Source: Antedon mediterranea (taxonomy: Eukaryota > Animalia > Echinodermata). Taken from it: 64,000 bases of DNA. The notes below the pieces were generated by a model that was not told where the DNA came from, did not search any database, and saw only the letters and a list, made by a program, of their open reading frames with translations. Shown here one piece after another: positions 1 to 64,000 of this stretch. How positions within the stretch are numbered: the first letter of the stretch is position 1; the number at the start of each line of letters is the position of its first letter. The DNA lies in the NCBI RefSeq assembly GCF_964355755.1, contig NC_092680.1, positions 15,385,045-15,449,044 of the forward strand. Reading direction: 5' to 3'. The translations under genes were made by a program, and so were the position numbers.

Positions 1-2937
1 TAAACATTCACTTTACCATGTGATATAAATTTCTTAGATACGTATCAATAAATCAATCTTTTCATTCCACTTTCAACTGCAACACGCTTCATTGTTAATC
101 ACCCGACCTAGTACCAGCGAATCAATGTATCTTTTTATATAAACTAACTCTATTACATTAGAACACCTCCTATTCAGGGGACACTTTTTTTGTGAAACGA
201 GGGGAAATATTTTAACCAAGACACCCCTGGGTTTCTATTGTAGGGTATGTTATAGTACAATCTTTGTGATGTTGTATAATGTAATCTTGACAATAACATT
301 ATTGTGCATCACGAAAAATACTGTTTAATAGGCCTATTACACGTGTTCGTTGAAACAATACACAATTTATGGTTTCAATCTGTAAGTAAAATAATAAATT
401 CGTTTTACTATAATTTGAGAAGGAAAACGACTACAGAACCCAAATTATTATACTAATTACAACAGTTGCTTGTGATTGGCAAAACTATCATTTGCGTTGC
501 GAGTCGCGCAAGGACGTAAGCGGACTGAAAGTAGACAGTTGACCAAATCTATCGCTTGTGATTGGCCAACACATTATCGTTGCCCCGTCGTTGTGTTGCG
601 TTCCAAGTGAGAATCAAACTTTAATTTACGTCATAGTGGGAAGCAGCGAAGCATTTTTATTTTTTTTATTCGTACATTTTTATTCACTTTCTGTATTTAA
701 GTTTCTAAAATACTGTTGTTAAATATTTTCTACTCCATCATCATTTAGGCCTATCATCATCTTAATCACGTTATTGACAGATAAGAAATTACCATTATCA
801 TTGTAGGCCTATAGTTTAGGTTAACACACAAGACATTTTCGAGTATTTCCTTATTATGGCTCATTGGTATGGCACGGATGAGTAGCAAATTTCGTCTGAA
901 TGAACCTAGAATAGTCCAATTACCTTCTCTGGAGGTTTAGTTTTACGAGATTGATAAATTAGCGTATTGCACGCTTGAAACACTCAGCAAAAGTACACTT
1001 AGTGTATAGAATGCAGTGTAAACATTTGAATACTTGTAGTTTGTGATTGAAAAAAGTTAGATGTACTTTTACCTTAATAATTTGTAACCCTTTTAGGCTT
1101 GATGGATACTTAATATTTCGCCCACGTGTTGGCTGGTGTACACTTATTTACTACCCTTGAACCCCTTTTTACTAACATCATAAAATTAATATATAACATA
1201 GAAAAAGAATTGGAAATTGGTAGAATTTGAATATATAAAAACAGGTTTAGGTAAAGTACATTAATTCCTGATCATACGTGCATAGCTTGAAATGAGCCTT
1301 TTCGACTTAATTCTGTGCGAGTGCACTCTTTCCCTGCCAATCATTTCATTATGTGTAATCTAAATCTGTAATTATTAGTTTTAAAATAAAGAATGATGCA
1401 TTCCTATTCGCTCTCCCAGGTTCGTTTATAAAGTGGTTTGCCCCACCTTACTCGCTCTGGGGCATCAGCAAAATTATATAACAACACACGGGGTACCAAA
1501 TATATTCTTATTTAGGTTGGATTAAAATTTGAAAATGTCTTTTGGCAATGGGTCACTCTTGTGAAGTTCTCTTAAACAAAGTTGCATTGTGTGTGCCATA
1601 TTGATATATAATTGATAGACTGTATATTAGAATTGAAACAGAATAATATGTAGCATGTAGGCCTATTTAAAAAAGGTTAATATACTAATACCGTTTAAAA
1701 CGATGTCAATTGAAGGATACAGCATGTAAAAGCATATTGTGGTATACGATATAATAATAACATGTTATACAGACTTTTTTGCTGATTAGATTTATTGAAG
1801 TTAAAATTGCGAATTTATTATTATAGTTCGATTAAGATAGACGTATTTGCATTATGAAATCTCTCTTATAACCATAGATGAAAGATAATATTCTGAAGAT
1901 TGAAATTGAAATAATAATAATAGGCCTACTGAATAATACAGGTTTTTTAAAGAAACTAAAACATCATTATTGATTATTCATAACTGTTTTATTTAATAAC
2001 TGTTAATATAGACTAATCTGCAAAATTTAGCAAAGTAAATCACCAACCATAAAAGAGAATTATTTTCTGAAAAATTATACAATAAACCTAAATTTTTGAC
2101 CTAAATTAAGCTACACACATTTATTATGTGTCAATCGAAATAATATAAATATAAAATTGTAAGTTATGTTATCACGACCCTGCTGTTAAGTGGACATCAA
2201 GGTTCATGAACTTGTGTTTCGAAAATGCCCTTAAGTTTCCACAAATTAAAGGGTGGTCGGGTCACAGAAATAAATCGCGGTAAAATACATAAACATGTTG
2301 TAGTGGTGTGTAAAATAATAATAATCAATTTGTAACACTCATTTGGTCGTCTGTTGGGGCCTGGTAATTTTAGACGATTGTTGACCTTTCACCTCCTGTC
2401 TAAATGAACCGAAGCAAGGTGGGATTGGGAGGGGGTTCACGTGAATAACGTGTTGTTAATTATTAAGCAATCTAAATAGATACTTTGTTATCGTTATTCA
2501 CCTAGATACTTTTTCACAGTTGTATGAACTCACTCTTTCTCTAGGCATGCTTGGACGCTTGTGATTTAATACCCGTCTTTCAACTTAGTTACATGCTTGA
2601 AAACTTTATTGTAAACGTGATAAATAAATATTTATTAAAAAAAAACACCCTGCAAACGTGTTGAGGCAACTAGTAAACATTCAAGGCTGGATCTATGATA
2701 TTGTTTCAGGGTGAAGGCAAAACTATTGTGGGTGCAAATCTGGTATTTTTACTGAGGATTGAGGTCAACAATTGTGTACGATGTATTTTGGCAATTTCAC
2801 AAAAGTATATGTAATTAAATCCATTAGGCCGTTTTATCGTCACTTTTTCCATGCCAATAATAATGCAATTCTAACAATATAGTATTATTAAATAAAAAAT
2901 CCTTTAAATTTACATTAATAACGATTAAAATTTAGGC

Positions 2938-5900
2938 CTATATAGATATGTTTTCTGGTACTTTTAAGCCTGTGATTACCTTCATTTGCCAATGCGGGCT
3001 ATAGACAGCAAAACCTGGAATAAGATGCACGTTTTTGTTCAGAGGAGACTTTAAAAGTGGAACCATGCTTTTATGATCGAAAAACATTAAACTTCCTTTC
3101 TGATAATTGACCATTATTCCAACATGTGAACTAGTGTGGCTAAGTTGTGTATGAGTTGCACGTGTAACGAACCATCGGAAAAGACCATCGTCTGTAGCTT
3201 CTAGAGCCCACGAAGTGTTATCCATTCCGAGCGCCGTCGATCGCGTGGATGATGACGCAACTACTCCAATAGACGCCACGATAGCGGGGGCGTTCGATGA
3301 CAATCGTTCATTGACTTTACAGTTAGTACCCTGTCGTATTCGATTTATACTAGCCTCCCAATATTGAACACCATTCTCCAAAAAGATCTTCCCTACGGCG
3401 TAAGTTGCCCCGTGAGCTGTAGGTGATACTCTCTCAATTGTACTTAAAACTTTTCCGTCAGGGGAAATTCTCATGACACTAGGCAATAAGTTCACATCGA
3501 TGTTGAACTTTAGTGCTGAAAATAAAAATGTAATGTGTGTATAAAGTTCATTTTAGAATAAAAAGGGTCGTTTAAAGAGCATTTTTTATTGGCATTTTAC
3601 AGTTCATGGGCCTGCCTTCAATTATAGGCACTGTAGCATAACCACAATTATCATGTAATATATCAAAATTGATTCAGTTAATGGTAAAACAATTATATCT
3701 ATAAAACGCATCGTTGCAAACCGGGTTTTGTTCGACGGTACCCTGCACCCTGCACCCAAAATAATAGTGTTGGGATTTTAGTCGAAGTCCATGATGCACA
3801 GCGCCAAGTATCCCTGCGAATATAGTGTGCTTACTTTAGTGGACTAGTATTATTTATATCTAAAATATTGTAAACCTATAAAAATCGTCGTTCCATAAAA
3901 CATTTTCTTGAAAACCGACTCTTTATTACATTTTTAATGTATATTTACCGGTATTTCTTGTATTATTTAAAAAAAATCAATACAAAACTGTGAAGAAAGT
4001 ATCGGTCTACATTGTCTCCTGGATTAATTTATCGTCTTATTTTCTTGTTACCCATAGTCATGAAAGATGGATATAAATGTCATGGTAAAATAAGGCGAAT
4101 TGGACACAACTCTTTTAAAATTATCTACCCTTTTTTTAAAATCATAATATGAATGACTGAATTTTGCATAGTAAATGGACATTTGTAATAGGCCTAACCC
4201 CAAAAGTTAACGTACCGTATATAGTAGAACGATAGACAGGTATGGTAGATTAAAATTACAGACTGGCCATAGTGGCAATGCGAGTTTATTGCCAAATGGA
4301 CCTGCACATATGATTTCAAATACACAATATAAATTAATAATAAACGGTACACGAACGAGGTTTAAAACGTTGTAGAAAAATGTGTAGGGCCTACACTGCA
4401 TACCTTCGCTCTTCGTCTGCAAAGAAAAGATTGCAGTCTTCGATGATTGGCCAGCCTTGTTTCGCGCGGCCCCTACAAACTGGTAAACCGTAGAAGGCGC
4501 TAGTTTGGCAAATTCCACATCTACTTTGCCTTCGACGTACCCATGCTCCCATGACTGGCTCTCATTTGCGGGACGATACCAAATGTCGAACCCATCAATG
4601 AAATCGTCTGAAGGTTTAAATCGCAACACAACTTTGTCGGTGCTTGTAACGCATCGTACACCATCAAATTCTGGCGCTTTTGGCACTATTTATAGAAAAA
4701 AAGAAAAGACAGTTAAAGCGCTAAGGATATATATTACCTTATTATTTCGCCATTCATTAATCCTTCAGTGACGCGTCTTATTGACTCAAAAGTATTGAAA
4801 TTAGTGGACAGTACCTGCTGCCACCTCTGATTTTATACCCGATTTTCCGGCATGTGCAAAATAAATTCACATGACATTGCGGATTAAGGATTGTTTAAAC
4901 AGGGGAGCGCAAAGACTAACGTATAACAATAATAGTCTGTCAAAAATAAGATATCAAATGTAGTTTATAATTACATAATAATGTCATGCTAAATGTTATG
5001 TAATTACAAGTCTATACTTCATCTTACCTTTAATTTCCCTCACTATCATTGAGGAAATAACCTTTTTCTGATGTTGCACATTTATTTCAAGATTATTAAA
5101 ATGATCCGTGACACCAGCTTGCATGGTTGGCCACGCCTCACGACAGCTTTTAACCCTGCATATTAATATGATTGGAGAAAACTGAGGTAACGTAGAAGAT
5201 ATTTTGAAAAAGAAACAGGCCTAAATTTGATTCAGCACTTATACATATTATTAAGGTTATTTACTTGAACCTTCTTAACTAACGAAACTACATTTTAAAC
5301 AAAAATGATTTGTTTTCATAAAAAAAACCTTTTCGAGTGTTGATGCTGAAAGATGTATTGTCCCCCAAAAAACATGAAAAATTAAGATTAATATAAAAAA
5401 AACTTGCAAAGGCCATTTCACAGTTTAAAAAATTAATAGCTTACGTGGAAAAAAATGTTTTCAAATCAAACGGTTTAGTTTAACCAAACCCCATTGACTT
5501 TCAGTCAATTTGACTGTATTTTGCTTCAAATTATTTTTGTTTTCATCAGGTAAATATATTTTTTAGATCGAATATTTGGTCAAGTGAAAAACTATTCTGT
5601 GACATTAAAATGGCATATTCAATAACACAATTGAAATAATTTATATATTTTAAAATGTTGGACAAGAATATATTTGAGCCTTTATAATATTTATTTGATT
5701 TTTAAAGTTTTCAAATACTGTTATTATTTTTATACTTCCTCGTTTTCTGAAACGGAATGCAAATAGTGAATGCAAATTGTGTTTACAGTACCTGGTTTGC
5801 ATATGCTCGGCAGTCTGCAAATAAAGAAAACAACATCAAAAGGCTTATTACATTATTATTGTAATAATTTACCATTCCTAACATGTTCAGTAACATAGTA

Positions 5901-8900
5901 CAGTATCATGAATATTCTAGAATAAGAGTATGTTTAGATTTAAGAAACCATGTATAATTAATAAGAACAATCAGGAACATTCCAGAAGTACTATTAATAG
6001 AAACTATAAACCAATAGAATAAGAAGTATAAGGAATGATCTAGAAGGTTATGAACATATTGTATATAAGGGGAAGTATGACAATTGTAAGAAGGGAAAAG
6101 GATTTTTTGATTGAAGCAGGTTGGATATTAGTTGTTGGATATTAGAGGTTGGATATTAGATTGTAAAAGTTATTGTGAAGCTGTTGTTTAAAGTGCTTAC
6201 TGGATTGTTGAAAGTTGAAGTTGATTGAAATTAAAGCTTTGTTTTGAGTTATTTTACAACTTTGTGGATTTTGTGTGTATATTTTTATGTCACAAGGGAG
6301 TTCCTAAAGTATTTTCAACCGCTCGGAAACATACGTAAGAGGAGTTCGTGACAATTATCGTAAAAATACATTGACTGTGACGTTTTCATTATATTGTTGA
6401 AATACACACAGGATTATTCTATACGTATATTTTTATTTTTCTACTCCTGTTAGTTCGAGGTGTAGTATGGAGGATCGATTCGACCTAGTGCATAGCACTT
6501 ATGGCAACCCCCATTGTACTTCACCGTTGTCTTTTGTTGTTTATTGTTTAACTGAAAATGGAATAAAATGAATGTAATACCAATAAAAAGGAAGCAGGCT
6601 CTTCCTCCTTCAATGCCTCTGTGACGTAATCGGCTAGGCCAGTCGCTGATTCCAATTTATCCTGGCAAGTTCTTATTTGATGTTGTAGAACTTCTAATTT
6701 TGACGTCATTGAAGATGTCACGTGCTCAGCCATCAAATGTTGGCGCTCTAAAATTAGAGCTTCGAGTTGGGCACATTCATTTGCAATTTGGCGTTTTAGA
6801 TCAGCAGCGTTGCTCTAAACAAAAGCATAAATTTATGAGGGAAAGTAATAATATAATTTTTTTTTAAACCATGTGGTTTAGTTATTAATTTACTTAAACA
6901 TTAGGCCTAATTATAAAAACTGAGGAATTTGATTTGCATTTAATAATGACAGTTAACGAATTGGATTTAAAGTTGATATAAAGTAATGTATCTATTTAAC
7001 CCATCAATATTATTTATTTCAAAAAGAATAGTAAATGCAACAAACCAAGATTATATAACAAAAAAATGTATTTAGGTCAAACTGTACTCATTTTGTGACT
7101 TTATTTTCGTAATTCTTTTTCTTTGTTTTGTGAACAGTTTGGTTGTCTTATTTTGTATACTTATTTCTACTTGGCCATCATAAATCTTAACGACTTTTGT
7201 GACGTGAATATGTATACTTACTTCAACGTTTGAGCATTTTCTTTTTAATGCTGAAATAAATAACTGTATTTCTTCGTTCTTTTTCTTGAGGCTGTCAAGT
7301 TCGTCGGAAAGAACGTCCTTATAGAAAAAAAAAGGAATTATGACTATTACAAAAAAAAAAGTATATTCTGTATAATGTTGTGCATGCATATGACAATCTA
7401 TTCACAATACAAACACAGGAGGCGCTATTATAGTTTTACCAGAAAGTCGGAGGTGTGATATATGTTCTAAATCGTGATATATGACCGGATTTGAACAAAG
7501 GACTCGATGATCATGATTATGCTATAACTCCACTTAAAAAGTCAAACTGGACGCACATTTTGAAGGGCGTTTTTTCATCAACATCATACAAGATTTTTAT
7601 ATTGAACATGTGCATTTTACGACATATTGACTTTCGCTTCCCTTTGCCACGTGTATCATCGGAAAAATCGATATAAATCAATTAATTCACTTAGATAAAT
7701 AAAGCAATATCCTATCGTATTTGTATGGTTACGGTGGTTTAACTATAACAATTTGACTACATGATTTGTTCGTTATATTGAATACTGTATAATTAATAAT
7801 GATACCGATATTTGAATCAACTGTTCACCCATACTCGTGATACTCGTGATAATTCTGCCTATACTATCAAACTAGTTTTTGAAAAAAGTATCATAACGAT
7901 TTATGTTTCTATCTATATTTTTTTTTCTGTCTATGTTTTCACTATGTTTCTATCAATGTTTTCACTATGTTTCTATCAATGTTTTCACATTGTTTCTATC
8001 TATGTTTTCATTATGTTTCTATCTATGTTTTCATTATGTTTCTATCTATGTTTTAACTATGTTTCTATCTATGTTTTAACTATGTTTCTATCAATGTTTT
8101 CACTATGTTTCTATCTATGTTTTAGTATGTTTCTATCTATGTTTTAACTATGTTTCTATCTATGTTTTCACTATGTTTCTATCTATGTTTTCATTATGTT
8201 TCTATCAATGTTTTCACTATGTTTCTATCTATGTTTTCACTATGTTTCTATCAATGTTTTCATTATGTTTCTATCTATGTTTTAACTATGTTTCTATCTA
8301 TGTTTCACTATGTTTCTATCTATGTTTTCACTATGTTTCTATCTATGTTTTAGTATGTTTCTATCTATGTTTTCACTATGTTTCTATCTATGTTTTAGTA
8401 TGTTTCTATCTATGTTTTCACTTTGTTTCTATCTATGTTTTCACTATGTTTCTATCTATGTTTTCACTATGTTTCTATCTATGTTTTCACTATGTTTCTA
8501 TCTATGTTTTCACTATGTTTCTATCTATGTTTTCACTATGTTTCTATCTATGTTTTCACTATGTTTCTATCTATGTTTTCAATAGGTTTCTATCTATGTA
8601 TTCGAGTTGTAAGATAAGAAAGAGCTTGAGTTTTAGGAATAGTTAAAGTTACAATATTTGTTACCCAAAAACAATAGGGTAAAATCCCCATTGCCCAGAA
8701 AATAAATTCACCAGCAGATATGCAAAACCAACTACTGAACAACTTGTGTTTTTGCAGATTTTGCCGAATGTTTTATTTTAATATTTTCAGTGAATTTATG
8801 ATTTTGTTGTTGTGATTCTGTTACATATTGTACATTTTATATCTAACATTTTTGCCTGTACTTGACTTTAAAGTATCAAACATTATAACTTGTTAGATAT

Positions 8901-9575
8901 TGTAATATAGGCCTATTTACATGTTATATTTTATCTTACCCTTTCTCGTCCAAACGTAGTTTTCAGTTCAGCAACCTGATGTCCTTTATGTGTTCCTATT
9001 CGGTCACATAAAAAGCAGATAGGAATCTTGCAATTCTCACAGTAAATTTTAATTTTTTCATCTTCATGATCAGGACATATAAGAGTGCGTTGTTGAGGCG
9101 AATACTTGGCTTCGACAAGACAGTGCTTAGCCAGAACACCACGAAGTGGGTGGCATAATGGTAGGCATGTATCGCAGTATGATACTCGGCATTCCATGCA
9201 TGTTTTCGTGGCTGTGCTAGGCTCCCCATCGCATCCCTGACAAGGTACATTTTTTTCGTGTTCACCGCCTAACTGTCGTGATTCCCTGTACCTCTCAACA
9301 ATATTCTCAAGTAGAAAGTTCTTCTGTAAGCCATTGAGACGTCGATAGTCAAGTGGTACTTCACTGCGACAAGTAGGGCATTGCAAATTCTTTGCCTTTC
9401 GTGGTTTAGCGATCGGAGCCACCAAACGGTCTTCATCTTCACCTCTGGATCGATTTTGAATTTCATCTAACTTTGAATCTTTTAGACACTTTCTACAAAA
9501 GCTATGGGCACATGGTAGTAACACGGGGTCGTCATACAAGTCCATGCAGACACCGCAAGACAATTCTCGTTCCAT
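2938..9575 (-). CDS. TRIM E3 ubiquitin ligase, class C-I type (RING, two B-boxes, coiled coil, COS, FN3, SPRY/B30.2); TRIM9/36/67/MID1-like, about 658 aa
   Basis: Seven phase-compatible GT-AG exons: 9575-8940 (RING CGVC..CAHSFC..CPTC, two B-boxes), 7317-7222 (96 bp), 6814-6581 (234 bp), 5814-5792 (23 bp), 5155-5028, 4685-4404 (FN3), 3515-2938 (SPRY, YWE motif). Sum is 1977 bp = 659 codons. The 96/234/23 bp coiled-coil exon pattern is typical of TRIM genes. Confidence 0.92.
5860..6353 (+). mobile_element. Solo LTR in a TRIM intron
   Basis: 494 bp with TG...CA termini, flanked by an identical 5-bp TSD ATTAT (5855-5859, 6354-6358). Internal TATA-like TATATAAG at about 6063 and ATTAAA at about 6230. 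Confidence 0.75.
7900..8600. repeat. Minisatellite, 23-bp unit ATGTTTTCACTATGTTTCTATCT, about 30 copies, in TRIM intron 1
   Basis: Directly visible tandem array; it produces the spurious MFLSMFSLCFY ORFs. Confidence 0.95.
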
Positions 9576-10526
9576 TGTTCAAGAGTGGTAAATTACTTAT
9601 ACGTATAGGCCTACGGTAAGGTTAAAAGAAGTGAGATTATCAAGCTATAGACAATTAAATTACTTGTAAAGACAAAACTCCACGTTTGCAGGATGGTAAA
9701 ATATTGTTTGCAACAATTGAGAATTAGTTCAAATCACTGTGTTCATTAAATACAGTTATATGTACAGATGTTGTGGATTTTATTGATTGCGCATCGAATG
9801 GTTTTGTCCACGGTAGAGAGTTTCGTGGGAGCATGTCCATCTGCGATTCTGCTAATCATATTATGCATATTATACAGAGGCATATTTAGCTTTCTTTCGG
9901 AATTTGCGACAGGGCACAATTTGTTTTTCAAAATACGTTGCCGTCTATTTTTATAGCAAATATTTGTAGTCAATCTTATATTATTTATGCATTTTCTATA
10001 TTATTGTTCTATAAAAAGGCTACGTAGTGTAGACTATATCCGTATAAATATTGGGACGTGATAGTGATAAAATTCGCTATTGAAAATCCTTGCACCGAAA
10101 TACAATAAAAACATAAACACCTCTTTCATATACAATAAATGAAGATTATTATTATTATTATTATAAGGGAAAGATAATACATTTTGTTTAATGTTGTATA
10201 GAACTATAACCAAAATCGCGTACATTATTGATTGATAATTCAATTCGTCCTTTGTAACCAACTGATCACTGATTTTAACTTTAGTGGTTTGCCTTGAAAA
10301 CTAGTTGATGACAAAAGTACATAAAAAATATGAACAACATACTATTGAGGTCTAGTCTGATGAAATGTATAATCTCATAATATAGTGAATTACATCTGCA
10401 TTAACTGCTGTAGTTGTACAATAATATTGGATACGGCATCCGTATTTCTATTACAGTATTGATAAGTACATTCATTTCCAACAACATACAACAATTTCTT
10501 GAAGGATAATATAACCCGCAGGTTAA

Positions 10527-10660
10527 TTTTAAAGTTTAAATGAGTACAATCTTACAATAATACACAATTCCTAAACACATAATTTGTTTCTTAAAAAAAA
10601 CAAATTATGTGTTTAGGCATTGTGTATTATTGTAAGATTGTACTCATTTAAACTTTAAAA
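10527..10660. repeat. Near-perfect AT-rich palindrome (about 62-bp arms)
   Basis: TTTTAAAGTTTAAATGAGTACAATCTTAC...GTAAGATTGTACTCATTTAAACTTTAAAA with a short A/T spacer. Confidence 0.9.
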
Positions 10661-11033
10661 TGATAGTTTTTCAGATACTGACAGTAGCAGGATCGGGTGG
10701 CTGTTTGGAAGGGTTATTCGATCCGCGAAATACTTTTGACGCGACGTATTTTTAGTCGACAATACTGCTGTTGTATGAAGTAAAAGAACATCTTGGGGAA
10801 AACTTTCAATATGTATAATAAATGTAAAATATAAAATAATCTAAATTAATACAATACTTATATATAATATACATGTTATTGTAAAAAAAAATGATAAAAA
10901 CTGAATCAACATGTTAAATTATCTTTTCAAATCCTCGAAGTATAATGTAAAAATATTAATATATTTGTTATTTTTTTTAGTATAGTAAATTTAATATGTA
11001 GCTAATGATTCCTTAAAATACCATTGGTAGCAT

Positions 11034-12965
11034 TCAGATTGCCGTGCAACCAAATCCTTCCCAATCAAACGAACAAGATACGTCCGGTATCCATGTGACA
11101 TGGTCATCAGACATTTTACGTCTGTTTCTTAAAGACCTAGTTTCAGGTGCTTGTTTATTATGTTCCACCACTTTGGTTGACCAATACGTGGGTATATTGA
11201 AGCATTGATCAACGATTTCATCAACAACGACTGCTTTTAGGAACTCTGATGGAATCATGCCCTTTCTTTCGACATAAAACGATGGGGAGTTACCGTTGAA
11301 AAACTAGAGGTAGAGAAAATACGATGCATTAGCGTAGTTATTATTCACATTTACACTTCTTCAACCATCAATATGAAACTATATAAAATCGTCTATTATA
11401 ATTTAGAACATTGATTATTTAAAGATGACGTTTATATGCATTGAATTCTTTAAAATAATCGTTTTTCTTAGTTAAAAAAATACCGGAAAATACATACCTT
11501 ATTATGGTCGTGCCAAACCAAGTCATCATCTGCCCACAAATAACAGGCGCTGTTATTGACGCTGTAAGCTGCAACGAGTTTCTTTAAAAATAAAATAGAA
11601 TCGGATTTATGAAACTAAAGTGATCAAATTTGGTAGAATAAAACTAGAAGTATTTATTGCAACAAAGGACAATTTTCGTCAAATTTTAATTATCGGCTAT
11701 AAAATTTAAGGTTCGTCGACTGCTTTAGAATTTTACCTGGCTAAAATCAAATATAATTGTCCCTCCGTCAGTCACATTGGCAATTTGTTCAAATGTCAGA
11801 ATTTCCACAAGATGGCTGGGGTACGTATATACACTAATTGAGTGTGCTATTCCATCATCAACATAGTTTACTGTTCTGCACCGCGTCATCTAAGTAAAAT
11901 GAAACTGTTAATGATAACTTACATCATCGATAGGCTACATACGGTAGCTTACGTAATAAGATAAATAACTCACTAATACTATGTGATGCAATGTAGGCCT
12001 ATCATGATGTGTACACTTCTAGCATGTATAATGAATACAATTCAACGTATAATAAAGAAAGCCCAGAATAACTTAGATTGGTTTGTAATACCGCATTTGC
12101 ATTAAAGGTGAAACATTGTATACATTTAATAATAAGGTAGTAATAGTTGTATAGCGCCATTCCAACAATTATTACTCATATCGCTGTGGACGTAGATGTT
12201 ACACTCTTCAACTTACATGCTTCTTCGCTAAGGGTCACGCCGTGACAGTTGTAGCGCTACCTTACCTGTTATTTGATAGTTGCCGTGTAAGCAAGTACAC
12301 ACCGGGGTAATCAATCCCCTACCGTCTCGAACGATGTACAGATTATTTACAGTGCACACGAGCATTTTTTGTACACTGGACCTACGGTTTATTGTTCTTG
12401 TACGAGTCCTTATATCAAACACTTTTCGTTTTTTTTTATACAATCATAGGACTAATTGTAGGCTTGAAAAGTAAACATTTACAGGGGCTGGGTAAATTAT
12501 TGTATTGTTTTGATGTATATGTTAAATTGGATGCACCACTTCTGTTTGTGCCACCGATGCAAAGGTGTCATTTCCTAATAAATTATTATTATTTTTTTTT
12601 TATTTGTAAAATAGGCAATACTTAGAGGTATACATTATGCCACCAATTATATACCGTCAGCCTACAACAATAACAAGGTTTTACTTACGAAGTGTCTTGA
12701 CATAAGTACAATTGCTGCGACTACTCCAACAACCAGAAACAACACAAATAGGCCTACAGTTATGACAATGTGTTGCCGTTTCAATGAAGCGTTTTTAGTT
12801 AAGATTGGTTCCTAAAATAATAATGAGTTCAAGTTATAGAGTACTGACGATATCGATAGATTTCAGCTATTATACATTTAATTAAAAATATAAAAAAAAC
12901 TCCTTGATTTTTACCTGAGAATCTTCATTTGCCTTCTTTTCTGTTGAAATAGATGTTGGATACAT
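11034..12965 (-). CDS. Type II membrane BRICHOS-domain peptide precursor, copy A (about 226 aa)
   Basis: Five exons joined by phase-0 introns: 12965-12915 (MYPTSISTEKKANEDSQ), 12811-12689 (TM: IVITVGLFVLFLVVGVVAAIVLM), 11889-11737 (ends GGTIIFDFSQ), 11581-11498 (KLVAAYSVNNSACYLW), 11303-11034 (IVDQCFNIPTYW...RNRR KMSDDHVTWIPDVSCSFDWEGFGCTAI). The IFDF / AY / CY / C..PTYW motifs match the BRICHOS pattern. Confidence 0.85.
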
Positions 12966-14007
12966 GTTGACAGCCGGATACAGACGATACGTATCAACTA
13001 TGCGAAGCACGAACTTTATATGAAGATTACACACTTATATTAGTCCGGTTAATTCCATTCAATATCCTCACAACAAATTTGAGAGTTTAGTTCACCGACC
13101 AAAAACCTGTCCGAAATCTTATTTTACTTAAGTGCCTAATTATCAGCAGATGTTTGCATAGACTCTCTTCACAGGCGTGCTTTGGGATGTGTGCGCATGC
13201 CAAATCCGACTTTAAAAATTCCCAACAAATCACCAACAATACAGTTATTGGCCATGTCACATGTCAAAGAAAGGAATGTGTGTGGGTGTAAAATAAGGGT
13301 AAAAGAAAACAAAAAGCAAAACAATTTTTAAAATCTTTTTAAACATAGTAGAAAAATAAATATTAAGATTAATTATATTTTATCTAATTGTGGTTGTGAA
13401 TATTTATACGAAATAAATAACTTATTTAACTTTGATAAACTGCCCAAAAGGTAGCCATGAAATAAAGACCATCTCTCAACTTTTTCTACTGTTTGCAAAC
13501 GGGTGTTATAAAAGCAAGAACACTTTTCAAAGCATCAATTTTTTTAATAAAAAGCAGGCTATGTATATTGTTGTTCGAATTTTCACATATCCAGGTCATT
13601 CACTTTGTTAACAACAAATGATAGATAGTCTAATATGACAGAATAAAATAATACAATCGCAGACAGTGACGCAATATGCATGTTTGCATGACTAACACTT
13701 TATAAAGAAATAAAAAAATATCAGAACAATAAAGTATATTTACAGATCACTGTGACCTGTCTTTAACTATTGGAATGTGTGTTCATAGAAACGAATGGTT
13801 GAAACACAAACGTTTTATCAGAAAAACAACTTCAAAAAATACCTATCTTTTAGAAACAAAGTAAATTACAACAAGCAATACTGATACGTAACAAATATGT
13901 GGTAGCATATTATATAGATGTAGGTCATCAACTTAAACAGTGTTGTAGATAATACAGATCGTCACTTTGGAGTTCTGTACTACACCAAATGCTATTGTGG
14001 TACGTAA

Positions 14008-14520
14008 GGGTGTGTGGCGCAGTGTGTTGGACGTTGGACTACTGATCGTGATATCGCGGTTCGAATCAAACTCTGCCGCATTGCTTGTATCCTTAAGGGC
14101 CTTTCACACCTGTTCCGGCACGGTTCCGGTCCGGCGAATCGAACACAAATGTTTCGTTTTTACGACGCTCCACGCGGCCAAGCACCAATCGATATGCGCG
14201 TAGCCACGTGAAAACGAAACATTGACGTTCGATTGGATTTGCCGTCGCCGGACCGGAACCGTGCCGGAGCAGGTGTGAAAGGCCCTTTAGGCAAGATACT
14301 TTACTTACGTTTACCTCTCTCTATACCCAGGTGTATAAAATTGGGTAACCGGTTAGATTAAGACACAACTTTGCGCTGATTACTAGCTGTAGGCCTATTA
14401 TAGTAGTATTTTTCTATACGTGTTTGATACAAAAATGACGGGTAATAATGTTCACCGCTTAGAGGTTTCACAACATTAGGCGCTATATAACACTTTAAGC
14501 AATGAATAAATGTTATATAT
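14008..14520 (+). mobile_element. tRNA-derived SINE interrupted by a MITE
   Basis: A box TGGCGCAGTGTG and B box GGTTCGAATC; SINE core TCCTTAGGCAAGATACTTTAC...CCCAGGTGTATAAAATTGGGTA; L2-like tail GGCGCTATATAA. Confidence 0.75.
14096..14286. mobile_element. PIF/Harbinger-type MITE
   Basis: About 40-bp TIRs AGGGCCTTTCACACCTG...CAGGTGTGAAAGGCCCT with a 3-bp TTA TSD on both sides. Removing it restores the SINE core. Confidence 0.88.
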
Positions 14521-16205
14521 ATATACGTTATGTTATTTACATTTTAACTTCGGGACAAATCTTCGCCTTGGATACCTATCTTATCTATCTCAGATTTCTA
14601 TCTATCTTTCTATCTTAGGAAGATATTATAAAGAGTTTTAGGCTATAACAAAATGTATGATTTCATTGGTAGATTTTTAACTCTACGCGCGGTAGAAGTA
14701 ATTTCCGGGTTCACGGTAAGGTGTATCAATCACCTTGCAACTAAGTTGGCCGTTGGTGGCTTTAGCTATTTTAGTTTTTTTTTTATTTTCGGACCGCGCG
14801 TTTGAAGATATATACATACACATCAAATTAAATATATTCATAAGACATATGAGTATATTGTGGGGAATAAGTATAAAAAATTACATCGAGAAAACTGATG
14901 ATAAGAGCTTTTGTTTGAAATCGGAGGAAACCCCGATAGCCGAGTTTTTTAGTAAGCTGCCAGGACTTTATGTACTGTGCGCTATCTGTGTCCCGTTCGG
15001 CCCCTGGGATACTTCTGCCCATGATGCAAGCCGTCTAAAACGTCTTCCTTCTTAGGCCAAAACGGCTCACTGTATCGCAAAATAATGTATTAATTATACC
15101 AATTAGGATGGTATTTATTTGAATAAACGCCCGGAACATCATTTAATAATTACCCCCCCCCCCCGCCCCCTACCATCTAATAAACGTCCATCCACATTTA
15201 TACACACACTATTGTACTATACTTATAACACAATTTATACTAATTTTAGTAGAACTGCTATCTACAATTTACCAATCATTTGTTATTCTTTTTTGCCACT
15301 TTTTATATCTACTAGAGGAATTTCTAAAACCTTTTTATCATTCCGAGAACCATCGTCTGCACTTCCTAGAGGAAGAACTTCGTCTACAAACTCTAGTAAA
15401 TACGATGAATACTAAAAACGTATAAACATCTTTTGAGCTACTAACATTTTGGATTTTTTTATAAAATAAAATAATGTTTGATTTGGCTGTAAACTAGATC
15501 GAATTTATTATCATGCAGTCAACTTACTAAGAGTATTACATTGAAATACGATTGATAATAAGAAATAAAGCATAATAATTATTCGTTCTAGTCTGAGGTA
15601 GTTTATAAGTCTTTTATTTTGTAGTGAATTGTATCTGAATTGTTATTCAACAGTAATTTAGTTGTACATACATCCATTACCAATGTATATTATTGTAAAA
15701 GCGGTAGAAGCAGGACAACTGTTAACTATGATGATTTAACGAACTTTTATACCTACCTGATTAACAATGAATAACTCTAATTCAGGTCAAGTCATCACAC
15801 AATATTATACAATGTTGACGTTTTAGTGAATTCAATAAAAGATCAATAGGATTTTCTCGACGTTATTGTGAAAATCGCAAACAGAATACTTTATTGCGCA
15901 TATAAAAGGAAAATATTTTCTTAGAAAAGAATGGTTGCTAACCTAACGTGTGTGTTAAAAAGCAAAAACAAACTTTTCAAACAATATCAGCCATAATAAT
16001 AAATTCTTCAAGGTTATTTTCTTGTTATATTATTGAAAGATACAACAGGTCATTTACTCCATTAAAAGTATAGTAGGCCTAATATATCCATTACTTTTAC
16101 CAGAATAATTAACAATAGTATTTATTTATGATGATGCTGATTTAAACGTTACAATTGGTATTATTATAATTTTGTGAAATCACAAGACTTGAATTCGGTG
16201 AACTA

Positions 16206-16348
16206 AGGCTCTGTCTACTCTATTAAAACTAGTTTTACAAAACAAAAAGTGTGATGAGCCCAATTATTGTATAGTGATAATATGGCCAAATAGTGATATA
16301 ACATCACTTTTTTTTCACATAAAGTTTGATAGTGTGGACAGAGCTTTA
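16206..16348. mobile_element. Small MITE
   Basis: Imperfect TIRs AAGGCTCTGTCTACTCTATTAAAACT / AGTTTGATAGTGTGGACAGAGCTTT. Confidence 0.6.
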
Positions 16349-16539
16349 GAATTATTGTCACCCGGGTTGGTAAAAAGTACGCTAAGTAGTCATGTGTGAA
16401 CTAAAAATACCTTCCAATAATTTTTCTATTTGTATACGATTATTTAGAAACGTTTGACTGTAATTTAAATTTCATCGCGTTAGTAAAGCAATACAATGAC
16501 ATGATACGTCGTGATTGAACTCTGCTACTCTTATCAATT

Positions 16540-17310
16540 TTTAGTCGCGTGGAAGCGACTCTATAGTTCACTATGTCGGTCGGTTGGTCGGTCTGTCTGT
16601 CTGTCTGTCGGTCTGTCTGTCGGTCCGGTATCACTATGCGTTTTATCGCTTTCTGACCTTATCTTGATATCAGTTTAATCTAGCTAGGTCAATTTTTCAC
16701 AGTATATTCCTTATGGCCAGGAATCAATGTGGTTATGTTTTCACGGTGCGCAATAAAAAATTACGCGGTCTACGCACGATTTAACGAAATCACGTTTGTA
16801 ATCATATCTTCACAACCATGAATCACAATTAAATAAAATTTGGTACTCATAAATTTCAGGGCATAAATCATCATATGGCAATACAATTACGTGCGAAGCG
16901 CATGTAACGCATGTGTACGCGCGCTTAAAATTTTCAAAATTTATTTTCGATGAAATAAGAGTACATTTCAGGCAATTTTAAGCGTTTACAAAATTGCCAT
17001 GCGTGCGCATACTTTTGCGCGCGCACTGCGCGTTAAATGTTATTGCGCACTCTTTTTGCCCGATTTCTGTTTTCTTGACTTACTTTTCAACTCGAAATTA
17101 CGTTATACGAGCACGTCGAAAGTGACACGAAAAAAATATAAATGTTTTTAAACATTTCAACATTTTTAAACATGTTCAGTAATTTCGGTCAGTATAGTTC
17201 ACTATGTCGGTCGGTCGGTCTGTCTGTCTGTCGGTCTGTCTGTCGGTCTGTCTGTCGGTCCGGTATCACTATGCATTGTAGCACGCGACTTAATGGCTGT
17301 TGGCCTTGTT
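16540..17310 (+). mobile_element. Non-autonomous Helentron/DINE-1-like element
   Basis: SubTIR AGTCGCGT...ACGCGACT, (GTCT/GTCG)n microsatellite blocks, 3' hairpin ending GGCCTTGTT, T-rich insertion site. Confidence 0.7.
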
Positions 17311-18469
17311 ATTTTACACTGCCCTGTTGTGTCTATTCGTTTTCATACTACTCATATTTCCCGTTTTAAAAGAGTCGAAGATCGTTTTGTCAGTGTCCAT
17401 TTGTCTTCCTTCTCTTGTTTTTGCTGTTCCGTTTTTTTTCGCGTGTGTGTTTATTTGTCTTTCTGTTTGTTTGTTAGAGGATTACTCAAGTTATTGTCAG
17501 GTCTTTACCAAACCACAGATAGATATGTGGTCAAGGACATACATTTTTTTAGGTAATCCAGAGCAGGATCCCAATTCTGGATCACTTTTTAGGCCTATTA
17601 TTATTTTCAGACCTGCTAATGTTAAAAGATAGGAGAACATTTTTGGCCATCTGGTACTGAGCAATCTTTTTTTTTATCTTTTGTGGTTCACCACCACCTT
17701 TATTCATTCATTGTTTCAGTTACACATAATTTCTAAACATTTTCTACTTTTTTTTTCATTTTTTTCCTGCTTTTTCCCGTCAATAATATCAAGTATAATT
17801 TTAGAGCAGAGCAGGATTCCAATTCTGGACCACTTTTTATTATTATTTTCAGACCTGCTAATGTTAAAATATAGGATTACATTTTCAAAAGCCCTGTAGT
17901 ATCATACCATTATTGAACAATACTTTTTTGTTAAATCTGTATAATTACTAAACATTACAAAGTGTTTATTATTATTATTCAATTTTTGTTAAATAATCTA
18001 AATATAGAATCAATTGTATATTATTCAAAATTACAAACTTGTTTACCCATTAACTGTGCCTTTACAGTCTACCTAACTACATACATTAAATACTTAGTAT
18101 GATTTACACTGATATGATGATACTACTAGTATTGAAGTCCGTTTACAATTTGACAAAACTACCATTGTAATCATGACCACGGTTTTTGGAGAATGAATTA
18201 TTGCAAAGCACTAGAACAAAATATAGCCTTTCTCAAATAAAAGAAATCAATACAAAACAACTGCTGCTGCTGCTACTACTGCCACTGCATCCATATAAGA
18301 TCTGCTAATTTTACTATAAATTATCCATCAAAAGTCTTAAAGGTTCATTTTAGTTTTTTCGTTCTGCTTATAGTTCAATACTTCTGTACGGCAATTTATT
18401 TATTTTTCTTAATGTGAAACAAACGCGAATGAAAGTTTTTGCTTTAACGTCCATTTAAACAGGAAATAA

Positions 18470-19250
18470 ACTTCTTCTTCTTCTTTCTTGGAAATCCAAG
18501 AAACATTTATTATATATGGCCTTTGGCCCAAATAATATACAATGTAATAGTTAAATAAATATCATTTGAGTGCGTTTAAAAATTCTGTTCTACGTTTAAT
18601 TGAAAAAAAAACCCAATATTTTCCAAGTTTATCAATAAGATCAGTATTTGTGGTAGACATAAGATAAGTATAATTATTTTAACTTAGTTGGGTTGTTTGT
18701 ATAAAAGGAAAGCATATATTTAGAATTGCTGTCGTTCAAAGCCTTTGTTTAAAATTTGAAATAAAAGTATATATATTATTGACCTGTTGTGAGTACCATA
18801 TGTTACCAAATCCATTTATGAATAGTATTTGTTTTACGTCATTGGCCCAACATTGCTCATTTCTTTGAGCTTTTCGATATTGAAAATCACAACATTGTTT
18901 AATAAATTTGTCTAATAAATTTGTCTAATAAATTTGTTTAATACATTTGTCATTATCCATTTGGATTACTCTTATCCAGTAACGAATTATATTAATAATA
19001 ATTTGAATTTGAACCTTCTCTAATACTGATATATCATTTAAACCCTATATTTCGCTACCATAAAGTAAGATTGGCATAATCTTAACATCAAATATATGGT
19101 TCCATATATTAACTTTGAGGTTACCAGAACGCCTATGGGTCAATCCCTTTAATGTAAACAAAGCCTTATTAGCTTATTGACAACTGTGTTCTTTGCCTTT
19201 ATTCCAATTACCATTTGAGTTAAAAACAACTCCTAAATATTTAATTTTGG
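18470..19250 (-). mobile_element. Degenerate LINE (CR1/L2 group) RT C-terminal fragment and 3' end
   Basis: Minus strand reads KYLGVVFNSNGNW...IFDVKIMPILLYGSEI*G with stops, followed by AATAAA and a (GAA)n tail near 18470. Confidence 0.75.
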
Positions 19251-19756
19251 TATTATAATTGCAACCATAATAACGTGTATTTACAGTGATTTTGACAAAA
19301 AAAACAATGTAATAATATTAATTATAAAATATATACAGTGATTATTTACAGTAATGATAATAATAAAAATTAATTGTTTAAATTGACTATTATTGGAAAC
19401 AGAAGTTGAATAATAAAATACTGAATAAATACAAAGTTTCATTAGAGGTTTACAATCAATGGAAAAGATGAATACATATAATATTTTAAGTATGACAAAG
19501 CAAACCCTTAACCCTAATTAGGCCTAACGTATTCAATTTATGGAAATAAGTTGTAACTTTTATTTTGAACATTCACATATATGATGTTGGATGCAACAAT
19601 ACCTTCTTAGCATAAATACATCATGGAGAAATGTATATGTGAATGCTTTCCCATGCTAAACTATGATGATACTAGTATTTAACCTATATTTAAAAAAGTC
19701 CGTGTATAATATATGACAAGACTATCAAAAGCCATAACCATGTTTATGAAAAACAA

Positions 19757-22700
19757 TTATGGCAAAGCACAGGAGCAATATGCAACCACAGTCTCTGAAA
19801 AAAAAAAGATACAATTTTGTAAATACAAACCAAATTGAACAGTCTTATTGTGATACGCCTATATACTACTACTTTCAAATTACCTGTCTCACAGGTTGGA
19901 CCCGAAAACCCTGGAGGGCATTTACAGATGTGTTTACTATCCTCAGCAGTACAAGTGCCACCATTCAAGCATCCAGTACCACATTCATCAATTTCTGAAG
20001 ACGTTTAATAAAGAAAATGTTATACATTTGACACTAAAAATTTCTATACTAGTGTATTCGAATTCAATACACACTAAACACTTGGGAATGGATGATATTT
20101 TAAGTAAATCATTGGTAGCTAATAGCCCAGTCAACATTGAAATATTGATTTTTTTTTTCTATATTCCAAGACAAAACATTTGTTTTATAGATATTTGTTA
20201 ATGTTTCGGGTGATATAAGATAAACTCACTGATGGACGGGGGATGTTTAATTTCAGAAAAGGTGGAAAAGTGGAAATTTGATGTCGTCTTGCACAAATTG
20301 CAACCGTTATGTGAGTTAACGCAAGAAGTTTCGTTGATTACATTGACTAAAGTAATATCCTGATATGTTAATTTTAATAAATATTACTCTTTGAAGAAAG
20401 GCTCGTTGAATGTCCAAATACAATACAGTGATAAATATTAGTTTCTGTTGATTGAGGGAATATTGGTTAAGTCGAGGTTATGCTATGATAAAACGTCAAT
20501 TACTTCACTTATTCCATTTCATTAAAAAAAAGAAGAAAGAAATGCACTGTGAACCTCACATCCACTTCCTGCCTCTATACATGTTGTGCAATTTTTTAAT
20601 ATATAATTTATTTCGTGTATTTCAAAATTGACAAATATCATTTTGTCTTCGTTTGTTCAATTTTAAAACAACATTTTTCATAGGCACGATGACAGATTAT
20701 TTATATTGCGGAGGGCAGTGTTCGGTCGTACCAATTAAAGTCTTTCAGAAATTTGACATGGTTAATAACTTACTTGGTGTATCATACAATAATTAAAGAA
20801 GTCATTTGTGTTTTTGTGTTGAAAGGATCTACTTATCGATATTAATATATATATACTAATAACTTGATTTGGTTAGCTTTAATTGTTTAAAAACATTATT
20901 GATAATGTTGTACTTACCGTCATCACAATTAAGCCCAAAGCATGTGCCTTCTATGCACTTGCCAGTCACTCGGTGACATTCACATTCCTTATTACATTCG
21001 ATTTCACAGTTTTCCCTATAAAAGTTTTGTTGACATTCTACAATAAATGAAATCAATCATAGTATACACAAATAATACATTTTTATTTAGTTGGATGATG
21101 AGAATATTTCTTGAAATATAAAGCAGTCAATTTTTCATCGAATGAAATATTCTCTCCATCCATTCAAATACAAAGCATGCATTATGTTTTATAAAGCACT
21201 AGCTTTTATTCCATTTATCAATCGAAAATATTGAAAATGCTAGGAAGGGAAGCTAGGGACTACCATTAAAAAAACAGTGCCCCAACTTTAGACGCGGAGT
21301 AAAACAGTTATAGACAGCGCGCACAAATTGATGTCCAAATCATTCAACAACGTCGCGTGGCAAACATTTTCAAAACGTTGACAGAAAGCTGAACGTACAT
21401 TAGATTCCGTTAATTATCACCATTATATATCACTTTTTCGTTAGATAGGGCTAATTAAAAATGAAACATGATGGTTGATGTAGTTCTAATCAATAAGCGC
21501 ATATAAAGTTGCACATGTATCAATTGTAGATTTATAGCCGTATCAATTAATTTTCTAAAGATACATTTTTATGTTACTTTGACAATTGGTTCCTGTCCAT
21601 GGGGGCGCACATGACGAGTCTTGGGTGTCAGTGCATCTTCCTTTATATCGATCACAACCACCTTGTTTACAATGACATGTTTGAGCACAGTCTGCACCAA
21701 ATGTACCCGACGAACACTCTGTGTAAAATGAACGATTAGAAAAAACTATTAATAGGCTAAATAAAGACTACATACATCACACATTTGAATTTATGTTAAA
21801 ATGGTACAGTTTGAATTAAGTAAAACTAACAACGAACTATTGATTATTAACAGATAATTATATTGTACACCTAAAAAAAACATCTTTTTTAAAATTAATT
21901 TTTGTCACATATTATTTTTTCACATTTACCAATATTTACCTAAAAATAACTGTAATTTAGAGGGGAAAAACGTTCTAAAAGAAAATATTTTTTATTGTGT
22001 TAAATTTAACTTAAATGTTGTCTTTTTAAAAACTAAATCATTTTTGCTTGTTTTTTTTTCTACGGAAGTTTATTACAATTTACCTGTATCGCATTTTAAA
22101 CCTTTGTAGCCGGTAACACAGCTACATCCATATGGATCAGGTAAGCAGAACTGAAAGTTTCTACATGAAGTAAGTCTACTTTGGCTGCTACATCGATTTT
22201 CACAATTCCAACCATGTCTATTGCCGCCGCATTCTAAATAACGAACGAATTATGCAAATTAATTGATGAATATTAATTAACTTAGTGTATTATTATTGTT
22301 ATAATAAGTTAAATTTAACTAAATTAATAATATAATATTTCCTAAACAACTGAATACTGCTATCATGCCTTCTTCTTTCAACAAGTGAAGGTTTTGCCAC
22401 CGGATATGAAAAACTAATGGTGAACAACGATACGAAACTAAGATGAATATAAATTCGTTGAATTAATGTTTGAATACTTTTTAGAATCTAAATTCCTGAT
22501 ATATCTGTTTACACAATCAAGTATTATTAATTTTATTGTTTTTTAGATTTTAATTTGTATTATATTGTTGTTTATTAATAACAATGATGATGTTAGGTAT
22601 GCTGCAGTTCTCACCAGTTTCACATGTAGATCCCAGAAATCCAGGTGCGCAGATACATAATCCTGTTTTATCATCACATACGCCTCCATTATAGCAGTAT

Positions 22701-25700
22701 TCACAGTCACCAGTGCAGTTAGGTGGACCCCATCTGTGACGTGGGCACTCTGAATAAATTCAATACAAATTACTAATCGATACAAAAGAAAACAACAAAA
22801 GATGAAAGTTAAACAGTAACGCTTTGTTTACTTCCTATTTTCAAAAGATTTCACAATGCTGTTTGTCGTCGTTTAAAATGACAATCATAGCTTTATGTTA
22901 CATCTTTTCCTTCCAAGGTTACATAATTTACCTCGTACAATTAACTTGATAAACGAGTGCCTACGATCTTCCCGGTTACCATCCTCATACATCTCGTAAA
23001 CCCCAGCATCACTGGTCGCCACAGAGCCAAAGGTAACGCTTTTTTCTGCTCCAATCTTAAATACAGAAGAACCATCTTTCCTCCACGCTAGAGAACTGCT
23101 TAATAAAGTATTGAACGTAATTGTAACATTATCTCCTTCATTTACAGTTACTGTGTTTTTAGAATTTCCAGGCGTTATTAAGGCTGTTTATGCAAAAAAA
23201 GAGTTAAAGCAAATTTATATTTCATTTAAATTAATTAAAGTCAAATAGAATACAAGAACCAACAAGTATATGTAATAATGTACAAATAATGAATGTTTAT
23301 GAGTGTAATGGTACAAATAATGGCACGAGGTGAATGATAAAAGGTTATATTTCAACGAGGCGATGAACCGAGTTGAAATATAACCTTTCATCATTCACCA
23401 AGTGCCATTAATTGTACCATTACACGAATACAAAACATTCATTATTTTTTTTATATAACATCTAAATAAATTCTTGTAATTTGAATCAAAGGTTATACAT
23501 ACTGTATATATAATGATCATCAATTTATTATTATTATTGTGTTTCTGTGAATTAAAAATTTGATTATAGAAGTCATCTTATTGTATATAATCGAGTAAAC
23601 TTTGTTAGTGTAACATATGATGATGATACATGAAACCTCATTGTAAAATGTTGAGAGATTAATAATAATTCACAACAAAAACCCACAAAAAGGGGAAAAA
23701 CACAGAAATGTGATAGGCCTTACCATCTTCTCTTATTTTTGTAGTTTGTACAGCAGTGGTGACGCCATTGTTCACTATCTTGCAATAGTATACTCCCATG
23801 CCAAAGACCTCTGTAACATACCACCTACGATCTGCTCCCGACACGTCCCATGCTATTTCACTAACAGCCTCACCATTTGCTACTGCAAATGATCTACCAT
23901 AACTCAAAGTATAACCAGTAAATGCGGTAGGTATGTAGCATTGATAATTCGTATTAGAGTTACTTTGTGGTCCTAAATTCAATACTGTTATATAATCACC
24001 ATTTCCTAGAAGAAAACATAATAACAACATACTGGGTAAAAAATCCAAATATACAAAAAATGTATTATTTAGTAAAAACTATTTCTGTAAGTAGTAACGT
24101 TGTTGGGTTTGGTTCATTTATTTTTTAGTAGAGGGTTATGTATCGATGAAATCATAAATCGTTGGCTATAGTATACACATTTGATTATATCCTTGCTACT
24201 TGAGTTGTTCCGTACATAACTCCAACATGATAGTAATGTCATGTTGAGATTTTTATTTAATAAAGTTCACCTTAAGTTCGTATGCTACTGTGTCTTGTAA
24301 AGCATTTAATTTATTTTTTGCATTCATTAAATAAAAATAATACTTTTATTTGTCGAGAAGAGATTTTGTTGTTTAAATAAACTTCGTCTTGTTGAATATC
24401 AATATTCAACTTAAACTCTCAGCATTATTGTAACTCATAAACATACACTGTTATCTGCTTATCTTTTGTTAAGTTCCCTCAACTTTATTTCATTTCAAAA
24501 GATAATCATTAATTGATTAATAAATAATCTTATTATATGTATGTATTATATATTTAAATTCATACATTTACATTACATGCAAATTGAAAGAACATTAATT
24601 CTAACTCGCCCGGTGATATACTGAAAATATATTATTTTGAAACGATAAGATGAGCAAATCTGTGAGAATGAGAAAAAGTATGATTTATATACAATTTACA
24701 CAGTTTGCAACACAATTGCGACTATTGATTCGAACCCGGAACCTTCTGCTTAATATGCAGATGTCCTAACCATTAGACCACTGAGCCTTTCATGGTTTAG
24801 TTCAAACCCTGAATTGATCAGCACTATAGTCCCTCACCATCGCACACAAGAGATCAAATTGATACGCCCTCATATAGTTTTAATCATTTTATGATAAAAG
24901 CTTTTAATCTGTATTTTGCCAGTTTCAAATGTATTTCCATTTTATATTACTATGGACAATAAAATAATATCAGTATCAGTATTTTCAGTATTTTATTCAC
25001 GAAGCGGAATCTCTGAAGAGATACGTTTATATATAAACATTAGGTCTACAGGCACAGAATAAATTCTAAACCACTCGGTGAAATATTGAAATTTAATTCA
25101 TTAATTTGAAACGATATCAAAAATAAATAAAATAGAATAATAAAAAACTCAATAACTATTTGTTTGTAGAGTATAGCAATATCAATGCGTTCCGTTAACT
25201 CTTCTTTTTAGTGTTTTCCCCTTTTTTTTATTTCTGTTTATTTGCACTATTTGCATACATTGTTTGTATACTTTTAAAAAATAGTTCATAATACATCCTA
25301 CGCTATTACATGGTACATGGACTAGTGTCAAAAGGAGAAGTTATATATAATTCTCTCGACTACAGACCTCTCAATTTGGAAAAATGAAATATCGTAAAGA
25401 TTTTTAAAGCGTATCCAAACTCATGAGGGCGCTAATACACTTTTGAATATTACATCAGCCCATAGAGGGCGGTATTAAAATTAGAATTAGTGTCTATAAT
25501 GTGGTGCCTTAGGGTCAGGATCGTGACATGGATGACAACGTTTTCAAATTGTGGACATTGTTTACTAGGGCATAAAGACTCGAAAAATCACTGTAGCAAA
25601 AACAAAATAAATATTTTCAAAATGGCGGCAAAAAAGGGTATATATCTTGGTAAACGGTAACCAGTTCATGTTAGTGTCAAAATGCTTGGAACATAGACTT

Positions 25701-27529
25701 TTCTATTCACTCTAATACACAATTTGGTTAGGATTATCTTTGTCTGTTAGAAGAGATAAATTTCTTATTATATTATATAGGTTCGGGTAGGGTTTCTGGA
25801 CTGCAGCACAGTTCATAACTGTATTTTAATAAATACTCGTCACAATGATCGCTTGTGCTTCAGACATCAAGGACACAAGGTTTTTTTCCATTCTATAGCA
25901 ATCAGGTTACCCCGTGTCTGGGACCAGCTTCCCAGACCGTTGACAGATGCTGCAGTCCTAGAAAGCCCATCAGCCTTCATTAGAAAAGTTCATATTCATT
26001 TTGATTCGCTGTAACGGTATTTTGTCTTTACGTCTTTTATGTGTAAACTGACTTTGGGGTTGGGTCAACCGGCTCAGCTACAGTGATTAAGTTCACCTTG
26101 GTCTCCCCAATTTCATTTTTTTTTTATATACTTAAATAGACCAAATAAATAATGAAATGAAATGAAATGAAACTATTTTATTAGACCAAATAGTAACATA
26201 TATGTCGTTAGCAATCGCATTTCTCTACTACAAGTAGTTAAGATAATGAGCATATTAGGGTAAAAGATCACAATTCCGGAAATGGTGATTTCGGCTATTT
26301 TCTGACAAAATTGTATTAGAGTGAATAGAAACATATTATATATTCTGAGCATCTTGACATTAAAATGAACTTTCTACCTATACCAATTACCAAGATATAG
26401 ACTTTATAGATTTTGAAAATGTACAAATGGTTATAGTATACAATTTTAAAATACATACATAGCACCCTTATGTTGTTATTCGCCCTCTATAGATGCGACG
26501 AAAAGCCTACCTTCTAGTAATATTATTATTAGTGTAGGATTATTGATGGAAATTCTTCTGTTCAATTACAAGGCCTATGCCTAAGTGAATATTGTATTGC
26601 CAAGGAATAAATTAATTAATAATTATCTGTACATTATTCTTCGCAATGTAAGCTGAACGCAACGCCTACCTAGGCATGCTTATTATCTACCGGATATTCT
26701 ACTGGTTGTTGGCTATAATATAACATATATCGTTTTTTATATTGGTAAAATAGGCCTCTCGGGAATGATATTTTGCTCTCGTGAATATATATTTCCCTCA
26801 GCTTGCGCTCCGAGAAATATATATTCCCTCAAGAAAAATGTCATTCACTCGGGATGTCAAATCTTATATTTCCCCTCTAAGCAGGCAATATCTGTATAGT
26901 AAAACTCTTCTATTTGTATGTTTCTAAAATCGTATTAGTCGCTTGCAAACGTCCGACCAAAATGTCGGTCGTTTGGTCGGTTGGTTGGTCAGTCAGTCGG
27001 TTTGTCGGTCGTTAAACACTAACTTAAATTTGCGCACGCGATTGCAGTCATGTATATGGCCTTGTTTATATAGAGCCTAGAGGTAGTAGAAATTATAAAG
27101 TGTTGTATAATTTTTTTGTCTATCCAATTGGGAAAACATTTGTTTTAGTGGGAGAACCGGAGATGACACAACGTATTGGGAGACTCCCGCCATTATCGGG
27201 AGAGTGTTGGGAAATACAACTACTGTACAACATTATTTTACTTTTTAATTTCACTTTATGAAGTATCTTGTGTTAGAATAGATTGTTGTATTTTTTGAGA
27301 AAACTTTAATAAAATAACTAATGTTGTAATATCAATCAGATGCTATTCCACTAAGTTTTATAGTTCATTATATGACAGTAACAAGAGAATATAAGATACC
27401 ATTCTGCAGGGGTCGGATTCTTCTTCTTCTCATAACATAAAAATGGATGTTTGCATCTTCCTCAAAAGAATGTTTAGACTTACCAAGACAAATAATGGCT
27501 TGAAGGAGGATTGCAACTGCAACAATCAT
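19757..27529 (-). CDS. Tie/angiopoietin-receptor-like ectodomain protein (signal peptide, Ig, Ig, 5 EGF-like), apparently without TM or kinase, about 424 aa
   Basis: Exons joined by phase-1 introns: 27529-27484 (signal MIVAVAILLQAIICLG), 24005-23724, 23183-22932 (Ig: WRKDG, DAGVYE), 22749-22615 (CYNGGVCDDKTGLCICAPGFLG), 22233-22084 (Tie hallmark CLPDPYGCSC), 21718-21578, 21037-20918, 19994-19884. The terminal exon 19794-19757 is tentative. Confidence 0.82.
23284..23450. repeat. Long hairpin/palindromic interspersed element (related hairpins near 39745-39880 and 26755-26855)
   Basis: GTGTAATGGTACAAATAATGGCAC..GGTTATATTTCAAC-loop-GTTGAAATATAACC..GTGCCATTAATTGTACCATTACAC. Confidence 0.7.
24715..24790 (-). 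mobile_element. tRNA-like SINE head
   Basis: Minus strand GGCTCAGTGGTCTAATGGTTAGGAC...GGTTCGAATC gives A and B boxes, but there is no intact acceptor stem. Confidence 0.55.
25790..26172 (+). mobile_element. LINE 3'-end remnant
   Basis: Degraded FF...WDQLP..L-type RT C-terminus, followed by AATAAA and a (GAAAT)n tail. Confidence 0.5.
26935..27066 (+). mobile_element. Short Helentron/DINE-1-like element
   Basis: TTAGTCGC...(GTCG/GTTG)n...GCACGCGA...GGCCTTGTT; same family as 16540 and 29243. Confidence 0.65.
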
Positions 27530-29242
27530 ACTTTCTGAAATAAATAAAAACAAAATATTAAAGACAGATTATTTATTTGTGTTTCTATGTGTTATTCTCA
27601 TTCATATATTTCATTTTAACACAATAATTATCATAAGTATATACGTTTTAATCTATGATTACTTATTCTCATTTGCCATAAATAACCCTAGATCCCAGAA
27701 AGCACTTCTCATTTATAATTACCTAGTCACAGGTAGACATAAACGTACATTTACGACAACGAATGACACGGTGTAATGTCTTTAAAGTAGTATATGAAGG
27801 CATTGTCAAAAAGTGCCTTTAAGTTTCCTTATGCTTAAATTTAAACTTCCAAGTCAGTGGTATACTATTGAATACTTACGCTGTTTACCTTAAAAAAGCA
27901 AATCAAACAAGCCTGTGATCGTATATCAATTAACGAAAATGGAATAAGGAAGTACTTACAAATAATATTATTTTCAAAGTTGTTCTGACAACGAATAGGC
28001 CTACTACAGTGTTTTTGATATGTTTTTTGGAGTATAACAATGAAGGCAGCGAGCGGAAAAAGAAGATAAAGAAGACTTAATATAATATATATGACACGTT
28101 TAAACAGACAAAAGCACTAACACAAACAATAATAATATTTGTTAACGGCCCTACCTCAACCTATGTAGCAATTTTATTTTGCTTTACCAACCGATCATTC
28201 CCAATTTTACTTCAACTGTGCAAAACTAAAGTACTTTCTTTCCGATCTTGTTACTGTTTTGCAAAGAAATAATATATTTTTACAATTAAAAAAAAAGTAT
28301 TAAAAGAGACAATATAAACAGAGAAGATGAAATCATTTAGGAGGCAAGCTTGTGGAAAAAGCCATATACATTATGTGCAATCAATACTTATAACAATTAT
28401 AAACAAGATTTAAATAAATTGAAAATAAATTTGCAAATTTGTATATGGGTAAAGTTTGAATTTCAATATTATTATTCCAATAATAAAGCTTATTGAAGTG
28501 AATATAAAGAACTAAACTTTATAAATCTGAATGATTAAAAATTGGATCGATGAACAACTTGAGAAAGGAAGTTATGTATGGACAATATAAACGATTTAGA
28601 TGAAAATCATAAGATAGTGAAAATAAGAACAAAGAAGAAGGGGAGAGGGGGTATAGACACCCACCCGATAGTTGTCTTTGACAGATCTTGTCTCTCCTCA
28701 GTTATCCCTTTTTACGTAACACTGAAAGGAATAAATAAAAATAAACAATTTTAGTCATTTTTCCTTCTTTATTTCATTTCACGAATTGTACACAATTGAA
28801 AGTATTCCTCAAACTAAGGAAACATCTTAACTAATTCAAGCATTTGCTCATAAAATAAATTCCGAAATTAAAAAATGCTGTATGTTGCAACAACTAAAAG
28901 AAAATTACCAATATATTAACTGTTATATATAACAACTGAGTTTAATGATTTTCCGGAACTTTTGTTATACCATAAAGTAAACAAATGAAATATGCTGATA
29001 TTCATGCTATATTTTACATCTTTAAGAAAATGGGGATTTAATAGGTTTACATAATTATATACACTTTTAAATTTCCGTTTCTAAACATTCAACTCAGAAT
29101 AAAGCTGGACTACACAATTTCATCATTTTTGTACCTAAATGTTAATGAAAAATCTACATCAACGAACTAACTAAAGTAGGCTATATTATAAATAAATATA
29201 TTATACAATTCCTCGACAACCTGTCTCAGAAGCAATATAATT

Positions 29243-29371
29243 ATTAGTCGCGTGTAAACGCGACTCTACAGCTCAGTATGTCTGTTGGTTAGTCGGTCGG
29301 TCGGTCGGTTGGTCGGTAAACACTAACTCAAATTTAAGCACGCGACTGCAGCCATGTACGTGGCCTTGTTT
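29243..29371 (+). mobile_element. Short Helentron/DINE-1-like element
   Basis: AGTCGCGTGTAAACGCGACT palindrome, (GTCG)n, GCACGCGACT, 3' hairpin ending GGCCTTGTT. Confidence 0.7.
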
Positions 29372-29978
29372 TGACATTATAAGAAAGAAACCACAATTTT
29401 ACATCACAGTGAAAATTATTCTTTCAATTGTATTTGTCATACAGTGCTAATTTCTAAAAGAAAAGCTTCGTATTATAAAACTATATATTTAAATACTATC
29501 AATATACCAACAATAATGACCATCTGGTGGTAAAATATATGGTTATATGTTTCTCTACACTTGTTGATAAAACTGTTTACGACACATTCAATTTCAAATT
29601 GTTATACATTTTGTTTATAATAACATAACGGGTTATATAAATAAGTCACGGTGTCTAAATGCCATCTTGTTTTAAAGATTTAAATTTGTTATCTAAAGTA
29701 GTTTTTATGAAGATTTTCACCAGACTGTTAGTGGTGATGATTCGCTGTTGGTCTGGAATGAAATAAGGAAAGAAAGAATAAAGAACAGTGCATCCGCTTG
29801 TACTTACAACGGCTCTCTATACAATTTATTAATATTCGTACAAATAGCCCTGTGCCTACATAGGTCAAAAAGTTTACTTCCATCACCAAACAGATGTGTA
29901 GATTGAATTCCTCTCCTTTTCTTACCTCTAAAGTGCACGTTAGATTATATATTATGAGAGTAAACAACAACATATCTG

Positions 29979-32900
29979 TTAATTTGAATAATATTCAAAG
30001 TGTTTGTAATCGTCATCCCGGTTGATGTTGTTTTTAGAAATCTCTTTCGCTGATCGTTTATTTAGTGTACATGAAACCAAACCGCTGCCGTAGTTGCTAG
30101 GACTGATACTTAAAGATCGGCATTGTTCAGTCTGCTCACATAAGGTAAGACACGTGAGCAAAGACCTAACAGGCAATGCTGAATGGATATACTCAGACAC
30201 GAAGCTTATGTTGTCAAAGAAATGCATCACTCCCTTTAAGCCTGCAAAAGAAGAAATTATTAGAAGATTATTGTAGTCGTCAACAGGTGTGTTAAAGGTG
30301 CCATGGTAGATGTATCAGCAGTGATCTCAACTTGTATTATAATAGTCAGTAATAGCCATGTATGGCAGTAATTACAATTGTTGAAGAGAAACACTAATAC
30401 ATGTTAATGGTCTTATTAATATGCTTATACAACAACCATAAAGTATCCTATGTAACCATTATACTAATAAACTTACCTGTACACTGTAGTGGTCCTATTG
30501 TACTGGTACCATTTTCCGAAAAATGGCCTGTGTCACCATGTCGTAACTGAATCACCGGTAGGGTAGACATATCTTCAATATATCCATCGTCATATCTCAA
30601 AACCTTATCATTTCTGTTACATTCACACATTTCACTTAAATCGCTACAGTCACCTTTTATAAGAATTAGTAAATAAAATAGTATCACAAAATTGTTATTG
30701 GCGTTTGGGCAAAATGCTTTATGTATTGCTTTAGACGTTCATCGGTAAATGCTGATCTGTGATAATCTTTTGTATAGTAGAATTACTTTGAATAATTTTC
30801 AATTTATGTGATTTTTAGGTAGCGGCTTATACATAGACAGGTGTAACATCAAACTAACTACAGGCCATCTGATAAGAACGGAAAATACAGACGAGTAAAA
30901 TATTATGATGATAATTAATGTCAAACTATAGGTTTACCTCTATATCCACATGCGCAACCATAAAAGCCGATTGGACTTCCCCAGTTATACATTTTCGAAC
31001 CATCACGTGAAATCCAAAAACTGACAGGTACACCGATTGAATTAAAGCACTCATACTGTTAGGAAAAAAATTTACGAATATTCTACATTCAAATAAAATA
31101 GCCCAATGATTATGATACAGTATAGCTGCTACTTAATTAATCGTGATGGAATTTCTGTCTACATTTATATCAAATTTGACGAGCCCATATGGACATGATA
31201 ATGTCATAATTTGGCATATCACTGCCATATTTGAGTACATCACACTTATTTTGGTACATCATACTGTCAAACTAGTTTGTCATGAATACAATGACTATAG
31301 ACAGAAATTGACAATACAGTTGTTAATCTATGTCTCTCTCTCTCTTGGTAGTTCCTCCATTTATCATCAGACGAATCCTAACCCAATTCATAAATACCCA
31401 TACAAATAAAATAAATGTAATTGAGGTGGTGTTCATTCATGTTTTCCAATTTAGGATTTTTGATACAAATTTCTAGACATATCCGTTGTAGTAACTTTCT
31501 CTACATGGTGTGCATAGTACCAGCAGCAGAGAAAAATACAGCACAAAATTGTCACTTATAAATTTAGTTAACCATCTTCTACAACAATTTGATGATGGAA
31601 ATAATTCTATTGGCATATTTATAGACTTTATGAAAGCATTCGACACGATTAATCATGAAATATTAATATCTAAACTACAACACTATGGAATAAGAGGTCA
31701 ACCATTATATTGGTTAACCGACTATTTAAAAGGAGGATTTCAATACGTGGCTGCTGACCAAATTAGTTCTGATAAACTCCCAATCTCATGTGGAGTCCCA
31801 CAAGGATCAGTATTGGGTCCAACCCTGTTTCTGATCTACAAAAATGATATTTCTCATTCTAAAAAATGTTTTTGAATTTAGGCTGTTTGCAGATGATACT
31901 AATTTATTTCATGATTTCTCTGGCAATAATATTGATCTCTCTATAATTAATTATAATTTTCAACATGTCATTGAATGGTGCAATGCAAACAAATTAACTA
32001 TTAACGTTGGTAAAACAAAATTATATTGTATTCTGTAACAGGAATAAAAATGTTTCTACTAACGGTAATATATACGTAAAACATAAACAACTTAATGAAG
32101 CAGAAGAAGTAATGTTTGTTGGTGTTAAGATTGATAAACATTTAATCTGAAATATTCATATTAATGATGTTAAAAACAATATTAGAAAGAAGGCAGGCAT
32201 TTTATTTAAACTAAGATATGTTGTACCCACAAATATATTAATCTTATTATATAAAATGTTTATTCAACCAAGTATCACTTATGGCATAGAAGTTTGGGGT
32301 AGCACGTATAAAACATATTTACAACCTATTTGTGTCATTCAAAAAATGTGTATGCGGTGTATAACCTTTTCTGATTTTAATGCTTCGTCATCTCCGATAT
32401 TTAAGCAACTTAATATTTTAGATGTTCATAAACTATACGAATTATGTGTACTTAATTTTGTTTTTGATTTATATAATAGAAACTCTGCACATCAAATCAG
32501 TTATTATTTTAGTACAGTTGATCATTTACGAACTACTAGATTTAAACAAGGTAAAAACCTATCTATCCCAAAAGCCCGTACTATGGCAGGTCAATTTAGA
32601 ATTTCGTTTACTGGCACAAAATTTTGGAATAATTTATCACTCGACATAAAAAATAATACATCAAAAATTAATTTCGTAAAAAATATAACTGAACTACTAT
32701 TATCGAGATACTGATTAATGCTGGCCCACCTCTTTCTTTTTGTCATTATCGTGTGTTTTTTTTTTACATTATTGTATAATTATATTATCAAAATCGTTTG
32801 CACTGAACAGTATTATATTTGTTAATCAGGTGTAAACCATTGACTAGCGAAAGCTATTTGTTTATACCGTTTTGCCTTTGGTGAATAAAGAATTATGAGA

Positions 32901-33700
32901 AACCAATGAACACAATATTATTCATACTTTCATGTATTGCCGACATGAGGTAGACGACGTCATTAAAGTTACAATCTGCTGAATAGACATCTCATACGTA
33001 ACGTTGTTTATAAACGAACCCTCAGATTCATATCCAGTTACGTACTCAATAAGGCTACTAGTCGGTGTTATGATAGTTGTACCTGTAAGAAAATGTATTT
33101 AGTAGGCCTGTATACACGTTTATTTATGAATCGACAGCATTATTGGTGATTGGTGACCGTTTTTTTCAAAATGCGCTCCTACCATGCCAGACTCCACGTA
33201 TAAAAAAGATATAATGTTTATGATATGATCGATAGATATTCTAAAGTGCTTTGGTTAAAAAGGTCATTGTATTAACGCTTACCACTAGGACGTAAAGCAA
33301 GACGAAGCGCAACGCAAGCAATTTGACCGCCACAATCGATGGATTAATTAAGGCTGTCGCTTTCCATTGGTCAACTCTCTTTCGTTGTACTGACGTACTT
33401 GCGTTACGTCCAAACAAGCTGTGTACGCGTCTTAACTGTGACGTAAATGTAAATCAGTGTGCTTAACAGACCTATTTATTAGGTGATCGTTTAGAATAAA
33501 TTTTATTTTACCTGTAAATATTCCATCTGAAATTTCACATTCTACATAGAAGGGGTCAACACCTGTATTAGTCACATCCGGGTCAATAAGTAATGGCATA
33601 CTGTATCTTTCAGATTGTTCATTATAGAGAAGAAGATGTTGGCAATTTCTTGGAACATGTAGTGCCTTTGTCACGAAAGCAAATTGAAGGTGTACCAACA
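29979..33700 (-). CDS. Probably secreted protein with a Caspr/neurexin-IV-type fibrinogen-like domain plus a C-terminal PAN/apple domain (first coding exon uncertain, possibly about 33836-33865)
   Basis: Phase-compatible exons 33700-33512 (PRNC..IDPD..PFYVEC), 33082-32928 (SCRQYMK), 31055-30938 (YEC..FWISRDG..NWG..CACG), 30653-30477 (CECNRND..DDGYI..LPVIQLRHGDTG..IGPLQC), 30241-29979 (PAN: CLTLC..CRSLS..CTLN). Confidence 0.82.
31510..32895 (+). mobile_element. 5'-truncated LINE (L2/CR1 group) reverse transcriptase pseudogene, antisense in an intron
   Basis: FIDFMKAFDTINH, GVPQGSVLGPTLFLIY, LFADDT, YGIEVWG and FWNNL motifs across frameshifts; 3' hairpin TAGCGAAAGCTA and AATAAA. Confidence 0.93.
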
Positions 33701-35462
33701 CTGTTAGGAAAAGGTATATACTGTAAGCATGGTGTGAACATGCAACTTATAGGCCTATAGCGTATAGTTTCTGCTGGGATAGTTATAAAAGTAGTAGTTT
33801 TAAAATGAATGTTAGCTAGTGATTAATGTAATTTACTAACTATAGTTTTATTCATAAACAACATTTCAATATATGTATGTAACCCATGGCAAATTAATGA
33901 AAAAATCCATTGCTGTGGGTATCAGAAGAGAAGAGTGGATTAACTCTTTCCTGGTATCAGTGACTGGATCTCAATACAGATACAAATACAACAAGCAAAC
34001 AGCCAGCAAGATTTTGCAAGCATTAGGCAACATATTTTGTAAAATGTTAATCGCGTACCAATTATAACAACTTCTTTTCTGGACATTTTCGAGCCTACAG
34101 AAATAGAAAAAAGACAGAATTATTCAACGTTAGACAGTTTTATTGTAGTAAGATTTCACATAATCATGCTATCTGTTGTATAGGGCCATACCTCAAACAT
34201 CATCTAAATATTGAATTAATATGTTATGTTATTATAAATTTAATTAAATGTCGAGCATTATAATTAAATATTGCTTTAATGGTATCATTTGCGATTAAAT
34301 TTAGCGCATTTCATTTACTAAATAGAATGGCAGATTCCCATTTTATCAACCGAGTGAGAATAAATTACAACTTACCTGAATTTGAGTTTTTGTTTTCCTT
34401 TTCCGTGTTTTCAATATCACTATATTGTTTTTGTATATATTGAATTCATAACGTATAAATAATCCAATTGATAGGAAATATTTTAATATTTAATAAGACC
34501 ATGGAGTTGTATTGATATTTTAAAAATACCATAGACTTGAGTCTTTAATGATAACGTTATACCATTCCTATTATAGATACTAATCATTTACGTTACATTT
34601 TGTAATAATCAATTTGCTTTGATTTTTGCCTATTGTTGTATTCATTTGTTATGTTATGTTTTTTATAATGGAAAATAAAGATTGATTGATTGGTGATCAA
34701 TTGTTTATTAAAATGATTACATTTCTCAGACCAGTTTCTGCTTGAAGGAATCGTTTACTCTAATTTTTGTTTCCAAGCTAACATACGGACGCTAACGACT
34801 AAAGATAAATTGAATGAATTCTACTTGGGCATATTACACTAAAATGAAACGGCATTTTATGATTATTGATTTTTCTTTTTTTTTAAATAGTTTTTATGTT
34901 CTAAAACAGTTACCATTATAGTGTAATAGCTGAATAAACAAACATTCTTAGGCCTATATTTATTTATATGATAAATGACAAAGTATATTCATAAATAAAT
35001 TTAAAATTATATTGTGATGCCTAATTTTAAATATTTATTTCATATTCTGTAGTTCTGAATTTGACAATATAAAACTGAATTTATGATTATTGATTCCTGA
35101 TATTTCATTTTTGTTCAAAAATATTTTACCAAAATGCAATAGCCGAATAATTAAATATTCTTGTAGTGATTTACGGTATAATTATGATAAATGAAAAATA
35201 TTTCAAAAATAATATCACGGTGTTTTGTTTGTTGCCCTATATTTTAATTTTAAATATTTCTTATTTCATATTCTGTAGCCCTTTGACAAGAGAAAGAAAC
35301 GATATTTCTAATTCAAAAATCTGTAATAGCTTGTTTTGAATATCATTCTATTTTAGACTACAGTAAATGAATAATGGTTTTTGGCTACACCAAAAAAGAA
35401 TTTTATTTTGACAAATGGTGGATGCTTGCAAAGAAAAATATACATTTGATTATTTTTCTTAA

Positions 35463-35610
35463 AGGACAACTATACCGAGGACCATATTTTAACAACGTAT
35501 TAGGAATGTACAAATATGATTTCAGAACCATCGCGAAATTAAGTATATCGTCGCACGCGCTCGCCGTACAGCCGTTGTTGTAAATTGCTGTGACATCACA
35601 GGTGCATCGC
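35463..35610 (+). mobile_element. DNA-transposon end (TTAA|AGGACAA, Kolobok-like); inverted copy at 61040-61184
   Basis: About 150 bp of reverse-complement similarity to 61040-61184; begins directly after TTAA. Confidence 0.6.
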
Positions 35611-36597
35611 AATATCTACTTAATGAGTCCAGATAAGCAAAAGAGATCAATATTTTTATTTTTTACGTTTTATTTACAAAGTTAAAATTGACAAACTGCT
35701 GCTAAGTTAGTGTTTTCACTATGTTAATGTGAGTTTTAGTAATGGAATGTTTACTTTTTGTTAGTGGTGTTATTTTAGTGGTTGATGGTTTACATTTTAT
35801 TTTCTATTATTTCGTTTTTATGATCATTAGTTATTTTTTATTTTACAGAAAAATAATTTAAAAAACAAAAATATTTTCAATATAATAATAATAACTACGC
35901 CCCAATAGGTAAATATGTATATCATTTATGCATTGTTTTTTTAAATAAAAAAAATGTTAAAACATCAGTCTAAAATGGTTCAAACAAAATATAATGTATT
36001 CTAGTAGTATTTTAGGATATATTGTCCAAAAAATTATGTTTTTTTTCATTCGAATGTAACATATTCAAGAAATGGATCGAAACAAAATAATGTACATGAA
36101 CAACTGTAATTAAAATTAAAAGCAATTGTCAAATTGTCTGTCAGTCAAGGATTTGTTTTTGCCTTTTTAAATTTTATAAATTAAATCATTTTTTTTTTTA
36201 ATTTTACATGTTTTTTGATGGACAATGACTCTTGAAGAATTCCAAAATGGGCAAAAAACTTAATAATTAAATACATAAATACACTAAATATGTGATTTAA
36301 ATGGTGGTGACTATTGTAATAATACTAGACAGTGTCTTATATTCATGAAGGCGTTAATTAGCTCAATTTATTACTTTTATACAATACGTTACTCGTTACA
36401 TCCTAATATACTGTACATAATTAAACAAAATGTTTATCAATTTACCTTAGGTGTACTTTCCTACCTACCTTCCATTTTATTTCGTAAAAAATGTCTTATC
36501 TCTAAATAGTGTTGAATGCCTTGAATCTATGTACTGTATGACAATGGTCTTACCTTCAGCTTGTCGACAAGCAATACTACGCTTAAATTATAGAGAT

Positions 36598-37128
36598 GGG
36601 TGGATTGCTATAAAACAGTCTTAACTGATGGTCTTAACTCCCCGATTAAAGCCGGCTTTATCAGATAGACGGTCTTATTAAAGCCACTCCTGATAGACCA
36701 TTGCTATAAAACAGTCTTAAATAAGACCACGTAAAGTAACAAATTGAGGGCGTACTTTGCGCGTAGAATACCAAATAAGGTAATGTTCGTCACGCTTGTT
36801 CAATTCACAAATCATAACAGTACGTACATTTATACACGAGAAAATCTATTCTAGGCCTATATAAGAATAAAATCACCGTTATTATTTGATTTAACACTTA
36901 AAACTCGTTCAATTGGTTATCTTTGACGATAAATAATACGTAAAAGCAACAAAAAGAGAGGTTTAAGACTGTTTTAAGACTCCTTCGAGTAGGCTTTAAT
37001 TTTAAAGACCGTTTACAGGTTAGACCGCGGTATAGCAATGGTCTATAATATAAGACTACTTGCTACGTCACGAATTATAGCCGGCTAAGCGCTAAGACCG
37101 GTTATAGACCGCTTATAGCAATCCGCCC
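36598..37128. mobile_element. MITE / non-autonomous DNA transposon
   Basis: TIRs GGGTGGATTGCTATAA / TTATAGCAATCCGCCC, with internal GGTCTTA/TAAGAC subrepeats. Confidence 0.75.
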
Positions 37129-38094
37129 CTATAATGATTAATAATATTAATACTTGTTTTGGTTATATCGTGCAACACTGGAACTTTCTATGACGTAATA
37201 ATATGCGAATGAGTCGAATAGATGCGCGCGGTTGTTAAGGATTATTATTAGATTTTTGAGATTTGTATTTTTTGTTTTGCCAATCGGCGGAACTCTGCAT
37301 GTTGTAATGTGGTATTGTGGACAATGTATCTAATTCTTTATTTAAAATGGATCGTGCGATGGTGTCATACATTCGTCATTAAGTAGGCATACACTTCCGT
37401 TTGAGGAGATACTGTTTTCGGAATCCGTAAACAAAATTCACTTAAAATGTTTAGTAGATTCAATTTTATTCATCCTCATTGCTTTAATTTGTTTAGCTAA
37501 ATACCCACATCACTGAGAACACCTGTGAGTTATAGTACTGGCTGGTCTATGCACCTTAAATTTCTGGTAAACGGAAGCAGTTATGTGGGTTCGATTGGTC
37601 TTGTTTTATTTCGGTTTTTGTCAAAATTATCAGTAGTATTTAGGTTTCAAGGTTTATATTTGTTTATGTTTTTTCATGGTTTTTCACAGGTGCCTTGAGA
37701 ATTGTTGTGGATATGTGCGCTATATAAATCTTATTATTATTATTATTATTATTATTTACTACTTGAACTAACAACGCGGCGTTTATATTATAGTCGACTC
37801 AACATCGACACGCAAAGATAATAGGATAAACACACAATGTAATTTAACAAATTTATACACACAAAAATATTACCAATTATCTGAGTATTATTATGACATT
37901 ATTCGCGTATCGCAATTTTAAGAAACTAGTGATTTTATCATTGGTTTTAAGAATCTTACAAATATTTGCCTAAAATTTGAACATAATGTAAGTACGGAAA
38001 AAAATAACTACAGTTGATTGAAATCAATAATGGCGTGCTTCACCCTCGAAGCAAAATGAATTGTAGTGGAGTGGAGTGGAGGATAATTTGGAGT

Positions 38095-38305
38095 GGAGTT
38101 GTGGCTTGGTGGTTATGATGCTTGGCTACCACTCCAAGGGTCCTGGGTTCAAGTCCCGTCACATGTCAGAAATGTACAACTCCACTCCCAAGGACTTGTA
38201 ATAAGCCTTTGTGTATGTAGAGCATCTTGTGTATATATTTGTCTTGTGAACCTCTGGGGGTCCCAAATGATCAGCAATTGTTGGATGGATCACCCTCATT
38301 AAAAA
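38095..38305 (+). mobile_element. tRNA-derived SINE
   Basis: A box TGGCTTGGTGG and B box GGTTCAAGTCCC, followed by a non-tRNA body and an A-rich end. Confidence 0.6.
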
Positions 38306-38433
38306 TTGTGAAAACAAAATTGTAGGCCTATTAAAATACTACCGTTTACCATTCTCTATTTGTGTTAAATAATGGTTATCATAAGCTTACATTTTAGTAC
38401 AGTATATTTTCGTGTACGCCTACACGTTTTAAT

Positions 38434-41063
38434 TTACTGGCATGTACATACTTTCCAATTAAACGAACAAACTACAGTCCCGTTATTTCGCGGATTTTCT
38501 GAAAACCGGATTCCAATGTTTCCATTAAGTTCTGTGGTTTTAATTGACCAGTATGTGGTCATACCGCAACATTGGTCAACGATTTCTTCACTAGCAAGCC
38601 CTGTCAGGTACTCTGGTGATATTATGTCCTGTCGTTCGACATTAAACGATGGAAAGTTACCATTGTACAACTGTAGGCAAATAAAATATTAAATAATTAT
38701 AAATATGATTTTAATGACATAACCATAAAATGTAGGCCTATGCATACAATTAGGAAACAAATCTTGCTTAAACATAATGGTAAAAAAACGCAAAATGCCT
38801 AATATAATAGACTTATAGAAGGAAGTAGCTATATTTATTTGTAGATATATTTTAGCAAACTTAAAATGTTCATTATTTGTACTTCCACCTTTGAATATAC
38901 ACACTACAGGTAATTGTGCTAGTGACAAAAGCACGGCCATATTGTTTGGAAAGAAAACACCGTCACAATCAAATTGTACAGAACAAGCTATTGCACAGCA
39001 TAATAGGTTTACATTACGATATTTATACACATAAATTGTCACTAATATGGTTTTAGGAATGACTTATATTTGCAGATATTTAGGTTTGCTAATCGCATGC
39101 ACATTGTGACGTTAACATTATTGTATCTTATTTTGTATGTTTTGCTTTTTGTTATTTTTCTGGTTTTCACACTTGTAATTTTAACAAATACATACCCAGT
39201 CACGATTATGCCAATTCAAGTTCTCGTCTGCCCACAAATAACAAGCGCTGTTTTGGGCGCTGTAAGCCGCAATGATTTTCTAAATTAATAAACATAAAGA
39301 ATAAAGATAAATAATAAAGAGTCTTAATACTTACAATATTATTGACATACATTATTGAACTAGTATTCTTCTTAATTTTTATTTTATGCTTTTAAACATA
39401 TTTCAAAGATATAGTTTAATGTCTTAAGACTCTTACGTGGTAAAAATCAAATATAAGTGTTCCTCCGTCAGTCACATTTGCTATTTGTTCAAATATCACA
39501 ATCTCTACATGGTGGCTGGGGTACGTATATACATCCATTGAGTGTGAGATCCCATCGTCTATATAATCTACGGTTCCACACCATCCAGTTCCCTAAATTT
39601 ACAACAATTACCATTTGTACATTATAGGTATACAAGTAAAAATAAACAGGGGCATATGAATTGCTTATGTAATGCCAGACATGAGCACACCGTGGCTAAA
39701 TAAAGCTATATTGTTAGTTTTAGTTCATTTACTATATAAAAATAATGGTACACATAATGTCATGAGGTGAAACATGAAATTATATTTCACGAGACGAAGC
39801 CTTAGTGAAAAATAATTTTATATTTACCGAAAAAAATTATTTTTACCACTGCATAAATATAAAACACTCAATTATATTGTTTTATATAAAAAATAAGTAT
39901 ATGGATTCTTTTCTTTGCCATTAAAATAAATAGTACGTACTATTGCACGCCATATGACTCACAATTGAAAATATATAATACTGTATATTACACACTATAT
40001 CATGTCAATATTGGCAGAATAAAGCATTTACTCTGCACTCTTAAAATATTATTAAATAATAAACAAAATACAAGTTTCTGTCTTTAAGGTATAACCTATC
40101 TACTAAAGAGCAAACGAAAGATAAACGTTCTAGAGATGTGCTTTGACAATGATTTATAAGAGGATGACCTAATATAATGAATGAACACATTCAGCCTAAT
40201 CCACGTCTTCTAACAAATTCTTTACATAATTATCTACTTACCATCGTAAGCATTATTGCTGTAACCACGCCACAAACTAGGAAAAACAGCACCAAAGAAA
40301 TAACAATTACCTTCTTTTTCAAAGATGCTTTTTTCTTCACGATTGGTTTCTTCTATAAGTATATAATATAATAATGTATTATTTATTAACTTATTTTTTA
40401 TGTCACCTTAAAAATGTTTAAAAGTGGTACTGATTTTTAATATGAGTAACCGGATAAATAATTAGTAATAAAAATAGTAATAGTATTTTCCTATACTATG
40501 AAGGTTTCGATTTTTATAATTTAAAACAAGAACAATGCTTCACATGTACATAAATGAGATTCAATTTTTATGAATTTCCTATTTATTTTTATGAATTTCC
40601 TATCTTATGACATTACAAGAGATTCTGTAGCATCATTTTTGTTATGCTTCACCGCTGTCAAATGTAAATATTTTATAATAACAATATACATTGTTTTCCC
40701 TGAAATTAACCTTAATATTTAGTCAACGATTTTTCTTTTATTTATCAAAAGCATGGATCTTACAGAAGAAAATAAATTCCAACCACACGGCACTTATTTG
40801 ATCGTTTACAGCACTGTGAAACTACATTTTAATATACTATGGTACGTTCGCTTCGCTCGCGTACCATAGGTCGTGCTCACAGATGGTTCTCGAATACACA
40901 GTAATTTCAGCGTTTTTTTGTATATGTGTTAAACAATACGATTTCTGCAGCCTTCTTTTAAAGAGACAGTTTTAAATGAATACCTATAATCCTATACCTC
41001 AATATTTACTTGAGTTTCGTCTACATTTGTCTTCTTTTCTTTCGTAATTGTTTTTGGAAACAT
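38434..41063 (-). CDS. Type II membrane BRICHOS-domain peptide precursor, copy B (about 217 aa)
   Basis: Exons joined by phase-0 introns: 41063-40998 (MFPKTITKEKK..), 40352-40242 (TM VIVISLVLFFLVCGVVTAIMLTM), 39592-39437 (ends GGTLIFDFYH), 39279-39196 (KIIAAYSAQNSACYLW), 38670-38434 (IVDQCCGMTTYW...NPRNNGTVVCSFNWKVCTCQ). All introns are GT-AG and the frame is open. Confidence 0.86.
40835..40915 (-). mobile_element. Helitron 3'-end fragment (same family as 55754-58786)
   Basis: ATGGTACGTTCGCTTCGCTCGCGTACCAT hairpin followed by CACAGATGGTTCTCGAATAC. Confidence 0.7.
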
Positions 41064-41601
41064 TTTGAAATGTAATACAGTCAACTACTGATACTATGGC
41101 GTCATTAAAAACATTATACCAACGGGATTAAGAATAAAACGAGTCAATGGAATTCAATGGGTCATGAGATTTTAGACAATAATTTAGTTTGAATACAATT
41201 TGAAAGTTTGATTGACTGAACACATTAGAAATCACCATAACAATCGATCGTATTCTCTCCACATTGTTGTGCAAACTGTAGATTAAACATCTGAAATGTA
41301 ATGGAAATATGTCCTTTTAAGAGGTGTTAAAAAGCAAAAACTTTTCCTGCTACTGTAATTCTCTGTATCTGTATCCTGCTTAATGGTGGAGACTAATTCT
41401 TATTTCAAATTGAGATTGACTGGTATATATCTGATCGCGTTGGCCCCATGTGTATATAGTATGTTAAAGAACGTAGTACACTATTCGAAGAACACTATTC
41501 AAAGAGTTGGGAATCGTCTCCCCATGTGTACTAAACTTGTAGGCCTTGCAATGCTTTCTGATATGAGTTCGTAGAAGGCCTAGCCCAAATTTCTTCAGTT
41601 T

Positions 41602-41790
41602 TCAGTTAAGCTTACTTATTAGTAAGAAAATGTATAATAGGCCTACTGTAGTATTTCCGATTGTATTCATAATATAATAATACAGAGGATAAATTAATAT
41701 GCAACGAAACAAACTGTGATAAAAAGACCTAGATCCGGTCCTATTAGGTATATTTTTTGACAACCATGAGTTGTTGCCGTTGTACAACTG
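41602..41790 (-). pseudogene. Divergent relic of a BRICHOS-family terminal exon
   Basis: Acceptor CCTTACAG|TTGTACAACGGCAAC (LYNGN) matches the start of exon 5 in copies B and C; homologous to 54430-54555. Confidence 0.55.
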
Positions 41791-42288
41791 TAAGGAAAAT
41801 ATTATATACAGTAGCTATAAAATTATAGTAAATATATGACATGAACATAACATTATTAAATGAAAGGGATACCTCTTGTTTAAATGTTGTTTAATGGTAA
41901 AAAAAGGTCTTTACGGAATCAATACACGACATACTTCCTCTACAGAGTGCACAATTGTTTACTTAATTCATATCGACTGTATTCATAATTTATATACAAC
42001 AGAGAATTCATTGGTGTGTAACAAAATAATTTGTGGCAGAAAACTGAATATTCAAACTTTTATCATATTAATTTTAAAAGTTTGAGGTTATGTTTTCACT
42101 CCTTTAAGATTTTTTTTCAATAAAATCTCTCCTAACTTGTGAATCTACTTAATTTTATCAAAATGGTGCTTTAGTTTAAATTATGTTTAAAAATGGTCAT
42201 GGTTTTGTCAACACCAATATTATCAAAATTGTGATTTGGGGCTGCATAAATCTAAATCTGAAAACGTAGCAATGATGCGAAGTTTGTG

Positions 42289-42519
42289 ATGGCGGAGGAG
42301 GATTGTGCCGTGTGTTATGCCAATCTGAACTCTGGTGTTAGGTGGAGTTGTAGTCAATGCAGACTAATACTCCATTTAAAATGCATTGTGCGATGGTGTA
42401 GTACGTCAGATACATGTCCACAATGTAGGCTTGTAATAGCCAACCCATCGAGTATTGATGAGATACAGTTTGCAGAATCCGATAGAGGTTGGATCCGTAC
42501 TTATGATTTCTACACTTGA
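42289..42519 (+). CDS. Small intronless RING-finger protein (C4HC3 ligand pattern), 76 aa
   Basis: CAVC-x11-CSQC-x4-HLKC...W...CPQCR; ATG in good context (GTGATGGCG). May be a retrocopy, a TE-derived or viral fragment, or an isolated exon. Confidence 0.65.
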   Translation: MAEEDCAVCYANLNSGVRWSCSQCRLILHLKCIVRWCSTSDTCPQCRLVIANPSSIDEIQFAESDRGWIRTYDFYT

Positions 42520-43459
42520 TAAATGGGTAAAACAAATTCACTTGGAATAAGTGAATTTTTTTTAAACAATTATTTATAATTGTTTTTATTATTTTCACTG
42601 TATGTCTTCAATCCTTAAGAATATTATTATACAGTTTTGGTATTATTTTATTATATCATGAGAAAGATATGTGTCAGGATTGATTTAAGTAGCTCACAAG
42701 CGTCGACGGATAACAAGATCTTCACTTACTATATTCAACAATCACCCTTATTGGTGGTAGACAACGTGTTATAACGCATGGCATATAGGCCTATTTGTTT
42801 ATTGATACCATTATTTAATGGTTTGTATACGTCGAGATACCGTTGATATTTCATAATAACGTGTGATTATGACTATGAATGTTAAGAACAGTTAAAGAAG
42901 AAATACACCTAATGTGCTTTGTAATCATCATCACCATGCTTCAACATCAACAATACAAGCATCATCACAATCTTTAATTTAACCGTCATAATCATTCCAG
43001 ATTCCAATTTAAAGAAATAACAATAATATACTGATAAACGCAATAATCTTTATCAAATATTTATTTCTTCATACAAAATCATTACGAATAATGTGAGCGT
43101 TGTTGTGACAGGATTAATTTATCTTAATGTCACAAGAAACTGACAATTTTAACATTCTTTTTACTTTTTTATTTGCCTCTGGGTAACAATGAAATACGTG
43201 GAAAAAAGTAAGTTAACTAGGTTGAAAACGATAGAATCAAAATAATGGTTTTATTAAATAAAAATGTTATGTTGTTTTTTTCTTTATTTATTTAATCACA
43301 CTATTGTTTACAAGACCAGGCTTATGGATGAACAGATATATAAAATAACAATTGAAATATAACACTAAACCTCAACATCTTTTTATCCCGAGTAGAAGGG
43401 GAAAAGGAACATTGGCATGTAGTCCTGGGCCTATTAGTCAAAATCACCAAATTCTCTTA

Positions 43460-44910
43460 GCAAAATAAAGTTATCATAAGCCTACTTTTAGTACAGTATC
43501 TTTTCTTGTAGGCCTACGCGTTTTACTGTACTGGCTATGGCATGTTTAATTTAATTCAACGAACAAACTACGCTGTCTCGTTGTTTTTCTGATTTTTTGA
43601 AAGCCAGATCTCAATGTTTTAATTAAGTTTTATGGTTTTAATTGACCAGTATGCATGCAACATTGGTCAATTCTTCACCATCAAGTCATGTTAGGAATTA
43701 CTATATACTATGTGCTTTCTTTCGAAAGTTTTTAAAAAAACTATTTTAATAAACTCTTAAAATATATTATCCTTTAATCATAATGGCAAAATATCGTATG
43801 CTATTGGTTCCGGACGACTATATGTTTAATACACAGGACAAGTATGTACTTGATAACTTTCGTCACTGGTGACCAATGGCAGACGGTATCTATTAATATG
43901 CTCGATAATAATAACAACTTTATTTAAAAACGGATGCAACACTTGAATCACCATATTGGTGTTTTTCACAAGGCCGTTACTTACTACAAAACTATTTATA
44001 CTATTACACAAGTTATCATTTACAGTACAAAAACAACAACAACAACAACAACAACAACAAAAAAGATTTCATGTAAAAAATATAGAGTTTCAAGTATATT
44101 TTATCTTTGGTCATTTATCATTTTTTTAAATATATGTATATTAGGAGCTGTAATTGCATTTGAGTTTATAGCATTTAAACTATTCCATAGCAACGGTGAA
44201 CCATATATATAGGCCTACATAGTAACGGTTACAGACTCGGGTGCGATATTAAACGATGTAAAACTGTAGGCAAAGTTAAATAATTAATTAAAAATATTAT
44301 TAATATTATTATTATAATGATATGAACATAAGTTGAATAAATAAATTAAGGAATACATCTTTCCTAATAGTAAAAACACCCCAAGAGATCAATTTACGGT
44401 ACACCATGTATTTCTATTATACTATAGACTTATAGAAGGAAGTAGCTAAAGTTATTTTAGCAAACCTTACATTTACGTATTATAATTGTCATCATTTGTA
44501 CTTTAACCTATGAGTATATACATTACAGACTAATGTCCTAGTGACAAAAGCATTGCCAGGCCATTGTTTGGTAAGAAAGAAAGCACCGTCACAATCAAAA
44601 GAATTGTGCTGGGCCAGTTATTACACAGCAAAACTGTTTATAAAAGGTTTACAAAAGAATATTTTTAGACATTAAAATAAGTGTTTGGTTTCAGGGCTAC
44701 TAACGTTTGCAAATATTTAGGTTTTCTATTTGCATGCGCATTGTGACGTCAACAGTTGTATCTTATATTGAATTTTGTATGTCTTTTTTTCTGAAATAAC
44801 AAGCTTCTCAATTCAATTCATTCACATTATTTAGCATGGATCTTAAAGAAGAAATTAAATTCTAAACACACGGCACTTACTTAATCTTTTACGGCACGTG
44901 AAAATACTTT
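43460..44910 (-). pseudogene. BRICHOS-family pseudogene (degraded exon 5, intron 4 and intron 1 remnants)
   Basis: GGTTTTAATTGACCAGTATG, CAACATTGGTCAA, TAGAAGGAAGTAGCT, AGTGACAAAAGCA and AGCATGGATCTTA..ACACGGCACTTA match copy B; contains stops and indels. Confidence 0.78.
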
Positions 44911-45892
44911 TTATTTCAATATATTATTCAAACTACATGGATTAGATACTATAATATATTAACATATATAGGCCACAAAAGAGAAAAAAAAATGATTATA
45001 TATATATATGGTCTCAATTATGATCTGTAGGCCTAATATTCAATTTAATAGCAATGATTTATATACCAACTATCTAAGTGACATACATGGCATAACAATT
45101 AAACGTTTAACCATTAAACCTTATTATATGAAGAAAAACAAAATTATGTATAATTATTATACTACAAATTAAACTATTGAGCAAATTTTACATCCAAAAT
45201 GATTTATTACAATAGGTTGCAAATCTAATACATAAAATATGTTTAAATATAATTTGAGGTACTGTGTAGCCAAATTAATTTTTTAACAGATATTATATGA
45301 CGTCATTAGGGTCTAACATACTGATGAGCTTATATATCGCTTGATTTCCTGTTGAAAATTATTTTCTTCATGCATACTTATACAGGATAGATAAGTTATT
45401 GATTTCACCAACTGACCCAAATAATGTTACTGTTTGAAACAGATTTTTCTAAGCATTGACACTGACGGGACAAAACCTTATTTGGTATAACACAACAGAA
45501 CATCTTTCGACTTTTAAAAACTGGCAGCTAGTTTTATTGTACTAATGACTGTAATACTAGTAAAACTTGATAGATCAAGTAAGTCTTAAAACATAACCTT
45601 AAACAATTCTCACTCTTGAGGACGATCAAAGTATATTGATCAAAACGTCGAGAAACTTAACAGTTCTTTCCAGAACTGATGTACGTGGTGTACCGCAAAC
45701 TTTATTTCAACCTTCAAACAATATATAATGCCAATCACTTTAGAATCAGAGTTGTAACATGTTTCATTCTTCCAAGTCAGTGTGTACCGAAAGGCTTGTT
45801 CACATAAAAAAATAATACATTAAATGTTGATATTTTGAAGATTCGCAATCATTTCCTCTGTGGGTCAGGTGACAAACATCATTGGTTAAAAG

Positions 45893-46318
45893 TTATTTTC
45901 TTTTCGCTGCTGCTTCGGCCTCTTTTACACAATCGTGTATTTCCAATATAAGGGCGTACGTATTTGTTACAACGTCAAACCAACCGTCTGTTTTCTTGTG
46001 TGGATTTTTATTGCATCCATGACAAAGTGAAATGATATAGTAATACGTTGGTGATTTTCTTCCAATATAAACATGGGTTCCATCTTCGGCCTTTTTACGA
46101 CAGTACATCTTGACGCATTTTTCTGGAAATGTTACATTTTTTCGTCGTGGAAATTCTTTTTTAACCGCTTTGATCCATTCTTGTTTCCAAGTAGGCCTAC
46201 TCCATTGCTGTACATGACAACTGGTAAATTGTGCGTTTTTTATTTTTTCACCATCAGTTATTATTCGTATGCCATTTACAGATTGGCTAATATTAGCCCC
46301 ACCAGTAGCCATACTCAT
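45893..46318 (-). CDS. Intronless HNH/His-Me-finger-like zinc protein, paralogue 1 (141 aa)
   Basis: TWKQEW...CVKMYC..AEDGTHVY...YYIISLCHGCN...WF; clearly homologous to 48104-48448. Confidence 0.75.
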   Translation of the reverse strand: MSMATGGANISQSVNGIRIITDGEKIKNAQFTSCHVQQWSRPTWKQEWIKAVKKEFPRRKNVTFPEKCVKMYCRKKAEDGTHVYIGRKSPTYYYIISLCHGCNKNPHKKTDGWFDVVTNTYALILEIHDCVKEAEAAAKRK

Positions 46319-48103
46319 TAGTTAGTAGTACACTATTAGAAGATGTAGCAAATGTTCAAACCAACTCACACATCCAAATGGCAAGCAGTACGTTTGTAAT
46401 TAGAATCATCGTCGCGCACAGTTTTTGTATTGTATTGGTTTATACACAACACCATATAAGTACAGTAATACATCGGTTAACATTTATTATATATTTAATA
46501 CCAGCCACTGCCGTGGTACCTTACTCTCAATAACAAAATACCTTAGTAATTATTGCTTATTTATGTATTATATATTTATGCTACTACTGTGATCTACACA
46601 CCTTAAATAATTTAATTCTTAATTGTTATTTGGCTATTTCGGGGGCTACTCTTGTCATACTAGTTCGCTGTGTTACGGATATTTTATGAGACCTGAGTAG
46701 GACCCAGGTGAATTCCACTGAGTGTCGGTAAATTATTAGTACCGAGTAGGCCTACGTGGAATATAATATTTTATTGGGGGCGAGATAATTGTCAAGAATT
46801 ATACCAGCCCAATTGAACGACTAGCTAAGTAGCACCATAATAGTAAGATGGGATGATGATGGGGATGGTTGGGTGGGAAAATAAAATCTGACTGATGCTA
46901 GCGAGTTGCTGTAACATCAATGATACATGTCCAGTTTGTTATACTATGTATAGTGAATCTGATCTATTTGATAGGGACACCTGTTTTTATAAATATGTCG
47001 CCTAGTCTTTTAAGTTTAATTTATTAGTACGGTACCTTGTGTAAAATACCAATTCTCCTTAAAAAGTAGACTTAAAGGAGGCAGTACCAAACCCATCCAT
47101 CAACTGTCACTTGTTGAGGTCACTATAGTATAATTATCTATTGATATTCAATGTCCTTGTAGTGGAGTCCGGGTTACTCCAGATGGTATTGTGTATAAAC
47201 TATAATTTAGTTTCCCAAATTTGCTTTTTAGCAAAGCAAATAAGGGTGTTCGATTCCCACTTGTTCTTACGACATTTTGCGTCAATACCGTCATTGCGTC
47301 ATAGTGTGAACTATGCTTTACTGGTTTGTAATTGCTAAAACAACGTTCACCTTCACCTCCACACGCCGTCTCAAATAATCCACCACCAGATAAGTAAACA
47401 AATATATATCTTACCGTGTGTTCATGAAAAAGAAACTAAGAACAGAAATTCAAGAGACTGTATTCTACCTTTACCATTTTATTTCATTCAGCACAAAAAG
47501 CATAAAATAAGAAAGCAATGTGATTAAACAATAAACATTATTGACAAATGTTAAAGGAATAATATAATCACAATATATTAGGCGGCCAGTAATTATATGA
47601 AAACTATTGTCGGGACTCAAAAGAGTCGCCTGTCAGTGCTATCCCGATCGATGTCTCGACGAGAACCGGTGATTCAACGCCGTATGGCCGTAAGTAATTA
47701 ATTATAAGTTCATAAAGGCTGATTACTGTTTTTAAAATCTGGATGAGGTGAGTTTAAATGATATTTTGAGTGGTGCTTGTAACTTTCTTACACTCGTTTC
47801 AAGATAGTAATTCAGTTTTAAGTTCGTGTTTGATATTTACCGTTCACTTGCATCTCAGGGTGAGGCGTCTCTGGCCGTGTTGAAATGTTAACAGTAAATT
47901 ACTGACTAAACGAAATTGTATGAATGCAATCTAACATTGCAGATAAGTTGAACTGAGACTGAAGTGCATTTGAGCATCGTCAATTGTTAAATTGTGAATT
48001 AAAGGCTTCCTGGATTTAGGCAGTTTTTTACTGCAATTCTACTTTGAGGCTTTTTAACATTATTTTTCTTTGCCTCCTGGTGTTCTTCTTTTTACTTTGC
48101 TTC

Positions 48104-48448
48104 CTACTTCTTTGCTTCTTTCTCCTTCTTCTCTACACATGGATTTTTTGGCACTCTAACAGCTTTTGTCCCGTTGACAACTGGAAACCATTCTTCACGG
48201 CTAACATTGCATTCGTGACAAAGCGGTATGATGAAGTAAGTGCTTTCACCATAACCTTTAACGTAAACGTGAGCTCCATCAGTGGCGGGTTTTGTGCAAC
48301 CAGACCTAGCGCAGTGGTTGGGAAAATCTTCTTTAGTGTATTTGCACCATGTGGCTTTCCAAGTACCTTTAGATGATTCATCACACGAGGAAAATTGTAC
48401 GTTCCTCACTTCTTTATCATTAAGTATTTTTACTTCAAAATCGGCCAT
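48104..48448 (-). CDS. Intronless HNH/His-Me-finger-like zinc protein, paralogue 2 (114 aa)
   Basis: TWKATW...CARSGC..ATDGAHVY...YFIIPLCHECN...WF. Protein motifs are conserved with paralogue 1 despite DNA divergence. Confidence 0.78.
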   Translation of the reverse strand: MADFEVKILNDKEVRNVQFSSCDESSKGTWKATWCKYTKEDFPNHCARSGCTKPATDGAHVYVKGYGESTYFIIPLCHECNVSREEWFPVVNGTKAVRVPKNPCVEKKEKEAKK

Positions 48449-50269
48449 ATTTAGTTACAACAGATTACCAGTTAGGTTTAGCAAGTGGTAGTTAAGTGTT
48501 CAGTAAAGCAACACACAAATCCAAATGGTATATAAGCAGTCTGCAGTTGGAATTTTACTCAATCACGCGTAAAATGTAAATATTCATGTATTTAGTAACA
48601 TCCTAACAACACAATACTGCTTTTTGATTGGTTTACAGTAATAAACAAAATGATGTACACAGTACAATTGCTTCCGTGGTGATAATGCATTGTACATTAT
48701 GCATTGTAGTAATTGAATGTTGGGTTTTTCCAACTTCTTAAACAAAGGATGTATCGAGTAGTCTACTCTAAATTGACGTAATGCATTTAAATTCACATTA
48801 CATCATGACATAGTAAACTGTTGTATGTCCTACATTTCATTTTTATAACATTGAGTCAGGATTCATTTTGGCTATTGTCACGAAGGATGTTAACAAAGGA
48901 ATACTCTAATCATCTAAGCAGCACGTTTGAAGTTGCAATATATATATATACCAATACCTTCACGAACAAAATTAGGCCTCATGTGTGAAGGTATTGTTTT
49001 TTCCTTCTAGATTTCAATAGAAATACAATCAATATTCACATTTAAAAACATTACAATCAATTATACTTCTTCTTGATTGAATACAATAAGTACAATTGGG
49101 TACTGTATGGTGATGATACATAACACCTACTACTGATATAACTGACACCATTTTTAGAAAAAATGATTTTTTATCTAAATTTCAATATGAGTACAATCAA
49201 TATGCTTTTCATCATATCCAACAAAATAATTCTAAAAAATAATAATTATAATATTCTTGATTGGTTGACAATAATAATAATGTGTACCGTATGGTATGGA
49301 GATGACACTTTCATTTGAAGATTTTCCGAATAATGGTTTTCAATAGGTATGAGATATGATAGTTGATTTTTCCCAACTTTTCCAACAGATTGTTGTCCTG
49401 TTTTTATTCCCATGGCTTACCAGATGCCTAGCCTATATGCCACGTGGAATAATCTATAGTATTTTGATCAAATCACACATCTGTGTTAAGAAATGTGACA
49501 TTCTCCTTTAACTGTTAATGTCTGTTATGAATACTAGGACTCGAAATCATTATCGATCTGACTAACCCAACAACGTTTACAATTACCTCTTAAACATGAG
49601 CGTTCTATTGAAAACAGTACATTTATACATAACATTCTGCTAACGTTAAAACATCGCACACGAGGAAATGTAATTAGCTCAAAAGATTTAAAAGAATAGA
49701 ATACATACAACATAGTGTATAATAAAATATCAGACAGATCAATAATTGTAAGCTCAGAGAGAATATAATTTTATCAGGTAGACCGATACAAAGGCCATGA
49801 TAGAAAACATACCAAAGGGTGGAAAAGAATAGTAGACTGGACTCAACCAAGCTGCACTTCGTGTTGGTACTTTCACATACGGTATACAAAAACCGCTGCC
49901 GCCAAATGTTATTGTGTTTACCAAGCGTTCGATTTTACGAACGTAGCGTTTATCAAAAAGAAACCAAGAACAGATATTCAAAAGACTGTATCTATACCTT
50001 CACAACTTTATTTTATTCTACATAAAAAGCAAAAATGAGAATTAATACAAATTGACATAAATTTAATAATGCTAATACAAAATATGAAGAGGTCATACCT
50101 GGGAAATTTGAATATTAAGTTTAGAGCTTAATAGAAAGTATAGGCCCCTAGCCACAATTACAAAACGCATAATATTGTAAAAAATTCTTTAAAAGATCAT
50201 CTGAAGAAGATATCTGTATTATAAAATACTAAAAATTAATATTAGTTATTATATATAACAATAACAATA

Positions 50270-50830
50270 ATATTAATAATAATAATAATAATAATAATAA
50301 ACAATATTTATATAGCGCCTAATGGATCATTGACCCCTCTAGGTGCTTTACATTAGACCCTAACTAATGGTAATAAACTATCCCCCGCCGGACACCATTC
50401 CGGTATTTCTTAGTCGAGGTTTCGGGGATGGAAACGATCAATAATGTGAAAGAATGTAACTATGCTTAACTAAGGTAAAACAATCCCTCGCAAGACAACA
50501 TCCCGGTATTTCTGAGTCAAGGTTTCGGGGCCAGAATAAAGAATAGAGAGTAAATGAAGCATGCACTAACTTAAACTAGGGTTAAACTATCCCCTGCCGG
50601 ACACCATCCTGGTATTTCTGAGTCAAGGTTTCGGGGAAGGAATGAATAAATGAATGAATAAGTTAATTAATACCAGATGAGAACAGATGGGTTTATCAGT
50701 CGTGATTTAAAAATACTGACTGAAGGAGCAAGTTTCACAATGTGTGGAAGTTTGTTCCATAATGAAGGTGCTATTGCTGCAAAAGACCTTCTACCATAAG
50801 CAGTGAATGATTTTGGAAATGCAATTAAAT
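50270..50830 (-). mobile_element. L2-like LINE 3' fragment with a repeated 3' UTR unit and a (TAT)n tail
   Basis: YGRRSFAAIAPSLWNKLP..SVSIFKSRL; terminal TAAAGCACCTAGAG..GGCGCTATATAAAT..(TAT)n. Confidence 0.8.
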
Positions 50831-51075
50831 ATGTCCCTTTAAGAAGCAAAACAAACATTTTCAATTTTTTTTTATCTGTATCTTGCCTAATACCTCTAGA
50901 CCACCGAACTTGCTCTACAATTAGATTCGAGCCCAATTATGAGTGCCAGGCTAGTGAGTCCCACCCGAGAATTATTTGCGATTTTTTCTCGAGTATTCTC
51001 AATGTACTTAGCATAAAGTACTAATTACGTCCGAGTAGAGCAGGGCTTAGTACTTCTAACCACTAAAATGATAAA

Positions 51076-52023
51076 TTAGTCATTAACAGAAATTTTGAAA
51101 CGGTAATTCTTCATACATTCTTGTGACTTGAAGATTTTCGGACTTTTTTTATACTTGTCATAAGTCAATATGTTAATTGTAGTGTTATTTGCTACAGCAA
51201 CCATACATGGGTTAATAATACATAACTGATTTGGCACAGTAATTCTATCTTCTTTATTATCAAATCGGTTGATAAAATGTCCATCACTTTTGAATAATTG
51301 TAGTTTGTGGTTACTTGCTATGATAATGTTATCATCTTCATCAACTGCAATTGCATGTGGCCACCTCACCATACCATCTTCATGCCCGTTTTCAACGAGT
51401 GCTTTCAGTTCTTTGTTCGTTTTATCATACATTAATACTTGGTGGTTTCCTTCATCTGTCACAAGTACTTTCCCAGTTTTCGTAAGTGAAACATCCGAGT
51501 ATCCAGAATAATGGGAACATTTCGTCTGTGTTCCTATTATCTCAAGGTGCGCACCACTATCAATATCAAACATATACACACATGACATGCTCAACTCTGC
51601 TACATATATAACATTAGCAGATTCGTCTAAGTGAATACCACATGGTTTTGTTAAAACACCTCTGCCAATTGATTTGATCACATAACCATTCATATTACAT
51701 ACTTGAATACATGCATTTCCACAATCACTGAGTGCTATGTTGCCATTTTTCATTGTATACATCCTGTTTACTTCCATACCTTTTGATAGTGCAATTTTGC
51801 CAATACATTTTCCTGAATATTTGTACTTGTAAATTTCATGTGTTTTGAATGATACCAGCAAGCAATCATCATTATACTTAACTATACCAGTAGGAATGCT
51901 CCTTAGTTTGATAGTAAGAGGTTTGAATGTAATATTTGCAACTCCTCTACGAATACCTCCTTCTTTTCCAATGTTCAGTTTCTCATCTATGTCTCCAAGA
52001 AGATATAAATTGTGGCTATCCAT
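51076..52023 (-). CDS. NHL-repeat beta-propeller protein (TRIM2/3/56/71-like C-terminal domain) with no visible N-terminal RBCC, about 315 aa
   Basis: Repeats PTGIV, PCGIHLD, PHAIAVDEDDNIII, VLVTDEGNHQVLMYD, PNQLCI. The single long exon is preceded by the acceptor TTACAG at about 52028-52033. Confidence 0.8.
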   Translation of the reverse strand: MDSHNLYLLGDIDEKLNIGKEGGIRRGVANITFKPLTIKLRSIPTGIVKYNDDCLLVSFKTHEIYKYKYSGKCIGKIALSKGMEVNRMYTMKNGNIALSDCGNACIQVCNMNGYVIKSIGRGVLTKPCGIHLDESANVIYVAELSMSCVYMFDIDSGAHLEIIGTQTKCSHYSGYSDVSLTKTGKVLVTDEGNHQVLMYDKTNKELKALVENGHEDGMVRWPHAIAVDEDDNIIIASNHKLQLFKSDGHFINRFDNKEDRITVPNQLCIINPCMVAVANNTTINILTYDKYKKSPKIFKSQECMKNYRFKISVND

Positions 52024-52874
52024 AATCCTGTAATAGTAACACATTATGTTACACAGCAGAAAAGTATTTGAATATTCATTTGTGATACAGTAGTAGGTTT
52101 TAAGCCATACCGAAAGCAGAAATACTAACTGAAATGAACGTTTCATATTGTTGATATTCATTTCAAATTGGAAAATCATCAATAAATAATAATATTGTTG
52201 ATAAATAAATTTAGTTTTAACTATTACATTGGAATAGAATCCACTTTAAATAAGCTACACTGTCAGATACTAATACTCAACCATAAGTTACCTTGATTTG
52301 TTGTACCAATTGGAGATTTAATAATACATGCTGATCAATTGTTGTAACAACGCAAACAGTAAGGGAGTTTTCAAATTGTCTGTGGTATTTACCAATGGAC
52401 TCACGGAATGTAGACAGCACTCTAAATGAATTGTATTAAAATGCAAAACAGCCTTCAAGGAAGATCACCTGATTCCGCAGCTATCACCAGATATATTCTA
52501 ACAGACTATTGCAAGGAAGTCACGAGTTTAACAAATAACTTTATGTAATATCTGCCAGTAGATAATGGTATAACGTTAATATGTGTATTTAAATGCACCA
52601 GGAAAAAGACAAGCAGGTTTATCGTTTGTTTTACTGTATAGACTAGTCTATAGGTTCTACACTTAAATCGACATAATATCAGAAAAAAGATAGATATATG
52701 CATACATTGTTTACAGATGATTTATAGATAATATTGTCAAGTCTTGTTAAGTGTTAAGAAGGTTATGCACATTAAAACTTTAATTGTTTGTCTTCTAATT
52801 TTTGTAATTTCAAAGTTTATTTATTGTAATTGTGATTATCTTATACTGTCATTATTGTCAACACTATTTTCTTA

Positions 52875-53395
52875 TTTTTAATTTACTGGCATTACATAAT
52901 TTCCAATGAAACGTGGACTGTAGAGTGCCCTCATAAATGATTTTTCTTTATTAGATTATGAACTATGATTATGACGAGGTCTTCGTGTACTCTGGCGTAC
53001 CAGAAATCTTCTGTTTGGTGGTCGATTAAATGTCACTAATAGATTAATTAAGCACCTGTGCGATTCCTCAATACGTGATATTGATATTGTCTTTGATCGA
53101 CTGTAATATTGTTAAATCTAAAAAACGTTTAAAGCTATTTTGTCATATTTATATATTTATATTGTTTATCAGAACTTAAATTGATTTGAGAAAAAACCCC
53201 AAATATTCTATAAGTCTTGGTTTTCGCGGATTTGCAAAGACAAGTCAAATCCCAATGTTACAATTACGTTCCATTGTTTTAATTGACCAGTTATGTGACG
53301 AACGATTTCTTCACTAGCAAGTTATGTTATGTATTCTGGCGATATTATGTGTTTTCTTTCGACATTAAACGATGGAAAGATACCGTTGAACACAG
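52875..53395 (-). pseudogene. BRICHOS-family terminal exon relic, split by an insertion
   Basis: TTCGACATTAAACGATGGAAAG, GATTTCTTCACTAGCAAG and GTTTTAATTGACCAGT at 53270-53390; TTTAATTTACTGGCAT..TTCCAAT (peptide end, reads GTLQSTFHWKLC) at 52877-52930. Confidence 0.75.
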
Positions 53396-54329
53396 AAAAT
53401 TTCAAAAACATTAATAAATAAAGAAAATTGTTTAATGATCAAGAAAAATACAAAGATAAGGTTTGCGGTAGACCGTGGATTATAGACTATAAATGAAAGG
53501 CCTAGGCCTAATGCTAAGCTTACATTTTAAGGGTAATGTGTACTGTATTTTCTTCAAGATTAAAATCGTAGAGGCCGCGCTACTACAAATTACAATATTA
53601 GTAATAAAACTGTATGACAGGCCTACTTTAGTATTTCAAATAACCTAGCCTAAGATTTGATGATCCGATGATCTGAGTTTTCTATTTCCATTCTAGATCA
53701 TATCTAGATCTAGAAAACTGAGATATATCTGAGATCTAAATTTTCTAGACACCTAGAAAGAATTAATCCTAACATGTTTAGATGTGGCAATGTAATTGAA
53801 TGTGGCAATGTAATTGAAATGATATTGGAGACAAATATCATTATTCGTCTGCCATACAGTACTCACTGCTATGCCTAAACCATAATATATTCTATCCGTC
53901 CCCATTACATCGAATTAAAATACACCAATTATTAAATACGGGATCAACTAAAATATTGTCGAATGTTGCTAATGTATTCATACAATATTGTATTTTGTTT
54001 GTTGAAGCTAACTGATAATTTAAATATGAATTATAGATTTTTGTTATTTCTTTAAGATACGTTAGCTATACGAACTATAATTTATGTCTGGAAGTTGATA
54101 TGTCTTGTTTCTTTCTTTGTTCTTTCAAACCCTTAAAATTGTCGTTATAGAATCTTTAAAAATGTCATAATAAATATCAGCCAATCTTTGAACTACCGAA
54201 ATATTCTCTACCATCAACCTCAACGCATAAACATCCATTATTACTGGTTACTCATTTGAGTCTTCTTCAGTACAAGAAAATGGTTGAAGAGCCAATTTAA
54301 ACACAAATTAGGGAACTTAAACTAATATT

Positions 54330-54555
54330 TTAGGATAAAAGTTAAATTAATAACAACTGAGCCTGTATTGCAAATCAGTTTGTTAGTTCGAATGCCTGTA
54401 ATGTTTGGATTTTGATTCATCGGATCTTTAACATCAATACCGATTGTATTCATAATATAACACCAGAGAGGATTCATTAATGTGCAACGGAACAACTGTG
54501 ATAAAAAAAAAGACCTAGGTCCGGTCCTATTTGGTACTCTGGTGGTATTATATAA
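54330..54555 (-). pseudogene. Divergent BRICHOS terminal-exon relic (frameshifted)
   Basis: Reads IIPPEYQIG, then after a poly-T frameshift LFRCTLMNPLWCYIMNTIG, which aligns to IISPEYLTG...DQCCGMTTYW; homologous to 41655-41750. Confidence 0.55.
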
Positions 54556-54969
54556 ATAGACCCAATGTGCTTGGTAATCATCATAACCAACACCATCATC
54601 ATCATCATCATCACAGTCATCATCACAATATTTAATTCAACACTCATAATCATTCCAGATTCCATAATCTTTATTAAATCAATACGAATACCGTGTGTTG
54701 TGATTATTTTGATCTTAATGTAAAGAAATCGACAATTTTAACATAAATTTTCAGAATTTTAATGTATCACTTTATTATTTGCCTCTGGGTAACAATTCAA
54801 TTTTAATTAGGTTGAAAACTGTAACGATAGAACCACAATAATTATGTAGTCCTTGGCCTATTAAAATTAATACAATTCACCACATTATCTATTTTCTTGA
54901 GTAAAATATAACTATCATAAGCCTACATTTTAGTACAGTATATCTTCTTGTACGCCTACATATTTTAAT

Positions 54970-57900
54970 TTACTGGCATGTACATACTTTCCAATTAAAT
55001 GAGCAAACTACAGTCCCGTTGTCTCGCGTATTTTCTGAAAACCGGATTCCAATGTTTCCATTAAGTTCTGTGGTTTTAATTGACCAGTATGTAGTCATAC
55101 CGCAACATTGGTCAACAATTTCTTCACTAGCAAGCCCTGTCAGGTACTCTGGTGATATTATGTCCTGTCGTTCGACATTAAACGATGGAAAGTTACCATT
55201 GTACAACTGTAGGCAAATAAAATATTAAATAATTATAAATATGATTGTAATGAATGAAATAAAAATTAAATACAATTCTTGGTTATTGGTAAAAAAAATA
55301 TCAAAACTTGGAAACAGGTTTTTCGCCACACCGGGTATACCTAATATGCCACTTATAGAAGGAAGTAGTTAAGGTTGACATATTTTAGCAAACCTTACAT
55401 TTAATTATAATGTTCATTATTCGTACTTCCACCTTTGAATATACACACCACAGTCAATTGTGCTAGTGACAAAAGCACGGCCATATTGTTTGGAAAGAAA
55501 ACACCGTCACAATCAAATTGTACAGGTCCTGTTGTAAACAAATACATACCCAGTCATGGTTATACCAATCCAAGTCCTCGTCTGCCCACAAATAACAAGC
55601 GCTGTTATTGGCACTGTAAGCCGCAATGATTTTCTAAATGAATAAAAATACTAAAAATAATCTGAATACTTGCAATAATACGGTGGTAATTTAATGAACC
55701 ATTGTAATTAATTTTTATTTTAGGCCTTTAAAAATAGTTCAAATTGATGTATACTAGATGGCACGCTCGCTTCGCTCGCGTACCATCTAGGTCGTGCCCA
55801 CAGATGGTTCTCGAATACACAGTATTTCCAGCGAGAAAAAAATGGAGATTTCAAATGTATACGTACCGCAGGACTATAATACATTGTCGTTTACAGAAAC
55901 GAATAAATATACACAATGATTTATGTAGTCAACCAAAATTAGCACCCTGGGAATTACTTCCGAGAGAGAAACAAAATGAGTCAAATTTTTTTATTTGGAC
56001 TCATTTAAACAAACCCAATTTGTGTTTTGTATGTAACATTAAGGGTTGAGGGATGGGGGAAGAAGATAGGTACAAAGAGGAAACATTTTAAAATATATTC
56101 TTATCCACTCAGTAACGAAATATTGTTTTTAATGTTTTATAGGCCTATAAATAATATACCACTAAATACAGTAAAACATTTACGATTTAATACGGTACTT
56201 TGTTAAAACTCTCACTGTCATAGTCGATTGAAATAGTAAAGTACATGTAACGATACACCACTACGACGTTTATATATTTTTAAATTATTAATTAATACAA
56301 ACGTTGAGAAGCAACTGTCAGTAATAACGTTTATTTATTTGTATATTATATGTTTATAATCTAACAGTAGGGCCTACCCACACTCACAGTAATAAAGTTT
56401 ATTTGTATATATTTTTATATTACATCTAACAGTACCAACACTCACAGTAAGAAATTTGCGATTAAAATTGGGATCAAAAGTGGTTAATACCTTAACAGTA
56501 TTGTACAGCATTGCAATACTATTTATGTTTATTCTCCAAGGGGGCCCATAAATCTAAATCTATACCTCTATGGTTAAACCAAATAATGTGGAATGTTTAT
56601 TTGTATATTATATGTTTATAATCTAACAGTAGGGCCTACCCACACTCACAGTAATAAAGTTTATTTGTATATATTTTTATATTACATCTAACAGTACCAA
56701 CACTCACAGTAAGAAATTTGCGATTCAAATTGCGATCAAAAGTGGTTAATACCTTAACAGTATTGTACAGCATTGCAATACTATTTATGTTCATTCTCCA
56801 AGGGGGCCCATAAATCTAAATCTATACCTGTATGGTTAAACCAAATAATTTGGAATGTTCCATTCATCACAAATCAATACATTTGTAAAAACGTATATTA
56901 AATGTATCAAAATAGTATTTTTTAAAGAAAATCGGCCTGTCTTCAACATTATGATGGTGTACTCTAGCTGTTCAACCGGTTTTCAGCCATTAAAAACAAT
57001 TATCGTAGGAGGAGATAGGAAAATGCGAAGCCTCCTCGCATTTTTGTGGCGGGTATTTTTCAAGACGGACATCCATTATACAGTGTATACCACGGTTGGA
57101 AAACACCCCTATTTGGGGCAAATCTTGGAACCTAAATTCGTTTTAACCGTCAATAACTTATTATCTAACTTAATTTAATTAGTAAACAGGGTTACATCAG
57201 GTGGTTAAAATCAGTACCGAAAGTACGAACCAACTTTATATACCATCGAGTAAAAATTATAGAAGTAAGGCGCGATTTACCGAATTTTGCCCTTACGTAA
57301 ATTTATATATAGACTAGATGGTACGCTCGCTTCGCTCGCGTACCATCTAGGTCGTGCCCACAGATGGTTCTCGAATACATAATAATTTCAGCGTTAAAAA
57401 ACTGGCGATTTCAAATGTACGTACCGCAGGACAATAATACATGTCGTTTACAGGAACGAATAAATAGACACTGTGATTTATGTACTGAACTAAAATTACC
57501 ACCCTGGGAATTACTTCCGAAAGAGAAACTTGTCACAAAATGAGACCAATTGTTTAAGTCAAATTTAAACAAACTTAATTTGTGTTTTGTATGTAACGTT
57601 AGGGTTGAGGGATGGGAAAGAGGATGGGTGCAAAGAAGAACAATTTTTAAATATATTCTTTATCCATGTAGTAACGAAATATTAATTGTTTACATGTTTT
57701 ACAAATAATATACCACTAAACACAGTAAAACATTGCGATGTAATACTTTGTTGAAACTATCACCGTCCTAGTCGATTGAAATAGTATAGTACATGTAACG
57801 ATACATCACTACGACGTGTATAATATGTTTATATAATGTAAAACAATTTGTGAAAACCACCCCTATTCGTGGCAAATCATAAATTCGATTTAATCGTCAA

Positions 57901-59498
57901 TAAATATTAAATTATCTAACTCAACTTAATTAGTAGGCCTAATGGTTTTCAATTGTTTCTTAGAGCCAATTCATACTTAAGTTGGTTCCTAACCCTACCC
58001 ACCAAAGTTGTTCTGCGTTTAGAGCATGTGATGCACCGTAGGCCTATCCTCTACTGGCTTTACAACGCTACTCATGCCAGTGAGGGAAGGGTGATGATGT
58101 CACGTGGGTGGTTTAACTGCAATAATAAAGATTTGTACATAATATACGGCGACTGAAAACGCTAGCTCATTATCCGTTAAAAAAAAACTATATCCAACCT
58201 CCGCAGGACAGATTGAAAAAAAAATGGATCGAATTTCTGTTATGAGTATACACATGGACCTCCATGGTATACAGTACTTGCCTTTACGACGCCTGAGGGA
58301 ATAGACACTTGTGGAACAGAGATTGGAATGTTCCATTCATTTCAAATCAATACATTTGCATAAACGTATATTAAATCTATCAAAATAGTATTTTTTAAAG
58401 AAAATCGGCCTGTCTTCAACATTATGATACTGTACTCGAGCTGTTCAACCGGTTTTCAGCTATTAAAAACAATTATCGTAGGAGGAGATAGGAAAATGCG
58501 AAGCCTCCTCGAATTTTTGTGGCGGGTATTTTTCAAGATGGACATCCATTAGACAGTGTATACCACGATCGGAAAACACCCCTATTTGGGGCAAATCGTT
58601 GAACCTAAATTCGTTTTAATCGTCAATAACTAATTATCGAACTCAATTTAATTAGTAAACAGGGTTACATCAGGCGGTTAAAATCAGTACCGAAAGTACC
58701 AACCAACTTTATATACCATCGAGTAAACATTCTAGAAATAACGCGCGATTTACCGAATTTTGCCCTTACGTAAATTTATATATAGATTATACTCATATTA
58801 TAGTCTTACGTTGTAAAAATCAAATATAAGTGTTCCTCCGTCAGTCACATTTTCTATTTGTTCAAATATCACAATCTGTACATGGTGGCTGGGGTACGAA
58901 TATACATCCATTGAGTGCCTTATCCCATCATCTACGACTCCGCACCTAAAGACCCTCTAAATAAAATGATAGTTGCTAATTAATTAGCTTGGATAATAAA
59001 ACGAAATAAAATAAAATATTATTTTTGTTGTTGTTTAGTTCTGTTTAGCTTTTAAAAAACCCTACAGTACATATAGAATTTTACTTAATGTACTAAGGTA
59101 AGGTTGTGTGTCTTTTTTTCACGGTCTACAAACAATTTATTTGTGATATAGGCCTACCATTGTTATACCTCTATGTATATACTTACACGTTCTCGGGTAA
59201 GAACGATTGCTGCAACCACACCGCATATTATGATCAACACCAACGGAATACAGATACCAATTATTTTATTCTTTCGAGAAGTTCGTTTGGTCACGATTAG
59301 TTTCTGAAATGACAATCAAATTCTTAGCCTATCGTTTGCAATACCAACCTAAACTTTACCTACTTGCAGGAAACATACAAACTTCAGATTTCGATTTTAA
59401 AACTACGTGGTTAAGTTAATTAGTAAACGTACCTCAATGTTAACTTGAGTTTCGCTTTCATTTTTCTTCTTTTCGTTCACAATCGTTTTCGGAAACAT
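54970..59498 (-). CDS. Type II membrane BRICHOS-domain peptide precursor, copy C (about 216 aa)
   Basis: Exons joined by phase-0 introns: 59498-59433 (MFPKTIVNEKKK..), 59303-59187 (TM IIGICIPLVLIIICGVVAAIVL), 58956-58810 (ends GGTLIFDFYN), 55633-55550 (KIIAAYSANNSACYLW), 55206-54970 (..DQCCGMTTYW..NTRDNGTVVCSFNWKVCTCQ). Confidence 0.86.
55754..58786 (-). mobile_element. Two non-autonomous Helitrons head-to-tail (55754-57313 and 57314-58786) in intron 3 of BRICHOS copy C
   Basis: On the minus strand each unit starts TCTATATATAAAT and ends with a GCGAGCGAAGCGAGC-containing hairpin plus CTAG. The insertion is at A|T with no TSD, and the junction is CTAG|TC. Confidence 0.85.
56330..56860. repeat. 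Tandem duplication of about 265 bp inside the Helitron
   Basis: TTTATTTGTATATTATATGTTTATAATCTAACAGTAGGGCC...GGTTAAACCAAATAAT occurs twice in succession. Confidence 0.9.
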
Positions 59499-61039
59499 AT
59501 TGACAGCAACACTACTACCATATTACAACATTAATACTATTTAGAGTGAGATAACTCCGGATCAATGGAACTAGTGATTCATGGAATTTCAGACAATCAA
59601 CCATTTGAATAAGTTGAACATTTGTTGACTAACTACGAAAATTACCATAACAATCATTTTCTTTGTTGATATTGTTCTTCAAAACTAAAAAAGGAAATGT
59701 TCTAAGACATTAAAACATACTTTTAAAAATAGGGCTGATTTGCATCTGTCTGTCTGTTTTCCAATGAAATATTATATTTTTTTCTTATTTATAATTATTT
59801 ATTTATTATTATCAAAGTAAAAATGCCAGAGGCTATGATGTTTTTTTATTTTAAAAGCGTATTAGAAGATTTATGTGGTTTACAATCAAAACATTAAATA
59901 AGATACACATATAATAGAATGACAGAATATACATAATCTATAGGCTTGATAGGCCTATATTCAAGCATTATACTCAAACATTACCAATATGTAACGGCTT
60001 AAAAAATTAACATATGTTCGAATCTATATCAAATTTGAATCTATATCAAAGTAGCTAGTTTTCTATCTTTTCTTTTCTATCTGCATGATGGCTAAATATA
60101 TATTCTGATAAGTTTACGCACGCCACGTGATCTGGCGGAGAAGGGATAAAGCGATCGGCAGAGAGCAGCTGAGGTTGTGATATGAGGATCTGATGAGGCT
60201 GGCGCGCAGTAGCAGAATTAACGTGGCATGTTTGGGATAACATTTACCTAGGCTTAGCCTGGGCATTTTATGGCCCACTTTGCAGCCGAAATGAACGGCA
60301 TCCAATGTGCACAAGAATTTGTTTTTGCTATGTCGACATTTCGACACAGCAACGAATAAATTACAAAGTAAAAATGCCGACATATTTTTTAATTTAATTT
60401 GATTTTTGTTTAGTTTTGTCGAAATTTCGACACGCTATACTTATATTAATGTGGCATTAGGCTTTCGTATTATTGCATGTAGCCACCTCACATACCATCT
60501 TCATAAAATGAGATATATTTTCAATTTATTTACTAAATTCGATAGATAAGATATTTAAAAATACTATAATGGAAAACATTAATCCTTTAAATGACTTCAT
60601 GACAAGGTCATATATTAGGAAAACCTAATGCTATATCACCAACTTGTATTTCTTAGATAAAAAATACCACATATTTGTATTAAACATAATTAATAATACA
60701 CTAGTGTATAATTAAAATGGTTTAGGATTACATTTCTACATTTATCAGTGTATATTTAATACAGATATTTATAACATTTGCTTTTACCAACTATTGTTTT
60801 CTTATATGATATTCTTTATTTATAAATACTATGATATGATGTATAGTTAAATAATAATTGATTACTCTATTATATACCAGGATTAACATTTTGGCAAATT
60901 TAAGCCTAATTTAAGCCTAATACAGGTTAAATAAGCAATTGAAGTGACGGTATCTATTATATATATTATATATATATATATATTATATTGTATCTATTGT
61001 ATGGTAACAACAGCGACAAAGCTCATGACGTAAATTTCG

Positions 61040-61184
61040 CGATGCTCCTCTGACGTCACAGCAATTTACGGCGGCGACGGCTGTACGGCGAGCGCGTGCG
61101 GCGATATCCTCAATCTCGCGATGGTTCTGAAATCATATGTACACCCCTAATACGGTCAAATATGGTCCTCGGAACAATTGTCCT
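61040..61184 (-). mobile_element. DNA-transposon end, inverted partner of 35463-35610
   Basis: Ends TTGTCCT|TTAA; reverse complement of the 35463 repeat with scattered mismatches. Confidence 0.6.
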
Positions 61185-61319
61185 TTAAAGGTTTTCTTCT
61201 GGGTTGTAGCGTAGTCTCTCTAGACTTTTAAATAGGATGTTGTTAGGATTAAAATTCCACTGGAAAAACCATTGACAGAAATAAAAGCCGAGTCATGACT
61301 ATAAAAATACGCCGTGGCT

Positions 61320-62281
61320 AAAGACGCGGTAAACTTGCATTACGTCATAATCAGCCAATGGGGTGCTGGCACGTGTGCGACGTCATCGTATAAGGACTTT
61401 GGATATATTTGTTTTCATATTGCGTCAGAGAATGCCTATCGGCGGCGCCAGGCTGCATAGATGTGTGCGCTGATTCGGTGACTCAGCCCCGGGGCTAGAC
61501 CTAGCAATGTTGAATCCAGAAGTTTAATAATGGGCGACAACATCTTTGCTGTAGTAATAGAGCAAGTTCATGTGGTTATTATTTGGTGAACGTTACATAC
61601 AGCGTTTAAAACATGCAATATCTCAAATAATTATTATTTCATTATAGGCCTACAACATACAGTAGTAGTATTATAATCCGATATGTTGATAGCCAAATTA
61701 GAAGTAAAGGAATTATATAATCAATGTTGGAAATTGTGTTGCGTCTAGTTCATTCGTCCATTATAGTTACTATATATGAGGGTTTTATTTTTATTCCAAA
61801 TGGCCAATTTAGGCCTTATATTTTTTAAAATTAAACTTTGTTTTCAGATGGTGGTCATAAACAACAAGCAAATGCGGAAAATAAAGGGGCCATCAAATAC
61901 TATGATTTAGACAGTAGCCGGCCCCCAGGGCTGAGTCACAGAAACCAGCGCACACATACAGCTGGCCCCAGCCTGGCACCGCTTTCCCTACACAAACAAA
62001 CTCATATATGAGGCTATAGGTTATAGTACGTAGTAGGCCTCTTTTGAAACAGTTTTCTGTATTTTAGAATTAAAATCAACATTTTTTTGGCTTTTCAATA
62101 ATAACAGACGTAGGCTACATTTAGTTTTTGTCACACACGACGGCGATAATAGCGACAAATGAAGCATAAAGAAAATGTTAAACGGTTAATCACTGTTTTC
62201 GCGATAAAACACGATGAAGTCACACACGTACCACCACCCCATTGGCTGATTATGACGTAATGTATTTTTACCGTATCTTTA
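61320..62281. mobile_element. Non-autonomous DNA transposon with long imperfect TIRs, upstream of TBK1
   Basis: AAAGACGCGGTAAA..CATTACGTCATAATCAGCCAATGGGGTG is mirrored by CACCCCATTGGCTGATTATGACGTAATG..TTTACCGTATCTTT; inner pair GTGACTCAGCCC / GGGCTGAGTCAC. Confidence 0.75.
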
Positions 62282-62523
62282 GAAAACGGAAGGTTTTATT
62301 GGAAATAAATATTCTAGAATTTCCAATGTGTGCATATAAATAGTCCTACGTTGAATTACGTGTGAGTCATTGTTGTGAGGCAGATCACTACAGGTACCGC
62401 TACTACCGGTATCTATAAAGGTAAGTTTATTTTGTGTAAATTGATTTTCTTGTCTTGTATCCACTCTTATTTACGGGGGTGTTCATAACTTTGGGTCAAA
62501 TGTCACATATGTGTAAGTAAGGT

Positions 62524-62795
62524 AATTTAAATAATGAATGAAAGACTACTCACAAATGACGTGTGTTTGTGTGACGTGTGATCAAGATAATTAAAATGTC
62601 TTTTTAAAATATTGTATTTTTTAAAATTATATTTTTTCTGAGAAAAATTCAGGTAGTTAAATTTAAATAATGAATGAAAGACTACTCACAAATGACATGT
62701 GTTTGTGTGACGTGTGATCAAGATAATTAAAATGTCTTTTTAAAATATTGTATTTTTTAAAATTATATTTTTTCTGAGAAAAATTCAGGTAGTTA
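62524..62795. repeat. 136-bp tandem duplication just upstream of the first TBK1 coding exon
   Basis: AATTTAAATAATGAATGAAAGACTACTCAC...CAGGTAGTTA repeated nearly identically at 62524 and 62660. Confidence 0.92.
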
Positions 62796-62842
62796 AACCC
62801 CTATAGTACAAATAATATGTTGTAATTTGTTTATTTGTAAGA

Positions 62843-63830
62843 ATGTTATCGCGTGTAGAATTAAGAGGTACTAACTCATTTATATGGTGTACACAACATG
62901 CGATCGGAAAGGGAGCGACTGCTACTGTCTACATTGGTCGAAATAAAGTAAGTAAGCCAAATTTTTCCACTTGTTTATATAAAGTATACATTTCATGACA
63001 CATAATATTCTAAAACTGTTAGGTAAATTCCCGAATCCCGAGAATAATGAAATGACTAATGGGAATTCCCCTTATTAGTCACGCTAATAGAGGGCGCTAT
63101 ATATAAAAATAACTAAACACTATCTCATACAGGCTAGGTTTAGTGCTTATTTAGTGCGGATAAAAAGTGACAAATTTCATTTTAATTTATTGAATTATTT
63201 GCATATAATAGACATAGTTAATCGTGGTACTTTAAGGCTGTACACAATACAAAACAGTGCAAAATCACGACAAAAAAGGTCGCATCATTCTCTTATATTC
63301 AGTACAATATTTAAATAGTATGCAACATGTGATTGATTGGGTCTTGCAAAATTGAATTTGTTTTTTTAGTATCTTATAAAATATAAATCAAATGTTCTCA
63401 ATTCCAACAAGACGTGGAACATAATTAAAAATAGAATACGTTTTTTCCAACTTATCTTTACCCGGCCCGGAAAATCATATAATACTTACGGTACTGAAAG
63501 TGAGAATACTTTCAAACAAAATACTGTATCACTATTATTATTGTTTTTGTTTTCTATAGAAAACTGGCGAGAAAGTAGCAATGAAAGTATTCAACAACTT
63601 ACCACATGTTCGAACACGTGATACACAGATGAGGGAATTAGAAGTCGTTAGAAAACTGAAACATAAAAACATCGTAGACGTGATTGCCATTGAAGAAGAT
63701 CACGTGTCTAAACAACCAGTCATGGTGATGGAACTGTGTCTCGGCGGCTCGTTATTACAGTATCTTGACAAACCGGCAAACAATTACGGCCTGACAGAGG
63801 ACGAGTTTATACGAGCTTTAAAAGATATAA
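62843..63830 (+). CDS. TBK1: TBK1/IKK-epsilon serine/threonine kinase, 5' partial (continues beyond the window)
   Basis: Exon 62843-62947 MLSRVELRGTNSFIWCTQHAIGKGATATVYIGRNK; exon 63560-63830 KTGEKVAMKVFN..RELEVVRKLKHKNIV..IEE..VMELCLGGSL..LDKPANNYGLTEDEF. These motifs are characteristic of the TBK1/IKKe subfamily. Confidence 0.9.
63061..63070. promoter_or_regulatory. Perfect NF-kappaB consensus site GGGAATTCCC in the first intron of the TBK1 coding region
   Basis: Exact palindromic kB site in AT-rich DNA; function untested. Confidence 0.5.
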
Positions 63831-64000
63831 GTAAGTATGAATAGGCCTAATCATTAAAGATGTATTGTTCCCAAAATCAACAAATTAATTAAAAAAAGAC
63901 TTTGAATAGGCAATTTCGCAGTTTTATTAAAGTTACTCACTTTCGTAGAAAAAAATATATAAATAAATGTTTTCACTTGTAAAAAGAAAAAAAAACGGTT

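Follow-up and report, generated by a model that had tools for sequence, protein, structure and literature searches.

Do three similar genes in the crinoid Antedon mediterranea encode precursors of antimicrobial peptides, or BRICHOS proteins of another kind? The DNA examined was a window of 64,000 nt (contig NC_092680.1, positions 15,385,045–15,449,044), in which the initial annotation had seen a hidden family of BRICHOS precursors with short C-terminal disulfide hairpins, possibly acting in host defence or signalling. To our knowledge, nearly all of the invertebrate BRICHOS proteins that have been studied are worm antibiotic precursors. For most BRICHOS proteins the function is described as unknown (PMC10182729).

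Gene models, copies and selection

All three genes lie on the minus strand and have five exons each: A spans 12965–11034 (226 aa), B 41063–38434 (217 aa) and C 59498–54970 (216 aa) (Table 1). The spliced models are free of internal stops, all 12 introns are phase 0 with GT-AG borders at positions that match between genes, and the translations are letter-for-letter identical to NCBI proteins XP_071965374.1 (A, P0003), XP_071964722.1 (B, P0001) and XP_071965365.1 (C, P0002), which confirms the three intact genes proposed at the outset. The family was hidden in part only: the domain name was missing, but NCBI had already annotated all three genes, as ‘uncharacterized’.

Splicing was read from X1, a single RNA-like run without a tissue record, alongside two DNA-like runs, X2 and X3. 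X1 contained the joints of all four B introns and of both C introns visible in the stretch compared, while X2 and X3 contained none of them. Spliced transcripts were thus found for B and C but not for A, which had no exon cover in X1 and a word share there of 0.34, equal to its coding fraction (word matches only). Since X2 and X3 likewise lacked cover over much of the word-containing stretch, a filter was at work, and the gap in X1 says nothing about expression of A.

A fourth Antedon paralog sits outside the window and two decayed relics, D and E, lie inside it; for the rest of the genome the number of copies is a minimum. The earlier suggestion of a lineage-specific expansion is supported. 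Relic D has intron-like homologous DNA at 44414–44913. The B and C proteins are 79–81% identical and their exon 5 DNA is 97% identical; a false assembly duplication was ruled out by that protein identity, by their differing introns and by their separate junctions in X1. A, B and C are under purifying selection: whole-gene pN was below pS in all three pairs (bootstrap replicates with pN≥pS, 0–1 of 2000). TRIM and TBK1-like genes do neighbour the family, as first noted, but unrelated genes are interspersed, so this neighbourhood is no evidence of function, and we rejected an immune role argued from it.

Table 1. Positions of exons, predicted features and relics in the window.
Feature	Positions	Strand	Remark
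A exon 1, cytosolic tail	12915..12965	-	model identical to P0003
A exon 2, basic stretch and putative type II transmembrane segment	12689..12811	-	
A exon 3, linker (Cys62), first strands and the conserved Asp106	11737..11889	-	
A exon 4, strands with first BRICHOS Cys122	11498..11581	-	
A exon 5, helix 2 with Cys171, spacer, tail, stop	11034..11303	-	
A furin-type motif R196-x-R-R199, spacer predicted disordered (185-207)	11118..11129	-	coordinates computed from exon 5 start
A predicted mature peptide, residues 201-226, net -5, Cys214-x8-Cys223, predicted two-strand hairpin	11037..11114	-	
B exon 1	40998..41063	-	joint 40352/40998 in run X1
B exon 2, transmembrane segment	40242..40352	-	joints in X1
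B exon 3, linker Cys64 and Asp108	39437..39592	-	joints in X1
B exon 4, Cys124	39196..39279	-	joints in X1
B exon 5, Cys173 and the extra Cys174, sequon N-G-T at 202, Cys207/214/216 in tail	38434..38670	-	joint in X1
B ten-residue hairpin register Cys207-Cys216, upstream convertase motif absent	38440..38469	-	low model confidence
C exon 1	59433..59498	-	model identical to P0002
C exon 2, transmembrane segment; R-x-x-R at residues 59-62 just past segment	59187..59303	-	
C exon 3	58810..58956	-	C-type exon 3/4 joint in X1
C exon 4	55550..55633	-	C-type exon 3/4 joint in X1
C exon 5, sharing 97% identity with B exon 5 along with its extra cysteines and its sequon	54970..55206	-	
Relic D, decayed B/C-type exon-5 copy, 74% identity, 9 indels, in-frame stop	43538..43736	-	
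Relic E, decayed B/C-type exon-5 copy, 73% identity, 4 indels, in-frame stop	53222..53392	-	

Assignment of the lumenal domain

Each protein has a single strong hydrophobic segment (19-residue Kyte-Doolittle mean 3.06–3.25) after a basic N-terminal tail, and a long helix covers it in both structure models (A and B); the basic flank suggests a type II orientation. A, B and C all contain the motifs D-F, A-Y, C-Y and C-(5 residues)-Y-W as well as a tail with cysteines, so that the membrane segment and BRICHOS motifs claimed earlier were borne out in all three genes.

The Pfam BRICHOS profile (PF04089) matched all three proteins weakly (E 0.015, 0.021 and 0.0015), at 19.2, 15.9 and 15.5 bits, all below the gathering score of 25; with two relatives included, weak matches were seen in five of five proteins. 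The gathering score is a detection threshold and not a structural definition of BRICHOS, and OAF was accepted into BRICHOS on structure and profile-profile evidence (PMC9714404). A solved BRICHOS domain ranked first in all four PDB fold searches, although each was weak on its own and none passed its own bar. Bri2 (8rnu) came out on top in two Foldseek searches (E 5e-3 and 5e-2, with no match at E≤0.001) and proSP-C (2yad) was on top with Z 6.9 (rmsd 3.4, 73 aligned) and Z 5.8 (rmsd 3.0, 68 aligned); VIA Z stayed below 8, and for A the best match was tied with LolB (Z 5.4). In the ESM Atlas, the top feature score (0.92, 203 of 256 features shared) went to a mostly-mollusc cluster with BRICHOS in 45% of its members, the 10 best family-bearing matches were all BRICHOS, and so were the clusters in structure rows 1–5 (TM 0.52–0.59 by query).

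Asp108, Cys124 and Cys173 (B numbering) are invariant in all five sequences. In the B model Asp108 ends strand 103–108, Cys124 is on strand 123–128 and Cys173 ends helix 167–173, and in the family the conserved Asp ends strand 2 and the cysteines are on strand 4 and helix 2 (PMC9714404). Cys124 and Cys173 are the conserved BRICHOS cysteine pair, with a putative bond between them. The models were built on five sequences (mean pLDDT 59.5 and 68.0) and helix 1 is very short in both. In A a two-strand hairpin follows the disordered spacer 185–207 (pLDDT about 68–70), and in B the tail (186–217) stays below 50. A BRICHOS fold with a C-terminal hairpin is thus predicted for A, B and C.

In a sequence search of 1.84 billion representatives, the sole non-Antedon match (E 3.2e-4) also speaks for BRICHOS: it is a sea-cucumber protein with the UniRef name ‘BRICHOS domain-containing’. 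PDB sequence searches gave no match for B and two chance matches for a five-sequence profile, none of them BRICHOS; NCBIfam matched weakly, on the transmembrane part only; and single exons, which are too short, returned nothing from Pfam (5/5 exon queries) or the ESM Atlas. Among metagenome contigs, none of 336 pattern matches was confirmed, and a word-indexed search, by then saturated, scored 7998 candidates and kept 4, each of them known already, while missing P0004. Altogether, the Atlas matches, the fold searches and the Asp/Cys/Cys triad support the BRICHOS assignment and the ITM2B-like layout of the initial annotation. A, B and C are new, crinoid-restricted members of the known BRICHOS superfamily, and four unnamed crinoid genes missed by Pfam gain a function-class label.

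Tail peptides, extra cysteines and candidate roles

Gene A carries R-x-x-R and R-x-R-R ahead of its tail peptide, and a furin motif also occurs in the fourth paralog, along with a four-cysteine 20-mer. Dibasic, R-x-x-R and K/R-x4/6-R motifs are all absent from the tails of B and C, where Arg/Lys occur only singly, so the basic site that had been ascribed to each of the three genes is present in A alone. In place of the furin site, B and C have an N-glycosylation sequon two residues after an Arg. The Cys-x8-Cys register of the proposed bridged peptide is found in all three genes, and the outer cysteine pair with its ten-residue register in all four paralogs, but with three cysteines each, the tails of B and C depart from a simple pair. 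Among 69 lumenal differences between A and B, two involve cysteine, and at both positions A has Phe where B has Cys, each by a single-base change: one in the domain (Cys174), the other in the hairpin (Cys214). Both extra cysteines occur in C as well, giving lumenal counts of 5, 7 and 7 for A, B and C.

The reading that we favour, by a modest measure of belief, is that A, B and C encode membrane BRICHOS proproteins of a crinoid gene family, probably of type II by analogy with their relatives, in which the domain would shelter the C-terminal cysteine hairpin on its face A. Furin-type cleavage, as in the wider family, likely frees an acidic peptide from A; B and C, having no convertase motif, are likely uncut, so that the tail stays attached, and a disulfide between Cys174 and Cys214 may lock the hairpin onto the domain. 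The likely role would be that of an extracellular anti-aggregation chaperone, on cells or shed, resembling ITM2B or gastrokines, and not of a cationic membrane-lysing antibiotic.

A two-step history leading to these designs is possible but doubtful. The ancestor of A, B and C would have lost one inner hairpin cysteine; on the A branch the orphan cysteine would then have been lost too and the acidic hairpin peptide released, while on the B/C branch a cysteine would have been gained beside the BRICHOS disulfide and the furin site replaced by the glycosylation site. The hairpin would thereby be held covalently on the chaperone domain, making B and C self-locked, redox-gated BRICHOS proteins, an arrangement of which we found no description in the literature. 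Such a lock, if true, would provide a ready-made covalent chaperone-client complex, a useful one, since the evidence that clients bind on face A comes mainly from predicted models.

It is conceivable, though we would not bet on it, that these are BRICHOS proteins in which the extra cysteines of B and C bond to the linker cysteine or to another molecule and form no lock; bonds between molecules would give dimers, oligomers or a link to a partner protein. The odd lumenal cysteine counts leave room for other pairings, Bri2 is reported to form disulfide-linked dimers and oligomers (PMC5727130), and helix 2 and the client groove are placed on different sheet faces in the account of PMC10182729, so the proximity of Cys174 and Cys214 is not given. 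On the other hand, B and C have both extra cysteines and A has neither; A nevertheless has the linker cysteine, so that cysteine does not need them.

We consider it rather unlikely that all three genes release a small non-lytic signal, metal-binding or anionic defence peptide, with BRICHOS as carrier only. B and C would then be cut at one lone Arg or by a different protease, which is possible: an Arg stands ahead of the hairpin in both, but the sequon follows two residues later. The register shared by all four paralogs fits this reading, as do the B and C hairpins, which show no amino-acid difference (pN 0), and one anionic invertebrate antimicrobial peptide is on record (PMC11767717). However, 240 of 2000 bootstraps fail to separate pN from pS in these hairpins, whose identity may reflect recent copying since exon 5 is 97% identical as DNA.

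The initial proposal that all three genes are precursors of arenicin-like, membrane-lysing peptides is improbable. The four-part architecture is the same, some of the polychaete precursors are likewise transmembrane (PMC10745061), and tandem duplication with recombination is also described for preproalvinellacin (PMC5431198). The fourth paralog, with its furin motif and four-cysteine 20-mer, also fits, and the tail evolves fast between A and B/C, with pN close to pS, as is common for defence peptides; pN>pS was not significant (1808 and 920 of 2000 bootstraps), and positive selection on the tail was not supported. The beta-hairpin class is described as cationic and Arg-rich (PMC13001179), but tail net charges are -5 for A, +1 for B, 0 for C and -2 for the fourth paralog, none of the four tails exceeds +1 or has more than one Lys/Arg, and the convertase site is missing from two of the three window genes. 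A lipid carrier of the LolA/ependymin type is very improbable, for although ependymin-related and LolA/LolB chains rank closely behind, BRICHOS leads all four fold searches and the Atlas, Pfam weakly matches all five proteins and the triad is invariant.

This set of genes carries the caution that BRICHOS plus a hairpin need not mean an antibiotic. It also lets two furin-site paralogs be compared, within a single genome and as a natural contrast, with two that lack the site, the difference including a matched cysteine pair.

Relation to known BRICHOS systems

The nearest relatives found are a Holothuria leucospilota protein (KAJ8022015.1, P0005) and the mostly-mollusc Atlas cluster, which share the membrane segment and a divergent BRICHOS domain; we found no functional description of either. 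P0005 is 19–23% identical to the Antedon proteins and has an R-x-K-R motif, but its tail lacks cysteine.

The polychaete antimicrobial precursors (arenicin, alvinellacin, capitellacin, nicomicin, HfBRI), as described in PMC4002450, PMC5431198, PMC6265681 and PMC10745061, share with the Antedon genes an acidic BRICHOS proregion (net charge -8 to -14 for the Antedon domains), a short C-terminal disulfide hairpin, tandem copies and mostly phase 0 introns. Their peptides are reported as cationic and follow a dibasic site (PMC10745061), whereas the Antedon tails are not cationic and, of the three window genes, only A has such a site. The alvinellacin and capitellacin genes are described with six exons and a phase-1 last intron, against five exons in Antedon.

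Gastrokines (GKN1-3) also have a compact BRICHOS domain, and gastrokine-2 was the best ESM Atlas structure match by TM (0.59/0.68), but no sequence-level relationship to the Antedon proteins was found. They carry a signal peptide and no cytosolic tail (PMC2751770), unlike the Antedon proteins with their membrane segment after an N-terminal tail. A preprint reports that GKN1 blocks curli amyloid as well as biofilm (PMC12919244), which sets a precedent for defence that needs no lytic peptide.

ITM2A/B/C (Bri1-3) and the invertebrate group A/I BRICHOS proteins have a cytosolic tail, a type II membrane segment, a linker plus a BRICHOS domain, and end in a furin site and a one-disulfide peptide of ~23 residues (PMC9714404, PMC2751770). 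No ITM2 protein was among the four matches at E≤0.001 of a three-sequence profile, whose reach is limited. The tails of ITM2 proteins carry a net positive charge and face an acidic domain (PMC2751770), whereas in Antedon domain and tail are both acidic or neutral, and the short helix 1 and, in B and C, the missing ITM2-type furin site are further differences. Even so, gene A follows the ITM2 plan point for point, and the Bri2 BRICHOS domain is the top Foldseek match.

BRICHOS identity and family

The animal DNA of the window is rich in AT (GC 0.26-0.36), and genes A, B and C, which encode proteins with a predicted BRICHOS domain plus a cysteine-containing tail at the C-terminus, were rebuilt as five-exon models (see table). 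None of the three models contains an internal stop, each of the 12 introns has GT-AG ends and lies in phase 0, the length of exon 4 is 84 nt throughout, and the proteins are identical, letter for letter, to NCBI records of this feather star (A, XP_071965374.1; B, XP_071964722.1; C, XP_071965365.1), each named 'uncharacterized protein [Antedon mediterranea]'. The three intact genes proposed in the initial annotation are thus confirmed. Intron 3 of C (55634-58809) measures 3176 nt vs 155-157 nt in A and B, via internal duplications.

We identify the lumenal domain of A, B and C as BRICHOS by the convergence of individually weak tests. The Pfam check proposed earlier did return PF04089 for A, B and C, but at 19.2, 15.9 and 15.5 bits, under the cut-off of 25; a fourth Antedon paralog (P0004) and a sea-cucumber relative (P0005) also matched below it. 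In the ESM Atlas, a cluster drawn mostly from molluscs, 45% of whose members carry BRICHOS, scored 0.92 (203/256 features), and the Atlas structure rows 1-5 were BRICHOS clusters, including gastrokine-2, ITM2, proSP-C and OAF. AlphaFold2 models of B and A, built on a five-sequence alignment, had mean pLDDT of 59.5 and 68.0, with the core mostly at 70-90. Foldseek ranked the Bri2 BRICHOS domain first for both (E 5e-3 and 5e-2), with no match at E<=0.001 for either. Among 48,161 chains, VIA-align ranked the proSP-C BRICHOS domain first for B (Z 6.9, rmsd 3.4, 73 aligned) and for A (Z 5.8, rmsd 3.0, 68 aligned), in the latter case tied with LolB (Z 5.4). Structure prediction therefore agrees with the proposed fold, if weakly in each search. 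Finally, the three residues said to define the family in the available text of PMC2751770 and PMC9714404 are invariant in the sequences aligned and correctly placed in the model.

A three-protein profile found four matches at E<=0.001 among 1,835,955,588 representatives, any of which can hide relatives more than 50% identical to it: the proteins of C and A, P0004 (XP_071965114.1, 227 aa, 41% identical, outside the window) and P0005 (E 3.2e-4; UniRef name BRICHOS domain-containing). In a 90% collection only the three window proteins matched. Our literature search (echinoderm, crinoid, sea urchin, sea cucumber, amphioxus; Antedon antimicrobials), which most subscription journals lay outside, found no echinoderm BRICHOS peptide family in the text available, and the main-text BRICHOS passages seen of the review PMC11767717 are confined to polychaetes. 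Echinoderm BRICHOS sequences as such are already known, since the accessible parts of PMC2751770 describe a two-sequence echinoderm/amphioxus group and those of PMC9627735 a BRICHOS group II of unknown function; A, B and C are a newly found set within a known superfamily.

Duplication, splicing and surroundings

Features of the window
Feature	Position	Strand	Remarks
TRIM gene, RING/B-box/FN3/SPRY exons	9578-2941	minus	domain matches
Gene A	12965-11034	minus	five exons, 226 aa, rebuilt model
Ig-domain receptor-like gene exons	24078-22546	minus	domain matches
PAN-domain gene exons	about 33746-29982	minus	domain matches
Reverse-transcriptase relic	31495-32711	plus	inside PAN-domain gene
Gene B	41063-38434	minus	five exons, 217 aa, rebuilt model
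Relic D, decayed exon-5 copy	43736-43538	minus	between B and C
Intronless ORF, 142 aa	46321-45896	minus	paralog of 48454-48107 ORF
Intronless ORF, 116 aa	48454-48107	minus	paralog of 46321-45896 ORF
NHL-repeat open frame, 389 codons	52245-51079	minus	without RING or B-box in frame
Relic E, decayed exon-5 copy	53392-53222	minus	between B and C
Gene C	59498-54970	minus	five exons, 216 aa, rebuilt model
Kinase exon	63560-63841		TBK1 in 12/12 PDB matches at E<=1e-10

The locus is a birth-and-death cluster. Protein identity is 79-81% between B and C and about 50% between A and each of these, while relics D and E retain 73-74% identity, with indels and stops. From exon 1 to 5, B-C identity is 83, 64, 84, 91 and 97%, and these values suggest that the 3' part was recently copied. 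Contigs of X1, a sequencing run called RNA by tool guess, cover relic D and nearby DNA (43332-44993), so that this relic may be transcribed.

Splicing evidence comes from this one run of one study. X1 contained joints at all four B introns (38670|39196, 39279|39437, 39591|40241 and 40352|40998), each showing CT..AC at its ends, with shorter sides of 23, 33, 96 and 112 letters. For C, compared over a stretch spanning introns 3 and 4, it linked exon 4 on one side to an exon 5 (55550) and on the other to the end of a C-type exon 3 (55633). No such joint was present in the DNA-like runs X4 and X5, and the proposed junctions are supported to this extent. X4 contigs matched the gene A region without any difference. 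Whole-gene pN was below pS in all three pairs (0.27/0.43, 0.30/0.51 and 0.11/0.22; pN>=pS in 1, 0 and 0 of 2000 bootstraps). For the tail of A vs B or C, over 36 codons, where alignment of the spacer is uncertain, pN was close to pS (0.53/0.40 and 0.52/0.53).

The TRIM and TBK1 neighbors reported earlier are both present, but they say nothing about the function of A, B and C; other such genes lie in the 25 kb between A and B, and the TRIM gene contains an imperfect tandem repeat (7901-8603). The two intronless ORFs are 36% identical, with a Cys/His pattern recalling an HNH-type zinc finger. Neither had a Pfam or NCBIfam family of note; the 116-aa ORF weakly matched a PHROG HNH endonuclease (E 0.019) and is covered whole by X1 contigs, the 142-aa ORF in part. 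They are possibly transferred genes.

Cysteines of the predicted tail hairpin

The Cys-bridged C-terminal peptide proposed earlier fits the outer cysteines, which lie in a ten-residue register common to all four Antedon tails. At the two inner positions P0004 has Cys/Cys, A has Phe/Phe and both B and C have Phe/Cys, leaving an orphan cysteine in the latter two. In B and C, moreover, the second BRICHOS cysteine is immediately followed by another, at a site occupied by Phe in A and P0004; among the 69 lumenal differences between A and B, just this site and the inner hairpin site involve cysteine. The simplest reading of the sequences, though a doubtful one given that a single clade represents one event and the B tail is poorly modeled, is that a cysteine in the BRICHOS domain became the new partner of the orphan one in the hairpin. 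Other pairings are possible in B and C because a seventh cysteine sits in the linker. Bri2 is dimerised through a linker cysteine, though no passage saying so turned up in the paper searched on Bri2 oligomers. In the literature examined, the sole additional BRICHOS disulfide described is the one of proSP-C, located inside the domain (PMC10182729, available text), and a search for a C-terminal peptide held by a disulfide yielded just work on Bri2 oligomers.

Tail charge, cleavage and proposed processing

Counted from the last basic residue ahead of the first tail cysteine, the tail peptides have 26 aa and net charge -5 with no Lys or Arg (A), 17 aa and +1 (B), 17 aa and 0 (C), and 20 aa and -2 (P0004). 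These charges do not support the arenicin-type host-defence reading offered as one possibility in the initial annotation. The P0004 20-mer is hydrophobic, with the Cys-x-Cys-x4-Cys-x-Cys spacing of protegrins, and stands out in this family as the strongest candidate for releasing a hairpin with two disulfides.

The A spacer, predicted to be disordered, holds both an R-x-x-R and an R-x-R-R motif, and P0004 has R-x-K-R, a canonical furin motif. The B and C tails contain no dibasic or R-x-x-R motif, nor K/R-x4/6-R, a further cleavage consensus; two residues past their last Arg they carry N-G-T, a glycosylation sequon, which relic D has at the equivalent place. Dibasic and R-x-x-R motifs are named as cleavage sites in the text seen of PMC6265681; the basic site attributed to each gene thus stands for A and fails for B and C. 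C alone has R-x-x-R just past the transmembrane segment (residues 59-62; 59187-59198, minus, exon 2 end), which, judging by the motif, could allow shedding of the whole ectodomain.

We propose that A, B and C are most likely delivered to the secretory pathway as membrane proteins of type II and that the domain most likely keeps the beta-prone hairpin within the groove of its face A, where binding has been modeled for most human BRICHOS members (PMC9714404, available text). A would then likely be cut by a furin-type enzyme, shedding an acidic 26-27-residue peptide, and B and C would likely stay whole as surface-bound or shed chaperones. By analogy, a defence role without lysis is possible: a preprint (PMC12919244, available text) reports that gastrokine-1 blocks bacterial amyloid as well as biofilm. 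In the parts of these sources available, beta-hairpin antimicrobial peptides are portrayed as Arg-rich and cationic (PMC13001179), and those of polychaete BRICHOS precursors as carrying positive charge and following Lys/Arg-Arg (PMC10745061); the tails of A, B and C differ from both in lacking cationic charge and, except in A, the cleavage site. The A peptide would be similar to the Bri2 peptide in its size and single disulfide.

Follow-up and report, generated by a model that had tools for sequence, protein, structure and literature searches.

The window analysed here, 64,000 nucleotides of the feather star Antedon mediterranea, holds three intact five-exon genes on the minus strand (genes A, B and C), and all of their introns are GT-AG and phase 0. 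The original prediction had singled out a recurring core motif built around a C-x8-C ring. The motif does recur, matching at three places when the window is read in all six frames and at none in 30 mononucleotide shuffles, and these places are the homologous last exons of the three genes. The single ring was an incomplete description, since copies B and C have three cysteines in this region and one of them is left unpaired.

Gene A, 12965-11034, minus strand: five exons, 226 aa, database protein XP_071965374.1
Gene A exon 1, 12915..12965, minus strand: start codon; intron 1 not bridged by an RNA contig
Gene A exon 2, 12689..12811, minus strand: transmembrane helix, residues 36-54; in a spliced contig
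Gene A exon 3, 11737..11889, minus strand: linker Cys62, first strands, Asp106; in a spliced contig
Gene A exon 4, 11498..11581, minus strand: Cys122; in a spliced contig
Gene A exon 5, 11034..11303, minus strand: latter part (second half) of the BRICHOS domain with Cys171, then linker, furin-type site and tail; in a spliced contig of run X1
Gene B, 38434..41063, minus strand: exons 41063-40998, 40352-40242, 39592-39437, 39279-39196 and 38670-38434; 217 aa
Gene C, 54970..59498, minus strand: exons 59498-59433, 59303-59187, 58956-58810, 55633-55550 and 55206-54970; 216 aa
Decayed B-like copy of exon 5, 43417..43725, minus strand: frameshifts and stops; a match to B-like intron 4 at 44414-44793
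Second decayed copy of exon 5, B/C-like, 53222..53392, minus strand: an extra piece at 52876-52913

Each gene model has a database protein of the same length in Antedon mediterranea (226, 217 and 216 aa; XP_071965374.1, XP_071964722.1 and XP_071965365.1), the first being identical to the gene A model. Two further paralogs of the same species are in the database, here called D (XP_071965114.1) and E (XP_071964707.1); the contig recorded for them has a length identical to that of the present one (22,273,604), by which they would lie on the same contig. Transcription was judged from one public run of one study with no tissue recorded (X1), which we treated as RNA because its contigs skip introns. 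A 996-base contig skips introns 2, 3 and 4 of gene A exactly and covers exon 5 without letter differences. Gene B shows joints at 4/4 of its introns, with the flag 'between: not known' on two, and spliced contigs carry C-specific letters at 39526, at 41029 and at the end of exon 3. Intron 1 of gene A is unbridged in X1 and C's own exon-5 letters are missing there, but the contigs collapse variants, so neither gap is evidence of absence. The cluster consists of real, transcribed and uncharacterised BRICHOS genes.

Genes B and C may have a mixed history. Their synonymous divergence (dS) is 0.11 in exon 5, 0.46 in exon 1 and 0.79 in exon 2; because they are nearly identical in exon 5 and not in exons 1 and 2, gene conversion or partial re-duplication may have taken place. 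Intron 3 measures 0.16 kb in A and B but 3.2 kb in gene C (55741-58789), where it contains internal duplications that are 83-98% identical. This large intron, together with the fall in dS from exon 2 to exon 5, suggests that gene C is a chimera or was partly converted by B. We rejected an assembly artefact as the source of the B/C pair: exons 1, 3 and 4 are 83-91% identical, the two genes have different introns, and the reads contain both sets of letters. Both decayed copies of exon 5 lie between genes B and C.

The same interval holds two single-exon open reading frames on the minus strand (48448-48107 and 46318-45896; 114 and 141 codons) that are 36% identical (E 3e-24). They match no Pfam family, and their common Cys/His motifs suggest a zinc site. 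A TRIM-like gene (9575-2941, minus strand; RING, two B-boxes, a probable coiled coil, FN3 and SPRY exons) ends 1.5 kb from gene A and includes about 700 bases of short-period tandem repeat (7901-8603). Elsewhere there are exons of an Ig plus EGF protein (24078-19747, minus strand) and of a PAN-domain protein (33746-29982, minus strand), a broken LINE-type reverse transcriptase fragment (31495-32711, plus strand), a small RING-H2 open frame (42262-42516, plus strand) and a 389-codon open frame with NHL repeats (52245-51079, minus strand), near which no RING was seen on the minus strand. A protein kinase exon (63560-63841, plus strand) may be of the TBK1/IKK-epsilon kind. The neighbouring TRIM and kinase genes were not counted toward an immune role for the cluster.

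The BRICHOS domain and its relatives

All five paralogs share an N-terminal 19-residue segment with a mean hydropathy of 2.4-3.3, located within residues 36-57 and preceded by basic residues (5/5); it is a helix in both structural models. The ectodomains that follow are acidic (net -7 to -14). Whole proteins match the Pfam BRICHOS profile (PF04089) with 19.2, 15.9, 15.5 and 13.0 bits for A, B, C and D, all 4/4 scanned being under the gathering score of 25 and the best E value being 0.0015. Single exons gave no BRICHOS match to Pfam (0/8), so that only whole proteins matched, below threshold. The profile is narrow here, for PF04089 is found in no more than 45% of the nearest Atlas cluster. That cluster, the first Atlas match (0.95), is a mostly molluscan group of 228-aa BRICHOS proteins, and the top family matches are BRICHOS in 10/10 cases. 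An ITM2 cluster ranks first for D (0.88), and ITM2 clusters rank third to fourth for A.

Fold searches used the model of copy B (pLDDT 57.7 overall and about 55-80 over residues 71-180), in which the order of strands and helices is that of BRICHOS; the model of A is poor overall (pLDDT 38.6). Foldseek placed Bri2 and proSP-C BRICHOS chains at ranks 1-7 (E 0.009-0.06, none reaching 0.001). VIA ranked proSP-C first of 48,161 chains with Z 6.8 (rmsd 3.4, 73 residues aligned; next 5.0), a Z below 8, which may reflect a common arrangement. Searches of PDB sequences found nothing significant, the profile reaching the Bri2 domain at E 0.32. In the alignments Cys122 and Cys171 are invariant in 8/8 proteins (5 crinoid, 3 limpet), and Asp106 is kept in 5/5 crinoid proteins and aligns with an Asp of the Bri2 domain, which we take to be D148. 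The domain is likely to have the BRICHOS fold. None of the tests is decisive alone, and we hold the assignment safe because four weak ones (Pfam, Atlas, Foldseek and VIA) agree and are joined by the two invariant cysteines and the Asp.

The nearest relatives found outside Antedon are four consecutive loci of the limpet Patella caerulea (SNE40_021667-021670; E 9e-4, hhalign probability 96% over 80 columns). They share the layout, the length and a basic site (R-D-K-R) with the crinoid proteins, and their consecutive locus tags suggest a tandem array. The limpet genes are near-identical to one another and would form an array separate from that of Antedon. The limpet tail has 19 aa and net +1; unlike the crinoid tails it has one Cys and lacks the cysteine register described below. 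Overall identity is about 25%, and these proteins are uncharacterised too. No close relative was found outside Antedon by word-based or single-sequence searches, which bound the range of the family only loosely, and no annelid precursor was among the matches. A match to an 1810-aa repeat protein (E 9e-7) was dropped as due to chance, and a 139-aa truncated limpet copy was omitted from the alignments.

A tree restricted to the 5 crinoid and 3 limpet proteins groups B with C (support 100/99) and D with E (100/100), with A placed at 86/85. Across the 8 between-subfamily pairs, identity is 8-46% in the hairpin against 46-63% in the domain. A tandem echinoderm expansion with fast-diverging tails is new, the pattern being otherwise described for polychaete antibiotics, and so is the variant seen in B and C (no site, an odd cysteine in the tail and one more in the domain). 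Fast divergence of the tails also fits relaxed constraint.

Predicted cleavage site and tail of copy A

The interval that carries the site and tail of copy A is the final 32 codons of the minus-strand exon 11303-11034.

Gene A furin-type site, 11118..11129, minus strand: R196-N-R-R199, the next residue being Lys200
Gene A tail, 11034..11117, minus strand: K200-I226 plus stop; 27 aa, net -4

The tail codons are 11117-11037 and the stop is 11036-11034. Translation of the minus strand bore out the original counts for this copy, that is, R-N-R-R followed by 27 residues with 5 acidic residues and 1 Lys; the tail also has 1 His and 2 Cys (Cys214 and Cys223). From its sequence we consider the release of this tail by furin-type cleavage likely. 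Furin disfavours Lys at P1', and copy A may therefore be cut one residue later, or slowly. Over all cuts from the domain to the first tail cysteine (Cys214) the highest net charge is 0, so that processing at another site would not yield a cationic peptide from A. The corresponding maxima are +2 in B and D and +1 in C.

Across A-E the net tail charges are -4, +1, 0, -2 and 0, which agrees with the earlier description of the mature peptides as anionic or near neutral as far as the numbers go. The word anionic says too much for A, since 17.7% of 20,000 random 27-mers drawn from the composition of its own ectodomain match its acidity (P=0.18) and there is hence no sign of selection for acidity, and the term mature peptide is unsupported for B and C (see below). 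What copy A shows is the absence of the cationic enrichment of the antibiotics, and 'not cationic' is the safe wording. Its mean beta propensity (1.01) and hydropathy (-0.03) are both unremarkable.

The five tails can be placed in one ten-residue register counted from the first ring cysteine, in which positions 0, 2, 7 and 9 are each Cys or Phe, except for a Val at 9 in E. We placed it by hand from the cysteine spacing, MAFFT having put the D and E tails out of register (Cys2 on Cys0). Copy D has Cys at all four positions. In A, 0 and 9 are Cys, and Phe occupies 2 and 7. In B and C, 2 is Phe and the other three (0, 7 and 9) are Cys; E has Val at 9 and Cys at the remaining 0, 2 and 7. An aromatic residue, Trp or Tyr, stands at position 4 in 5/5, and A, B and C carry Trp in the turn. 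An alternative register for B and C, with Cys0 and Cys7 paired and Cys9 free, may apply instead. In a two-residue hairpin with cross-strand disulfides, pairing of 0 with 9 and of 2 with 7 is the usual geometry. Both models predict these pairs, with the turn at 4-5 and strands at 207-210/213-216 (B) and 212-217/220-225 (A), at a tail pLDDT of about 30-35. The pairs coincide with the four cysteines of D, whose nested spacing fits a hairpin; in copy A, Cys214 is predicted to face Cys223, and Phe216 to face Phe221.

Residues of the set V, I, T, F, W, Y and C make up 44-77% of the tails, a composition that would favour self-association, with A as the weakest case. The tail of E has a run of six Val/Ile and a hydropathy of +1.47 and is the most aggregation-prone of the five; the run recalls the poly-Val client of proSP-C described in PMC10182729.

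Our best explanation, which we regard as somewhat probable, is that the acidic 27-residue tail of copy A is cut off by a furin-type protease as a disulfide-closed hairpin and acts outside the cell by beta-sheet self-assembly or target binding, not by charge-driven membrane lysis. Among the three modes that the original prediction had offered (functional amyloid, metal-dependent peptide or receptor ligand), amyloid-like self-assembly would be the best of three. The -4 charge of A counts against it by opposing self-assembly. Metal dependence is weak as a family trait, for the Asp-Asp-His stretch sits in an extension found only in A (1/5 paralogs).

That stretch matters to a second reading, in which the tails would be direct antimicrobial peptides in spite of their charge, with Zn or Ca of sea water bridging the acidic residues of A to a bacterial surface. 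The precursors do have the layout of polychaete BRICHOS antibiotics, and 5/13 of those of Heteromastus are likewise transmembrane as given in PMC10745061. The ring spacing 0:9 equals that of the inner disulfide of arenicin-3 (Cys7-Cys16), and 2:7 that of nicomicin (Cys24-Cys29), both as given in PMC6780910. Yet all 27/27 hairpin antimicrobial families compiled in PMC13001179 are cationic, poor in Asp, Glu and His and without Trp in their loops, as opposed to the Trp turns of A, B and C; a net-zero nicomicin fragment is reported as inactive in PMC6265681; and the His-containing extension is confined to 1/5 paralogs. We consider this reading quite unlikely, and charge-driven lysis by the tails unlikely.

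The aromatic turn bears on a third reading, that the tails are paracrine signalling ligands of the host for a receptor family, with one partner for each paralog. A short disulfide loop that is released by a convertase and exposes an aromatic turn residue is a common ligand design, and the crinoid loops fit it (Trp/Tyr at position 4 in 5/5). In mammals, BRICHOS tails like that of chondromodulin have effects on host cells, which also speaks for this reading. Peptide ligands are usually conserved above their prodomain, however, and the reverse holds here; none of the C-termini of A-E carries an amidation signal; and no close relative was found outside Antedon in the searches described above. A ligand role is on these grounds very unlikely, and we continue to favour a released hairpin that assembles or binds a target.

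Altered site and extra cysteines in copies B and C

Copy B, 38434..38499, minus strand: decayed convertase site E-N-P-R (38499-38488) and a 17-aa tail with sequon and Cys 207/214/216
Copy B, 38566..38568, minus strand: extra Cys174 beside the second BRICHOS Cys; A, D and E have none here
Copy C, 54970..55035, minus strand: decayed convertase site E-N-T-R and a 17-aa tail with sequon and Cys 206/213/215
Copy C, 55102..55104, minus strand: extra Cys173 beside the second BRICHOS Cys

As described earlier, B and C have a single Arg before a tail with an N-G-T sequon (17 aa, net +1 and 0). Processing at this Arg is improbable, as there is no R-x-x-R and no dibasic pair after the domain in either copy. 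An R-x-K/R-R site is present at the homologous place in A, D, E and the 3 full-length limpet relatives, whereas the codons of B and C there encode neither an Arg at P4 nor a basic residue at P2. As the limpet has the site, and so do the two remaining crinoid branches, its loss in B and C is the simplest reading. The single Arg would then be the remnant of a decayed furin site, and the tails of B and C are probably not released. The sequon lies two residues past the remaining Arg, and a glycan there would hinder cleavage.

Between B and C the 78-codon exon 5 differs by only two amino-acid changes, both in the decayed site, and all 13 hairpin residues are kept, with two silent changes there; these are small numbers from an exon that looks recently homogenised. 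They bear on a further explanation, in which the tail would be only a folding client and plug (a role that Bri23 may also have), the working product would be the shed or surface-held BRICHOS domain acting as an extracellular chaperone, and tail charge would be incidental. Bri23, the released peptide of Bri2, has 3 acidic and 2 basic residues (net -1, counted by eye) and a C-x16-C ring (PMC13575134) and is described as not antimicrobial in PMC6780910, so that a near-neutral tail without such activity has a precedent. The charge of the crinoid tails ranges from -4 to +1 over the five paralogs, that of A lying within its own composition. PMC11168071 gives a KD of 9.5 uM for the binding of Bri23 to its own domain, models the peptide on face A as a hairpin, and reports that occupation of that face cuts anti-amyloid activity and spares chaperoning against amorphous aggregation.

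Gene C also has a second furin-type motif (R-E-R-R, residues 59-62, spanning the exon 2/3 junction) just past the membrane helix, which could shed the whole ectodomain, although it may lie too near the membrane for cleavage. The retention of every hairpin residue in B and C, with both amino-acid changes falling in the decayed site, tells against a mere plug as far as such small numbers can, and repeated duplication with divergent tails would be unexpected for a housekeeping chaperone. We judge this explanation unlikely; the preferred account of copy A as the source of a released hairpin keeps the plug for B and C.

Loss of the site, an odd tail cysteine and an extra domain cysteine coincide in B and C, which suggests a disulfide tether between tail and domain; the coincidence, however, amounts to a single evolutionary event. 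As a general rule the tether fails, because E has an odd tail cysteine without the extra domain cysteine. Two observations count against it in B and C themselves. A, B and C each have a further free cysteine in the linker (62, 64 and 66), and the extra domain cysteine comes after helix 2, while the groove for the client (face A, as described in PMC11168071) is on the side of helix 1.

In its boldest form, A, D and E would release non-cationic hairpins that form an amyloid-like defence net, and B and C, having lost the furin site, would have gained Cys214 (tail) and Cys174 (domain) to lock a glycosylated hairpin to its own chaperone until redox release, so that feather stars would independently have made BRICHOS a peptide-delivery family. 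We find this decidedly unlikely; if true, it would be a covalently plugged, redox-released form of BRICHOS.

Function and comparison with known systems

The preferred reading can be set out as a series of steps. A type II membrane-anchored protein with a likely BRICHOS chaperone domain carries the tail of A; by analogy with Bri2, the domain would keep a sticky hairpin folded until convertase cleavage in the secretory pathway. A, D and E would release their tails, and B and C, with the site lost, would retain theirs as a plug on the domain. Once free, the hairpin may self-assemble into beta-sheet or bind a target outside the cell. The faster divergence of the tails than of the domain, and the dead copies within the cluster, speak for a role that faces outwards and changes fast, and the annelid BRICHOS peptides show the same defence-like pattern of evolution in PMC6780910. 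A use of the freed peptides in host defence or in a surface barrier is the least certain part of this account, and we put it forward tentatively, as somewhat doubtful.

The crinoid proteins resemble ITM2B/Bri2 in having a type II anchor, a linker, an acidic BRICHOS domain (net -7 to -14) with an Asp and two Cys, a furin-type site and a short C-terminal tail of near-neutral charge (Bri23 -1), predicted here to be a disulfide hairpin; the wider BRICHOS proprotein plan is described in PMC9714404 and PMC2751770. They differ from Bri2 in their marginal sequence similarity (E 0.32), in a C-x8-C instead of a C-x16-C ring and in the missing site of B and C. ITM2 tails are described as conserved in PMC2751770, unlike those of the tandem crinoid paralogs, which diverge fast. 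The same source gives the ITM2 C-terminal region, linker included, as net positive (up to +6 in ITM2A), which speaks against near-neutral charge as a rule, and it includes a two-sequence echinoderm/amphioxus BRICHOS group.

With the BRICHOS antimicrobial peptides of polychaetes (arenicin, alvinellacin, capitellacin, nicomicin and HfBRI) the family shares a conserved prodomain, divergent tails behind a basic site (disulfide hairpins, predicted ones in the crinoid) and a multigene organisation. Phase-0 introns number 4/5 in the alvinellacin gene (PMC4002450) and 4/4 in the crinoid genes, a comparison by phase and not by position. Some polychaete precursors are transmembrane, as here, and some polychaete tails likewise are non-cationic or have odd cysteines: those of HfBRI-75 and HfBRI-91 are non-cationic and contain 11 Cys, while a single Cys stands alone in HfBRI-54 (PMC10745061).

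The crinoid tails depart from the polychaete peptides in charge and composition. Six BRICHOS antimicrobial peptides tabulated in PMC6780910 (Table 4), which describes the group from polychaetes only, span +3 to +6 and are Arg-rich, in contrast to -4 to +1 here, and no sequence link was found; the predicted difference from arenicin-type cationic peptides is supported. The wider hairpin class in PMC13001179 (27 families, 11-25 residues, net +1 to +8, Arg-enriched) is not matched either: A has 27 aa and -4, and only the hypothetical tail of B reaches +1, through one Lys.

Protegrin-1 has the spacing C-x-C-x4-C-x-C, and protegrins are made from cathelicidin precursors. Paralog D has the same spacing at net -2, a geometry that we regard as convergent. 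Protegrins are Arg-rich and amidated in PMC13001179.

The original prediction stressed the lack of positive charge, but Bri23 (-1), HfBRI-75 and HfBRI-91 are non-cationic as well, and such a tail is ordinary among BRICHOS proteins. The charge contrast is the least surprising part of the finding, and its apparent surprise rested on the wrong comparator. The crinoid family is, by its sequence features, a member of the BRICHOS superfamily with a Bri2-type proprotein plan. It is outside the arenicin-type antimicrobial family, because the cationic charge that defines the latter was looked for in the tails and not found. Among the listed papers on BRICHOS in echinoderms or sea urchin and on arenicin, with thin coverage of subscription journals, we found no description of this family. 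Two sources may bear on novelty: the supplementary tree of PMC9627735, which covers 2019 BRICHOS domains, and Datafile 1 of PMC13001179.

BRICHOS defence peptides, so far described from polychaetes alone, have been mined through their cationic tails, so that non-cationic families such as the present one would be passed over. The five paralogs of this animal share one scaffold, while their tails range in charge from -4 to +1 and in cysteine number from two to four; they form a natural series on client recognition and on the function, if any, of free tails. Copies B and C provide a natural 'uncleaved' state to be compared with the engineered Bri2-Bri23 fusion. The lineage-specific expansion and this uncleaved, odd-cysteine form are the parts worth bench time.

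Follow-up and report, generated by a model that had tools for sequence, protein, structure and literature searches.

Spare cysteines and a predicted C-terminal hairpin in BRICHOS-like proteins of the crinoid Antedon mediterranea

Copies B and C, two of three neighbouring BRICHOS-like genes of Antedon mediterranea, encode proteins with seven cysteines after the transmembrane (TM) helix. Since the pairs 124-173 in the BRICHOS domain and 207-216 in the C-terminal hairpin (B numbering) are expected, three cysteines are spare: 64, 174 and 214. The reading we favour, with a probability of about 0.58, is that the hairpin of these proteins is an uncleaved lid, and that the spare cysteines have separate origins and are not bonded to one another. 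An initial annotation of the locus had instead joined Cys174 to Cys214, in a redox-releasable tether between the BRICHOS domain and its client peptide.

Genes, fold and relatives

The window analysed is a 64-kb stretch of A. mediterranea DNA, AT-rich animal DNA with introns. Its three neighbouring paralogues, A, B and C, lie on the minus strand with five exons each in the gene models (Table 1), and all 12 modelled introns have GT-AG ends and are in phase 0. The joined frames of 226, 217 and 216 amino acids (A, B and C, respectively) match A. mediterranea database proteins of equal length that were found via the last exon. The segment from which the tether was proposed, 38434-38580 (-), covers the 3' portion of exon 5 (the last) in copy B, running from DQCC through the stop codon. 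For this copy, contigs of run X5 join all four introns at the modelled sites, and run X1, which is DNA-like, lacks these joints; X5 is taken as RNA by guess, no run being recorded as RNA. The X5 contig over exon 5 of B has two differences, both outside the coding part, and both B cysteine codons are thus present in a second sample. A further X5 joint with three differing letters appears to match the end of exon 3 of copy C. The splice joints rule out copy B as an artefact of assembly or annotation.

Table 1. Coordinates of the BRICHOS-like genes in the window and of features within them
Feature	Position	Strand	Details or basis
Copy A (P0003, 226 aa)	11034..12965	-	Exons 12965-12915, 12811-12689, 11889-11737, 11581-11498, 11303-11034
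Copy A RNRR motif	11129-11118	-	
Copy B (P0002; XP_071964722.1; 217 aa), exon 5, with helix 2, the last strand, the linker, the C-terminal hairpin and the stop codon	38434..38670	-	Gene model, AlphaFold model
Copy B hairpin ladder C207-x-F209-x4-C214-x-C216	38440..38469	-	Predicted pairs 207/216 and 209/214
Copy B NPRNNGT, aligned with RNKR of D/E	38476..38496	-	No convertase motif; N-G-T sequon
Copy B Cys173 (second conserved BRICHOS Cys) and Cys174	38566..38571	-	Cys174 is B/C-specific (F in A/E, S in D)
Copy B exon 4: first conserved BRICHOS Cys124 (39243-39241), strand beta4	39196..39279	-	Gene model, alignment, X5 joint
Copy B exon 3: linker Cys64 (39580-39578), first strands, conserved Asp108 (39448-39446)	39437..39592	-	Gene model, alignment, X5 joint
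Copy B exon 2: signal-anchor TM helix	40242..40352	-	Gene model; model helix 33-59; X5 joint
Copy B exon 1: start codon, cytosolic tail	40998..41063	-	Gene model; splice joint 40352/40998 in run X5
Decayed exon-5 copy, B/C type	43463..43725	-	Two adjacent Cys codons kept; frameshifts and stops
Second decayed exon-5 copy	53222..53392	-	Cys codons deleted
Copy C (P0001, 216 aa)	54970..59498	-	Exons 59498-59433, 59303-59187, 58956-58810, 55633-55550, 55206-54970

Other features of the window include the exons of a TRIM-type gene at 2938-9578 (-), with RING and B-box at 8931-9578, FN3 at 4207-4689 and SPRY at 2938-3552, and an array of tandem repeats, about 700 bp long (7901-8603), within it. Between A and B, weak matches to Ig (E 0.002) and to PAN (E 0.0004) at 22885-23187 and 29979-30314 (-) are possibly exons of a further gene. 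A reverse-transcriptase fragment at 31495-32714 (+), with RVT_1 at 31495-31872 followed by a second frame, is likely a decayed LINE. An NHL-repeat open frame of 389 codons lies between B and C (51076-52245, -).

A, B and C are likely to be type II membrane BRICHOS-like proteins and are filed in the BRICHOS superfamily. The N-terminal TM helix spans residues 33-59 in B and 21-58 in A, as judged from sequence and AlphaFold models. The Pfam BRICHOS model PF04089 matches weakly in 6/6 proteins of an aligned set made up of A, B, C, two further paralogues (D and E) and a Holothuria protein; the best E value is 0.0015, and the scores of A, B and C (15.5-19.2 bits) are under the curated cut-off of 25. 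Full conservation in BRICHOS domains is described in PMC2751770 as limited to an Asp and two Cys. In the aligned set, Asp108, Cys124 and Cys173 are each invariant in all six proteins. The AlphaFold model of B, built on the six-sequence alignment with a mean pLDDT of 68, has strands at 63-71, 74-83, 88-93, 103-108, 113-118, 123-128, 148-156 and 177-186, a helix at 167-173 and a terminal hairpin. Asp108 terminates strand 103-108, in keeping with the conserved BRICHOS Asp that closes beta2, and the two cysteines lie in strand 123-128 (beta4) and at the end of helix 167-173 (helix 2), again as BRICHOS domains have them. The order of elements agrees with the Bri2-type topology of PMC9714404 and, together with the invariant residues, supports the BRICHOS-like fold that the initial annotation had recognised. 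In reported BRICHOS structures a helix lies on either side of the sheet, and face A is turned towards helix 1; clients bind face A, and the conserved disulfide fixes helix 2 to the sheet (PMC10182729, PMC11168071). The corresponding disulfide, 124-173, is expected to form in B and C.

The closest structural match of the B model (VIA) is the proSP-C BRICHOS domain 2yad (Z 5.8, rmsd 3.0, 68/77 residues), a middling Z with which LolA/LolB rows are almost tied. In the Atlas, B and E adjoin BRICHOS clusters (features 0.92 and 0.94), and ITM2-named BRICHOS clusters stand at 0.89-0.92. A Foldseek search gave no match at E <= 0.001, with ependymin-related proteins ranked first, and sequence searches of the PDB returned nothing significant (0 matches, then two at E 1.4 and 2.6).

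The putative client peptide forms two strands in both AlphaFold models, 206-209 and 214-216 in B and 212-217 and 220-225 in A, with the same register and with a confidence that is modest in B (blocks 69-74) and low in A (46-52); this agrees, at that modest confidence, with its earlier description as a C-terminal hairpin. From the models, the tails appear to form a C-x-C-x4-C-x-C ladder of two rungs, pairing 207 with 216 and 209 with 214. Two tail cysteines are described as a likely pair in PMC2751770, and the outer rung, 207-216, would be bonded in B and C. Because position 209 faces 214 across the hairpin, it is the natural neighbour of Cys214.

The two further Antedon paralogues, D (P0004) and E (P0005), are encoded outside the window, and the Holothuria protein is a distant relative with a tail that lacks cysteine. 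Word-based protein searches and a full HMMER search of 1.84 billion representatives found only the five Antedon paralogues and this Holothuria protein; the word-based search is low in sensitivity, one run having missed P0004 and P0005. Of the 202 pattern matches from a metagenome scan, none was confirmed as a relative.

Probable separate origins of the cysteines

The contrast on which the tether was built is exact: A has DQCF and CSFDWEGFGC, and B and C have DQCC and CSFNWKVCTC. At the BRICHOS and peptide positions, respectively, A has the Phe codons TTC (11201-11199) and TTT (11054-11052), B has the Cys codons TGC (38568-38566) and TGT (38448-38446), and C has TGC (55104-55102) and TGT (54984-54982). 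The linker cysteine directly after the TM helix is likewise kept in all three, as A62, B64 and C66; its resemblance to Bri2, noted previously, holds in that the position matches Bri2 Cys89, and is a likeness of position only. However, B and C are identical at 230/237 nucleotides of exon 5 (97%), so that the F/F versus C/C difference amounts to one independent contrast. Nor was it confirmed that the switch exceeds chance, as 58 of the 155 ungapped ectodomain columns show the same split of A from B and C. Two of those 58 columns involve cysteine, and these are exactly the two named positions, 174 and 214.

Between B and C (38434-41063 versus 54970-59498), nucleotide identity is 69% in exon 2 and climbs to 97% in exon 5, a rise that points either to a recent conversion or to strong constraint on the 3' end. 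Their third introns are very different, that of C (55634-58809) being about 3.2 kb with internal duplications and that of B 157 bp. Decayed copies at 43463-44793 and 53222-53392 (-) comprise two copies of exon 5 and one remnant of intron 4. The adjacent Cys codons of the copy at 43463 imply that this state predates the B/C split or was shared by conversion.

The five paralogues present four states of one hairpin ladder. At positions 174/207/209/214/216, E has F/C/C/C/C, the complete C-x-C-x4-C-x-C ladder, D has S/C/C/C/V, B and C have C/C/F/C/C, and A has F/C/F/F/C. The inner rung, 209/214, is therefore C/C in D and E, F/C in B and C and F/F in A; the Cys64 position is Cys in A, B and C and not in D or E. 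The initial annotation had held that homologues carrying only one of the two cysteines would speak against their pairing, and both additional paralogues (2/2) are of this kind. D and E have the peptide cysteine without the BRICHOS cysteine, yet in them the peptide cysteine has another partner, at 209.

Both inner branches of the tree, which comprises the five Antedon proteins, are starred; the Holothuria protein was omitted because its long branch is unplaceable. By parsimony, position 174 changes once, on the stem of B and C, position 214 changes once, on the end branch of A, and positions 64 and 209 change once each, on the branch between A, B and C and the pair D and E. These counts are independent of the root; they come from five paralogues of one species, and the alignment of the D and E tails to B depends on a short stretch. 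Since 174 and 214 change on separate branches, a paired gain is not supported, nor is the claim that each part gained one cysteine, which had a single contrast behind it. The two events looked like one switch because only three copies were in view.

D has an odd number of peptide cysteines and no spare cysteine elsewhere. An unpartnered cysteine is thus tolerated among the Antedon BRICHOS paralogues. In D, the Ser at the Cys174 position completes an N-C-S sequon (P0004 residues 177-179), a hint that the Cys174 site may be at the surface.

Proposed fate of the hairpin and the spare cysteines

Convertase motifs follow the rule K/R-Xn-R, with n = 0, 2, 4 or 6. A motif of the RxKR/RxRR type precedes the tail in 4/6 proteins (A, D, E and Holothuria). 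After the BRICHOS domain of B and C there is no dibasic, RxxR or K/R-Xn-R motif (n = 0, 2, 4, 6), and an N-G-T sequon for N-glycosylation occupies the place aligned to the convertase motif of the paralogues. The tail of B and C is thus likely to remain part of the chain, judging from its sequence, and release of a client peptide from these two proteins, as first envisaged, is not expected. Lone Arg residues do occur in the B/C linker, and a cut at one such Arg, or by a different protease, may take place. Copy C also has RERR immediately after the TM helix (59195-59187 and 58956-58954, -), absent from B; as a furin-type motif, this could shed the entire ectodomain. The net charge of the tail is +1 in B and C, -4 in A, 0 in D and -2 in E. 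A cationic antimicrobial peptide is ruled out by these neutral or acidic tails, with a net charge of at most +1 in 5/5.

In the favoured reading, Cys214 would be the remaining half of the inner rung, its partner at 209 being Phe in A, B and C; in A, position 214 would have become Phe too. Cys174, located where helix 2 ends, would have arisen independently on the stem of B and C, and the hairpin would sit non-covalently in the face-A groove, as Bri23 does in Bri2, forming a permanent lid flanked by a glycan. Cys64 would be a dimer link resembling Bri2 Cys89, and the other spare cysteines would most likely enter intermolecular bonds or be shielded thiols. Odd cysteines do form bonds between molecules in related proteins: BRI2 homodimerises through Cys89 (PMC4578630), Bri2 BRICHOS dimers are joined by cysteines of separate molecules (PMC11168071), GKN2 joins TFF1 via Cys38 (PMC2632736), and a similar role is reported for the single cysteine of polaricin (PMC10608444). 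Free thiols, on the other hand, are described as uncommon in secreted proteins (PMC7177788), which counts against unbonded cysteines at 174 and 214.

The alternative that survives best, although we rate it as doubtful, is a permanent intramolecular 174-214 disulfide, in which a new Cys174 captured the orphan Cys214 and made a structural lock on the uncleaved lid, with no release switch. It gives the simplest count, as a Cys64 dimer (presumed also in A) and the two expected pairs leave just 174 and 214. Cys174 is found only in the lineage that has Phe209 and Cys214, its sister lineage A lacks a Cys at 214, and B and C also lack the convertase motif; however, all of this is a single event, and D shows that an orphan can persist without a partner. 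The geometry is similarly divided. Judging by its Phe in A and E, position 174 may be a packed site, and Cys174, next to a cysteine bonded to the second residue of beta4, would lie close to the sheet's rim, possibly within reach of an overhanging hairpin. But published descriptions of BRICHOS structures put helix 2 and the client groove on opposite sides of the sheet (PMC10182729, PMC11168071). A complex prediction for B residues 60-187 with 188-217 scored 0.02, was run without an alignment and carries no weight either way. A literature search, outside which most subscription papers lay, yielded neither a precedent for a disulfide between a BRICHOS domain and its own peptide nor any paper on BRICHOS proteins from crinoids.

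The states of A and of B/C may represent two routes to the removal of one orphan cysteine. A tentative scenario of this type is that B and C sealed a formerly cleavable chaperone-plus-client precursor, by losing the furin site, gaining a glycan and capturing Cys214 with Cys174, whilst A swapped the same orphan for Phe; this would be the first case of a BRICHOS domain bonded covalently to its own hairpin. A genuine 174-214 bond would amount to a natural cross-link that fixes the native position of a client on the BRICHOS domain, a position backed by predicted models and binding assays in PMC9714404 and PMC11168071, and would offer a ready locked-closed control for assays of anti-amyloid chaperones.

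The releasable tether, in which the B/C tail is cut, held by the 174-214 disulfide and freed on reduction, is improbable. It accounts for the cysteine count equally well, paralogues A, D and E do carry cleavage motifs, and single Arg residues are present in the B/C linker. Such a tether, however, needs a cut, and so it is disfavoured by the absence of the usual site in B and C, where the sequon stands at the equivalent place; moreover, the covariation underlying it fails on the five-protein tree, and there is no evidence for a reducing trigger. Least probable of all is a bond from Cys64, not Cys174, to Cys214, with Cys174 free or intermolecular: Cys64 shares its branch of the tree with the loss of Cys209, and it opens the first strand of the extended sheet, where the hairpin is expected to lie, but A retains Cys62 with no Cys at 214, the matching BRI2 position is reported to form homodimers (PMC4578630; the correspondence is by position only), and more orphan cysteines are left.

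Comparison with known BRICHOS systems

The paralogues make up a previously undescribed five-member crinoid expansion of BRICHOS precursors, in one branch of which the processing motif has been lost. They are most readily compared with ITM2B/BRI2, with which they share the type II TM helix, the extended BRICHOS sheet with its conserved Asp and two Cys, and a C-terminal hairpin closed by a Cys pair, as in Bri23. A, B and C also share the linker cysteine near the start of the first strand, which is the homodimer cysteine, Cys89, in BRI2 (PMC4578630). Unlike BRI2, B and C have a sequon in place of the convertase site, an extra cysteine after the second BRICHOS cysteine and a third hairpin cysteine.

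The polychaete precursors of BRICHOS antimicrobial peptides (arenicin, alvinellacin, capitellacin, HfBRI and polaricin) similarly place a short Cys-closed hairpin with nested pairing after the BRICHOS domain and occur as many variable paralogues (PMC10745061). Those peptides are described as cationic (PMC10745061), whereas the crinoid tails are not, and B and C lack the dibasic site.

Two other systems are informative for the extra cysteines. The proSP-C BRICHOS domain (2yad) resembles B and C in that it has a lineage-specific addition, an extra disulfide, which joins the helix-1 loop to face A inside the domain (PMC10182729); in contrast to B, its client is a TM segment and there is no C-terminal hairpin. 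Gastrokine 2 (TFIZ1) has, like B and C, an odd number of cysteines, and its spare cysteine bonds outside the domain, to TFF1 (PMC2632736). It differs from B and C in being secreted and in having as its partner a separate protein rather than its own tail.

Follow-up and report, generated by a model that had tools for sequence, protein, structure and literature searches.

Two tandem single-exon genes for predicted His-Me finger nucleases of an unnamed family in an animal genome

In a 64,000-nucleotide stretch of animal DNA, hereafter called the window, we identified two tandem paralogues, ORF1 and ORF2, that are genuine animal genes and belong to an unnamed family of about 100 aa. To judge from the sequence searches, this family is described by no Pfam, NCBIfam or PADLOC model. 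The best explanation for the pair is that they would be small zinc-stabilised nucleases of an unnamed His-Me finger family, likely acting as intracellular defence effectors, and that their source would be an older pool of eukaryotic genes and not a bacterium directly. We put the chance that this combined explanation is right at about even.

Results

The two genes and their genomic setting

Both single-exon ORFs of the original prediction were recovered in the window on host contigs (Table 1), and all six of the motifs that it listed are present in both of them. The coding part of each gene can be taken as a single exon because each ORF covers the entire family domain without a break. The two proteins are 37% identical across 115 aa (BLASTP, E 3e-22), and there is no third copy within the 64-kb window. 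ORF1 differs by an 8-aa insert ahead of its first Cys, and its tail (pI 9.6), like that of ORF2, is basic.

Table 1. Features of the window, in window coordinates.
Feature	Position	Strand	Description
ORF1 (P0001)	45893-46318	-	141 aa, single coding exon, faster-evolving paralogue
ORF1 His-Me finger core (predicted)	46010..46117	-	C68, C73, H82, C99, C102 and N103 all present
ORF2 (P0002)	48104-48448	-	114 aa, single coding exon, family-typical
ORF2 His-Me finger core (predicted)	48206..48313	-	C46-x4-C51, G58-A-H60, P75-x-C77-x2-C80-N81
High-copy host repeat	45606..45711		Immediately downstream of ORF1; depth >10,000, many loose ends (runs X1, X7)
TRIM gene	2938-9578	-	RING, B-box, FN3, SPRY
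Ig/EGF receptor exons	19744-24078	-	Presumably Tie-like
LINE reverse-transcriptase fragments	31495-32714	+	Broken; within PAN-domain gene region
RING finger ORF	42262-42519	+	Isolated; E 8e-8
NHL-repeat ORF	51076-52245	-	389 aa stop to stop, single frame, near the pair
First exons of kinase	62816-63844	+	Presumably TBK1/IKK-like
Multi-exon gene family	11000-13050, 38400-41250, 53200-59650	-	Flanks the pair; at least three copies

Each ORF was found on sequencing contigs with host flanks at single-copy depth (45-50). In run X1, one contig crosses ORF2 and both of its flanks with zero differences, and both ORFs are covered by contigs of run X5; runs X6-X9 have small word shares, the X6 matches being short repeats only. 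In organism C, a second labelled organism, ORF1 is entire in one contig and ORF2 is partial in two. Contamination was therefore ruled out, because contigs at single-copy depth join the ORFs to host flanks and organism C has ORF1 and part of ORF2 too. The GC3 of the two ORFs (0.28 and 0.37) can be compared with that of the TRIM exons (0.35-0.36), in a window with a GC content of about 32%. The high-copy host repeat next to ORF1 anchors this gene in host DNA, with no sign that the repeat carries it.

The immune-type neighbourhood was broadly as predicted, with TRIM, RING and NHL ORFs, Ig/EGF exons and a kinase in the window. Judging by its depth in runs X1 and X7, the NHL-repeat ORF seems to exist in several copies. 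The pair is also flanked by a multi-exon gene family, the exons of which match each other at 60-85%, with no single exon matching Pfam. The motif of this family may be BRICHOS-like, and antimicrobial peptides can arise from precursors of the BRICHOS type.

An unnamed family of small proteins

A two-sequence profile of the pair, searched against 1.84 billion representatives, retrieved 267 at E<=0.001, 10 at 1e-10 and zero at 1e-30; the best E was 7e-16, and there was no close animal orthologue. When the pair was aligned with 104 of the best 150 of these 267 relatives (88-145 aa, two partial rows excluded), the result was the pattern N-x-x-G-[TS]..W-x3-W..P-x2-C-x4-C-x3-A-x-x-G-[AG]-H..[YF]-I-x-P-x-C-x2-[CH]-N over 106 rows. 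In ORF2 numbering, the most conserved columns are C77 (106/106), C46, C51 and H60 (105 each), P75 (104), G58 (103), N81 (102, with His instead in three) and C/H80 (99). The original prediction had read the concentration of shared residues at the motifs as a sign of selection; the shared residues are indeed family-invariant columns, but purifying selection was not seen for ORF1 between close species, as described below.

Neither ORF has a match in Pfam or NCBIfam, the PADLOC models (2023 library) matched none of 14 family members (best E 0.02), and a word-indexed search with ORF2 alone returned nothing. PHROGs gave HNH only, at E 0.019, and the six weak rows from a sequence search of the PDB include an HNH nuclease (E 0.22). 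No description of the family was found in the literature, although subscription journals and the supplement of PMC5714182 could contain one.

Among the 30 representatives for which organism names were sought, together with the loci collected from sequence data, the named prokaryotic members include a Brevibacillus plasmid protein, Chromobacterium and 31 bacterial loci, in addition to three viral contigs; bacterial and viral clusters are also present in a sequence atlas at 0.95-0.96. The small prokaryotic and viral hypothetical relatives that had been anticipated thus exist, at the same size as the pair. The named eukaryotic members are a EukProt protein, which is the top match, an MMETSP transcript, and proteins of the octocorals Dendronephthya (two) and Paramuricea. 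In bacteria the family is rare: it was found in 2 of 400 genomes beyond the seed in one phylum sample (one being a DUF968 protein and one a split gene) and in 3 of 400 in another.

Many relatives end in a CaaX-like C-terminus, where the window pair has its basic tails, namely 11 of the best 150 by pattern (one doubtful) and 8 of 14 in another relative set (P0015, P0028, P0037, P0042, P0047, P0097, P0110, P0113, P0120, P0139 and P0163-P0175). The occurrence of these endings across several clades suggests that prenyl anchoring may have arisen repeatedly in eukaryotes. P0012, from a 388-nt contig labelled Salmonella sp., clusters with eukaryote-side rows, and its label is doubtful.

Predicted fold

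The original prediction of an HNH (beta-beta-alpha-Me) protein was supported by the profiles of three His-Me families, a predicted core and weak HNH fold matches. The AlphaFold2 model of ORF2 (pLDDT 94) has strands at 57-63 and 70-76 and a helix at 78-82, forming a beta-beta-alpha core, and a 64-residue core model has the same topology. By hhalign, the family aligned with the C-terminus of DUF968 at 93% (E 3e-7), with Pfam HNH at E 0.003 and with HNH_2 at E 0.002, the HNH-family alignments being built within the analysis and DUF968 being selected for comparison after its match had appeared. In all three, His60 is matched to the catalytic His, and the start of the helix is aligned with C77-x2-C80-N81. 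A control, the DksA zinc finger, gave E 0.47. When columns were shuffled, the three HNH scores were reached in 0 of 40 trials and the control score in 14 of 40.

In a comparison of the core model with 48,161 chains by VIA, there were 22 matches at Z>=2, of which eight were HNH-bearing nucleases (Z 2.0-3.4): two IscB, the GVE2 HNH, Cap5, two Cas9, the type I-E HNH Cascade and TagI. In the nucleases other than IscB 9nvu, the matched ranges are presumably the HNH domains. Treble-clef zinc fingers that are not nucleases account for many of the remaining matches. The best match was IscB 9nvu (Z 3.4, rmsd 4.1, 59 residues aligned), and the whole model also matched its residues 325-399 (Z 2.5, rank 2 of 7), a range with the catalytic H375 and a C4 zinc finger (PMC13180657, available in part). 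All Z values were below 3.5, a range that the tool grades as inconclusive, and Foldseek returned nothing at E<=0.001 for the whole model in the PDB and viral sets and no match for the core model, and a second VIA comparison likewise gave none; on this account, structure on its own leaves the fold undecided. Taken together, the profiles, the predicted core and the weak fold matches make it very probable that the pair adopts a His-Me/HNH fold.

The family nevertheless stands apart from the described groups. DUF968 is His-Me group 7 in the available part of PMC5714182, and DUF968/YdfU and DUF1364/YbcO (group 7) share with the family the C..C knuckle, the A-x-D-x-x-H strand and the (F/Y)-x-I-P-L-C-x-x-C helix in register. 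DUF968 itself is prophage-borne, carries C-x2-C and, ahead of the loop, H-H, and combines a long helix with an extensive N-terminal part. The family instead shows G-A-H and C-x4-C, has strands after a helix of only five residues, bears the motif N-x-x-G-T..W-x3-W near its N-terminus and counts many eukaryotic proteins among its members. Only 3 of the 106 members match DUF968 (best E 0.009), and with the GAH motif and different neighbours the family does not fall into group 7. A core predicted to be beta-beta-alpha, with a zinc knuckle, a His base and an Asn metal ligand, is likewise common to the pair, PF01844, PF13391 and the HNH domains of IscB, Cas9, Cap5, TagI and the GVE2 nuclease, but in the pair D/E/H is absent ahead of the His, the loop holds no conserved Asn, and there is no sensor or guide domain. 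Assignment to the canonical HNH group 1 (PF01844) found no support either, with no Pfam match for the ORFs and a weak one in 2 of the 106 members.

Putative active site and tandem-domain relatives

The near-invariant His60 (105/106) is located at the end of strand 1, and the metal-ligand position in the first helix turn is filled by Asn81 (102/106) or His (3/106). According to the available part of PMC5714182, an Asn or His at this position is the defining metal ligand of His-Me fingers, and the helix Asn is often the sole direct one. The site is otherwise sparse: Ala, Gly or Ser (Thr in ORF1) precedes His60, with no acidic residue or His there, the helix is short, and there is neither a conserved loop Asn nor a conserved polar residue at helix +4.

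Eleven tandem-domain relatives (nine distinct proteins from about six separate clades in the 199-row tree) provided 24 domains. The four zinc ligands are kept in all 24, the His in 16 and the Asn in 13, and in every tandem protein the His and the Asn occur together in one domain and no more. In single-domain relatives, a set chosen by profile and hence biased toward retention, the His is kept in 195 of 196 and the Asn in 194 of 196. The tandem pattern arises even though profile selection favours two intact copies; it therefore argues that His60 and Asn81 would be the catalytic residues and that a dimer could work with one site. On these sequence grounds, we predict that the pair are active nucleases, and consider this probable.

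It is quite unlikely, in our estimation, that the pair are instead treble-clef zinc fingers that bind nucleic acid or protein and do not cut. The minimal metal site and the many non-catalytic zinc fingers among the fold matches would suit such a role, and inactive His-Me fingers exist, such as Smad MH1 (PMC5714182, available in part), but the retention of His and Asn in the profile-selected single domains, with joint loss only in spare copies of tandem proteins, speaks against it.

Sequence change in ORF1 and ORF2

A count of substitutions between the window and organism C on the ORF1 stretch comprised 33 listed coding changes, about 30 nonsynonymous and three synonymous, out of 39 differences (two beside gaps, one in the stop and three unseen being omitted). 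This corresponds to a pN/pS of about 2.5 (p 0.09 against neutrality), which would drop to about 1.3 if the three unseen differences were all synonymous. The zinc ligands, the His and the Asn are unchanged, which is compatible with chance (p 0.14). Internal indels of 3, 6, 3 and 9 nt were in frame in 4 of 4 cases, compared with 3 of 12 listed non-coding indels (p 0.02), in a test that treats a 1+2 gap as one event and omits, besides a 4-nt gap at the first ATG, two gaps of 1 nt each that lie in the final codons of the extra copy. This copy is a second, diverged ORF1 version in one sample, where its half depth comes in addition to the full depth, and is likely an extra copy on one haplotype. The ORF1 allele of the window carries Ser97 in place of the Pro found in the family, in another sample and in organism C, and Thr81 in place of the Ala of organism C; both residues depart from the family, and the lost Pro is near-invariant.

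In ORF2, the listed coding differences numbered only two. Between ORF1 and ORF2, four-fold sites are identical at 7 of 13, and the dN/dS of the paralogues is unusable because third positions are near saturation. The rapid change of ORF1, with its kept frame and copy-number variation, fits a defence gene, and the data leave room for relaxed constraint as an alternative.

We consider it very unlikely that the pair is the cargo or relic of a mobile element, with ORF1 in decay. Its intronless genes, a pN/pS not different from 1 and the Pro97Ser and Ala81Thr changes in the window allele of ORF1 would agree with such a relic, and KolobokP transposons of marine invertebrates do carry His-Me nucleases, a His-Me finger gene in a genome of the marine-invertebrate type being common to both (PMC9587614, available in part). 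KolobokP, however, has its own features, namely eight His/Cys ligands, a DDE transposase and long terminal direct repeats (same source), none of which was found in or around the pair. Transposon cargo was thus rejected on the grounds that there is neither a transposase ORF nor long terminal repeats around the pair and that the depth is near single copy; moreover, four zinc ligands stand against an eight-ligand His-Cys box, and the internal indels preserve the frame. No match to a known transposable-element protein was found, and the pair is not a known transposon protein.

Gene context of bacterial relatives

Of 34 prokaryotic loci, 30 were scanned (four near-duplicates omitted) for up to five nearest ORFs, giving 126 proteins, a subset of which was compared with PADLOC. 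Defence-type neighbours were present at 18 of the 30 loci and absent at 12, as a raw count without background for which one narrow search pattern was used and which related Bacteroidales inflate (AAA_21 loci make up 8 of the 18). They comprise type I RM (3), type II RM, AAA_21 with or without RloB (AbiL-like, 8), TIR/SLOG with PD-Lambda-4B, PDC-S01-like (2), PDC-S31, PDC-S33-like, and a patatin with a metallo-hydrolase. None of the 126 proteins was MazG, the link of the bacterial group 23 in the available part of PMC5714182.

Other arrangements were observed at individual loci. The domain is C-terminal in longer bacterial proteins without a Pfam family (L034:4090-6234, L050:1480-2412 and, split, L045:678-1665), an arrangement that looks toxin-like or effector-like from its sequence. 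DUF2188 (PADLOC PDC-S16) directly adjoins the family gene in four Bacteroidales loci (L011, L014, L017 and L023), and a functional pairing of the two is possible. At L006:1353-2468, a HECT-domain ORF adjoins a bacterial family member on a MAG contig.

The pair could also be His-Me nucleases with a non-immune job, such as DNA repair, recombination or nucleic-acid turnover, beside which the immune-type neighbours would be incidental; we regard this as unlikely. DUF968, the closest profile, has a hypothesised role in phage recombination (PMC5714182, available in part). The 12 loci without defence neighbours would also fit. Nevertheless, the family is rare, patchy, copy-variable and fast-evolving, and housekeeping genes are not usually so.

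Origin of the pair

An IQ-TREE analysis was performed with 58 rows (named prokaryotes, named eukaryotes, CaaX-ending proteins and top matches) and 106 columns. In the best tree, the 18 named prokaryotic and viral rows lie on one side of a branch (93/86) with the pair outside; ORF1 and ORF2 are sisters (93/46) within a 17-row group that holds the EukProt and MMETSP rows (92/75), apart from the octocoral rows. The AU test rejected neither a grouping of the pair with prokaryotes (p 0.30) nor one with octocorals (p 0.23), and a 199-row FastTree did not resolve the placement of the pair.

The nearest relatives had been expected to be bacterial or viral, which did not hold, as the top match is the EukProt protein and octocorals and an MMETSP transcript are among the named relatives. 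Lateral acquisition directly from bacteria is likewise unsupported because the top match is eukaryotic and the best tree sets the pair apart from the named prokaryotes, although the AU test leaves the prokaryote grouping standing. A scenario in which the gene passed directly from a bacterium or phage to this animal lineage and then duplicated in tandem thus appears improbable to us: the intronless genes, the same-size bacterial and viral homologues and the absence of a close animal orthologue among the representatives searched would be in line with it, but the codon GC also agrees with the host. Between an ancient entry into eukaryotes, inheritance accompanied by many losses, and transfer from a protist to an animal, no distinction can be made here.

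Discussion

In the mechanism that we propose for the pair, C46, C51, C77 and C80 would hold a structural zinc, as their invariance and the C-to-H exchange suggest. From the register with HNH families, His60 at the end of strand 1 would activate water, and one divalent metal would be bound by Asn81, which lies in the first turn of the helix. DNA or RNA would be nicked or degraded with little sequence preference, given that no specificity domain is present, and the proteins would likely form a dimer for which one active site is enough, as in the tandem fusions. Action inside the cell is likely because neither N-terminus has a hydrophobic signal stretch. There, the proteins could cut invader nucleic acid or kill the infected cell; a defence role has in our view an even chance of being correct. 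The suggestion that the proteins are toxins found no direct support.

OLD-like, Tiamat and amoeba TirBCD resemble the family in being rare in prokaryotes and present in protists and marine invertebrates with an uncertain transfer history (10.64898/2026.08.18.745644, 10.64898/2026.09.30.754977, PMC13142454, each available in part). Bacterial defence activity was tested for those systems, as far as the available parts of these sources describe, whereas the present family is known from sequence alone and is unrelated to them in sequence.

A further possibility, which we raise only tentatively, is that this is an undescribed bacterial family of single-gene anti-phage nucleases that entered eukaryotes early and spread via protists, corals and this invertebrate, that it was repeatedly rebuilt as tandem dimers with one active site or as membrane-anchored CaaX forms, and that it may now serve animal innate immunity as a fast-evolving antiviral effector. 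If the preferred reading of the pair as defence nucleases is true, the family would represent a new group of His-Me fingers with an unusually sparse active site, and a stand-alone nuclease of about 100 residues, found alike in the defence islands of bacteria, in protists and in invertebrates, would connect anti-phage defence with animal innate immunity in a new way.
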